Source of the DNA: Haliotis cracherodii
Taxonomy: Eukaryota
DNA length: 64,000 bases
Assembly (NCBI RefSeq): GCF_022045235.1
Contig: NW_027266265.1
Location: 36,766,001-36,830,000, forward strand
Reading direction: 5' to 3'
The translations under genes and the position numbers were made by a program. Below the pieces are notes generated by a model. The model was not told where the DNA came from and searched no databases. It saw only the letters and a program-made list of their open reading frames with translations. Numbering within the stretch: the first letter of the stretch is position 1; each line of letters opens with the position of its first letter. This document shows, piece by piece, positions 1-64,000 of the stretch.

Positions 1-563
1 TAGTTACACATTGTCAAACTGATTTGCGCATGTTTTATTCTTGGTAAGAGTTTTGGTCTAAACACACCTTAAAAGAACACAATAATCACTATCACTACTG
101 CTTCATCATGTCAAGGGCATACGTAAATGGTAGAGACGATTTATATACTTTCTTCTAATGTTTACGACCTAATACATTTTAGCACAATCTTGCCTTTTAC
201 ACCCAATGAAATCTGTTTCAGCAGATAATCGAGCCTGAATATTCTCTGGCGTTGACGATTTATGTAGTTAAAGAGTCATCACTGAATGATTATTATATCA
301 ATATTCAGGCGTTATCTATAGAAATTGAGATATCAATTTTAGTGATGCTCGTATTATCACAACTTCCTTGATAATGAAGTGTACAATTATCAAGATAATA
401 TGTTGAAGATAAGAGAGTTTTCTCAAGAAACGCAGTTGCAAATAAACGCCACAAAACCCTTTTCAGAATCATTCGAAAGCTGTGCTCGAAGCAGCAGAGG
501 CCATTGTACGATTCCGACTATAATGATCACAAGCATGTGCGTATGAATGACTATCAGATAGTG

Positions 564-824
564 GAGTAGAATAGGTCTTCAGCAACCCATGCTTGCCGTA
601 AAAGGTGGATATATATGCTTGTCGTAAAAGGCGTCTAACGGGATCGGGTGGTCAGGCTCGCTGACTTGATTGATGCATGTCATCGATCCCAATTGCGTGG
701 ATCGATGCTAATGATTTTAATCACTGGATTGTCTGGTCCAGACTCGATTATTTACAGACCGCCGTCATATAGCTGGAATATTGTTGAGTGCGGCGTTAAA
801 CAACCAACCAACCAACTAACCAAC
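564..824 (+). mobile_element. SINE family B (5'-truncated, Meta-domain-like), unit 1
   Basis: 9-bp TSD CAGATAGTG (555-563, 825-833), (CAAC)n tail, core GCTTGTCGTAAAAGGCG(A/T)CTAA resembling the MetaSINE domain (recalled, not searched). Confidence 0.8.
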
Positions 825-1430
825 CAGATAGTGATGATACCTGGCGGTTGCCAAAAAGTAAGCGTATCCTTCCTCATCGGTTCCACCGTCACAAACACAT
901 ATAAAGACAAGTCAACAAAGACCACAAAACAAGCTGTTGTTCATATGTCAATCATGTTTTCAGAAGACATTGGTGTACTTTCGGCTTTTAACAGATACTA
1001 CACGCATAAAAAGATGTTGTGAGTTTTCATAGTGACAGTCCCTTTGTGAGAAGAAACCAATATATGTCCCTTTCAGTTAGGAAATAAAGCTGTTGTAGTT
1101 TATAGTTAATGTGCAGTAAGATAAATAAAATTCGGGGAGAATAATGTAGTATCTGGGGACTTCTGCAGTATATTCAGCAGAGGCTATTTTCTTGTGAGCA
1201 GGCTGCTGTATTACACGGAAACGGTTAGCATAGTTGACCCCGTGTGGTACAGTGCTACTGCTGTACTGTGGCGAGGCTGTACTGGTGTGTTGCGTCAGTT
1301 TTCTGGTCTCTTGTTATGTCGTATCACACAGATGCATTATAATGTCTGATGTATGTTGCTCCCACATCATATATTTACTGGATACACACTTTTCAGACCG
1401 TTATCGAATATTTACTTAATAAAGGTTAAA

Positions 1431-1596
1431 GTGAGTGAGTGAGTATGGTTTTACGCCGCTTTTAGCAATATTCCAGCAATATTACGTCGGGGGACATCAG
1501 CAATGGGCTTCACACATTGTACCCATGTCGGAAATCGAACCCGTGTCTTCGGCGTAACGAGCGAACGCTTTAACCACTAGGCTACCCGACCGCCCC
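1431..1596 (-). mobile_element. SINE family A (tRNA-derived, 166 bp), unit 1
   Basis: Minus strand reads GGGGCGGTCGGG-TAGCCTAGTGG (A box) ... GGTTCGATTTCC (B box) ... (ACTC)n tail. Flanked by an imperfect TSD, TAATAAAGGTTAAA / TGATATAGGTTAAA. Confidence 0.88.
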
Positions 1597-1873
1597 TAAA
1601 TGATATAGGTTAAACGTTGAGTATCGAGGACTGTTTGAAATGCAGTTAGACGATTCCAGAGAGAGTGTCTCTGTTTGCCACCTTTATATACGTTGTCTTG
1701 TACTTCCTTAATCGATGTTCATGAATACCAGCTCGCATGTGTACCCGTAGGGTGATAACCTCGGGCCCTTTGATGCGAAAAGAATGCTTACTTTACACCA
1801 TTAAGCTGAGGTGCGTTACTTACCTGGAAGTGGCCAGCCCAAGGTAAATCAATCACGTATAATTCACAAATGG

Positions 1874-1909
1874 TATATATAAAGGACGGGGGAAACTGTT
1901 CCATCATCT
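1874..1909 (+). promoter_or_regulatory. TATA box (TATATATAAA 1874-1883) and Initiator-like TCATCT (predicted TSS ~1906); present in all 15 units
   Basis: Canonical TATA with a pyrimidine-flanked CA ~30 nt downstream, 370 bp upstream of the ATG. Confidence 0.7.
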
Positions 1910-1961
1910 CTTATCTTCACCTTCCGTTGAGACACAGATACGAGTAAAGACCAAACTGCAA

Positions 1962-2240
1962 GTACTATTTTAAGCTTTGCTTGTGATATATATGTATACT
2001 TTTAATTTTTGATTCATCTGCTGCGCATCTGGCTGCTTTTAACCTTCATGTTGAGCCAATTTATAAAAGTACGAATATGTAACATAAAACGTTCTTGTAA
2101 ATTGGGAAATATATGAATGCGGGTGAAATTAAAACTGATAACATAATTCACAATGAGTGGTGTGAACTGAATTTACCAGATGAGTAACGATAACATGCTA
2201 TTTTACCTTTCTTGACAATGATTTTCACGTTACTCAATAG
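1962..2240 (+). other. Probable 5'-UTR intron 1 (unit 1 representative); donor position uncertain (1944, 1958 or 1962)
   Basis: AT-rich segment with several out-of-context ATGs between TSS and start. It ends TTTTCACGTTACTCAATAG| 9 nt before the ATG. Confidence 0.55.
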
Positions 2241-2249
2241 ATACTCAAA

Positions 2250-2857
2250 ATGATGAAGATAGTCGCCGCTCTTGTTGCCTGCCTGGCTGTTACCGCCTTT
2301 GCCGAGCCTACCGGTCTGTATGGTGGAATTGGCGGGTTGAAAGGAGGACTGGGCGGAATTGGCTACGGAATGGGTGGATTGTACGGAGGCCTTGGAGGTC
2401 TTGGAGGCTATGGAGGTCTGTACGGAGGCATGGGAGGTCTATACGGAGGCATGGGAGGTCTATACGGAGGCATGGGAGGTCTATACGGAGGCAAATACGG
2501 ATACGGCATGGGAGGTCTGTACGGAGGACTTGGAGGCTATGGTGGTCTCTACGGAATGGGAGGATACGGAATTGGATTGGGAAAAGGTATTTCACAAAAT
2601 ATGATATCGTTTGTTTATCGTATCCGTAAATATACCTCCAGTCTCGTTTGCAAAATTGTATAATTTACCTATGTGGTATTACTATTTTCCGCGACAAAGC
2701 TGATGACATTTACAAAACATCTTTAAAACTATTCTCTGCTTTCTCTAATATTTGGTATAATTTATCATGCAGCTAGTTTCAAGACTTCGTTGTGACTTAT
2801 CCATACATCCCAACTTTATTCTACTATTTTTTTGTTTCAGGTATCGGCTATTATTGA
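2250..2857 (+). CDS. Secreted Gly/Tyr-rich (GGLYG/GGMGGLY repeat) structural protein, copy 1, 117 aa; join(2250..2586,2841..2857)
   Basis: AAAATG start context, signal peptide MMKIVAALVACLAVTAFA, donor AAG|GTATTT, acceptor TTTTTTTGTTTCAG. Splicing gives KGIGYY-TGA, with AATAAA 66 nt downstream and a TATA box upstream. Confidence 0.9.
2371..2570 (+). repeat. Coding minisatellite: 21-bp GGAGGCATGGGAGGTCTATAC (GGMGGLY) and 18-bp GGAGGTCTTGGAGGCTAT (GGLGGY) units, variable in number between copies
   Basis: Seen directly by comparing the copies. Confidence 0.95.
2587..2840 (+). other. Intron 2 (254 bp, phase 1, GT-AG; unit 1 representative)
   Basis: AAG|GTATTT ... TTTTTTTGTTTCAG|GT. Composition switches abruptly from Gly codons to AT-rich at the donor. 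Confidence 0.88.
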
Positions 2858-2922
2858 GTTATTATCACCTGCAGTGTGATGCTGGCTATTTATGTATTTT
2901 CTCAAACCAATGGAATTGGTTC

Positions 2923-2928
2923 AATAAA
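2923..2928 (+). terminator. Polyadenylation signal AATAAA (unit 1 representative; conserved across units)
   Basis: 66 nt after the spliced stop codon, followed by T-rich sequence. Confidence 0.7.
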
Positions 2929-4803
2929 ATCTTGTCATATTTATTTACGCCTTGAAATTTGTTTGAAAATCTTAATCTGAATTGAATGTTCACAATGGAA
3001 GAGTGATCTATGTTTCTCCATATTGTAAACTGTGGACATAGTACGTGTTGTCGACCAATATCCAAGCACACTTCAATGATATTGCGTTTTACTGCTAGCT
3101 GAGATATCAACTACTGAAATGTGCTATTAAGTTCCTGAGGAAACCGGACATGATGATAAGAGGAGGGATTTTATGCTTGATATATCTCCCACAAAATGTC
3201 ACTTACCCGAGTTCATGTTTCACGGAATATATCATTTGGGCTGCCAGAAAAGGGTTTGATAGCCATTTAAGTACCATAATATCTTGAATTGGCTGTCTGT
3301 ATTTCAATTTGCATTTTAAAAATATGCAGCGAAACAAATAAGCAGGCGTGTCAATTTTTGTCAAAGCAGTCATTGACGATATCAAGGGGTAGACAGTGTG
3401 CACTGTATTGAAATGCAAATGTGTGCGCTGTCCTTGAAAATGAGCGATAGTTGTATTCAGAATACAATCTACATGTTGTTATGGCTCTTTGTATAAGTAA
3501 TATCTGAGCTGCTGCAATAAAACAAACCCGAAAGCCATAGTGATGTAGAGCATCAAAACAAATGTTGCAAGATTCTTACTGCTTGGTTAGAAGGGAATGC
3601 AAACAGTTGGAATTTCCATGACAATAACATATCTTTACAGTTTATCAATTACACAAACAAAACGATTGAATTCAAAAGTAACTATTAAATACGCTTGTCC
3701 GGGTATAGCTTATCAACCTACGAATTATTTGTAATTTCCATCAAACATGTACTTCTTGATTTGATGATGCAATTTAACATTTTGCATACTGCTTATGTAA
3801 TTAATAGGAGAAGTATCTATATAGATATTTAGTTGTGTGTTTACTAACCACCTTCCCTGTAGGTGCTATTTGAAAAATACATATTGATTAAATCAGACCG
3901 CGAATTTGAAGATTCCGAACTGGATTGGTAGGATTGAAGATTACAATGAACAAACAAATAGCTAATATATCCCTATTGTTTGACTACAAAGCAAAAGTGA
4001 CAATCATTTATCAATACAAAGGAGATTGCATTTGGTAACTGTAGAGAGTGAAATTCAGCGGAATAAATAGTCCAACTTTAAAGCGTGTCATAAGTCTTTA
4101 TAACAACAACCAGACTGTAAAAACAAGTCGTTTGATCATGTCTATCTTTGAAAACACCTTTGTGTTATACTTTAAGAGCATTTTCTTCTGAAAACACGTC
4201 TTTACTTTTAGATGTACGGTTTTTCTGGGCAACCCTTATATAGTTACACATTGTCAAACTGATTTGCGCATGTTTTATTCTTGGTAAGAGTTTTGGTCTA
4301 AACACACCTTAAAAGAACACAATAATCACTATCACTACTGCTTCATCATGTCAAGGGCATACGTAAATGGTAGAGACGATTTATATACTTTCTTCTAATG
4401 TTTACGACCTAATACATTTTAGCACAATCTTGCCTTTTACACCCAATGAAATCTGTTTCAGCAGATAATCGAGCCTGAATATTCTCTGGCGTTGACGATT
4501 TATGTAGTTAAAGAGTCATCACTGAATGATTATTATATCAATATTCAGGCGTTATCTATAGAAATTGAGATATCAATTTTAGTGATGCTCGTATTATCAC
4601 AACTTCCTTGATAATGAAGTGTACAATTATCAAGATAATATGTTGAAGATAAGAGAGTTTTCTCAAGAAACGCAGTTGCAAATAAACGCCACAAAACCCT
4701 TTTCAGAATCATTCGAAAGCTGTGCTCGAAGCAGCAGAGGCCATTGTACGATTCCGACTATAATGATCACAAGCATGTGCGTATGAATGACTATCAGATA
4801 GTG

Positions 4804-5064
4804 GAGTAGAATAGGTCTTCAGCAACCCATGCTTGCCGTAAAAGGTGGATATATATGCTTGTCGTAAAAGGCGTCTAACGGGATCGGGTGGTCAGGCTCG
4901 CTGACTTGATTGATGCATGTCATCGATCCCAATTGCGTGGATCGATGCTAATGATTTTAATCACTGGATTGTCTGGTCCAGACTCGATTATTTACAGACC
5001 GCCGTCATATAGCTGGAATATTGTTGAGTGCGGCGTTAAACAACCAACCAACCAACTAACCAAC
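4804..5064 (+). mobile_element. SINE family B, unit 2
   Basis: Array copy of 564..824. Confidence 0.78.
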
Positions 5065-5670
5065 CAGATAGTGATGATACCTGGCGGTTGCCAAAAAGTA
5101 AGCGTATCCTTCCTCATCGGTTCCACCGTCACAAACACATATAAAGACAAGTCAACAAAGACCACAAAACAAGCTGTTGTTCATATGTCAATCATGTTTT
5201 CAGAAGACATTGGTGTACTTTCGGCTTTTAACAGATACTACACGCATAAAAAGATGTTGTGAGTTTTCATAGTGACAGTCCCTTTGTGAGAAGAAACCAA
5301 TATATGTCCCTTTCAGTTAGGAAATAAAGCTGTTGTAGTTTATAGTTAATGTGCAGTAAGATAAATAAAATTCGGGGAGAATAATGTAGTATCTGGGGAC
5401 TTCTGCAGTATATTCAGCAGAGGCTATTTTCTTGTGAGCAGGCTGCTGTATTACACGGAAACGGTTAGCATAGTTGACCCCGTGTGGTACAGTGCTACTG
5501 CTGTACTGTGGCGAGGCTGTACTGGTGTGTTGCGTCAGTTTTCTGGTCTCTTGTTATGTCGTATCACACAGATGCATTATAATGTCTGATGTATGTTGCT
5601 CCCACATCATATATTTACTGGATACACACTTTTCAGACCGTTATCGAATATTTACTTAATAAAGGTTAAA

Positions 5671-5836
5671 GTGAGTGAGTGAGTATGGTTTTACGCCGCT
5701 TTTAGCAATATTCCAGCAATATTACGTCGGGGGACATCAGCAATGGGCTTCACACATTGTACCCATGTCGGAAATCGAACCCGTGTCTTCGGCGTAACGA
5801 GCGAACGCTTTAACCACTAGGCTACCCGACCGCCCC
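5671..5836 (-). mobile_element. SINE family A, unit 2
   Basis: Array copy of 1431..1596. Confidence 0.85.
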
Positions 5837-6145
5837 TAAATGATATAGGTTAAACGTTGAGTATCGAGGACTGTTTGAAATGCAGTTAGACGATTCCAGA
5901 GAGAGTGTCTCTGTTTGCCACCTTTATATACGTTGTCTTGTACTTCCTTAATCGATGTTCATGAATACCAGCTCGCATGTGTACCCGTAGGGTGATAACC
6001 TCGGGCCCTTTGATGCGAAAAGAATGCTTACTTTACACCATTAAGCTGAGGTGCGTTACTTACCTGGAAGTGGCCAGCCCAAGGTAAATCAATCACGTAT
6101 AATTCACAAATGGTATATATAAAGGACGGGGGAAACTGTTCCATC

Positions 6146-6695
6146 ATCTCTTATCTTCACCTTCCGTTGAGACACAGATACGAGTAAAGACCAAACTGCA
6201 AGTACTGGTGGGTGGATTGTACGGAGGCCTTGGAGGTCTTGGAGGCTATGGAGGTCTGTACGGAGGCATGGGAGGTCTATACGGAGGCATGGGAGGTCTA
6301 TACGGAGGCATGGGAGGTCTATACGGAGGCAAATACGGATACGGCATGGGAGGTCTGTACGGAGGACTTGGAGGCTATGGTGGTCTCTACGGAATGGGAG
6401 GATACGGAATTGGATTGGGAAAAGGTATTTCACAAAATATGATATCGTTTGTTTATCGTATCCGTAAATATACCTCCAGTCTCGTTTGCAAAATTGTATA
6501 ATTTACCTATGTGGTATTACTATTTTCCGCGACAAAGCTGATGACATTTACAAAACATCTTTAAAACTATTCTCTGCTTTCTCTAATATTTGGTATAATT
6601 TATCATGCAGCTAGTTTCAAGACTTCGTTGTGACTTATCCATACATCCCAACTTTATTCTACTATTTTTTTGTTTCAGGTATCGGCTATTATTGA
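6146..6695 (+). pseudogene. Copy 2, truncated: 404 bp (intron 1, start codon, signal peptide, first 40 codons) replaced by GG
   Basis: Junction GCAAGTACT-GG-TGGGTGGATTG at 6206-6209. Downstream landmarks shift by 402 bp. Remaining exon 2 (to 6424) and exon 3 (6679..6695) are intact. Confidence 0.85.
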
Positions 6696-8372
6696 GTTAT
6701 TATCACCTGCAGTGTGATGCTGGCTATTTATGTATTTTCTCAAACCAATGGAATTGGTTCAATAAAATCTTGTCATATTTATTTACGCCTTGAAATTTGT
6801 TTGAAAATCTTAATCTGAATTGAATGTTCACAATGGAAGAGTGATCTATGTTTCTCCATATTGTAAACTGTGGACATAGTACGTGTTGTCTACCAATATC
6901 CAAGCACACTTCAATGATATTGCGTTTTACTGCTAGCTGAGATATCAACTACTGAAATGTGCTATTAAGTTCCTGAGGAAACCGGACATGATGATAAGAG
7001 GAGGGATTTTATGCTTGATATATCTCCCACAAAATGTCACTTACCCGAGTTCATGTTTCACGGAATATATCATTTGGGCTGCCAGAAAAGGGTTTGATAG
7101 CCATTTAAGTACCATAATATCTTGAATTGGCTGTCTGTATTTCAATTTGCATTTTAAAAATATGCAGCGAAACAAATAAGCAGGCGTGTCAATTTTTGTC
7201 AAAGCAGTCATTGACGATATCAAGGGGTAGACAGTGTGCACTGTATTGAAATGCAAATGTGTGCGCTGTCCTTGAAAATGAGCGATAGTTGTATTCACAA
7301 TACAATCTACATGTTGTTATGGCTCTTTGTATAAGTAATATCTGAGCTGCTGCAATAAAACAAACCCGAAAGCCATAGTGATGTAGAGCATCAAAACAAA
7401 TGTTGCAAGATTCTTACTGCTTGGTTAGAAGGGAATGCAAACAGTTGGAATTTCCATGACAATAACATATCTTTACAGTTTATCAATTACACAAACAAAA
7501 CGATTGAATTCAAAAGTAACTATTAAATACGCTTGTCCGGGTATAGCTTATCAACCTACGAATTATTTGTAATTTCCATCAAACATGTACTTCTTGATTT
7601 GATGATGCAATTTAACATTTTGCATACTGCTTATGTAATTAATAGGAGAAGTATCTATATAGATATTTAGTTGTGTGTTTACTAACCACCTTCCCTGTAG
7701 GTGCTATTTGAAAAATACATATTGATTAAATCAGACCGCGAATTTGAAGATTCCGAACTGGATTGGTAGGATTGAAGATTACAATGAACAAACAAATAGC
7801 TAATATATCCCTATTGTTTGACTACAAAGCAAAAGTGACAATCATTTATCAATACAAAGGAGATTGCATTTGGTAACTGTAGAGAGTGAAATTCAGCGGA
7901 ATAAATAGTCCAACTTTAAAGCGTGTCATACGTAAATGGTAGAGACGATTTATATACTTTCTTCTAATGTTTACGACCTAATACATTTTAGCACAATCTT
8001 GCCTTTTACACCCAATGAAATCTGTTTCAGCAGATAATCGAGCCTGAATATTCTCTGGCGTTGACGATTTATGTAGTTAAAGGGTCATCACTGAATGATT
8101 ATTATATCAATATTCAGGCGTTATCTATAGAAATTGAGATATCAAATTTAGTGATGCTCGTATTATCACAAATTCCTTGATAATGAAGCGTACAATTATC
8201 AAGATAATATGTTGAAGATAAGAGAGTTTTCTCAAGAAACGCAGTTGCAAATAAACGCCACAAAACCCTTTTCAGAATCATTCGAAAGCTGTGCTCGAAG
8301 CAGCAGAGGCCATTGTACGATTCCGACTATAATGATCACAAGCATGTGCGTATGAATGACTATCAGATAGTG

Positions 8373-8633
8373 GAGTAGAATAGGTCTTCAGCAACCCATG
8401 CTTGCCGTAAAAGGTGGATATATATGCTTGTCGTAAAAGGCGTCTAACGGGATCGGGTGGTCAGGCTCGCTGACTTGATTGATGCATGTCATCGATCCCA
8501 ATTGCGTGGATCGATGCTAATGATTTTAATCACTGGATTGTCTGGTCCAGACTCGATTATTTACAGACCGCCGTCATATAGCTGGAATATTGTTGAGTGC
8601 GGCGTTAAACAACCAACCAACCAACTAACCAAC
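8373..8633 (+). mobile_element. SINE family B, unit 3
   Basis: Array copy of 564..824. Confidence 0.78.
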
Positions 8634-9239
8634 CAGATAGTGATGATACCTGGCGGTTGCCAAAAAGTAAGCGTATCCTTCCTCATCGGTTCCACCGTCA
8701 CAAACACATATAAAGACAAGTCAACAAAGACCACAAAACAAGCTGTTGTTCATATGTCAATCATGTTTTCAGAAGACATTGGTGTACTTTCGGCTTTTAA
8801 CAGATACTACACGCATAAAAAGATGTTGTGAGTTTTCATAGTGACAGTCCCTTTGTGAGAAGAAACCAATATATGTCCCTTTCAGTTAGGAAATAAAGCT
8901 GTTGTAGTTTATAGTTAATGTGCAGTAAGATAAATAAAATTCGGGGAGAATAATGTAGTATCTGGGGACTTCTGCAGTATATTCAGCAGAGGCTATTTTC
9001 TTGTGAGCAGGCTGCTGTATTACACGGAAACGGTTAGCATAGTTGACCCCGTGTGGTACAGTGCTACTGCTGTACTGTGGCGAGGCTGTACTGGTGTGTT
9101 GCGTCAGTTTTCTGGTCTCTTGTTATGTCGTATCACACAGATGCATTATAATGTCTGATGTATGTTGCTCCCACATCATATATTTACTGGATACACACTT
9201 TTCAGACCGTTATCGAATATTTACTTAATAAAGGTTAAA

Positions 9240-9405
9240 GTGAGTGAGTGAGTATGGTTTTACGCCGCTTTTAGCAATATTCCAGCAATATTACGTCGGG
9301 GGACATCAGCAATGGGCTTCACACATTGTACCCATGTCGGAAATCGAACCCGTGTCTTCGGCGTAACGAGCGAACGCTTTAACCACTAGGCTACCCGACC
9401 GCCCC
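9240..9405 (-). mobile_element. SINE family A, unit 3
   Basis: Array copy of 1431..1596. Confidence 0.85.
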
Positions 9406-10058
9406 TAAATGATATAGGTTAAACGTTGAGTATCGAGGACTGTTTGAAATGCAGTTAGACGATTCCAGAGAGAGTGTCTCTGTTTGCCACCTTTATATAC
9501 GTTGTCTTGTACTTCCTTAATCGATGTTCATGAATACCAGCTCGCATGTGTACCCGTAGGGTGATAACCTCGGGCCCTTTGATGCGAAAAGAATGCTTAC
9601 TTTACACCATTAAGCTGAGGTGCGTTACTTACCTGGAAGTGGCCAGCCCAAGGTAAATCAATCACGTATAATTCACAAATGGTATATATAAAGGACGGGG
9701 GAAACTGTTCCATCATCTCTTATCTTCACCTTCCGTTGAGACACAGATACGAGTAAAGACCAAACTGCAAGTACTATTTTAAGCTTTGCTTGTGATATAT
9801 ATGTATACTTTTAATTTTTGATTCATCTGCTGCGCATCTGGCTGCTTTTAACCTTCATGTTGAGCCAATTTATAAAAGTACGAATATGTAACATAAAACG
9901 TTCTTGTAAATTGGGAAATATATGAATGCGGGTGAAATTAAAACTGATAACATAATTCACAATGAGTGGTGTGAACTGAATTTACCAGATGAGTAACGAT
10001 AACATGCTATTTTACCTTTCTTGACAATGATTTTCACGTTACTCAATAGATACTCAAA

Positions 10059-10645
10059 ATGATGAAGATAGTCGCCGCTCTTGTTGCCTGCCTGGCTGTT
10101 ACCGCCTTTGCCGAGCCTACCGGTCTGTATGGTGGAATTGGCGGGTTGAAAGGAGGACTGGGCGGAATTGGCTACGGAATGGGTGGATTGTACGGAGGCC
10201 TTGGAGGTCTTGGAGGCTATGGAGGTCTGTACGGAGGCATGGGAGGTCTATACGGAGGCATGGGAGGTCTATACGGAGGCAAATACGGATACGGCATGGG
10301 AGGTCTGTACGGAGGACTTGGAGGCTATGGTGGTCTCTACGGAATGGGAGGATACGGAATTGGATTGGGAAAAGGTATTTCACAAAATATGATATCGTTT
10401 GTTTATCGTATCCGTAAATATACCTCCAGTCTCGTTTGCAAAATTGTATAATTTACCTATGTGGTATTACTATTTTCCGCGACAAAGCTGATGACATTTA
10501 CAAAACATCTTTAAAACTATTCTCTGCTTTCTCTAATATTTGGTATAATTTATCATGCAGCTAGTTTCAAGACTTCGTTGTGACTTATCCATACATCCCA
10601 ACTTTATTCTACTATTTTTTTGTTTCAGGTATCGGCTATTATTGA
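10059..10645 (+). CDS. Gly/Tyr-rich secreted protein copy 3, 110 aa; join(10059..10374,10629..10645)
   Basis: As copy 1, with one fewer 21-bp GGMGGLY repeat. Confidence 0.88.
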
Positions 10646-12593
10646 GTTATTATCACCTGCAGTGTGATGCTGGCTATTTATGTATTTTCTCAAACCAATG
10701 GAATTGGTTCAATAAAATCTTGTCATATTTATTTACGCCTTGAAATTTGTTTGAAAATCTTAATCTGAATTGAATGTTCACAATGGAAGAGTGATCTATG
10801 TTTCTCCATATTGTAAACTGTGGACATAGTACGTGTTGTCGACCAATATCCAAGCACACTTCAATGATATTGCGTTTTACTGCTAGCTGAGATATCAACT
10901 ACTGAAATGTGCTATTAAGTTCCTGAGGAAACCGGACATGATGATAAGAGGAGGGATTTTATGCTTGATATATCTCCCACAAAATGTCACTTACCCGAGT
11001 TCATGTTTCACGGAATATATCATTTGGGCTGCCAGAAAAGGGTTTGATAGCCATTTAAGTACCATAATATCTTGAATTGGCTGTCTGTATTTCAATTTGC
11101 ATTTTAAAAATATGCAGCGAAACAAATAAGCAGGCGTGTCAATTTTTGTCAAAGCAGTCATTGACGATATCAAGGGGTAGACAGTGTGCACTGTATTGAA
11201 ATGCAAATGTGTGCGCTGTCCTTGAAAATGAGCGATAGTTGTATTCAGAATACAATCTACATGTTGTTATGGCTCTTTGTATAAGTAATATCTGAGCTGC
11301 TGCAATAAAACAAACCCGAAAGCCATAGTGATGTAGAGCATCAAAACAAATGTTGCAAGATTCTTACTGCTTGGTTAGAAGGGAATGCAAACAGTTGGAA
11401 TTTCCATGACAATAACATATCTTTACAGTTTATCAATTACACAAACAAAACGATTGAATTCAAAAGTAACTATTAAATACGCTTGTCCGGGTATAGCTTA
11501 TCAACCTACGAATTATTTGTAATTTCCATCAAACATGTACTTCTTCATTTGATGATGCAATTTAACATTTTGCATACTGCTTATGTAATTAATAGGAGAA
11601 GTATCTATATAGATATTTAGTTGTGTGTTTACTAACCACCTTCCCTGTAGGTGCTATTTGAAAAATACATATTGATTAAATCAGACCGCGAATTTGAAGA
11701 TTCCGAACTGGATTGGTAGGATTGAAGATTACAATGAACAAACAAATAGCTAATATATCCCTATTGTTTGACTACAAAGCAAAAGTGACAATCATTTATC
11801 AATACAAAGGAGATTGCATTTGGTAACTGTAGAGAGTGAAATTCAGCGGAATAAATAGTCCAACTTTAAAGCGTGTCATAAGTCTTTATAACAACAACCA
11901 GACTGTAAAAACAAGTCGTTTGATCATGTCTATCTTTGAAAACACCTTTGTGTTATACTTTAAGAGCATTTTCTTCTGAAAACACACGTCTTTACTTTTA
12001 GATGTACGGTTTTTCTGGGCAACCCTTATATAGTTACACATTGTCAAACTGATTTGCGCATGTTTTATTCTTGGTAAGAGTTTTGGTCTAAACACACCTT
12101 AAAAGAACACAATAATCACTATCACTACTGCTTCATCATGTCAAGGGCATACGTAAATGGTAGAGACGATTTATATACTTTCTTCTAATGTTTACGACCT
12201 AATACATTTTAGCACAATCTTGCCTTTTACACCCAATGAAATCTGTTTCAGCAGATAATCGAGCCTGAATATTCTCTGGCGTTGACGATTTATGTAGTTA
12301 AAGAGTCATCACTGAATGATTATTATATCAATATTCAGGCGTTATCTATAGAAATTGAGATATCAATTTTAGTGATGCTCGTATTATCACAACTTCCTTG
12401 ATAATGAAGTGTACAATTATCAAGATAATATGTTGAAGATAAGAGAGTTTTCTCAAGAAACGCAGTTGCAAATAAACGCCACAAAACCCTTTTCAGAATC
12501 ATTCGAAAGCTGTGCTCGAAGCAGCAGAGGCCATTGTACGATTCCGACTATAATGATCACAAGCATGTGCGTATGAATGACTATCAGATAGTG

Positions 12594-12854
12594 GAGTAGA
12601 ATAGGTCTTCAGCAACCCATGCTTGCCGTAAAAGGTGGATATATATGCTTGTCGTAAAAGGCGTCTAACGGGATCGGGTGGTCAGGCTCGCTGACTTGAT
12701 TGATGCATGTCATCGATCCCAATTGCGTGGATCGATGCTAATGATTTTAATCACTGGATTGTCTGGTCCAGACTCGATTATTTACAGACCGCCGTCATAT
12801 AGCTGGAATATTGTTGAGTGCGGCGTTAAACAACCAACCAACCAACTAACCAAC
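12594..12854 (+). mobile_element. SINE family B, unit 4
   Basis: Array copy of 564..824. Confidence 0.78.
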
Positions 12855-13460
12855 CAGATAGTGATGATACCTGGCGGTTGCCAAAAAGTAAGCGTATCCT
12901 TCCTCATCGGTTCCACCGTCACAAACACATATAAAGACAAGTCAACAAAGACCACAAAACAAGCTGTTGTTCATATGTCAATCATGTTTTCAGAAGACAT
13001 TGGTGTACTTTCGGCTTTTAACAGATACTACACGCATAAAAAGATGTTGTGAGTTTTCATAGTGACAGTCCCTTTGTGAGAAGAAACCAATATATGTCCC
13101 TTTCAGTTAGGAAATAAAGCTGTTGTAGTTTATAGTTAATGTGCAGTAAGATAAATAAAATTCGGGGAGAATAATGTAGTATCTGGGGACTTCTGCAGTA
13201 TATTCAGCAGAGGCTATTTTCTTGTGAGCAGGCTGCTGTATTACACGGAAACGGTTAGCATAGTTGACCCCGTGTGGTACAGTGCTACTGCTGTACTGTG
13301 GCGAGGCTGTACTGGTGTGTTGCGTCAGTTTTCTGGTCTCTTGTTATGTCGTATCACACAGATGCATTATAATGTCTGATGTATGTTGCTCCCACATCAT
13401 ATATTTACTGGATACACACTTTTCAGACCGTTATCGAATATTTACTTAATAAAGGTTAAA

Positions 13461-13626
13461 GTGAGTGAGTGAGTATGGTTTTACGCCGCTTTTAGCAATA
13501 TTCCAGCAATATTACGTCGGGGGACATCAGCAATGGGCTTCACACATTGTACCCATGTCGGAAATCGAACCCGTGTCTTCGGCGTAACGAGCGAACGCTT
13601 TAACCACTAGGCTACCCGACCGCCCC
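13461..13626 (-). mobile_element. SINE family A, unit 4
   Basis: Array copy of 1431..1596. Confidence 0.85.
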
Positions 13627-14279
13627 TAAATGATATAGGTTAAACGTTGAGTATCGAGGACTGTTTGAAATGCAGTTAGACGATTCCAGAGAGAGTGTCT
13701 CTGTTTGCCACCTTTATATACGTTGTCTTGTACTTCCTTAATCGATGTTCATGAATACCAGCTCGCATGTGTACCCGTAGGGTGATAACCTCGGGCCCTT
13801 TGATGCGAAAAGAATGCTTACTTTACACCATTAAGCTGAGGTGCGTTACTTACCTGGAAGTGGCCAGCCCAAGGTAAATCAATCACGTATAATTCACAAA
13901 TGGTATATATAAAGGACGGGGGAAACTGTTCCATCATCTCTTATCTTCACCTTCCGTTGAGACACAGATACGAGTAAAGACCAAACTGCAAGTACTATTT
14001 TAAGCTTTGCTTGTGATATATATGTATACTTTTAATTTTTGATTCATCTGCTGCGCATCTGGCTGTTTTTAACCTTCATGTTGAGCCAATTTATAAAAGT
14101 ACGAATATGTAACATAAAACGTTCTTGTAAATTGGGAAATATATGAATGCGGGTGAAATTAAAACTGATAACATAATTCACAATGAGTGGTGTGAACTGA
14201 ATTTACCAGATGAGTAACGATAACATGCTATTTTACCTTTCTTGACAATGATTTTCACGTTACTCAATAGATACTCAAA

Positions 14280-14887
14280 ATGATGAAGATAGTCGCCGCT
14301 CTTGTTGCCTGCCTGGCTGTTACCGCCTTTGCCGAGCCTACCGGTCTGTATGGTGGAATTGGCGGGTTGAAAGGAGGACTGGGCGGAATTGGCTACGGAA
14401 TGGGTGGATTGTACGGAGGCCTTGGAGGTCTTGGAGGCTATGGAGGTCTGTACGGAGGCATGGGAGGTCTATACGGAGGCATGGGAGGTCTATACGGAGG
14501 CATGGGAGGTCTATACGGAGGCAAATACGGATACGGCATGGGAGGTCTGTACGGAGGACTTGGAGGCTATGGTGGTCTCTACGGAATGGGAGGATACGGA
14601 ATTGGATTGGGAAAAGGTATTTCACAAAATATGATATCGTTTGTTTATCGTATCCGTAAATATACCTCCAGTCTCGTTTGCAAAATTGTATAATTTACCT
14701 ATGTGGTATTACTATTTTCCGCGACAAAGCTGATGACATTTACAAAACATCTTTAAAACTATTCTCTGCTTTCTCTAATATTTGGTATAATTTATCATGC
14801 AGCTAGTTTCAAGACTTCGTTGTGACTTATCCATACATCCCAACTTTATTCTACTATTTTTTTGTTTCAGGTATCGGCTATTATTGA
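14280..14887 (+). CDS. Gly/Tyr-rich secreted protein copy 4, 117 aa; join(14280..14616,14871..14887)
   Basis: Same protein and splice sites as copy 1. Confidence 0.88.
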
Positions 14888-16835
14888 GTTATTATCACCT
14901 GCAGTGTGATGCTGGCTATTTATGTATTTTCTCAAACCAATGGAATTGGTTCAATAAAATCTTGTCATATTTATTTACGCCTTGAAATTTGTTTGAAAAT
15001 CTTAATCTGAATTGAATGTTCACAATGGAAGAGTGATCTATGTTTCTCCATATTGTAAACTGTGGACATAGTACGTGTTGTCGACCAATATCCAAGCACA
15101 CTTCAATGATATTGCGTTTTACTGCTAGCTGAGATATCAACTACTGAAATGTGCTATTAAGTTCCTGAGGAAACCGGACATGATGATAAGAGGAGGGATT
15201 TTATGCTTGATATATCTCCCACAAAATGTCACTTACCCGAGTTCATGTTTCACGGAATATATCATTTGGGCTGCCAGAAAAGGGTTTGATAGCCATTTAA
15301 GTACCATAATATCTTGAATTGGCTGTCTGTATTTCAATTTGCATTTTAAAAATATGCAGCGAAACAAATAAGCAGGCGTGTCAATTTTTGTCAAAGCAGT
15401 CATTGACGATATCAAGGGGTAGACAGTGTGCACTGTATTGAAATGCAAATGTGTGCGCTGTCCTTGAAAATGAGCGATAGTTGTATTCAGAATACAATCT
15501 ACATGTTGTTATGGCTCTTTGTATAAGTAATATCTGAGCTGCTGCAATAAAACAAACCCGAAAGCCATAGTGATGTAGAGCATCAAAACAAATGTTGCAA
15601 GATTCTTACTGCTTGGTTAGAAGGGAATGCAAACAGTTGGAATTTCCATGACAATAACATATCTTTACAGTTTATCAATTACACAAACAAAACGATTGAA
15701 TTCAAAAGTAACTATTAAATACGCTTGTCCGGGTATAGCTTATCAACCTACGAATTATTTGTAATTTCCATCAAACATGTACTTCTTCATTTGATGATGC
15801 AATTTAACATTTTGCATACTGCTTATGTAATTAATAGGAGAAGTATCTATATAGATATTTAGTTGTGTGTTTACTAACCACCTTCCCTGTAGGTGCTATT
15901 TGAAAAATACATATTGATTAAATCAGACCGCGAATTTGAAGATTCCGAACTGGATTGGTAGGATTGAAGATTACAATGAACAAACAAATAGCTAATATAT
16001 CCCTATTGTTTGACTACAAAGCAAAAGTGACAATCATTTATCAATACAAAGGAGATTGCATTTGGTAACTGTAGAGAGTGAAATTCAGCGGAATAAATAG
16101 TCCAACTTTAAAGCGTGTCATAAGTCTTTATAACAACAACCAGACTGTAAAAACAAGTCGTTTGATCATGTCTATCTTTGAAAACACCTTTGTGTTATAC
16201 TTTAAGAGCATTTTCTTCTGAAAACACACGTCTTTACTTTTAGATGTACGGTTTTTCTGGGCAACCCTTATATAGTTACACATTGTCAAACTGATTTGCG
16301 CATGTTTTATTCTTGGTAAGAGTTTTGGTCTAAACACGCCTTAAAAGAACACAATAATCACTATCACTACTGCTTCATCATGTCAAGGGCATACGTAAAT
16401 GGTAGAGACGATTTATATACTTTCTTCTAATGTTTACGACCTAATACATTTTAGCACAATCTTGCCTTTTACACCCAATGAAATCTGTTTCAGCAGATAA
16501 TCGAGCCTGAATATTCTCTGGCGTTGACGATTTATGTAGTTAAAGGGTCATCACTGAATGATTATTATATCAATATTCAGGCGTTATCTATAGAAATTGA
16601 GATATCAAATTTAGTGATGCTCGTATTATCACAAATTCCTTGATAATGAAGCGTACAATTATCAAGATAATATGTTGAAGATAAGAGAGTTTTCTCAAGA
16701 AACGCAGTTGCAAATAAACGCCACAAAACCCTTTTCAGAATCATTCGAAAGCTGTGCTCGAAGCAGCAGAGGCCATTGTACGATTCCGACTATAATGATC
16801 ACAAGCATGTGCGTATGAATGACTATCAGATAGTG

Positions 16836-17096
16836 GAGTAGAATAGGTCTTCAGCAACCCATGCTTGCCGTAAAAGGTGGATATATATGCTTGTCGTAAA
16901 AGGCGTCTAACGGGATCGGGTGGTCAGGCTCGCTGACTTGATTGATGCATGTCATCGATCCCAATTGCGTGGATCGATGCTAATGATTTTAATCACTGGA
17001 TTGTCTGGTCCAGACTCGATTATTTACAGACCGCCGTCATATAGCTGGAATATTGTTGAGTGCGGCGTTAAACAACCAACCAACCAACTAACCAAC
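16836..17096 (+). mobile_element. SINE family B, unit 5
   Basis: Array copy of 564..824. Confidence 0.78.
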
Positions 17097-17702
17097 CAGA
17101 TAGTGATGATACCTGGCGGTTGCCAAAAAGTAAGCGTATCCTTCCTCATCGGTTCCACCGTCACAAACACATATAAAGACAAGTCAACAAAGACCACAAA
17201 ACAAGCTGTTGTTCATATGTCAATCATGTTTTCAGAAGACATTGGTGTACTTTCGGCTTTTAACAGATACTACACGCATAAAAAGATGTTGTGAGTTTTC
17301 ATAGTGACAGTCCCTTTGTGAGAAGAAACCAATATATGTCCCTTTCAGTTAGGAAATAAAGCTGTTGTAGTTTATAGTTAATGTGCAGTAAGATAAATAA
17401 AATTCGGGGAGAATAATGTAGTATCTGGGGACTTCTGCAGTATATTCAGCAGAGGCTATTTTCTTGTGAGCAGGCTGCTGTATTACACGGAAACGGTTAG
17501 CATAGTTGACCCCGTGTGGTACAGTGCTACTGCTGTACTGTGGCGAGGCTGTACTGGTGTGTTGCGTCAGTTTTCTGGTCTCTTGTTATGTCGTATCACA
17601 CAGATGCATTATAATGTCTGATGTATGTTGCTCCCACATCATATATTTACTGGATACACACTTTTCAGACCGTTATCGAATATTTACTTAATAAAGGTTA
17701 AA

Positions 17703-17868
17703 GTGAGTGAGTGAGTATGGTTTTACGCCGCTTTTAGCAATATTCCAGCAATATTACGTCGGGGGACATCAGCAATGGGCTTCACACATTGTACCCATGT
17801 CGGAAATCGAACCCGTGTCTTCGGCGTAACGAGCGAACGCTTTAACCACTAGGCTACCCGACCGCCCC
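17703..17868 (-). mobile_element. SINE family A, unit 5
   Basis: Array copy of 1431..1596. Confidence 0.85.
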
Positions 17869-18521
17869 TAAATGATATAGGTTAAACGTTGAGTATCGAG
17901 GACTGTTTGAAATGCAGTTAGACGATTCCAGAGAGAGTGTCTCTGTTTGTCACCTTTATATACGTTGTCTTGTACTTCCTTAATCGATGTTCATGAATAC
18001 CAGCTCGCATGTGTACCCGTAGGGTGATAACCTCGGGCCCTTTGATGCGAAAAGAATGCTTACTTTACACCATTAAGCTGAGGTGCGTTACTTACCTGGA
18101 AGTGGCCAGCCCAAGGTAAATCAATCACGTATAATTCACAAATGGTATATATAAAGGACGGGGGAAACTGTTCCATCATCTCTTATCTTCACCTTCCGTT
18201 GAGACACAGATACGAGTAAAGACCAAACTGCAAGTACTATTTTAAGCTTTGCTTGTGATATATATGTATACTTTTAATTTTTGATTCATCTGCTGCGCAT
18301 CTGGCTGCTTTTAACCTTCATGTTGAGCCAATTTATAAAAGTACGAATATGTAACATAAAACGTTCTTGTAAATTGGGAAATATATGAATGCGGGTGAAA
18401 TTAAAACTGATAACATAATTCACAATGAGTGGTGTGAACTGAATTTACCAGATGAGTAACGATAACATGCTATTTTACCTTTCTTGACAATGATTTTCAC
18501 GTTACTCAATAGATACTCAAA

Positions 18522-19130
18522 ATGATGAAGATAGTCGCCGCTCTTGTTGCCTGCCTGGCTGTTACCGCCTTTGCCGAGCCTACCGGTCTGTATGGTGGAA
18601 TTGGCGGGTTGAAAGGAGGACTGGGCGGAATTGGCTACGGAATGGGTGGATTGTACGGAGGCCTTGGAGGTCTTGGAGGCTATGGAGGTCTGTACGGAGG
18701 CATGGGAGGTCTATACGGAGGCATGGGAGGTCTATACGGAGGCATGGGAGGTCTATACGGAGGCAAATACGGATACGGCATGGGAGGTCTGTACGGAGGA
18801 CTTGGAGGCTATGGTGGTCTCTACGGAATGGGAGGATACGGAATTGGATTGGGAAAAGGTATTTCACAAAATATGATATCGTTTGTTTATCGTATCCGTA
18901 AATATACCTCCAGTCTCGTTTGCAAAATTGTATAATTTACCTATGTGGTATTACTATTTTCCGCGACAAAGCTGATGACATTTACAAAACATCTTTAAAA
19001 CTATTCTCTGCTTTCTCTAATATTTGGTATAATTTATCATGCAGCTAGTTTCAAGACTTCGTTGTGACTTATCCATACATCCCAACTTTATTCTACTATT
19101 TTTTTTGTTTCAGGTATCGGCTATTATTGA
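18522..19130 (+). CDS. Gly/Tyr-rich secreted protein copy 5, 117 aa; join(18522..18858,19114..19130)
   Basis: As copy 1, with one extra T in the intron-2 pyrimidine tract. Confidence 0.88.
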
Positions 19131-21078
19131 GTTATTATCACCTGCAGTGTGATGCTGGCTATTTATGTATTTTCTCAAACCAATGGAATTGGTTCAATAA
19201 AATCTTGTCATATTTATTTACGCCTTGAAATTTGTTTGAAAATCTTAATCTGAATTGAATGTTCACAATGGAAGAGTGATCTATGTTTCTCCATATTGTA
19301 AACTGTGGACATAGTACGTGTTGTCGACCAATATCCAAGCACACTTCAATGATATTGCGTTTTACTGCTAGCTGAGATATCAACTACTGAAATGTGCTAT
19401 TAAGTTCCTGAGGAAACCGGACATGATGATAAGAGGAGGGATTTTATGCTTGATATATCTCCCACAAAATGTCACTTACCCGAGTTCATGTTTCACGGAA
19501 TATATCATTTGGGCTGCCAGAAAAGGGTTTGATAGCCATTTAAGTACCATAATATCTTGAATTGGCTGTCTGTATTTCAATTTGCATTTTAAAAATATGC
19601 AGCGAAACAAATAAGCAGGCGTGTCAATTTTTGTCAAAGCAGTCATTGACGATATCAAGGGGTAGACAGTGTGCACTGTATTGAAATGCAAATGTGTGCG
19701 CTGTCCTTGAAAATGAGCGATAGTTGTATTCAGAATACAATCTACATGTTGTTATGGCTCTTTGTATAAGTAATATCTGAGCTGCTGCAATAAAACAAAC
19801 CCGAAAGCCATAGTGATGTAGAGCATCAAAACAAATGTTGCAAGATTCTTACTGCTTGGTTAGAAGGGAATGCAAACAGTTGGAATTTCCATGACAATAA
19901 CATATCTTTACAGTTTATCAATTACACAAACAAAACGATTGAATTCAAAAGTAACTATTAAATACGCTTGTCCGGGTATAGCTTATCAACCTACGAATTA
20001 TTTGTAATTTCCATCAAACATGTACTTCTTCATTTGATGATGCAATTTAACATTTTGCATACTGCTTATGTAATTAATAGGAGAAGTATCTATATAGATA
20101 TTTAGTTGTGTGTTTACTAACCACCTTCCCTGTAGGTGCTATTTGAAAAATACATATTGATTAAATCAGACCGCGAATTTGAAGATTCCGAACTGGATTG
20201 GTAGGATTGAAGATTACAATGAACAAACAAATAGCTAATATATCCCTATTGTTTGACTACAAAGCAAAAGTGACAATCATTTATCAATACAAAGGAGATT
20301 GCATTTGGTAACTGTAGAGAGTGAAATTCAGCGGAATAAATAGTCCAACTTTAAAGCGTGTCATAAGTCTTTATAACAACAACCAGACTGTAAAAACAAG
20401 TCGTTTGATCATGTCTATCTTTGAAAACACCTTTGTGTTATACTTTAAGAGCATTTTCTTCTGAAAACACACGTCTTTACTTTTAGATGTACGGTTTTTC
20501 TGGGCAACCCTTATATAGTTACACATTGTCAAACTGATTTGCGCATGTTTTATTCTTGGTAAGAGTTTTGGTCTAAACACGCCTTAAAAGAACACAATAA
20601 TCACTATCACTACTGCTTCATCATGTCAAGGGCATACGTAAATGGTAGAGACGATTTATATACTTTCTTCTAATGTTTACGACCTAATACATTTTAGCAC
20701 AATCTTGCCTTTTACACCCAATGAAATCTGTTTCAGCAGATACTCGAGCCTGAATATTCTCTGGCGTTGACGATTTATGTAGTTAAAGGGTCATCACTGA
20801 ATGATTATTATATCAATATTCAGGCGTTATCTATAGAAATTGAGATATCAATTTTAGTGATGCTCGTATTATCACAAATTCCTTGATAATGAAGTGTACA
20901 ATTATCAAGATAATATGTTGAAGATAAGAGAGTTTTCTCAAGAAACGCAGTTGCAAATAAACGCCACAAAACCCTTTTCAGAATCATTCGAAAGCTGTGC
21001 TCGAAGCAGCAGAGGCCATTGTACGATTCCGACTATAATGATCACAAGCATGTGCGTATGAATGACTATCAGATAGTG

Positions 21079-21339
21079 GAGTAGAATAGGTCTTCAGCAA
21101 CCCATGCTTGCCGTAAAAGGTGGATATATATGCTTGTCGTAAAAGGCGTCTAACGGGATCGGGTGGTCAGGCTCGCTGACTTGATTGATGCATGTCATCG
21201 ATCCCAATTGCGTGGATCGATGCTAATGATTTTAATCACTGGGTTGTCTGGTCCAGACTCGATTATTTACAGACCGCCGTCATATAGCTGGAATATTGTT
21301 GAGTGCGGCGTTAAACAACCAACCAACCAACTAACCAAC
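21079..21339 (+). mobile_element. SINE family B, unit 6
   Basis: Array copy of 564..824. Confidence 0.78.
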
Positions 21340-21945
21340 CAGATAGTGATGATACCTGGCGGTTGCCAAAAAGTAAGCGTATCCTTCCTCATCGGTTCCA
21401 CCGTCACAAACACATATAAAGACAAGTCAACAAAGACCACAAAACAAGCTGTTGTTCATATGTCAATCATGTTTTCAGAAGACATTGGTGTACTTTCGGC
21501 TTTTAACAGATACTACACGCATAAAAAGATGTTGTGAGTTTTCATAGTGACAGTCCCTTTGTGAGAAGAAACCAATATATGTCCCTTTCAGTTAGGAAAT
21601 AAAGCTGTTGTAGTTTATAGTTAATGTGCAGTAAGATAAATAAAATTCGGGGAGAATAATGTAGTATCTGGGGACTTCTGCAGTATATTCAGCAGAGGCT
21701 ATTTTCTTGTGAGCAGGCTGCTGTATTACACGGAAACGGTTAGCATAGTTGACCCCGTGTGGTACAGTGCTACTGCTGTACTGTGGCGAGGCTGTACTGG
21801 TGTGTTGCGTCAGTTTTCTGGTCTCTTGTTATGTCGTATCACACAGATGCATTATAATGTCTGATGTATGTTGCTCCCACATCATATATTTACTGGATAC
21901 ACACTTTTCAGACCGTTATCGAATATTTACTTAATAAAGGTTAAA

Positions 21946-22111
21946 GTGAGTGAGTGAGTATGGTTTTACGCCGCTTTTAGCAATATTCCAGCAATATTAC
22001 GTCGGGGGACATCAGCAATGGGCTTCACACATTGTACCCATGTCGGAAATCGAACCCGTGTCTTCGGCGTAACGAGCGAACGCTTTAACCACTAGGCTAC
22101 CCGACCGCCCC
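21946..22111 (-). mobile_element. SINE family A, unit 6
   Basis: Array copy of 1431..1596. Confidence 0.85.
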
Positions 22112-22764
22112 TAAATGATATAGGTTAAACGTTGAGTATCGAGGACTGTTTGAAATGCAGTTAGACGATTCCAGAGAGAGTGTCTCTGTTTGCCACCTTT
22201 ATATACGTTGTCTTGTACTTCCTTAATCGATGTTCATGAATACCAGCTCGCATGTGTACCCGTAGGGTGATAACCTCGGGCCCTTTGATGCGAAAAGAAT
22301 GCTTACTTTACACCATTAAGCTGAGGTGCGTTACTTACCTGGAAGTGGCCAGCCCAAGGTAAATCAATCACGTATAATTCACAAATGGTATATATAAAGG
22401 ACGGGGGAAACTGTTCCATCATCTCTTATCTTCACCTTCCGTTGAGACACAGATACGAGTAAAGACCAAACTGCAAGTACTATTTTAAGCTTTGCTTGTG
22501 ATATATATGTATACTTTTAATTTTTGATTCATCTGCTGCGCATCTGGCTGTTTTTAACCTTCATGTTGAGCCAATTTATAAAAGTACGAATATGTAACAT
22601 AAAACGTTCTTGTAAATTGGGAAATATATGAATGCGGGTGAAATTAAAACTGATAACATAATTCACAATGAGTGGTGTGAACTGAATTTACCAGATGAGT
22701 AACGATAACATGCTATTTTACCTTTCTTGACAATGATTTTCACGTTACTCAATAGATACTCAAA

Positions 22765-23351
22765 ATGATGAAGATAGTCGCCGCTCTTGTTGCCTGCCTG
22801 GCTGTTACCGCCTTTGCCGAGCCTACCGGTCTGTATGGTGGAATTGGCGGGTTGAAAGGAGGACTGGGCGGAATTGGCTACGGAATGGGTGGATTGTACG
22901 GAGGCCTTGGAGGTCTTGGAGGCTATGGAGGTCTGTACGGAGGCATGGGAGGTCTATACGGAGGCATGGGAGGTCTATACGGAGGCAAATACGGATACGG
23001 CATGGGAGGTCTGTACGGAGGACTTGGAGGCTATGGTGGTCTCTACGGAATGGGAGGATACGGAATTGGATTGGGAAAAGGTATTTCACAAAATATGATA
23101 TCGTTTGTTTATCGTATCCGTAAATATACCTCCAGTCTCGTTTGCAAAATTGTATAATTTACCTATGTGGTATTACTATTTTCCGCGACAAAGCTGATGA
23201 CATTTACAAAACATCTTTAAAACTATTCTCTGCTTTCTCTAATATTTGGTATAATTTATCATGCAGCTAGTTTCAAGACTTCGTTGTGACTTATCCATAC
23301 ATCCCAACTTTATTCTACTATTTTTTTGTTTCAGGTATCGGCTATTATTGA
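22765..23351 (+). CDS. Gly/Tyr-rich secreted protein copy 6, 110 aa; join(22765..23080,23335..23351)
   Basis: As copy 3. Confidence 0.88.
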
Positions 23352-25295
23352 GTTATTATCACCTGCAGTGTGATGCTGGCTATTTATGTATTTTCTCAAA
23401 CCAATGGAATTGGTTCAATAAAATCTTGTCATATTTATTTACGCCTTGAAATTTGTTTGAAAATCTTAATCTGAATTGAATGTTCACAATGGAAGAGTGA
23501 TCTATGTTTCTCCATATTGTAAACTGTGGACATAGTACGTGTTGTCGACCAATATCCAAGCACACTTCAATGATATTGCGTTTTACTGCTAGCTGAGATA
23601 TCAACTACTGAAATGTGCTATTAAGTTCCTGAGGAAACCGGACATGATGATAAGAGGAGGGATTTTATGCTTGATATATCTCCCACAAAATGTCACTTAC
23701 CCGAGTTCATGTTTCACGGAATATATCATTTGGGCTGCCAGAAAAGGGTTTGATAGCCATTTAAGTACCATAATATCTTGAATTGGCTGTCTGTATTTCA
23801 ATTTGCATTTTAAAAATATGCAGCGAAACAAATAAGCAGGCGTGTCAATTTTTGTCAAAGCAGTCATTGACGATATCAAGGGGTAGACAGTGTGCACTGT
23901 ATTGAAATGCAAATGTGTGCGCTGTCCTTGAAAATGAGCGATAGTTGTATTCAGAATACAATCTACATGTTGTTATGGCTCTTTGTATAAGTAATATCTG
24001 AGCTGCTGCAATAAAACAAACCCGAAAGCCATAGTGATGTAGAGCATCAAAACAAATGTTGCAAGATTCTTACTGCTTGGTTAGAAGGGAATGCAAACAG
24101 TTGGAATTTCCATGACAATAACATATCTTTACAGTTTATCAATTACACAAACAAAACGATTGAATTCAAAAGTAACTATTAAATACGCTTGTCCGGGTAT
24201 AGCTTATCAACCTAAAAATTATTTGTAATTTCCATCAAACATGTACTTCTTGATTTGATGATGCAATTTAACATTTTGCATACTGCTTATGTAATTAATA
24301 GGAGAAGTATCTAAATAGATATTTAGTTGTGTGTTTACTAACCACCTTCCCTGTAGGTGCTATTTGAAAAATACATATTGATTAAATCAGACCGCGAATT
24401 TGAAGATTCCGAACTGGATTGGTAGGATTGAAGATTACAATGAACAAATAGCTAATATATCCCTATTGTTTGACTACAAAGCAAAAGTGACAATCATTTA
24501 TCAATACAAAGGAGATTGCATTTGGTAACTGTAGAGAGTGAAATTCAGCGGAATAAATAGTCCAACTTTAAAGCGTGTCATAAGTCTTTATAACAACAAC
24601 CAGACTGTAAAAACAAGTCGTTTGATCATGTCTATCTTTGAAAACACCTTTGTGTTATACTTTAAGAGCATTTTCTTCTGAAAACACACGTCTTTACTTT
24701 TAGATGTACGGTTTTTCTGGGCAACCCTTATATAGTTACACATTGTCAAACTGATTTGCGCGTGTTTTATTCTTGGTAAGAGTTTTGGTCTAAACACGCC
24801 TTAAAAGAACACAATAATCACTATCACTACTGCTTCATCATGTCAAGGGCATACGTAAAAGGTAGAGACGATTTATATACTTTCTTCTAATGTTTACGAC
24901 CTAATACATTTTAGCACAATCTTGCCTTTTACACCCAATGAAATCTGTTTCAGCAGATAATCGAGCCTGAATATTCTCTGGCGTTGACGATTTATGTAGT
25001 TAAAGGGTCATCACTGAATGATTATTACATCAATATTCAGGCGTTATCTATAGAAATTGAGATATCAAATTTAGTGATGCTCGTATTATCACAAATTCCT
25101 TGATAATGAAGTGTACAATTATCAAGATAATATGTTGAAGATAAGAGAGTTTTCTCAAGAAACGCAGTTGCAAATAAACGCCACAAAACCCTTTTCAGAA
25201 TCATTCGAAAGCTGTGCTCGAAGCAGCAGAGGCCATTGTACGATTCCGACTATAATGATCACAAGCATGTGCGTATGAATGACTATCAGATAGTG

Positions 25296-25556
25296 GAGTA
25301 GAATAGGTCTTCAGCAACCCATGCTTGCCGTAAAAGGTGGATATATATGCTTGTCGTAAAAGGCGTCTAACGGGATCGGGTGGTCAGGCTCGCTGACTTG
25401 ATTGATGCATGTCATCGATCCCAATTGCGTGGATCGATGCTAATGATTTTAATCACTGGATTGTCTGGTCCAGACTCGATTATTTACAGACCGCCGTCAT
25501 ATAGCTGGAATATTGTTGAGTGCGGCGTTAAACAACCAACCAACCAACTAACCAAC
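25296..25556 (+). mobile_element. SINE family B, unit 7
   Basis: Array copy of 564..824. Confidence 0.78.
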
Positions 25557-26162
25557 CAGATAGTGATGATACCTGGCGGTTGCCAAAAAGTAAGCGTATC
25601 CTTCCTCATCGGTTCCACCGTCACAAACACATATAAAGACAAGTCAACAAAGACCACAAAACAAGCTGTTGTTCATATGTCAATCATGTTTTCAGAAGAC
25701 ATTGGTGTACTTTCGGCTTTTAACAGATACTACACGCATAAAAAGATGTTGTGAGTTTTCATAGTGACAGTCCCTTTGTGAGAAGAAACCAATATATGTC
25801 CCTTTCAGTTAGGAAATAAAGCTGTTGTAGTTTATAGTTAATGTGCAGTAAGATAAATAAAATTCGGGGAGAATAATGTAGTATCTGGGGACTTCTGCAG
25901 TATATTCAGCAGAGGCTATTTTCTTGTGAGCAGGCTGCTGTATTACACGGAAACGGTTAGCATAGTTGACCCCGTGTGGTACAGTGCTACTGCTGTACTG
26001 TGGCGAGGCTGTACTGGTGTGTTGCGTCAGTTTTCTGGTCTCTTGTTATGTCGTATCACACAGATGCATTATAATGTCTGATGTATGTTGCTCCCACATC
26101 ATATATTTACTGGATACACACTTTTCAGACCGTTATCGAATATTTACTTAATAAAGGTTAAA

Positions 26163-26328
26163 GTGAGTGAGTGAGTATGGTTTTACGCCGCTTTTAGCAA
26201 TATTCCAGCAATATTACGTCGGGGGACATCAGCAATGGGCTTCACACATTGTACCCATGTCGGAAATCGAACCCGTGTCTTCGGCGTAACGAGCGAACGC
26301 TTTAACCACTAGGCTACCCGACCGCCCC
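26163..26328 (-). mobile_element. SINE family A, unit 7
   Basis: Array copy of 1431..1596. Confidence 0.85.
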
Positions 26329-26982
26329 TAAATGATATAGGTTAAACGTTGAGTATCGAGGACTGTTTGAAATGCAGTTAGACGATTCCAGAGAGAGTGT
26401 CTCTGTTTGCCACCTTTATATACGTTGTCTTGTACTTCCTTAATCGATGTTTCATGAATACCAGCTCGCATGTGTACCCGTAGGGTGATAACCTCGGGCC
26501 CTTTGATGCGAAAAGAATGCTTACTTTACACCATTAAGCTGAGGTGCGTTACTTACCTGGAAGTGGCCAGCCCAAGGTAAATCAATCACGTATAATTCAC
26601 AAATGGTATATATAAAGGACGGGGGAAACTGTTCCATCATCTCTTATCTTCACCTTCCGTTGAGACACAGATACGAGTAAAGACCAAACTGCAAGTACTA
26701 TTTTAAGCTTTGCTTGTGATATATATGTATACTTTTAATTTTTGATTCATCTGCTGCGCATCTGGCTGCTTTTAACCTTCATGTTGAGCCAATTTATAAA
26801 AGTACGAATATGTAACATAAAGCGTTCTTGTAAATTGGGAAATATATGAATGCGGGTGAAATTAAAACTGATAACATAATTCACAATGAGTGGTGTGAAC
26901 TGAATTTACCAGATGAGTAACGATAACATGCTATTTTACCTTTCTTGACAATGATTTTCACGTTACTCAATAGATACTCAAA

Positions 26983-27569
26983 ATGATGAAGATAGTCGCC
27001 GCTCTTGTTGCCTGCCTGGCTGTTACCGCCTTTGCCGAGCCTACCGGTCTGTATGGTGGAATTGGCGGGTTGAAAGGAGGACTGGGCGGAATTGGCTACG
27101 GAATGGGTGGATTGTACGGAGGCCTTGGAGGTCTTGGAGGCTATGGAGGTCTGTACGGAGGCATGGGAGGTCTATACGGAGGCATGGGAGGTCTATACGG
27201 AGGCAAATACGGATACGGCATGGGAGGTCTGTACGGAGGACTTGGAGGCTATGGTGGTCTCTACGGAATGGGAGGATACGGAATTGGATTGGGAAAAGGT
27301 ATTTCACAAAATATGATATCGTTTGTTTATCGTATCCGTAAATATACCTCCAGTCTCGTTTGCAAAATTGTATAATTTACCTATGTGGTATTACTATTTT
27401 CCGCGACAAAGCTGATGACATTTACAAAACATCTTTAAAACTATTCTCTGCTTTCTCTAATATTTGGTATAATTTATCATGCAGCTAGTTTCAAGACTTC
27501 GTTGTGACTTATCCATACATCCCAACTTTATTCTACTATTTTTTTGTTTCAGGTATCGGCTATTATTGA
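26983..27569 (+). CDS. Gly/Tyr-rich secreted protein copy 7, 110 aa; join(26983..27298,27553..27569)
   Basis: As copy 3. Confidence 0.88.
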
Positions 27570-29513
27570 GTTATTATCACCTGCAGTGTGATGCTGGCTA
27601 TTTATGTATTTTCTCAAACCAATGGAATTGGTTCAATAAAATCTTGTCATATTTATTTACGCCTTGAAATTTGTTTGAAAATCTTAATCTGAATTGAATG
27701 TTCACAATGGAAGAGTGATCTATGTTTCTCCATATTGTAAACTGTGGACATAGTACGTGTTGTCGACCAATATCCAAGCACACTTCAATGATATTGCGTT
27801 TTACTGCTAGCTGAGATATCAACTACTGAAATGTGCTATTAAGTTCCTGAGGAAACCGGACATGATGATAAGAGGAGGGATTTTATGCTTGATATATCTC
27901 CCACAAAATGTCACTTACCCGAGTTCATGTTTCACGGAATATATCATTTGGGCTGCCAGAAAAGGGTTTGATAGCCATTTAAGTACCATAATATCTTGAA
28001 TTGGCTGTCTGTATTTCAATTTGCATTTTAAAAATATGCAGCGAAACAAATAAGCAGGCGTGTCAATTTTTGTCAAAGCAGTCATTGACGATATCAAGGG
28101 GTAGACAGTGTGCACTGTATTGAAATGCAAATGTGTGCGCTGTCCTTGAAAATGAGCGATAGTTGTATTCAGAATACAATCTACATGTTGTTATGGCTCT
28201 TTGTATAAGTAATATCTGAGCTGCTGCAATAAAACAAACCCGAAAGCCATAGTGATGTAGAGCATCAAAACAAATGTTGCAAGATTCTTACTGCTTGGTT
28301 AGAAGGGAATGCAAACAGTTGGAATTTCCATGACAATAACATATCTTTACAGTTTATCAATTACACAAACAAAACGATTGAATTCAAAAGTAACTATTAA
28401 ATACGCTTGTCCGGGTATAGCTTATCAACCTACGAATTATTTGTAATTTCCATCAAACATGTACTTCTTGATTTGATGATGCAATTTAACATTTTGCATA
28501 CTGCTTATGTAATTAATAGGAGAAGTATCTAAATAGATATTTAGTTGTGTGTTTACTAACCACCTTCCCTGTAGGTGCTATTTGAAAAATACATATTGAT
28601 TAAATCAGACCGCGAATTTGAAGATTCCGAACTGGATTGGTAGGATTGAAGATTACAATGAACAAATAGATAATATATCCCTATTGTTTGACTACAAAGC
28701 AAAAGTGACAATCATTTATCAATACAAAGGAGATTGCATTTGGTAACTGTAGAGAGTGAAATTCAGCGGAATAAATAGTCCAACTTTAAAGCGTGTCATA
28801 AGTCTTTATAACAACAACCAGACTGTAAAAACAAGTCGTTTGATCATGTCTATCTTTGAAAACACCTTTGTGTTATACTTTAAGAGCATTTTCTTCTGAA
28901 AACACACGTCTTTACTTTTAGATGTACGGTTTTTCTGGGCAACCCTTATATAGTTACACATTGTCAAACTGATTTGCGCGTGTTTTATTCTTGGTAAGAG
29001 TTTTGGTCTAAACACGCCTTAAAAGAACACAATAATCACTATCACTACTGCTTCATCATGTCAAGGGCATACGTAAAAGGTAGAGACGATTTATATACTT
29101 TCTTCTAATGTTTACGACCTAATACATTTTAGCACAATCTTGCCTTTTACACCCAATGAAATCTGTTTCAGCAGATAATCGAGCCTGAATATTCTCTGGC
29201 GTTGACGATTTATGTAGTTAAAGGGTCATCACTGAATGATTATTACATCAATATTCAGGCGTTATCTATAGAAATTGAGATATCAAATTTAGTGATGCTC
29301 GTATTATCACAAATTCCTTGATAATGAAGCGTACAATTATCAAGATAATATGTTGAAGATAAGAGAGTTTTCTCAAGAAACGCAGTTGCAAATAAACGCC
29401 ACAAAACCCTTTTCAGAATCATTCGAAAGCTGTGCTCGAAGCAGCAGAGGCCATTGTACGATTCCGACTATAATGATCACAAGCATGTGCGTATGAATGA
29501 CTATCAGATAGTG

Positions 29514-29774
29514 GAGTAGAATAGGTCTTCAGCAACCCATGCTTGCCGTAAAAGGTGGATATATATGCTTGTCGTAAAAGGCGTCTAACGGGATCGGGTG
29601 GTCAGGCTCGCTGACTTGATTGATGCATGTCATCGATCCCAATTGCGTGGATCGATGCTAATGATTTTAATCACTGGATTGTCTGGTCCAGACTCGATTA
29701 TTTACAGACCGCCGTCATATAGCTGGAATATTGTTGAGTGCGGCGTTAAACAACCAACCAACCAACTAACCAAC
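29514..29774 (+). mobile_element. SINE family B, unit 8
   Basis: Array copy of 564..824. Confidence 0.78.
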
Positions 29775-30380
29775 CAGATAGTGATGATACCTGGCGGTTG
29801 CCAAAAAGTAAGCGTATCCTTCCTCATCGGTTCCACCGTCACAAACACATATAAAGACAAGTCAACAAAGACCACAAAACAAGCTGTTGTTCATATGTCA
29901 ATCATGTTTTCAGAAGACATTGGTGTACTTTCGGCTTTTAACAGATACTACACGCATAAAAAGATGTTGTGAGTTTTCATAGTGACAGTCCCTTTGTGAG
30001 AAGAAACCAATATATGTCCCTTTCAGTTAGGAAATAAAGCTGTTGTAGTTTATAGTTAATGTGCAGTAAGATAAATAAAATTCGGGGAGAATAATGTAGT
30101 ATCTGGGGACTTCTGCAGTATATTCAGCAGAGGCTATTTTCTTGTGAGCAGGCTGCTGTATTACACGGAAACGGTTAGCATAGTTGACCCCGTGTGGTAC
30201 AGTGCTACTGCTGTACTGTGGCGAGGCTGTACTGGTGTGTTGCGTCAGTTTTCTGGTCTCTTGTTATGTCGTATCACACAGATGCATTATAATGTCTGAT
30301 GTATGTTGCTCCCAGATATTATATTTACTGGATACACACTTTTCAGACCGTTATCGAATATTTACTTAATAAAGGTTAAA

Positions 30381-30546
30381 GTGAGTGAGTGAGTATGGTT
30401 TTACGCCGCTTTTAGAAATATTCCAGCAATATTACGTCGGGGGACATCAGCAATGGGCTTCACACATTGTACCCATGTCGGAAATCGAACCCGTGTCTTC
30501 GGCGTAACGAGCGAACGCTTTAACCACTAGGCTACCCGACCGCCCC
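30381..30546 (-). mobile_element. SINE family A, unit 8
   Basis: Array copy of 1431..1596. Confidence 0.85.
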
Positions 30547-31200
30547 TAAATAATATAGGTTAAACGTTGAGTATCGAGGACTGTTTGAAATGCAGTTAGA
30601 CGATTCCAGAGAGAGTGTCTCTGTTTGCCACCTTTATATACGTTGTCTTGTACTTCCTTAATCGATGTTTCATGAATACCAGCTCGCATGTGTACCCGTA
30701 GGGTGATAACCTCGGGCCCTTTGATGCGAAAAGAATGCTTACTTTACACCATTAAGCTGAGGTGCGTTACTTATCTGGAAGTGGCCAGCCCAAGGTAAAT
30801 CAATCACGTATAATTCACAAATGGTATATATAAAGGACGGGGGAAACTGTTCCATCATCTCTTATCTTCACCTTCCGTTGAGACACAGATACGAGTAAAG
30901 ACCAAACTGCAAGTACTATTTTAAGCTTTGCTTGTGATATATATGTATACTTTTAATTTTTGATTCATCTGCTGCGCATCTGGCTGTTTTTAACCTTCAT
31001 GTTGAGCCAATTTATAAAAGTACGAATATGTAACATAAAACGTTCTTGTAAATTGGGAAATATATGAATGCGGGTGAAATTAAAACTGATAACATAATTC
31101 ACAATGAGTGGTGTGAACTGAATTTACCAGATGAGTAACGATAACATGCTATTTTACCTTTCTTGACAATGATTTTCACGTTACTCAATAGATACTCAAA

Positions 31201-31808
31201 ATGATGAAGATAGTCGCCGCTCTTGTTGCCTGCCTGGCTGTTACCGCCTTTGCCGAGCCTACCGGTCTGTATGGTGGAATTGGCGGGTTGAAAGGAGGAC
31301 TGGGCGGAATTGGCTACGGAATGGGTGGATTGTACGGAGGCCTTGGAGGTCTTGGAGGCTATGGAGGTCTGTACGGAGGCATGGGAGGTCTATACGGAGG
31401 CATGGGAGGTCTATACGGAGGCATGGGAGGTCTATACGGAGGCAAATACGGATACGGCATGGGAGGTCTGTACGGAGGACTTGGAGGCTATGGTGGTCTC
31501 TACGGAATGGGAGGATACGGAATTGGATTGGGAAAAGGTATTTCACAAAATATGATATCGTTTGTTTATCGTATCCGTAAATATACCTCCAGTCTCGTTT
31601 GCAAAATTGTATAATTTACCTATGTGGTATTACTATTTTCCGCGACAAAGGTGGTGATATTTACAAAAAATATTTAAAACTATTCTCTGCTTTCTCTAAT
31701 ATTTGGTATAATTTATCATGCAGCTAGTTTCAAGACTTCGTTGTGACTTATCCATACATCCCAACTTTATTCTACTATTTTTTTGTTTCAGGTATCGGCT
31801 ATTATTGA
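31201..31808 (+). CDS. Gly/Tyr-rich secreted protein copy 8, 117 aa; join(31201..31537,31792..31808)
   Basis: As copy 1. Confidence 0.88.
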
Positions 31809-33757
31809 GTTATTATCACCTGCAGTGTGATGCTGGCTATTTATGTATTTTCTCAAACCAATGGAATTGGTTCAATAAAATCTTGTCATATTTATTTACG
31901 CCTTGAAATTTGTTTGAAAATCTTAATCTGAATTGAATGTTCACAATGGAAGAGTGATCTATGTTTCTCCATATTGTAAACTGTGGACATAGTACGTGTT
32001 GTCGACCAATATCCAAGCACACTTCAATGATATTGCGTTTTACTGCTAGCTGAGATATCAACTACTGAAATGTGCTATTAAGTTCCTGAGGAAACCGGAC
32101 ATGATGATAAGAGGAGGGATTTTATGCTTGATATATCTCCCACAAAATGTCACTTACCCGAGTTCATGTTTCACGGAATATATCATTTGGGCTGCCAGAA
32201 AAGGGTTTGATAGCCATTTAAGTACCATAATATCTTGAATTGGCTGTCTGTATTTCAATTTGCATTTTAAAAACATGCAGCGAAACAAATAAGCAGGCGT
32301 GTCAATTTTTGTCAAAGCAGTCATTGACGATATCAAGGGGTAGACAGTGTGCACTGTATTGAAATGCAAATGTGTGCGCTGTCCTTGAAAATGAGCGATA
32401 GTTGTATTCAGAATACAATCTACATGTTGTTATGGCTCTTTGTATAAGTAATATCTGAGCTGCTGCAATAAAACAAACCCGAAAGCCATAGTGATGTAGA
32501 GCATCAAAACAAATGTTGCAAGATTCTTACTGCTTGGTTAGAAGGGAATGCAAACAGTTGGAATTTCCATGACAATAACATATCTTTACAGTTTATCAAT
32601 TACACAAACAAAACGATTGAATTCAAAAGTAACTATTAAATACGCTTGTCCGGGTATAGCTTATCAACCTACGAATTATTTGTAATTTCCATCAAACATG
32701 TACTTCTTGATTTGATGATGCAATTTAACATTTTGCATACTGCTTATGTAATTAATAGGAGAAGTATCTATATAGATATTTAGTTGTGTGTTTACTAACC
32801 ACCTTCCCTGTAGGTGCTATTTGAAAAATACATATTGATTAAATCAGACCGCGAATTTGAAGATTCCGAACTGGATTGGTAGGATTGAAGATTACAATGA
32901 ACAAACAAATAGATAATATATCCCTATTGTTTGACTACAAAGCAAAAGTGACAATCATTTATCAATACAAAGGAGATTGCATTTGGTAACTGTAGAGAGT
33001 GAAATTCAGCGGAATAAATAGTCCAACTTTAAAGCGTGTCATAAGTCTTTATAACAACAACCAGACTGTAAAAACAAGTCGTTTGATCATGTCTATCTTT
33101 GAAAACACCTTTGTGTTATACTTTAAGAGCATTTTCTTCTGAAAACACACGTCTTTACTTTTAGATGTACGGTTTTTCTGGGCAACCCTTATATAGTTAC
33201 ACATTGTCAAACTGATTTGCGCATGTTTTATTCTTGGTAAGAGTTTTGGTCTAAACACACCTTAAAAGAACACAATAATCACTATCACTACCGCTTCATC
33301 ATGTCAAGGGCATACGTAAAGGGTAGAGACGATTTATATACTTTCTTCTAATGTTTACGACCTAATACATTTTAGCACAATCTTGCCTTTTACACCCAAA
33401 TGAAATCTGTTTCAGCAGATAATCGAGCCTGAATATTCTCTGGCGTTGACGATTTATGTAGTTAAAGGGTCATCACTGAATGATTATTATATCAATATTC
33501 AGGCGTTATCTATAGAAATTGAGATATCAAATTTAGTGATGCTCGTATTATCACAAATTCCTTGATAATGAAGCGTACAATTATCAAGATAATATGTTGA
33601 AGATAAGAGAGTTTTCTCAAGAAACGCAGTTGCAAATAAACGCCACAAAACCCTTTTCAGAATCATTCGAAAGCTGTGCTCGAAGCAGCAGAGGCCATTG
33701 TACGATTCCGACTATAATGATCACAAGCATGTGCGTATGAATGACTATCAGATAGTG

Positions 33758-34018
33758 GAGTAGAATAGGTCTTCAGCAACCCATGCTTGCCGTAAAAGGT
33801 GGATATATATGCTTGTCGTAAAAGGCGTCTAACGGGATCGGGTGGTCAGGCTCGCGGACTTGATTGATGCATGTCATCGATCCCAATTGCGTGGATCGAT
33901 GCTAATGATTTTAATCACTGGATTGTCTGGTCCAGACTCGATTATTTACAGACCGCCGTCATATAGCTGGAATATTGTTGAGTGCGGCGTTAAACAACCA
34001 ACCAACCAACTAACCAAC
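33758..34018 (+). mobile_element. SINE family B, unit 9
   Basis: Array copy of 564..824. Confidence 0.78.
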
Positions 34019-34624
34019 CAGATAGTGATGATACCTGGCGGTTGCCAAAAAGTAAGCGTATCCTTCCTCATCGGTTCCACCGTCACAAACACATATAAAG
34101 ACAAGTCAACAAAGACCACAAAACAAGCTGTTGTTCATATGTCAATCATGTTTTCAGAAGACATTGGTGTACTTTCGGCTTTTAACAGATACTACACGCA
34201 TAAAAAGATGTTGTGAGTTTTCATAGTGACAGTCCCTTTGTGAGAAGAAACCAATATATGTCCCTTTCAGTTAGGAAATAAAGCTGTTGTAGTTTATAGT
34301 TAATGTGCAGTAAGATAAATAAAATTCGGGGAGAATAATGTAGTATCTGGGGACTTCTGCAGTATATTCAGCAGAGGCTATTTTCTTGTGAGCAGGCTGC
34401 TGTATTACACGGAAACGGTTAGCATAGTTGACCCCGTGTGGTACAGTGCTACTGCTGTACTGTGGCGAGGCTGTACTGGTGTGTTGCGTCAGTTTTCTGG
34501 TCTCTTGTTATGTCGTATCACACAGATGCATTATAATGTCTGATGTATGTTGCTCCCACATCATATATTTACTGGATACACACTTTTCAGACCATTATCG
34601 AATATTTACTTAATAAAGGTTAAA

Positions 34625-34796
34625 GTGAGTGAGTGAGTATGGTTTTACGCCGCTTTTAGAAATATTCCAGCAATATTACGGCGGGGGACATCAGCAATGG
34701 GCTTCACACATTGTACCCATGTCGGAAATCGAACCCGTGTCTTCGGCGTAACGAGCGAACGCTTTAACCACTAGGCTATAGCTACCCGACCGCCCC
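34625..34796 (-). mobile_element. SINE family A, unit 9
   Basis: Array copy with a 6-bp insertion (GGCTATAGCTACCC). Confidence 0.85.
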
Positions 34797-35450
34797 TAAA
34801 TAATATAGGTTAAACGTTGAGTATCGAGGACTGTTTGAAATGCAGTTAGACGATTCCAGAGAGAGTGTCTCTGTTTGCCACCTTGATATACGTTGTCTTG
34901 TACTTCCTTAATCGATGTTTCATGAATACCAGCTCGCATGTGTACCCGTAGGGTGATAACCTCGGGCCCTTTGATGCGAAAAGAATGCTTACTTTACACC
35001 ATTAAGCTGAGGTGCGTTACTTACCTGGAAGTGGCCAGCCCAAGGTAAATCAATCACGTATAATTCACAAATGGTATATATAAAGGACGGGGGAAACTGT
35101 TCCATCATCTCTTATCTTCACCTTCCGTTGAGACACAGATACGAGTAAAGACCAAACTGCAAGCACTATTTTAAGCTTTGCTTGTGATATATATGTATAC
35201 TTTTAATTTTTGATTCATCTGCTGCGCATCTGGCTGTTTTTAACCTTCATGTTGAGCCAATTTATAAAAGTACGAATATGTAACATGAAACGTTCTTGTA
35301 AATTGGGAAATATATGAATGCGGGTGAAATTAAAACTGATAACATAATTCACAATGAGTGGTGTGAACTGAATTTACCAGATGAGTAACGATAACATGCT
35401 ATTTTACCTTTCTTGACAATGATTTTCACGTTACTCAATAGATACTCAAA

Positions 35451-36058
35451 ATGATGAAGATAGTCGCCGCTCTTGTTGCCTGCCTGGCTGTTACCGCCTT
35501 TGCCGAGCCTACCGGTCTGTATGGTGGAATTGGCGGGTTGAAAGGAGGACTGGGCGGAATTGGCTACGGAATGGGTGGATTGTACGGAGGCCTTGGAGGT
35601 CTTGGAGGCTATGGAGGTCTGTACGGAGGCATGGGAGGTCTATACGGAGGCATGGGAGGTCTATACGGAGGCATGGGAGGTCTATACGGAGGCAAATACG
35701 GATACGGCATGGGAGGTCTGTACGGAGGACTTGGAGGCTATGGTGGTCTCTACGGAATGGGAGGATACGGAATTGGATTGGGAAAAGGTATTTCACAAAA
35801 TATGATATCGTTTGTTTATCGTATCCGTAAATATACCTCCAGTCTCGTTTGCAAAATTGTATAATTTACCTATGTGGTATTACTATTTTCCGCGACAAAG
35901 CTGATGACATTTACAAAACATCTTTAAAACTATTCTCTGCTTTCTCTAATATTTGATATAATTTATCATGCAGCTAGTTTCAAGACTTCGTTGTGACTTA
36001 TCCATACATCCCAACTTTATTCTACTATTTTTTTGTTTCAGGTATCGGCTATTATTGA
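35451..36058 (+). CDS. Gly/Tyr-rich secreted protein copy 9, 117 aa; join(35451..35787,36042..36058)
   Basis: As copy 1, with T>C at 35164 in a candidate intron-1 donor. Confidence 0.86.
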
Positions 36059-38006
36059 GTTATTATCACCTGCAGTGTGATGCTGGCTATTTATGTATTT
36101 TCTCAAACCAATGGAATTGGTTCAATAAAATCTTGTCATATTTATTTACGCCTTGAAATTTGTTTGAAAATCTTAATCTGAATTGAATGTTCACAATGGA
36201 AGAGTGATCTATGTTTCTCCATATTGTAAACTGTGGACATAGTACGTGTTGTCGACCAATATCCAAGCACACTTCAATGATATTGCGTTTTACTGCTAGC
36301 TGAGATATCAACTACTGAAATGTGCTATTAAGTTCCTGAGGAAACCGGACATGATGATAAGAGGAGGGATTTTATGCTTGATATATCTCCCACAAAATGT
36401 CACTTACCCGAGTTCATGTTTCACGGAATATATCATTTGGGCTGCCAGAAAAGGGTTTGATAGCCATTTAAGTACCATAATATCTTGAATTGGCTGTCTG
36501 TATTTCAATTTGCATTTTAAAAATATGCAGCGAAACAAATAAGCAGGCGTGTCAATTTTTGTCAAAGCAGTCATTGACGATATCAAGGGGTAGACAGTGT
36601 GCACTGTATTGAAATGCAAATGTGTGCGCTGTCCTTGAAAATGAGCGATAGTTGTATTCAGAATACAATCTACATGTTGTTATGGCTCTTTGTATAAGTA
36701 ATATCTGAGCTGCTGCAATAAAACAAACCCGAAAGCCATAGTGATGTAGAGCATCAAAACAAATGTTGCAAGATTCTTACTGCTTGGTTAGAAGGGAATG
36801 CAAACAGTTGGAATTTCCATGACAATAACATATCTTTACAGTTTATCAATTACACAAACAAAACGATTGAATTCAAAAGTAACTATTAAATACGCTTGTC
36901 CGGGTATAGCTTATCAACCTACGAATTATTTGTAATTTCCATCAAACATGTACTTCTTGATTTGATGATGCAATTTAACATTTTGCATACTGCTTATGTA
37001 ATTAATAGGAGAAGTATCTATATAGATATTTAGTTGTGAGTTTACTAACCACCTTCCCTGTAGGTGCTATTTGAAAAATACATATTGATTAAATCAGACC
37101 GCGAATTTGAAGATTCCGAACTGGATTGGTAGGATTGAAGATTACAATGAACAAACAAATAGCTAATATATCCCTATTGTTTGACTACAAAGCAAAAGTG
37201 ACAATCATTTATCAATACAAAGGAGATTGCATTTGGTAACTGTAGAGAGTGAAATTCAGCGGAATAAATAGTCCAACTTTAAAGCGTGTCATAAGTCTTT
37301 ATAACAACAACCAGACTGTAAAAACAAGTCGTTTGATCATGTCTATCTTTGAAAACACCTTTGTGTTATACTTTAAGAGCATTTTCTTCTGAAAACACAC
37401 GTCTTTACTTTTAGATGTACGGTTTTTCTGGGCAACCCTTATATAGTTACACATTGTCAAACTGATTTGCGCGTGTTTTATTCTTGGTAAGAGTTTTGGT
37501 CTAAACACGCCTTAAAAGAACACAATCATCACTATCACTACTGCTTCATCATGTCAAGGGCATACGTAAAAGGTAGAGACGATTTATATACTTTCTTCTA
37601 ATGTTTACGACCTAATACATTTTAGCACAATCTTGCCTTTTACACCCAATGAAATCTGTTTCAGCAGATAATCGAGCCTGAATATTCTCTGGCGTTGACG
37701 ATTTATGTAGTTAAAGGGTCATCACTGAATGATTATTATATCAATATTCAGGCGTTATCTATAGAAATTGAAATATCAAATTTAGTGATGCTCGTATTAT
37801 CACAAATTCCTTGATAATGAAGCGTACAATTATCAAGATAATATGTTGAAGATAAGAGAGTTTTCTCAAGAAACGCAGTTGCAAATAAACGCCACAAAAC
37901 CCTTTTCAGAATCATTCGAAAGCTGTGCTCGAAGCAGCAGAGGCCATTGTACGATTCCGACTATAATGATCACAAGCATGTGCGTATGAATGACTATCAG
38001 ATAGTG

Positions 38007-38267
38007 GAGTAGAATAGGTCTTCAGCAACCCATGCTTGCCGTAAAAGGTGGATATATATGCTTGTCGTAAAAGGCGTCTAACGGTATCGGGTGGTCAGGC
38101 TCGCTGACTTGGTTGATGCATGTCATCGATCCCAATTGCGTGGATCGATGCTAATGATTTTAATCACTGGATTGTCTGGTCCAGACTCGATTATTTACAG
38201 ACCGCCGTCATATAGCTGGAATATTGTTGAGTGCGGCGTTAAACAACCAACCAACCAACTAACCAAC
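38007..38267 (+). mobile_element. SINE family B, unit 10
   Basis: Array copy of 564..824. Confidence 0.78.
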
Positions 38268-38873
38268 CAGATAGTGATGATACCTGGCGGTTGCCAAAAA
38301 GTAAGCGTATCCTTCCTCATCGGTTCCACCGTCACAAACACATATAAAGACAAGTCAACAAAGACCACAAAACAAGCTGTTGTTCATATGTCAATCATGT
38401 TTTCAGAAGACATTGGTGTACTTTCGGCTTTTAACAGATACTACACGCATAAAAAGATGTTGTGAGTTTTCATAGTGACAGTCCCTTTGTGAGAAGAAAC
38501 CAATATATGTCCCTTTCAGTTAGGAAATAAAGCTGTTGTAGTTTATAGTTAATGTGCAGTAAGATAAATAAAATTCGGGGAGAATAATGTAGTATCTGGG
38601 GACTTCTGCAGTATATTCAGCAGAAGCTATTTTCTTGTGAGCAGGCTGCTGTATTACACGGAAACGGTTAGCATAGTTGACCCCGTGTGGTACAGTGCTA
38701 CTGCTGTACTGTGGCGAGGCTGTACTGGTGTGTTGCGTCAGTTTTCTGGTCTCTTGTTATGTCGTATCACACAGATGCATTATAATGTCTGATGTATGTT
38801 GCTCCCACATCATATATTTGCTGGATACACACTTTTCAGACCATTATCGAATATTTACTTAATAAAGGTTAAA

Positions 38874-39039
38874 GTGAGTGAGTGAGTATGGTTTTACGCC
38901 GCTTTTAGCAATATTCCAGCAATATCACGGCGGGGGACATCAGCAATGGGCTTCACACATTGTACCCATGTCGGAAATCGAACCCGTGTCTTCGGCGTAA
39001 CGAGCGAACGCTTTAACCACTAGGCTACCCGACCGCCCC
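38874..39039 (-). mobile_element. SINE family A, unit 10
   Basis: Array copy of 1431..1596. Confidence 0.85.
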
Positions 39040-39692
39040 TAAATGATATAGGTTAAACGTTGAGTATCGAGGACTGTTTGAAATGCAGTTAGACGATTCC
39101 AGAGAGAGTGTCTCTGTTTGCCACCTTTTTATACGTTGTCTTGTACTTCCTTAATCGATGTTCATGAATACCAGCTCGCATGTGTACCCGTAGGGTGATA
39201 ACCTCGGGCCCTTTGATGTGAAAAGAATGCTTACTGTACACCATTAAGCTGAGGTGCGTTACTTACCTGGAAGTGGCCAGCCCAAGGTAAATCAATCACG
39301 TATAATTCACAAATGGTATATATAAAGGACGGGGGAAACTGTTCCATCATCTCTTATCTTCACCTTCCGTTGAGACACAGATACGAGTAAAGACCAAACT
39401 GCAAGTACTATTTTAAGCTTTGCTTGTGATATATATGTATACTTTTAATTTTTGATTCATCTGTTGCGCATCTGGCTGTTTTTAATCTTCATGTTGAGCC
39501 AATTTATAAAAGTACGAATATGTAACATAAAACGTTCTTGTAAATTGGGAAATATATGAATGCGGGTGAAATTAAAACTGATAACATAATTCACAATGAG
39601 TGGTGTGAACTGAATTTACCAGATGAGTAACGATAACATGCTATTTTACCTTTCTTGACAATGATTTTCACGTTACTCAATAGATACTCAAA

Positions 39693-40300
39693 ATGATGAA
39701 GATAGTCGCCGCTCTTGTTGCCTGCCTGGCTGTTACCGCCTTTGCCGAGCCTACCGGTCTGTATGGTGGAATTGGCGGGTTGAAAGGAGGACTGGGCGGA
39801 ATTGGCTACGGAATGGGTGGATTGTACGGAGGCCTTGGAGGTCTTGGAGGCTATGGAGGTCTGTACGGAGGCATGGGAGGTCTATACGGAGGCATGGGAG
39901 GTCTATACGGAGGCATGGGAGGTCTATACGGAGGCAAATACGGATACGGCATGGGAGGTCTGTACGGAGGACTTGGAGGCTATGGTGGTCTCTACGGAAT
40001 GGGAGGATACGGAATTGGATTGGGAAAAGGTATTTCACAAAATATGATATCGTTTGTTTATCGTATCCGTAAATATACCTCCAGTCTCGTTTGCAAAATT
40101 GTATAATTTACCTATGTGGTATTACTATTTTCCGCGACAAAGCTGATGACATTTACAAAACATCTTTAAAACTATTCTCTGCTTTCTCTAATATTTGGTA
40201 TAATTTATCATGCAGCTAGTTTCAAGACTTCGTTGTGACTTATCCATACATCCCAACTTTATTCTACTATTTTTTTGTTTCAGGTATCGGCTATTATTGA
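39693..40300 (+). CDS. Gly/Tyr-rich secreted protein copy 10, 117 aa; join(39693..40029,40284..40300)
   Basis: As copy 1. Confidence 0.88.
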
Positions 40301-42245
40301 GTTATTATCACCTGCAGTGTGATGCTGGCTATTTATGTATTTTCTCAAACCAATGGAATTGGTTCAATAAAATCTTGTCATATTTATTTACGCCTTGAAA
40401 TTTGTTTGAAAATCTTAATCTGAATTGAATGTTCACAATGGAAGAGTGATCTATGTTTCTCCATATTGTAAACTGTGGACATAGTACGTGTTGTCGACCA
40501 ATATCCAAGCACACTTCAATGATATTGCGTTTTACTGCTAGCTGAGATATCAACTACTGAAATGTGCTATTAAGTTCCTGAGGAAACCGGACATGATGAT
40601 AAGAGGAGGGATTTTATGCTTGATATATCTCCCACAAAATGTCACTTACCCGAGTTCATGTTTCACGGAATATATCATTTGGGCTGCCAGAAAAGGGTTT
40701 GATGGCCATTTAAGTACCATAATATCTTGAATTGGCTGTCTGTATTTCAATTTTCATTTTAAAAACATGCAGCGAAACAAATAAGCAGGCGTGTCAATTT
40801 TTGTCAAAGCAGTCATTGACGATATCAAGGGGTAGACAGAGTGCACTGTATTGAAATGCAAATGTGTGCGCTGTCCTTGAAAATGAGCGATAGTTGTATT
40901 CAGAATACAATCTACATGTTGTTATGGCGCTTTGTATAAATAATATCTGAGCTGCTGCAATAAAACAAACCCGAAAGCCATAGTGATGTAGAGCATCAAA
41001 ACAAATGTTGCAAGATTCTTACTGCTTGGTTAGAAGGGAATGCAAACAGTTGGAATTTCCATGACAATAACATATCTTTACAGTTTATCAATTACACAAA
41101 CAAAACGATTGAATTCAAAAGTAACTATTAAATACGCTTGTCCGGGTATAGCTTATCAACCTACGAATTATTTGTAATTTCCATCAAACATGTACTTCTT
41201 GATTTGAAGATGCAATTTAACATTTTGCATACTGCTTATGTAATTAATAGGAGAAGTATCTATATAGATATTTAGTTGTGTGTTTTCCAACCACCTTCCC
41301 TGTAGGTGCTATTTGAAAAATACATATTGATTAAATCAGACCGCGAATTTGAAGATTCCGAACTGGATTGGTAGGATTGAAGATTACAATGAACAAACAA
41401 ATAGCTAATATATCCCTATTGTTTGACTACAAAGCAAAAGTGACAATCATTTATCAATACAAAGGAGATTGCATTTGGTAACTGTAGAGAGTGAAATTCA
41501 GCGGAATAAATGGTCCAACTTAAAAGCGTGTCATAAGTCATAATAACAACAACCAGACTGTAAAACAAGTCGTTTGATCATGTCTATCTTTGAAAACACC
41601 TTTGTGTTATACTTTAAGAGCATTTTCTTCTGAAAACACACGTCTTTACTTTTAGATGTACGTTTTTTCTGGGCAACCCTTATATAGTTACATATTGTCA
41701 AACTGATTTGCGCGTGTTTTATTCTTGGTAAGAGTTTTGGTCTAAACACGCCTTAAAAGAACACAATCATCACTATCACTACTGCTTCATCATGTCAAGG
41801 GCATACGTAAAGGGTAGAGACGGTTTATATACTTTTTTTCTAATGTTTACGACCTAATACATTTTAGCACAATCTTGCCTTTTACACCCAATGAAATCTG
41901 TTTCAACAGATAATCGAGCCTGAATATTCTCTGGCGTTGACGATTTATGTAGTTAAAGGGTCATCATTGAATGATTATTATATCAATATTCAGGAGTTAT
42001 CTATAGAAATTGAGATATCAAATTTAGTGATGCTCGTATTATCACAAATTCCTTGATTATGAAGTGTACAATTATCAAGATAATATGTTGAAGATAAGAG
42101 AGTTTTCTCAAGAAACGCAGTTGCAAATAAACGCCACAAAACCCTTTTCAGAATCATTCGAAAGCTGTGCTCGAAGCAGAGGCCATTGTACGATTCCGAC
42201 TATAATGATCACAAGCATGTGCGTATGAATGACTATCAGATAGTG

Positions 42246-42513
42246 GATTCCGGGGTAGAATAGGTCTTCAGCAACCCATGCTTGCCGTAAAAGGTGGATA
42301 TATATGCTTGTCGTAAAAGGCGACTAACGGGATCGGGTGGTCAGGCTCGCTGACTTGGTTGATGCATGTCATCGATCCCAATTGCGTGGATCGATGCTAA
42401 TGATTTTAATCACTGGATTGTCTGGTCCAGACTCGATTATTTACAGACCGCCGTCATATAGCTGGAATATTGTTGAGTGCGGCGTTAAACAACCAACCAA
42501 CCAACTAACCAAC
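42246..42513 (+). mobile_element. SINE family B, unit 11
   Basis: Array copy, 7 bp longer at the 5' end (GATTCCGGGGTAGAA). Confidence 0.78.
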
Positions 42514-43119
42514 CAGATAGTGATGATACCTGGCGGTTGCCAAAAAGTAAGCGTATCCTTCCTCATCGGTTCCACCGTCACAAACACATATAAAGACAAG
42601 TCAACAAAGACCACAAAACAAGCTGTTGTTCATATGTCAATCATGTTTTCAGAAGACATTGGTGTACTTTCGGCTTTTAACAGATACTACACGCATAAAA
42701 AGATGTTGTGAGTTTTCATAGTGACAGTCCCTTTGTGAGAAGAAACCAATATATGTCCCTTTCAGTTAGGAAATAAAGCTGTTGTAGTTTATAGTTAATG
42801 TGCAGTAAGATAAATAAAATTCGGGGAGAATAATGTAGTATCTGGGGACTTCTGCAGTATATTCAGCAGAGGCTATTTTCTTGTGAGCAGGCTGCTGTAT
42901 TACACGGAAACGGTTAGCATAGTTGACCCCGTGTGGTACAGTGCTACTGCTGTACTGTGGCGAGGCTGTACTGGTGTGTTGCGTCAGTTTTCTGGTCTCT
43001 TGTTATGTCGTATCACACAGATGCATTATAATGTCTGATGTATGTTGCTCTCACATCATATATTTGCTGGATACACACTTTTCAGACCATTATCGAATAT
43101 TTACTTAATAAAGGTTAAA

Positions 43120-43285
43120 GTGAGTGAGTGAGTATGGTTTTACGCCGCTTTTAGCAATATTCCAGCAATATCACGGCGGGGGACATCAGCAATGGGCTTC
43201 ACACATTGTACCCATGTCGGAAATCGAACCCGTGTCTTCGGCGTAACGAGCGAACGCTTTAACCACTAGGCTACCCGACCGCCCC
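43120..43285 (-). mobile_element. SINE family A, unit 11
   Basis: Array copy of 1431..1596. Confidence 0.85.
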
Positions 43286-43928
43286 TAAATGATATAGGTT
43301 AAACATTGAGTATCGAGGACTGTTTGAAATGCAGTTAGACGATTCCAGAGAGAGTGTCTCTGTTTGCCACCTTTTTATACGTTGTCTTGTACTTCCTTAA
43401 TCGATGTTCATGAATACCAGCTCGCATGTGTACCCGTAGGGTGATAACCTCGGGCCCTTTGATGCGAAAAGAATGCTTACTGTACACCATTAAGCTGAGG
43501 TGCGTTACTTACCTGGAAGTGGCCAGCCCAAGGTAAATCAATCACGTATAATTCACAAATGGTATATATAAAGGACGGGGGAAACTGTTCCATCATCTCT
43601 TATCTTCACCTTCCGTTGAGACACAGATACGAGTAAAGACCAAACTGCAAGTACTATTTTAAGCTTTGCTTGTGATGCTTTTAATTTTTGATTCATCTGT
43701 TGCGCATCTGGCTGTTTTTAATCTTCATGTTGAGACAATTTATACAAGTACGAATATGTAACATAAAACGTTCTTGTAAATTGGGAAATATATGAATGCG
43801 GGTGAAAGTAAAACTGATAACATAATTCACAATGAGTGGTGTGAACTGAATTTACCAGATGAGTAACGATAACATGCTATTTTACCTTTCTTGACAATGA
43901 TTTTCACGTTACTCAATAGATACTCAAA

Positions 43929-44539
43929 ATGATGAAGATAGTCGCCGCTCTTGTTGCCTGCCTGGCTGTTACCGCCTTTGCCGAGCCTACCGGTCTGTAT
44001 GGTGGAATTGGCGGGTTGAAAGGAGGACTGGGCGGAATTGGCTACGGAATGGGTGGATTGTACGGAGGCCTTGGAGGTCTTGGAGGCTATGGAGGTCTTG
44101 GAGGCTATGGAGGTCTATACGGAGGCATGCATATGGGAGGTCTATACGGAGGCATTGGAGGTCTATACGGAGGCAAATACGGATACGGCATGGGAGGTCT
44201 GTACGGAGGACTTGGAGGCTATGGTGGTCTCTACGGAATGGGAGGATACGGAATTGGATTGGGAAAAGGTATTTCACAAAATATGATATCATTTGTTTAT
44301 CGTATCCGTAAATATACCTCCAGTCTCGTTTGCAAAATTGTATAATTTACCTATGTGGTATTACTATTTTCCGCGTCAAAGCTGATGACATTTACAAAAC
44401 ATCTTTAAAACTATTCTCTGCTTTCTCTAATATTTGGTATAATTTATCATGCAGCTAGTTTCAAGACTTCGTTGTGACTTATCCATACATCCCAACTTTA
44501 TTCTACTATTTTTTTGTTTCAGGTATCGGCTATTATTGA
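43929..44539 (+). CDS. Gly/Tyr-rich secreted protein copy 11, 118 aa; join(43929..44268,44523..44539)
   Basis: Variant with an extra GGLGGY, GGMHMGGLY and GGIGGLY. Splice sites intact. Confidence 0.88.
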
Positions 44540-46487
44540 GTTATTATCACCTGCAGTGTGATGCTGTCTATTTATGTATTTTCTCAAACCAATGGAATTG
44601 GTTCAATAAAATCTTGTCATATTTATTTACGCCTTGAAATTTGTTTGAAAATCTTAATCTGAATTGAATGTTCACAATGGAAGAGTGATCTATGTTTCTC
44701 CATATTGTAAACTGTGGACATAGTACGTGTTGTCGACAAATATATCCAAGCACACTTCAATGATATTGCGTTTTACTGCTAGCTGAGATATCAACTACTG
44801 AAATGTGCTATTAAGTTCCTGAGGAAACCGGACATGATGATAAGAGGAGGGATTTTATGCTTGATATATCTCCCACAAAATGTCACTTACCCGAGTTCAT
44901 GTTTCACGGGAATGTATCATTTGGGCTGCCAGAAAAGGGTTTGATGGCCATTTAAGTACCATAATATCTTGAATTGGCTGTCTGTATTTCAATTTGCATT
45001 TTAAAAACATGCAGCGAAACAAATAAGCAGGCGTGTCAATTTTTGTCAAAGCAGTCATTGACGATATCAAGGGGTAGACAGTGTGCACTGTATTGAAATG
45101 CAGATGTGTGCGCTGTCCTTGAAAATGAGCGATAGTTGTATTCACAATACAATCTACATGTTGTTATGGCGCTTTGTATAAATAATATCTGAGCTGCTGC
45201 AATAAAACAAACCCGAAAGCCATAGTGATGTAGAGCATCAAAACAAATGTTGCAAGATTCTTACTGCTTGGTTAGAAGGGAATGCAAACAGTTGGAATTT
45301 CCATGACAATAACATATCTTTACAGTTTATCAATTACACAAACAAAACGATTGAATTCAAAAGTAACTATTAAATACGCTTGTCCGGGTATAGCTTATCA
45401 ACCTACGATTTTTTTGTAATTTCCATCAAACATGTACTTCTTGATTTGATGATGCAATTTAACATTTTGCATACTGCTTATGTAATTAATAGGAGAAGTA
45501 TCTATATAGATATTTAGTTGTGTGTTTACTAACCACCTTCCCTGTAGGCGCTATTTGTAAAATACATATTGATTAAATCAGACCGCGAATTTGAAGATTC
45601 CGAACTGGATTGGTAGGATTGAAGATTACAATGAACAAACAAATAGCTAATATATCCCTATTGTTTGACTACAAAGCAAAAGTGACAATCATTTATCAAT
45701 ATAAAGGAGATTGCATTTGGTAACTGTAGAGAGTGAAATTCAGCGGAATAAATGGTCCAACTTTAAAGCGTGGCATAAGTCTTTATAACAACAACCAGAC
45801 TGTAAAAACAAGTCGTTTGATCATGTCTATCTTTGAAAACACCTTTGTGTTATACTTTAAGAGCATTTTCTTCTGAAAACACACGTCTTTACTTTTAGAT
45901 GTACGGTTTTTCCGGGCAACCCTTATATAGTTACACATTGTCAAACTGATTTGCGCGTGTTTTATTCTTGGTAAGAGTTTTGGTCTAAACACGCCTTAAA
46001 AGAACACAATCATCACTATCAAAACTGCTTCATCATGTCAAGGGCATACGTAAAGGGTAGAGACGATTTATATACTTTCTTCTAATGTTTACGACCTAAT
46101 ACATTTTAGCACAATCTTGTCTTTTACACCCAATGAAATCTGTTTCAGCAGATAATCGAGCCTGAATATTCTCTGGCGTTGACGATTTATGTAGTTAAAT
46201 GGTCATCACTGAATTATTATTATATCAATATTCAGGCGTTATCTATAGAAATTGAGATATCAAATTTAGTGATGCTCGTATTATCACAAATTCCTTGATA
46301 ATGAAGTGTACAATTATCAAGATGATATGTTGAAGATAAGAGAGTTTTCTCAAGAAACGCAGTTGCAAATAAACGCCACAAAACCCTTTTCAGAATCATT
46401 CGAAAGCTGTGCTCGAAGCAGAGGCCATTGTACGATTCCGACTATAATGATCACAAGCATGTGCGTATGAATGACTATCAGATAGTG

Positions 46488-46755
46488 GATTCCGGGGTAG
46501 AATAGGTCTTCAGCAACCCATGCTTGCCGTAAAAGGTGGATATATATGCTTGTCGTAAAAGGCGACTAACGGGATCGGGTGGTCAGGCTCGCTGACTTGG
46601 TTGATGCATGTCATCGATCCCAATTGCGTGGATCGATGCTAATGATTTTAATCACTGGATTGTCTGGTCCAGACTCGATTATTTACAGACCGCCGTCATA
46701 TAGCTGGAATATTGTTGAGTGCGGCGTTAAACAACCAACCAACCAACTAACCAAC
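46488..46755 (+). mobile_element. SINE family B, unit 12
   Basis: As unit 11. Confidence 0.78.
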
Positions 46756-47322
46756 CAGATAGTGATGATACCTGGCGGTTGCCAAAAAGTAAGCGTATCC
46801 TTCCTCATCGGTTCCACCGTCACAAACACATAAAAAGACAAGTCAACAAAGACGACAAAACAAGCTGTTGTTTCGGCTTTTAACAGATACTACACGCATA
46901 AAAAGATGTTGTGAGTTTTCATAGTGACAGTCCCTTTGTGAGAAGAAACCAATATATGTCCCTTTCAGTTAGGAAATAAAGCTGTTGTAGTTTATAGTTA
47001 TTGTGCAGTAAGATAAATAAAATTCGGGGAGAATAATGTAGTATCTGGGGACTGCTGTAGTATATTCAGCAGAAGCTATTTTCTTGTGAGCAGGCTGCTG
47101 TATTACACGGAAACGGTAAGCATAGTTGACCCCGTGTGGTACAGTGCTACTGCTGTACTGTGGCGAGGCTGTACTGGTGTGTTGCGTCAGTTTTCTGGTC
47201 TCTTGTTATGTCGTATCACACAGATGCATTATAATGTCTGATGTATGTTGCTCCCACATCATATATTTACTGGATACACACTTTTCAGACCATTATCGAA
47301 TATTTACTTAATATAGGTTAAA

Positions 47323-47488
47323 GTGAGTGAGTGAGTATGGTTTTACGCCGCTTTTAGCAATATTCCAGCAATATCACGGCGGGGGACATCAGCAATGGGC
47401 TTCACACATTGTACCTATGTCGGAAATCGAACCCGTGTCTTCGGCGTAACGAGCGAACGCTTTAACCACTAGGCTACCCGACCGCCCC
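47323..47488 (-). mobile_element. SINE family A, unit 12 (old copy)
   Basis: Array copy; TAATATAGGTTAAA is perfect on both flanks. Confidence 0.87.
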
Positions 47489-47593
47489 TAAATAATATAG
47501 GTTAAACATTGAGTATCGAGGACTGTTTGAAATGCAGTTAGACGATGACAGAGAGAGTGTCTCTGTTTGCCACCTTTATATACGTTGTCTTGT

Positions 47594-47759
47594 GGGGAGG
47601 TCGGGTAGCCTAGTGGTTTAAGCGTTCGCTCGTCATGCCGAAGACCCGGGTTCGATTCCCGACATGGGTACAATGTGTGAAGCCCATTTCTGGTGTCCCC
47701 CGCCGTGATATTGCTGGAATATTGCAAAAAGCGGCGTAAAACCATACTCACTCACTCAT
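47594..47759 (+). mobile_element. SINE family A, extra younger insertion in unit 12
   Basis: Full length with A box and B box GGTTCGATTCC. Perfect 10-bp TSD GTTGTCTTGT (47584-47593, 47760-47769). Site is empty in 13 other units. Confidence 0.95.
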
Positions 47760-48304
47760 GTTGTCTTGTACTTCCTTAATCGATGTTTCATGAATAGCAG
47801 CTCGCATGTGTACCCGTAGGGTGATAACCTCGGGCCCTTTGATGCGAAAAGAATGCTTTACACCATTAAGCTGAGGTGCGTTACTTACCTGGAAGTGGCC
47901 AGCCCAAGGTAAATCAATCACGTATAATTCACAAATGGTATATATAAAGGACGGGGGAAACTGTTCCATCATCTCTTATCTTCACCTTCCGTTGAGACAC
48001 AGATACGAGTAAAGACCAAACTGCAAGTACTATTTTAAGCTTTGCTTGTGATGCTTTTAATTTTTGATTCATCTGTTGCGCATCTGGCTGTTTTTAATCT
48101 TCATGTTGAGACAATTTATACAAGTACGAATATGTAACATAAAACGTTCTTGTAAATTGGGAAATATATGAATGCGGGTGAAAGTAAAACTGATAACATA
48201 ATTCACAATGAGTGGTGTGAACTGAATTTACCAGATGAGTAACGATAACATGCTATTTTACCTTTCTTGACAATGATTTTCACGTTACTCAATAGATACT
48301 CAAA

Positions 48305-48915
48305 ATGATGAAGATAGTCGCCGCTCTTGTTGCCTGCCTGGCTGTTACCGCCTTTGCCGAGCCTACCGGTCTGTATGGTGGAATTGGCGGGTTGAAAGGA
48401 GGACTGGGCGGAATTGGCTACGGAATGGGTGGATTGTACGGAGGCCTTGGAGGTCTTGGAGGCTATGGAGGTCTTGGAGGCTATGGAGGTCTATACGGAG
48501 GCATGCATATGGGAGGTCTATACGGAGGCATTGGAGGTCTATACGGAGGCAAATACGGATACGGCATGGGAGGTCTGTACGGAGGACTTGGAGGCTATGG
48601 TGGTCTCTACGGAATGGGAGGATACGGAATTGGATTGGGCAAAGGTATTTCACAAAATATGATATCATTTGTTTATCGTATCCGTAAATATACCTCCAGT
48701 CTCGTTTGCAAAATTGTATAATTTACCTATGTGGTATTACTATTTTCCGCGACAAAGCTGATGACATTTACAAAACATCTTTAAAACTATTCTCTGCTTT
48801 CTCTAATATTTGGTATAATTTATCATGCAGCTAGTTTCAAGACTTCGTTGTGACTTATCCATACATCCCAACTTTATTCTACTATTTTTTTGTTTCAGGT
48901 ATCGGCTATTATTGA
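48305..48915 (+). CDS. Gly/Tyr-rich secreted protein copy 12, 118 aa; join(48305..48644,48899..48915)
   Basis: Same protein as copy 11, with a synonymous GGA>GGC near the donor. Confidence 0.88.
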
Positions 48916-50863
48916 GTTATTATCACCTGCAGTGTGATGCTGGCTATTTATGTATTTTCTCAAACCAATGGAATTGGTTCAATAAAATCTTGTCATATTT
49001 ATTTACGCCTTGAAATTTGTTTGAAAATCTTAATCTGAATTGAATGTTCACAATGGAAGAGTGATCTATGTTTCTCCATATTGTAAACTGTGGACATAGT
49101 ACGTGTTGTCGACAAATATATCCAAGCACACTTCAATGATATTGCGTTTTACTGCTAGCTGAGATATCAACTACTGAAATGTGCTATTAAGTTCCTGAGG
49201 AAACCGGACATGATGATAAGAGGAGGGATTTTATGCTTGATATATCTCCCACAAAATGTCACTTACCCGAGTTCATGTTTCACGGGAATGTATCATTTGG
49301 GCTGCCAGAAAAGGGTTTGATAGCCATTTAAGTACCATAATATCTTGAATTGGCTGTCTGTATTTCAATTTGCATTTTAAAAACATGCAGCGAAACAAAT
49401 AAGCAGGCGTGTCAATTTTTGTCAAAGCAGTCATTGACGATATCAAGGGGTAGACAGTGTGCACTGTATTGAAATGCAGATGTGTGCGCTGTCCTTGAAA
49501 ATGAGCGATAGTTGTATTCACAATACAATCTACATGTTGTTATGGCGCTTTGTATAAATAATATCTGAGCTGCTGCAATAAAACAAACCCGAAAGCCATA
49601 GTGATGTAGAGCATCAAAACAAATGTTGCAAGATTCTTACTGCTTGGTTAGAAGGGAATGCATACAGTTGGAATTTCCATGACAATAACATATCTTTACA
49701 GTTTATCAATTACACAAACAAAACGATTGAATTCAAAAGTAACTATTAAATACGCTTGTCCGGGTATAGCTTATCAACCTACGATTTTTTTGTAATTTCC
49801 ATCAAACATGTACTTCTTGATTTGATGATGCAATTTAACATTTTGCATACTGCTTATGTAATTAATAGGAGAAGTATCTATATAGATATTTAGTTGTGTG
49901 TTTACTAACCACCTTCCCTGTAGGCGCTATTTGTAAAATACATATTGATTAAATCAGACCGCGAATTTGAAGATTCCGAACTGGATTGGTAGGATTGAAG
50001 ATTACAATGAACAAACAAATAGCTAATATATCCCTATTGTTTGACTACAAAGCAAAAGTGACAATCATTTATCAATACAAAGGAGATTGCATTTGGTAAC
50101 TGTAGAGAGTGAAATTCAGCGGAATAAATGGTCCAACTTTAAAGCGTGGCATAAGTCTTTATAACAACAACCAGACTGTAAAAACAAGTCGTTTGATCAT
50201 GTCTATCTTTGAAAACACCTTTGTGTTATACTTTAAGAGCATTTTCTTCTGAAAACACACGTCTTTACTTTTAGATGTACGGTTTTTCCGGGCAACCCTT
50301 ATATAGTTACACATTGTCAAACTGATTTGCGCGTGTTTTATTCTTGGTAAGAGTTTTGGTCTAAACACGCCTTAAAAGAACACAATCATCACTATCAAAA
50401 CTGCTTCATCATGTCAAGGGCATACATAAAGGGTAGAGACGATTTATATACTTTCTTCTAATGTTTACGACCTAATACATTTTAGCACAATCTTGCCTTT
50501 TACACCCAATGAAATCTGTTTCAGCAGATAATCGAGCCTGAATATTCTCTGGCGTTGACGATTTATGTAGTTAAATGGTCATCACTGAATGATTATTATA
50601 TCAATATTCAGGCGTTATCTATAGAAATTGAGATATCAAATTTAGTGATGCTCGTATTATCACAAATTCCTTGATAATGAAGTGTACAATTATCAAGATG
50701 ATATGTTGAAGATAAGAGAGTTTTCTCAAGAAACACAGTTGCAAATAAACGCCACAAAACCCTTTTCAGAATCATTCGAAAGCTGTGCTCGAAGCAGAGG
50801 CCATTGTACGATTCCGACTATAATGATCACAAGCATGTGCGTATGAATGACTATCAGATAGTG

Positions 50864-51131
50864 GATTCCGGGGTAGAATAGGTCTTCAGCAACCCATGCT
50901 TGCCGTAAAAGGTGGATATATATGCTTGTCGTAAAAGGCGACTAACGGGATCGGGTGGTCAGGCTCGCTGACTTGGTTGATGCATGTCATCGATCCCAAT
51001 TGCGTGGATCGATGCTAATGATTTTAATCACTGGATTGTCTGGTCCAGACTCGATTATTTACAGACCGCCGTCATATAGCTGGAATATTGTTGAGTGCGG
51101 CGTTAAACAACCAACCAACCAACTAACCAAC
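50864..51131 (+). mobile_element. SINE family B, unit 13
   Basis: As unit 11. Confidence 0.78.
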
Positions 51132-51698
51132 CAGATAGTGATGATACCTGGCGGTTGCCAAAAAGTAAGCGTATCCTTCCTCATCGGTTCCACCGTCACA
51201 AACACATAAAAAGACAAGTCAACAAAGACGACAAAACAAGCTGTTGTTTCGGCTTTTAACAGATACTACACGCATAAAAAGATGTTGTGAGTTTTCATAG
51301 TGACAGTCCCTTTGTGAGAAGAAACCAATATATGTCCCTTTCAGTTAGGAAATAAAGCTGTTGTAGTTTATAGTTATTGTGCAGTAAGATAAATAAAATT
51401 CGGGGAGAATAATGTAGTATCTGGGGACTGCTGTAGTATATTCAGCAGAGGCTATTTTCTTGTGAGCAGGCTGCTGTATTACACGGAAACGGTAAGCATA
51501 GTTGACCCCGTGTGGTACAGTGCTACTGCTGTACTGTGGCGAGGCTGTACTGGTGTGTTGCGTCAGTTTTCTGGTCTCTTGTTATGTCGTATCACACAGA
51601 TGCATTATAATGTCTGATGTATGTTGCTCCCACATCATATATTTACTGGATACACACTTTTCAGACCATTATCGAATATTTACTTAATATAGGTTAAA

Positions 51699-51864
51699 GT
51701 GAGTGAGTGAGTATGGTTTTACGCCGCTTTTAGCAATATTCCAGCAATATCACGGCGGGGGACATCAGCAATGGGCTTCACACATTGTACCTATGTCGGA
51801 AATCGAACCCGTGTCTTCGGCGTAACGAGCGAACGCTTTAACCACTAGGCTACCCGACCGCCCC
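51699..51864 (-). mobile_element. SINE family A, unit 13 (old copy)
   Basis: As unit 12. Confidence 0.87.
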
Positions 51865-51969
51865 TAAATAATATAGGTTAAACATTGAGTATCGAGGACT
51901 GTTTGAAATGCAGTTAGACGATGACAGAGAGAGTGTCTCTGTTTGCCACCTTTATATACGTTGTCTTGT

Positions 51970-52135
51970 GGGGAGGTCGGGTAGCCTAGTGGTTTAAGCG
52001 TTCGCTCGTCATGCCGAAGACCCGGGTTCGATTCCCGACATGGGTACAATGTGTGAAGCCCATTTCTGGTGTCCCCCGCCGTGATATTGCTGGAATATTG
52101 CAAAAAGCGGCGTAAAACCATACTCACTCACTCAT
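51970..52135 (+). mobile_element. SINE family A, extra younger insertion in unit 13
   Basis: Same insertion and TSD as 47594..47759, offset by 4376 bp. Confidence 0.95.
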
Positions 52136-52690
52136 GTTGTCTTGTACTTCCTTAATCGATGTTTCATGAATAGCAGCTCGCATGTGTACCCGTAGGGTGA
52201 TAACCTCGGGCCCTTTGATGCGAAAAGAATGCTTTACACCATTAAGCTGAGGTGCGTTACTTACCTGGAAGTGGCCAGCCCAAGGTAAATCAATCACGTA
52301 TAATTCACAAATGGTATATATAAAGGACGGGGGAAACTGTTCCATCATCTCTTATCTTCACCTTCCGTTGAGACACAGATACGAGTAAAGACCAAACTGC
52401 AAGTACTATTTTAAGCTTTGCTTGTGATATATATGTATACTTTTAATTTTTGATTCATCTGCTGCGCATCTGGCTGCTTTTAATCTTCATGTTGAGCCAA
52501 TTTATAAAAGTACGAATATGTAACATAAAACGTTCTTGTAAATTGGGAAATATATGAATGCGGGTGAAAGCAAAACTGATAACATAATTCACAATGAGTG
52601 GTGTGAACTGAATTTACCAGATGAGTAACGATAACATGCTATTTTACCTTTCTTGACAATGATTTTCACGTTACTCAATAGATACTCAAA

Positions 52691-53322
52691 ATGATGAAGA
52701 TAGTCGCCGCTCTTGTTGCCTGCCTGGCTGTTACCGCCTTTGCCGAGCCTACCGGTCTGTATGGTGGAATTGGCGGGTTGAAAGGAGGACTGGGCGGAAT
52801 TGGCTACGGAATGGGTGGATTGTACGGAGGCCTTGGAGGTCTTGGAGGCTATGGAGGTCTTGGAGGCTATGGAGGTCTGTACGGAGGCATGGGAGGTCTA
52901 TACGGAGGCATGCATATGGGAGGTCTGTACGGAGGCATTGGAGGTCTATACGGAGGCAAATACGGATACGGCATGGGAGGTCTGTACGGAGGACTTGGAG
53001 GCTATGGTGGTCTCTACGGAATGGGAGGATACGGAATTGGATTGGGCAAAGGTATTTCACAAAATATGATATCATTTGTTTATCGTATCCGTAAATATAC
53101 CTCCAGTCTCGTTTGCAAAATTGTATAATTTACCTATGTGGTATTACTATTTTCTGCGACAAAGCTGATGACATTTACAAAACATCTTTAAAACTATTCT
53201 CTGCTTTCTCTAATATTTGGTATAATTTATCATGCAGCTAGTTTCAAGACTTCGTTGTGACTTATCCATACATCCCAACTTTATTCTACTATTTTTTTGT
53301 TTCAGGTATCGGCTATTATTGA
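52691..53322 (+). CDS. Gly/Tyr-rich secreted protein copy 13, 125 aa; join(52691..53051,53306..53322)
   Basis: Copy-12 type plus one more GGMGGLY repeat. Confidence 0.88.
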
Positions 53323-55230
53323 GTTATTATCACCTGCAGTGTGATGCTGGCTATTTATGTATTTTCTCAAACCAATGGAATTGGTTCAATAAAATCTTGT
53401 CATATTTATTTACGCCTTGAAATTTGTTTGAAAATCTTAATCTGAATTGAATGTTCACAATGGAAGAGTGATCTATGTTTCTCCATATTGTAAACTGTGG
53501 ACATAGTACGTGTTGTCGACCAATATATCCAAGCACACTTCAATGATATTGCGTTTTACTGCTAGCTGAGATATCAACTACTGAAATGTGCTATTAAGTT
53601 CCTGAGGAAACCGGACATGATGATAAGAGGAGGGATTTTATGCTTGATATATCTCCCACAAAATGTCACTTACCCGAGTTCATGTTTCACGGGAATGTAT
53701 CATTTGGGCTGCCAGAAAAGGGTTGGATAGCCATTTAAGTACCATAATATCTTGAATTGGCTGTCTGTATTTCAATTTGCATTTTAAAAACATGCAGCGA
53801 AACAAATAAGCAGGCGTGTCAATTTTTGTCAAAGCAGTCATTGACGGTATCAAGGGGTAGACAGTGTGCACTGTATTGAAATGCAAATGTGTGCGCTGTC
53901 CTTGAAAATGAGCGATAGTTGTATTCAGAATACAATCTACATGTTGTTATGGCGCTTTGTATAAATAATATCTGAGCTGCTGCAATAAAACAAACCCGAA
54001 AGCCATAGTGATGTAGAGCATCAAAACAAATGTTGCAAGATTCTTACTGCTTGGTTAGAAGGGAATGCATACAGTTGGAATTTCCATGACAATAACATAT
54101 CTTTACAGTTTATCAATTACACAAACAAAACGATTGAATTCAAAAGTAACTATTAAATACGCTTGTCCGGGTATAGCTTATCAACCTACGAATTTTTTGT
54201 AATTTCCATCAAACATGTACTTCTTGATTTGATGATGCAATTTAACATTTTGCATACTGCTTATGTAATTAATAGGAGAAGTATCTATATAGATATTTAG
54301 TTGTGTGTTTACTAACCACCTTCCCTGTAGGCGCTATTTGTAAAATACATATTGATTAAATCAGACCGCGAATTTGAAGATTCCGAACTGGATTGGTAGG
54401 ATTGAAGATCACAATGAACAAACAAATAGCTAATATATCCCTATTGCTTGACTACAAAGCAAAAGTGACAATCATTTATCAATACAAAGGAGATTGCATT
54501 TGGTAACTGTAGAGAGTGAAATTCAGCGGAATAAATGGTCCAACTTTAAAGCGTGGCATAAGTCTTTATAACAACAACCATGTCTATCTTTGAAAACACC
54601 TTTGTGTTATACTTTAAGAGCATTTTCTTCTGAAAACACACGTCTTTACTTTTAGATGTACGTTTTTTCTGGGCAACCCTTATATAGTTACACATTGTCA
54701 AACTGATTTGCGCGTGTTTTATTCTTGGTAAGAGTTTTGGTCTAAACACGCCTCATCACTATCAAAACTGCTTCATCATGTCAAGGGCATACGTAAAGGG
54801 TAGAGACGATTTATATACTTTCTTCTAATGTTTACGACCTAATACATTTTAGCACAATCTTGCCTTTTACACCCAATGAAATCTGTTTCAGCAGATAATC
54901 GAGCCTGAATATTCTCTGGCGTTGACGATTTATGTAGTTAAATGGTCATCACTGAATGATTATTATATCAATATTCAGGCGTTATCTATAGAAATTGAGA
55001 TATCAAATTTAGTGATGCTCGTATTATCACAAATTCCTTGATAATGAAGTGTACAATCATCAAGATGGTATGTTGAAGATAAGAGAGTTTTCTCAAGAAA
55101 CGCAGTTGCAAATAAACGCCACAAAACCCTTTTCAGAATCATTCGAAAGCTGTGCTCGAAGCAGAGGCCATTGTACGATTCCGACTATAATGATCACAAG
55201 CATGTGCGTATGAATGACTATCAGATAGTG

Positions 55231-55498
55231 GATTCCGGGGTAGAATAGGTCTTCAGCAACCCATGCTTGCCGTAAAAGGTGGATATATATGCTTGTCGTA
55301 AAAGGCGACTAACGGGATCGGGTGGTCAGGCTCGCTGACTTGGTTGATGCATGTCATCGATCCCAATTGCGTGGATCGATGCTAATGATTTTAATCACTG
55401 GATTGTCTGGTCCAGACTCGATTATTTACAGACCGCCGTCATATAGCTGGAATATTGTTGAGTGCGGCGTTAAACAACCAACCAACCAACTAACCAAC
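55231..55498 (+). mobile_element. SINE family B, unit 14
   Basis: As unit 11. Confidence 0.78.
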
Positions 55499-56104
55499 CA
55501 GATAGTGATGATACCTGGCGGTTGCCAAAAAGTAAGCGTATCCTTCCTCATCGGTTCCACCGTCACAAACACATATAAAGACAAGTCAACAAAGACGAGA
55601 AAACAAGCTGTTGTTCATATGTCAATCATGTTTTCAGAAGACATTGATGTACTTTCGGCTTTTAACAGATACTACACGCATAAAAAGATGTTGTGAGTTT
55701 TCATAGTGACAGTCCCTTTGTGAGAAGAAACCAATATATGTCCCTTTCAGTTAGGAAATAAAGCTGTTGTAGTTTATAGTTATTGTGCAGTAAGATAAAT
55801 AAAATTCGGGGAGAATAATGTAGTATCTGGGAACTTCTGCAGTATATTCAGCAGAAGCTATTTTCTTGTGAGCAGGCTGCTGTATTACACGGAAACGGTT
55901 AGCATAGTTGACCCCGTGTGGTACAGTGCTACTGCAGTACTGTGGCGAGGCTGTACTGGTGTGTTGCGTCAGTTTTCTGGTCTCTTGTTATGTCGTATCA
56001 CACAGATGCATTATAATGTCTGATGTATGTTGCTCCCACATCATATATTTACTGGATACACACTTTTCAGACCATTATCGAATATTTACTTAATATAGGT
56101 TAAA

Positions 56105-56269
56105 GTGAGTGAGTGAGTATGGTTTTACGCCGCTTTTAGCAATATTCCAGCAATATCAAGGCGGGGACACCAGCAATGGGCTTCACACATTGTACCCATG
56201 TCGGAAATCGAACCCGTGTCTTCGGCGTAACGAGCGAACGCTTTAACCGCTAGGCTACCCGACCGCCCC
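56105..56269 (-). mobile_element. SINE family A, unit 14
   Basis: Array copy. Confidence 0.85.
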
Positions 56270-56923
56270 TAAATAATATAGGTTAAACATTGATTATCGA
56301 GGACTGTTTGAAATGCAGTTAGACGATGCCAGAGAGAGTGTGTCTGTTTGCCACCTTTATATACGTTGTCTTGTACTTCCTTAATCGATGTTTCATGAAT
56401 AGCAGCTCGCATGTGTACCCGTAGGGTGATAACCTCGGGCCCTTTGATGCGAAAAGAATGCTTTACACCATTAAGCTGAGGTGCGTTACTTACCTGGAAG
56501 TGGCCAGCCCAAGGTAAATCAATCACGTATAATTCACAAATGGTATATATAAAGGACGGGGGAAACTGTTCCATCATCTCTTATCTTCACCTTCCGTTGA
56601 GACACAGACAGATACGAGTAAAGACCAAACTGCAAGTACTATTTTAAGCTTTGCTTGTGATATATATGTATACTTTTAATTTTTGATTCATCTGCTGCGC
56701 ATCTGGCTGTTTTTAATCTGCATGTTGAGCCAATTTATAAAAGTACGAATATGTAACATAAAACGTTCTTGTAAACTGGGAAATATATGAATGCGGGTGA
56801 AAGCAAAACTGATAACATAATTCACAATGAGTGGTGTGAACTGAATTTACCAGATATGTAACGATAACATGCTGTTTTACCTTTCTTGACAATGATTTTC
56901 ACGTTACTCAATAGATACTCAAA

Positions 56924-57549
56924 ATGATGAAGATAGTCGCCGCTCTTGTTGCCTGCCTGGCTGTTACCGCCTTTGCCGAGCCTACCGGTCTGTATGGTGG
57001 AATTGGCGGGTTGAAAGGAGGACTGGGCGGAATTGGCTACGGAATGGGTGGATTGTACGGAGGCCTTGGAGGTCTTGGAGGCTATGGAGGTCTTGGAGGC
57101 TATGGAGGTCTATACGGAGGCATGGGAGGTCTATACGGAGGCATGGGAGGTCTATACGGAGGCATTGGAGGTCTATACGGAGGCAAATACGGATACGGCA
57201 TGGGAGGTCTGTACGGAGGACTTGGAGGCTATGGTGGTCTCTACGGAATGGGAGGATACGGAATTGGATTGGGCAAAGGTATTTCACAAAATATGATATC
57301 ACTTGTTTATCGTATCCGTAAATATACCTCCAGTCTCGTTTGCAAAATTGTATAATTTACCTATGTGGTATTACTATTTTCCGCGACAAAGCTGATGACA
57401 TTTACAAAACATCTTTAAAACTATTCTCTGCTTTCTCTAATATTTGGTATAATTTATCATGCAGCTAGTTTCAAGACTTCGTTGTGACTTATCCATACAT
57501 CCCAACTTTATTCTACTATTTTTTTGTTTCAGGTATCGGCTATTATTGA
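56924..57549 (+). CDS. Gly/Tyr-rich secreted protein copy 14, 123 aa; join(56924..57278,57533..57549)
   Basis: Extra GGLGGY, two GGMGGLY, one GGIGGLY, no MH insertion. Confidence 0.88.
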
Positions 57550-59471
57550 GTTATTATCACCTGCAGTGTGATGCTGTCTATTTATGTATTTTCTCAAACC
57601 AATGGAATTGGTTCAATAAAATCTTGTCATATTTATTTACGCCTTGAAATTTGTTTGAAAATCTGAATCTGAATTGAATGTTCACAATGGAAGAGTGATC
57701 TATGTTTCGCCATATTGTAAACTGTGGACATAGTACGTGTTGTCGACAAATATATCCAAGCACACTTCAATGATATTGCGTTTTACTGCTAGCTGAGATA
57801 TCAACTACTGAAATGTGCTATTAAGTTCCTGAGGAAACCGGACATGATGATAAGAGGAGGGATTTTATGCTTGATATATCTCCCACAAAATGTCACTTAC
57901 CCGAGTTCATGTTTCACGGGAATGTATCATTTGGGCTGCCAGAAAAGGGTTGGATAGCCATTTAAGTACCATAATATCTTGAATTGGCTGTCTGTATTTC
58001 AATTTGCATTTTAAAAACATGCAGCGAAACAAATAAGCAGGCGTGTCAATTTTTGTCAAAGCAGTCATTGACGGTATCAAGGGGTAGACAGTGTGCACTG
58101 TATTGAAATGCAAATGTGTGCGCTGTCCTTGAAAATGAGCGATAGTTGTATTCAGAATACAATCTACATGTTGTTATGGCGCTTTGTATAAATAATATCT
58201 GAGCTGCTGCAATAAAACAAACCCGAAAGCCATAGTGATGTAGAGCATCAAAACAAATGTTGCAAGATTCTTACTGCTTGGTTAGAAGGGAATGCATACA
58301 GTTGGAATTTCCATGACAATAACATATCTTTACAGTTTATCAATTACACAAACAAAACGATTGAATTCAAAAGTAACTATTAAATACGCTTGTCCGGGTA
58401 TAGCTTATCAAACTACGATTTTTTTGTAATTTCCATCAAACATGTACTTCTTGATTTGATGATGCAATTTAACATTTTGCATACTGCTTATGTAATTAAT
58501 AGGAGAAGTATCTATATAGATATTTAGTTGTGTGTTTACTAACCACCTTCCCTGTAGGTGCTATTTGTAAAATACATATTGATTAAATCAGACCGCGAAT
58601 TTGAAGATTCCGAACTGGATTGGTAGGATTGAAGATCACAATGAACAAACAAATAGCTAATATATCCCTATTGTTTGACTACAAAGCAAAAGTAACAATC
58701 ATTTATCAATATAAAGGAGATTGCATTTGGTAACTGTAGAGAGTGAAATTCAGCGGAATAAATGGTCCAACTTTAAAGCGTGGCATAAGTCTTTATAACA
58801 ACAACCATGTCTATCTTTGAAAACACCTTTGTGTTATACTTTAAGAGCATTTTCTTCTGAAAACACACGTCTTTACTTTTAGATGTACGGTTTTTCTGGG
58901 CAACCCTTATATAGTTACACATTGTCAAACTGATTTGCGCGTGTTTTATTCTTGGTAAGAGTTTTGGTCTAAACACGCCTTAAAAGAACACAATCATCAC
59001 TATCACTACTGCTTCATCATGTCAAGGGCATACGTAAAGGGTAGAGACGATTTATATACTTTCTTCTAATGTTTACGACTTAATACATTTTAGCACAATC
59101 TTGCCTTTTACACCCAATGAAATCTGTTTCAGCAGATAATCGAGCCTGAATATTCTCTGGCGTTGACGATTTATGTAGTTAAATGGTCATCATTGAATGA
59201 TTATTATATCAATATTCAGGCGTTATCTATAGAAATTGAGATATCAAATTTAGTGATGCTCGTATTATCACAAATTCCTTGATAATGAAGTGTACAATTA
59301 TCAAGATAATATGTTGAAGATAAGAGAGTTTTCTCAAGAAACGCAGTTGCAAATAAACGCCACAAAACCCTTTTCAGAATCATTCGAAAGCTGTGCTCGA
59401 AGCAGAGGCCATTGTACGATTCCAACTATAATGATCACAAGCATGTGCGTATGAATGACTATCAGATAGTG

Positions 59472-59725
59472 GATTCCGGGGTAGAATAGGTCTTCAGCAA
59501 CCCATGCTTGCCGTAAAAGGTGGATATATATGCTTGTCGTAAAAGGCGACTAACGGGATCGGGTGGTCAGGCTCGCTGACTTGGTTGATGCATGTCATCG
59601 ATCCCAATTGCGTGGATCGATGCTAATGATTTTAATCACTGGATTGTCTGGTCCAGACTCGATATATAGCTGGAATATTGTTGAGTGCGGCGTTAAACAA
59701 CCAACCAACCAACCAACTAACCAAC
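59472..59725 (+). mobile_element. SINE family B, unit 15
   Basis: As unit 11, with an internal ~18-bp deletion and one extra CAAC. Confidence 0.78.
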
Positions 59726-60291
59726 CAGATAGTGATGATACCTGGCTGTTGCCAAAAAGTAAGCGTATCCTTCCTCATCGGTTCCACCGTCACAAACACA
59801 TATAAAGACAAGTCAACAAAGACGAGAAAACAAGCTGTTGTTCGGCTTTTAACAGATACTACACGCATAAAAAGATGTTGTGAGTTTTCATAGTGACAGT
59901 CCCTTTGTGAGAAGAAACCAATATATGTCCCTTTCAGTTAGGAAATAAAGCTGTTGTAGTTTATAGTTATTGTGCAGTAAGATAAATAAAATTCGGGGAG
60001 AATAATGTAGTATCTGGGGACTGCTGCAGTATATTCAGCAGAAGCTATTTTCTTGTGAGCAGGCTGCTGTATTACACGGAAACGGTTAGCATAGTTGACC
60101 CCGTGTGGTACAGTGCTACTGCAGTACTGTGGCGAGGCTGTACTGGTGTGTTGCGTCAGTTTTCTGGTCTCTTGTTATGTCGTATCACACAGATGCATTA
60201 TAATGTCTGATGTATGTTGCTCCCACATCATATATTTACTGGATACACACTTTTCAGACCATTATCGAATATTTACTTAATATAGGTTAAA

Positions 60292-60459
60292 GTGAGTGAG
60301 TAAGTATGGTTTTACGCCGCTTTTAGCAATATTCCAGCAATATCACGGCGGGGACACCAGCAATGGGCTTCACACATTGTACCCATGTCGGAAATCGAAC
60401 CCGTGTCTTCGGCGTTATAACGAGCGAACGCTTTAACCACTAGGCTACCCGAACGCCCC
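60292..60459 (-). mobile_element. SINE family A, unit 15
   Basis: Array copy. Confidence 0.85.
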
Positions 60460-61109
60460 TAAATAATATAGGTTAAACATTGAGTATCGAGGACTGTTTG
60501 AAATGCAGTTAGACGATGCCAGAGAGAGTGTCTCTGTTTGCCACCTTTATATACGTTGTCTTGTACTTCCTTAATCGGTGTTTCATGAATAGCAGCTCGC
60601 ATGTGTACCCGTAGGGTGATAACCTCGGGCCCTTTGATGCGAAAAGAATGCTTTACACCATTAAGCTGAGGTGCGTTACTTACCTGGAAGTGGCCAGCCC
60701 AAGGTAAATCAATCACGTATAATTCACAAATGGTATATATAAAGGACGGGGGAAACTGTTCCATCATCTCTTATCTTCACCTTCCGTTGAGACACAGATA
60801 CGAGTAAAGACCAAACTGCAAGTACTATTTTAAGCTTTGCTTGTGATATATATGTATACTTTTATTTTTTGATTCATCTGCTGCGCATCTGGCTGCTTTT
60901 AATCTTCATGTTGAGCCAATTTATAAAAGTACGAATATGTAACATAAAACGTTCTTGTAAATTGGGAAATATATGAATGCGGGTGAAAGTAAAACTGATA
61001 ACATAATTCACAATGAGTGGTGTGAACTGAATTTACCAGATGAGTAACGATAACATGCTATTTTACCTTTCTTGACAATGATTTTCACGTTACTCAAAAA
61101 ATACTCAAA

Positions 61110-61714
61110 ATGATGAAGATAGTCGCCGCTCTTGTTGCCTGCCTGGCTGTTACCGCCTTTGCCGAGCCTACCGGTCTGTATGGTGGAATTGGCGGGTTGA
61201 AAGGAGGACTGGGCGGAATTGGCTACGGAATGGGTGGATTGTACGGAGGCCTTGGAGGTCTTGGAGGCTATGGAGGTCTTGGAGGCTATGGAGGTCTATA
61301 CGGAGGCATGGGAGGTCTATACGGAGGCATTGGAGGTCTATACGGAGGCAAATACGGATACGGCATGGGAGGTCTGTACGGAGGACTTGGAGGCTATGGT
61401 GGTCTCTACGGAATGGGAGGATACGGAATTGGATTGGGCAAAGGTATTTCACAAAATATGATATCATTTGTTTATCGTATCCGTAAATATACCTCCAGTC
61501 TCGTTTGCAAAATTGTATAATTTACCTATGTGGTATTACTATTTTCCGCGTCAAAGCTGATGACATTTACAAAACATCTTTAAAACTATTCTCTGCTTTC
61601 TCTAATATTTGGTATAATTTATCATGCAGCTAGTTTCAAGACTTCGTTGTGACTTATCCATACATCCCAACTTTATTCTACTATTTTTTTGTTTCAGGTA
61701 TCGGCTATTATTGA
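61110..61714 (+). CDS. Gly/Tyr-rich secreted protein copy 15, 116 aa; join(61110..61443,61698..61714); candidate intron-1 acceptor lost
   Basis: Frame intact, but upstream CAATAG has become CAAAAA at 61095-61100. Confidence 0.78.
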
Positions 61715-63636
61715 GTTATTATCACCTGCAGTGTGATGCTGGCTATTTATGTATTTTCTCAAACCAATGGAATTGGTTCAATAAAATCTTGTCATATTTA
61801 TTTACGCCTTGAAATTTGTTTGAAAATCTTAATCTGAATTGAATGTTCACAATGGAAGAGTGATCTATGTTTCTCCATATTGTAAACTGTGGACATAGTA
61901 CGTGTTGTCGACAAATATATCCAAGCACACTTCAATGATATTGCGTTTTACTGCTAGCTGAGATATCAACTACTGAAATGTGCTATTAAGTTCCTGAGGA
62001 AACCGGACATGATGATAAGAGGAGGGATTTTATGCTTGATATATCTCCCACAAAATGTCACTTACCCGAGTTCATGTTTCACGGGAATGTATCATTTGGG
62101 CTGCCAGAAAAGGGTTTGATAGCCATTTAAGTACCATAATATCTTGAATTGGCTGTCTGTATTTCAATTTGCATTTTAAAAACATGCAGCGAAACAAATA
62201 AGCAGGCGTGTCAATTTTTGTCAAAGCAGTCATTGACGATATCAAGGGGTAGACAGTGTGCACTGTATTGAAATGCAAATGTGTGCGCTGTCCTTGAAAA
62301 TGAGCGATAGTTGTATTCACAATACAATCTACATGTTGTTATGGCGCTTTGTATAAATAATATCTGAGCTGCTGCAATAAAACAAACCCGAAAGCCATAG
62401 TGATGTAGAGCATCAAAACAAATGTTGCAAGATTCTTACTGCTTGGTTAGAAGGGAATGCATACAGTTGGAATTTCCATGACAATAACATATCTTTACAG
62501 TTTATCAATTACACAAACAAAACGATTGAATTCAAAAGTAACTATTAAATACGCTTGTCCGGGTATAGCTTATCAAACTACGATTTTTTTGTAATTTCCA
62601 TCAAACATGTACTTCTTGATTTGATGATGCAATTTAACACTTTGCATACTGCTTATGTAATTAATAGGAGAAGTATCTATATAGATATTTAGTTGTGTGT
62701 TTACTAACCACCTTCCCTGTAGGCGCTATTTGTAAAATACATATTGATTAAATCAGACCGCGAATTTGAAGATTCCGAACTGGATTGGTAGGATTGAAGA
62801 TTACAATGAACAAACAAATAGCTAATATATCCCTATTGTTTGACTACAAAGCAAAAGTGACAATCATTTATCAATATAAAGGAGATTGCATTTGGTAACT
62901 GTAGAGAGTGAAATTCAGCGGAATAAATGGTCCAACTTTAAAGCGTGGCATAAGTCTTTATAACAACAACCATGTCTATCTTTGAAAACACCTTTGTGTT
63001 ATACTTTAAGAGCATTTTCTTCTGAAAACACACGTCTTTACTTTTAGATGTACGGTTTTTCTGGGCAACCCTTATATAGTTACACATTGTCAAACTGATT
63101 TGCGCGTGTTTTATTCTTGGTAAGAGTTTTGGTCTAAACACGCCTTAAAAGAACACAATAATCACTATCACTACTGCTTCATCATGTCAAGGGCATACGT
63201 AAAGGGTAGAGACGATTTATATACATTCTTCTAATGTTTACGACCTAATACATTTTAGCACAATCTTGCCTTTTACACCCAATGAAATCTGTTTCAGCAG
63301 ATAATCGAGCCTGAATATTCTCTGGCGTTGAGGATTTATGTAGTTAAAGGGTCATCATTGAATGATTATTATATCAATATTCAGGCGTTATCTATAGAAA
63401 TTGAGATATCAAATTTAGTGATGCTCGTATTATCACAAATTCCTTGATAATGAAGTGTACAATTATCAAGATGATATGTTGAAGATAAGAGAGTTTTCTC
63501 AAGAAACGCAGTTGCAAATAAACGCCACAAAACCCTTTTCAGAATCATTCGAAAGCTGTGCTCGAAGCAGAGGCCATTGTACGATTCCGACTATAATGAT
63601 CACAAGCATGTGCGTATGAATGACTATCAGATAGTG

Positions 63637-63904
63637 GATTCCGGGGTAGAATAGGTCTTCAGCAACCCATGCTTGCCGTAAAAGGTGGATATATATGCTT
63701 GTCGTAAAAGGCGACTAACGGGATCGGGTGGTCAGGCTCGCTGACTTGGTTGATGTATGTCATCGATCCCAATTGCGTGGATCGATGCTAATGATTTTAA
63801 TCACTGGATTGTCTGGTCCAGACTCGATTATTTACAGACCGCCGTCATATAGCTGGAATATTGTTGAGTGCGGCGTTAAACAACCAACCAACCAACTAAC
63901 CAAC
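63637..63904 (+). mobile_element. SINE family B, unit 16
   Basis: As unit 11. Confidence 0.78.
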
Positions 63905-64000
63905 CAGATAGTGATGATACCTGGCGGTTGCCAAAAAGTAAGCGTATCCTTCCTCATCGGTTCCACCGTCACAAACACATATAAAGACAAGTCAACAAAG

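Follow-up and report, generated by a model that had tools for sequence, protein, structure and literature searches.

What does an abalone make from a small secreted-protein gene that recurs, nearly unchanged, along tens of kilobases of its genome? The window analyzed here, a stretch of 64,000 nt taken as a whole, contained 15 gene-bearing units arranged head-to-tail, ~4.2 kb each and all on the + strand. The unit period was 4190-4376 bp, with a single exception of 3569 bp, in agreement with the sequence-only reading, which had described one gene per ~4.2 kb on the same strand. Gene landmarks numbered 15 TATA anchors, 15 intron-2 donors, 15 intron-2 acceptors, 15 poly(A) signals and 14 start codons. 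The 14 intact copies and one truncated copy described earlier were recovered as 14 reading frames that are complete and, in unit 2, one copy with a deletion. The count of 14 held for start codons, yet full normal anatomy was found in 13 copies, because unit 15 lacks the intron-1 AG acceptor. The window start (1-1871) is a unit tail at 99.7% match and the window end (61801-64000) matches unit sequence at 97.0%, so the array boundary is not visible within the window. The earlier statement that the array runs past both edges was upheld as to unit sequence at both ends; more genes are likely past the window edges. The array and the landmarks of unit 1 were:

1..64000, + strand: the array; both window ends lie inside unit sequence; sub-blocks of units 1-10 and units 11-15, split 100/100
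1874..1883, + strand: TATA box of unit 1, putative in function, found in 15/15 units
1905..1957, + strand: exon 1, non-coding; putative start ~30 nt past the TATA box, end set by RNA-like contigs
1958..2240, + strand: intron 1, 283 bp, GC-AG, in the 5'UTR, from RNA-like contigs of one run (X1)
2241..2586, + strand: exon 2; ATG at 2250, predicted 18-aa signal peptide, Gly/Leu/Tyr/Met repeats with a 21-nt repeat unit
2587..2840, + strand: intron 2, 254 bp, GT-AG, its flanks joined by RNA-like contigs
2841..2945, + strand: exon 3; last codons GIGYY, stop ending at 2857, AATAAA at 2923; 3' end approximate

The gene therefore has three exons, with a GC-AG intron in the 5'UTR and a GT-AG intron before GIGYY. 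The 5'UTR intron with its GC donor is an addition to the earlier description of the gene. Its edges were placed from loose contig ends at 1957 and 2241 in run X1, and the GC donor context was unchanged in 14/15 units, unit 9 having a change at +6. In RNA-like contigs the transcript is spliced at intron 2, which was removed in X1 (3 contigs) and X2 (2 contigs) and was unjoined in X13 and X14. These RNA-like runs are coded, their RNA status was guessed by the tool and none is recorded as RNA; a further three, chosen for their species label, contained next to no family words and were uninformative either way. Contig depths were sums over contigs and were excluded from expression ranking and copy counting. 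The C-terminus encoded by exon 3 is the same as in the Haliotis asinina model P0002. Every ~4.2-kb unit is complete as a transcription unit, carrying a TATA box, three exons and a poly(A) signal of its own. Two other open reading frames were rejected: a read-through frame ending in SSLVCKIV enters intron 2, is skipped by the RNA-like contigs and has an ending absent from the relatives, and a spacer frame at 705-1022 lies over a SINE-like repeat, is broken in several units and had a Pfam match (E 0.025) below cut-off.

The gene of unit 2 has kept its TATA box, exon 1 and GC donor, and has lost to a deletion most of intron 1, its acceptor, the ATG and that half of exon 2 which encodes the signal peptide; it is a probable pseudogene. 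The copies after unit 1 were:

6112..6770, + strand: unit 2 gene; 402-bp deletion with its junction at ~6206
10059..10645, + strand: unit 3 coding span, 110 aa
14280..14887, + strand: unit 4 coding span, 117 aa
18522..19130, + strand: unit 5 coding span, 117 aa
22765..23351, + strand: unit 6 coding span, 110 aa
26983..27569, + strand: unit 7 coding span, 110 aa
31201..31808, + strand: unit 8 coding span, 117 aa
35451..36058, + strand: unit 9 coding span, 117 aa
39693..40300, + strand: unit 10 coding span, 117 aa
43929..44539, + strand: unit 11 coding span, 118 aa
48305..48915, + strand: unit 12 coding span, 118 aa
52691..53322, + strand: unit 13 coding span, 125 aa
56924..57549, + strand: unit 14 coding span, 123 aa
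61110..61714, + strand: unit 15 coding span, 116 aa; intron-1 AG acceptor lost at 61098-61100

The units also carry two interspersed repeats, the first of which had very high depth in sequence runs and hundreds of loose contig ends at 4806. The tRNA-like part of the second (5760-5831) scored 25.6 bits, under the gathering threshold of 29.

4806..5072, + strand: repeat 1, SINE-like, one per unit, 16 copies in the window
5670..5836, - strand: repeat 2, tRNA-headed and SINE-like, one per unit
47584..47759, + strand: extra inverted copy of repeat 2 in unit 11, 176 bp, with a 9-bp target-site duplication
51960..52135, + strand: extra repeat 2 insertion in unit 12, at a site identical to that in unit 11

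Pairwise divergence between units was 0.02-1.7% and grew with distance along the array (Mantel rho 0.55, p 0.00015). Unit pairs differed by 1-71 substitutions plus indels, and no pair was identical, the closest (units 1 and 3) being a single substitution apart. Variants common to several units occurred in blocks, and 305 of the 1485 informative site pairs failed the four-gamete test, as expected of mosaic sites. The spacer was as homogeneous as the gene. From the TATA box through exon 1, together with the signal and N-terminal code, there were 0 variable sites in 188 bp versus 4.1 per 100 non-coding positions (P about 0.0004, for regions picked by gene anatomy after the table had been seen, and leaving out one 4-bp indel in unit 14). 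The identical signal peptide noted in the sequence-only reading was confirmed at the nucleotide level, with no variable site across the 14 complete copies in the code for the signal peptide and the residues just after it (nt 2250-2351, unit 1 numbering), and length changes in the coding region preserved the frame in 14/14 copies. The first 26 residues were identical inside each set compared, namely 16/16 units of the H. asinina model P0008, 12/12 units of the H. cracherodii models and 14/14 copies in the window, and differed between the three sets, the comparison outside the window being at the protein level. Based on this likeness within sets, the similarity of neighbors and the exchange between copies, the array is evolving in concert, and unequal crossing-over or conversion accounts for the turnover of its units.

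The spliced proteins are 110-125 aa long and comprise six distinct sequences, all ending in GKGIGYY. The signal peptide was recognized by inspection (MMK, a hydrophobic core and AFA), with a model helix at residues 2-17 that was the sole structured part of an AlphaFold model (pLDDT 45). The mature chain is 53-54% Gly, 15% Leu and 15-16% Tyr; all 14 Tyr adjoin Gly, Cys is absent, Lys numbers four (three in the mature part) and Arg none, and the net charge is +1.8 at a pI of 8.8. Ala, Thr, Ser and Val together account for 1 of 94 residues, with no His and one Pro, and the unit 1 protein holds six GGLYGG motifs. Silk-like structural proteins have been defined by a signal peptide and at least 25% Gly in an 80-residue window (McDougall et al. 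2016), and the chain reaches that Gly content. Searches returned no Pfam family, chitin-binding domains included, and no PDB sequence at E 1; the nearest Atlas clusters were arthropod cuticle proteins, a weak match (0.76) below the threshold for recognition. None of three Waite cross-linking peptides matched within one mismatch, and the protein contains no dibasic processing site. Four family motifs had no match across seven supplementary files of PMC4944945. Family motifs were likewise not found in the first 24 of 27 supplementary files of an adult H. laevigata shell proteome (PMC6003135), a search in another species, with long tryptic pieces and long cells cut. Trypsin would divide the window protein into pieces of 13, 51 and 30 aa. 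Two chance matches in unrelated proteins were seen in the PMC6003135 files.

A profile search of 1.84 billion representatives found four relatives, all from Haliotis, with low complexity limiting its sensitivity; the earlier attribution to a mollusc fits every relative found. In H. asinina there are at least ten single-unit models and one 1967-aa model (P0008) on the same scaffold of 52,850,021 bp, the RefSeq models being XP_067657837-842, 846-849, 799 and 820. They share with the window gene a near-identical signal peptide, an EPTGLYG start, a YGGKYG core and a GIGLGKGIGYY end, and differ in being predicted proteins of 101 aa with fewer GGLYGG repeats and with His, Phe and Pro. Three H. cracherodii models (XP_071095135/146/156, with 7+3+2 units, so that the longest chain is seven) and a single H. 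rubra model (XP_046565582) have a related signal peptide, GGLYGG and a K-GIG(Y)GYY-type end; their N-terminus is more diverged than that of the H. asinina models, and they may be a paralogous subfamily. P0008 chains 17 units and shows 16 signal peptides spaced exactly 109 aa apart. As promoter, stop codon and poly(A) signal recur in every window unit, such chained models are probably not true polyproteins, a reading we rejected, and P0008 looks false as a single protein. The automatic RefSeq names are six and unrelated: "glycine-rich protein-like", "neuropeptide-like protein 31" and "PE_PGRS54-like" in H. asinina, "shematrin-like protein 2" and "spidroin-1-like" in H. cracherodii, and "ctenidin-1-like" in H. 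rubra. These names and the chained models, of 1967 and 979 aa, bear out in part the expectation of mis-annotation in assemblies. The main text of the H. asinina genome paper contains neither "tandem" nor "glycine". A literature search found no description of the family, and the sequence-only reading had not recognized the gene as a named one; the family is unnamed and abalone-wide, and on our best reading of the sequences it would be an abalone-specific scleroprotein family.

One of the named proteins closest in character is Has-tsfgr1 (EST DW986319), an abalone protein of 114 aa with a signal peptide, more than 52% Gly with Leu and Tyr, and a Tyr end, whose expression is specific to the larval (trochophore) shell field and the outer mantle fold. 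The window gene resembles it in source, size (~114 aa), signal peptide, composition and Tyr end. However, of the 11 GGYGLGL-type repeats of Has-tsfgr1, the window protein has none exactly and one at one mismatch, the GYKGY end is replaced by GKGIGYY throughout, and no array has been reported for tsfgr1. Identity was rejected on these motifs; the window gene's orthologue in H. asinina is a different 101-aa protein. Has-GRBP and Has-CL10Contig2 were also ruled out on motifs. Shematrins carry a basic C-terminal run such as RKKKY. The window protein has a shematrin-type Tyr end (YY) and no such run, with one Lys near its end, and the profile search gave no homology to Pinctada shematrins (four proteins, all Haliotis, low complexity limiting sensitivity). 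In PMC4759782, Pinctada shell matrix genes, including shematrins, are tandemly duplicated and the authors state a dosage idea. There, as in the window, secreted Gly-rich repeat proteins with a Tyr end are encoded in tandem, but as five diverged paralogues on two scaffolds, as against at least 15 near-identical units with a homogenized spacer.

Suckerins of squid ring teeth combine a Gly/Tyr/Leu amorphous segment containing GGLYGG with Ala-rich beta-sheet blocks bounded by Pro. The window protein, which is much smaller, has the amorphous module and not the Pro-flanked crystalline one. Arrays of silk-moth chorion, keratin-associated protein and histone genes supply bulk product from tandem copies that exchange sequence; the window array differs in having a single-gene unit on one strand.

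We lean, by a small margin of confidence, towards a cross-linkable scleroprotein held at high dosage through unequal crossing-over, with the organic layer of the larval or juvenile shell as its likeliest destination. The signal peptide would be cut after AFA, and a disordered chain of ~95-110 aa would be secreted by shell-field or outer-mantle-fold cells. Tyrosine cross-links, made by peroxidase or phenoloxidase, would turn it into an insoluble organic skin on larval or early juvenile shells (shell-field pellicle, periostracum), and many promoters working in parallel would yield product in bulk over a short time. The divergence pattern, the shared insertion, the invariant promoter and signal code, the splicing, the arrayed relatives and the Gly/Tyr chemistry speak for this reading. 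By analogy, so may Has-tsfgr1 and the snail mantle, where Gly/Tyr-rich secreted genes adjoin or accompany peroxidase. Against it stand the adult H. laevigata files, the unmatched Waite peptides and an analogy in composition, which is readily convergent. Dosage is not tightly policed, because 2/15 copies (units 2 and 15) are damaged. Abalone egg envelopes are ZP-protein based, so an egg coat is an unlikely destination.

The same bulk scleroprotein could instead serve another tanned structure, such as radula membrane or teeth, jaws, larval operculum or epidermal cuticle, which we regard as possible although distinctly less probable. The squid ring-tooth motif GGLYGG, the weak proximity to arthropod cuticle proteins and the lack of the family motif in the adult shell proteome files searched all point that way, whereas the Ala/Thr/His blocks of suckerins and any chitin-binding domain are missing and, of the abalone analogues, the one best documented belongs to the shell field. 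That the array encodes a glycine-rich defense peptide, antimicrobial or of mucus, and serves quick induction appears improbable. Gly-rich secreted antimicrobial peptides are known, one armadillidin contains GGLYGG, and two of the automatic names (neuropeptide-like protein 31, ctenidin-1-like) suggest this role. However, the strong charge of the cationic types (armadillidin, ctenidin, NLP-31) is not matched by a protein without Arg at pI 8.8, the armadillidins compared having a pI of 11.4-12.1; the copies are homogenized rather than diversified; and a dibasic site is missing.

Copy number itself might be a neutral by-product, without dosage benefit, of unequal crossing-over seeded by SINEs around a real structural gene. 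Two SINE-like repeats per unit would be recombination substrates, and the damaged copies and homogeneous spacer are in keeping with this; we nevertheless give it little credence, as arrays of the same family occur in the H. asinina and H. cracherodii models despite diverged proteins, and promoter and signal code are invariant between copies. The same arrayed models count against an assembly artefact, in which one or a few genes were falsely expanded. The near-identity of units 1 and 3 speaks in its favor, and the reading is already largely refuted and very improbable: no two units are identical, variants lie in shared blocks, and neighboring units 11 and 12 share an insertion with a target-site duplication. 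In addition, two genome-sized runs from two studies cover 30/30 bins, and most listed contigs had depths of about 400-1700 versus 28-45 for three divergent partial matches, a hint that gives no copy number; one run may be the window's source. With divergent units, mosaic sites and a shared SINE insertion, the array proposed earlier is a real multi-copy one.

The family architecture, with at least 15 near-identical units in the window, 17 chained plus at least ten in H. asinina and at least seven in the H. cracherodii models, far exceeds what is described in pearl oyster, where 2-5 diverged shell genes stand in tandem. For that animal, tandem duplication of shell genes and the dosage idea have both been published (PMC4759782), so the surprise lies in scale and homogeneity and not in principle. 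Shell-gene copy number as transcript dose, a published hypothesis, becomes directly testable in a farmed animal, in which larval shell traits, the number of copies and the expression of each can all be measured. The family is also an annotation trap, RefSeq chaining its copies into "PE-PGRS" or "spidroin" proteins of 1-2 kaa, and the minimal GGLYGGM chain, which in nature parallels the squid ring-tooth proteins with an amorphous part alone, has some materials interest. We tentatively speculate, as a bolder and less probable proposal than the scleroprotein reading itself, that the first shell layer of abalone is built of a scleroprotein particular to the genus, whose gene is kept in the manner of rDNA or early histone genes as a homogenized array of tens of copies, enabling a handful of shell-field cells to deposit the larval pellicle in a matter of hours. 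Were this true, growth and robustness of the larval shell would be controlled by copy number, a trait both heritable and measurable, and this control would have escaped notice to date because annotation merges the copies into spurious giant proteins.

The array in the window comprised many complete, co-oriented transcription units. TATA boxes, intron-2 donors, intron-2 acceptors and poly(A) signals each numbered 15 and start codons 14. The units recurred at a period of 4190–4376 bp, with the exception of unit 2 (3569 bp), in which a 402-bp deletion had removed the intron-1 acceptor, the ATG and the signal peptide; a second deletion, of 271 bp, in its spacer was flanked by a short CATA microhomology (window ~7925). 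The 14 complete reading frames encoded six distinct proteins of 110–125 aa, which differed by whole repeats and all had a GKGIGYY end. These counts bear out the 14 intact copies and one truncated copy proposed in the sequence-only reading, as well as its claim that the array reaches past both edges, as the window starts and ends inside unit sequence, placing the array boundary out of view.

Four of 20 listed sequencing runs were compared with one unit: two genome-sized and two RNA-like, the latter from two studies with two organism labels and with RNA status being the tool's guess. Contigs of both RNA-like runs joined 2584 to 2839, skipping the 254 nt (GT..AG) of intron 2, a junction absent from contigs of both genome-sized runs. 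Intron 1 (5'UTR, 283 nt) was represented by loose ends at 1957 and 2241 in one RNA-like run, and its GC donor assigns it to the minor GC-AG type. Depth in the RNA-like runs was high over the three exons and two SINE-like repeats and low over introns and spacer. Together, depth and junctions showed a spliced transcript, whose level and tissue lie outside what depth shows. The GC donor of this intron (window 1958-2240 in unit 1) was present in 15/15 units, a minor type in a gene seemingly built for bulk output. Unit 9 had a +6 change at this donor. In unit 15 the intron-1 AG acceptor was lost (window 61098-61100); the closest AG upstream is 67 nt away from the ATG and the intron contains several upstream ATGs, so translation of this copy may be poor. 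The region from TATA to exon 1 plus the signal/N-terminal code (188 bp in all) contained no variable site, compared with 4.1 per 100 bp elsewhere (P about 0.0004, post hoc and disregarding a 4-bp indel in unit 14), suggesting constraint on the copies.

A 43-bp segment (4999-5041 and 5688-5730; 81% identity) is common to both SINE-like repeats in opposite orientation, so every unit contains an inverted pair. A 1066-nt contig of the RNA-like run X1 connected 5073-5656 to 1700-1945 and was about 184 bases shorter; it seems to lack the second repeat (5670-5836), whose insertion would then be polymorphic among arrays or species.

Pairs of units differed by 1–71 substitutions (0.02–1.7%, mean 1.0%), and no two were identical. 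Divergence grew with distance, from 0.56% between neighbours to ~1.5% at distances of 11–13 (Mantel rho 0.55, p 0.00015, 20,000 permutations), 305 of 1485 informative site pairs were incompatible with one tree (unit 2 excluded from the site counts), and units 1-10 and 11-15 formed two blocks (split 100/100). Homogenisation of the units was local. Units 11 and 12 also had a common insertion:

47584-47759, unit 11: young inverted SINE-like insertion with 9-bp target-site duplication
51960-52135, unit 12: the same insertion and duplication

Its presence in both units points to a single insertion event with the unit copied afterwards, making it a clock for array turnover. On established theory, the gradient, the incompatible sites and the shared insertion would be marks of unequal crossing-over or conversion. 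Neighbouring units 11-13 had a Met-His insertion (MHMGG) in the repeat; H. asinina relatives also have His. An assembly artefact is extremely improbable, since no unit pair is identical, divergence depends on distance, and two neighbours have an insertion with its target-site duplication. The two genome-sized runs (two studies) covered 30/30 bins of one unit, with depths of 437–1685 in 13 of 16 listed pieces and 28–45 in three divergent partial matches. This depth, which is no copy number and comes in part from a run that may be the assembly's source, fits tens of copies.

Indexed searches and an exhaustive profile search returned four clusters of relatives, all Haliotis, in keeping with the suggested mollusc gene. 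The H. asinina orthologue (101 aa, both ends as in the window protein) had at least 10 accessions among those listed, at most four per sequence (XP_067657837-842, 846-849), in two near-consecutive runs on one 52,850,021-bp scaffold; as none is labelled an isoform, they are probably separate loci. The same scaffold holds XP_067657820 (P0008), a model of 1967 aa in which 16 signal peptides recur exactly every 109 aa and 17 GIGLGK ends occur; the best reading is that gene prediction chained an array into one protein. In H. asinina, models P0002-P0005 and models P0006 and P0008 seem to represent two sub-arrays of one scaffold that differ in their protein variants, as with the two window blocks. 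RefSeq models of H. cracherodii, all on a single 89-Mb contig, contained 7, 3 and 2 units; in H. rubra there was a single model. The first 26 residues were identical among units inside each array and different between species. Judged from these models, the array arrangement appears to be kept across abalones (window, H. asinina, H. cracherodii). Models P0008-P0011, in which prediction fused tandem copies into long repeat proteins, were named PE_PGRS54-like, spidroin-1-like and shematrin-like, in line with the anticipated mis-annotation; internal repeated signal peptides could serve to find other hidden arrays. The words "tandem" and "glycine" had no match in the available main text of the HiFi assembly paper (PMC11393055). 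A full-text literature search, with subscription papers outside its coverage, found no description of family or array, consistent with the view that this is not a named gene.

By inspection, the protein starts with an 18-residue signal-like peptide; helix 2-17 was the sole confident element of its structure model (mean pLDDT 45). The following chain (exon-2 part) was 54% Gly, 15% Leu, 15% Tyr and 6% Met, with no Cys, a net charge of +1.8 and Gly adjoining 14/14 Tyr. Pfam, PDB and Atlas gave no reliable match. A basic tail is a feature of shematrins; the absence of such a tail and of a profile match ruled out a shematrin. Its glycine content is that required of silk-like structural proteins in the available part of PMC4944945. 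Its size and composition are those of the abalone shell gene Has-tsfgr1 as far as PMC2034539 was available, but differences in repeat and C-terminus ruled out identity. Likewise, suckerins were ruled out by the lack of a crystalline block (PMC6393770, in part).

We propose that the Gly/Leu/Tyr chain would be secreted and cross-linked through tyrosine into an insoluble layer, probably the shell's organic skin, and that dosage may be the reason for the array. The shell-skin target is supported by analogy with Has-tsfgr1, whose expression is limited to the shell field of larvae and the outer mantle fold of juveniles (PMC2034539, in part), and with Gly/Tyr-rich secreted genes expressed beside or with peroxidase in the periostracal groove of Lymnaea and Cepaea (PMC6007483, PMC7894901, in part). 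Against this reading, three cross-linking peptides quoted in the available text of those two papers had no match to the window protein within one mismatch. Also against it, though weakly, a search of 24 of the 27 supplementary files on the nacre and prism proteome of adult H. laevigata (PMC6003135, in part) found no family motif; this absence would be compatible with a larval or periostracal protein as well. A bulk protein of radula, jaw, operculum or cuticle is the less probable destination, at roughly one chance in five. A defence peptide is improbable, as the protein fell outside the cationic Gly-rich antimicrobials as described in the available part of PMC7017220, and neutral amplification of the array is similarly improbable.

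For pearl oyster, tandemly arranged shell genes and the idea of dosage have already been published; in the available text, the genes form small sets of diverged paralogues, in contrast to the near-identical units here (PMC4759782, PMC4897951). The window family is unnamed and belongs to a known class of proteins, and its homogenised arrangement is unusually large; the array is real, expressed (RNA-like runs) and maintained in array form among abalones.
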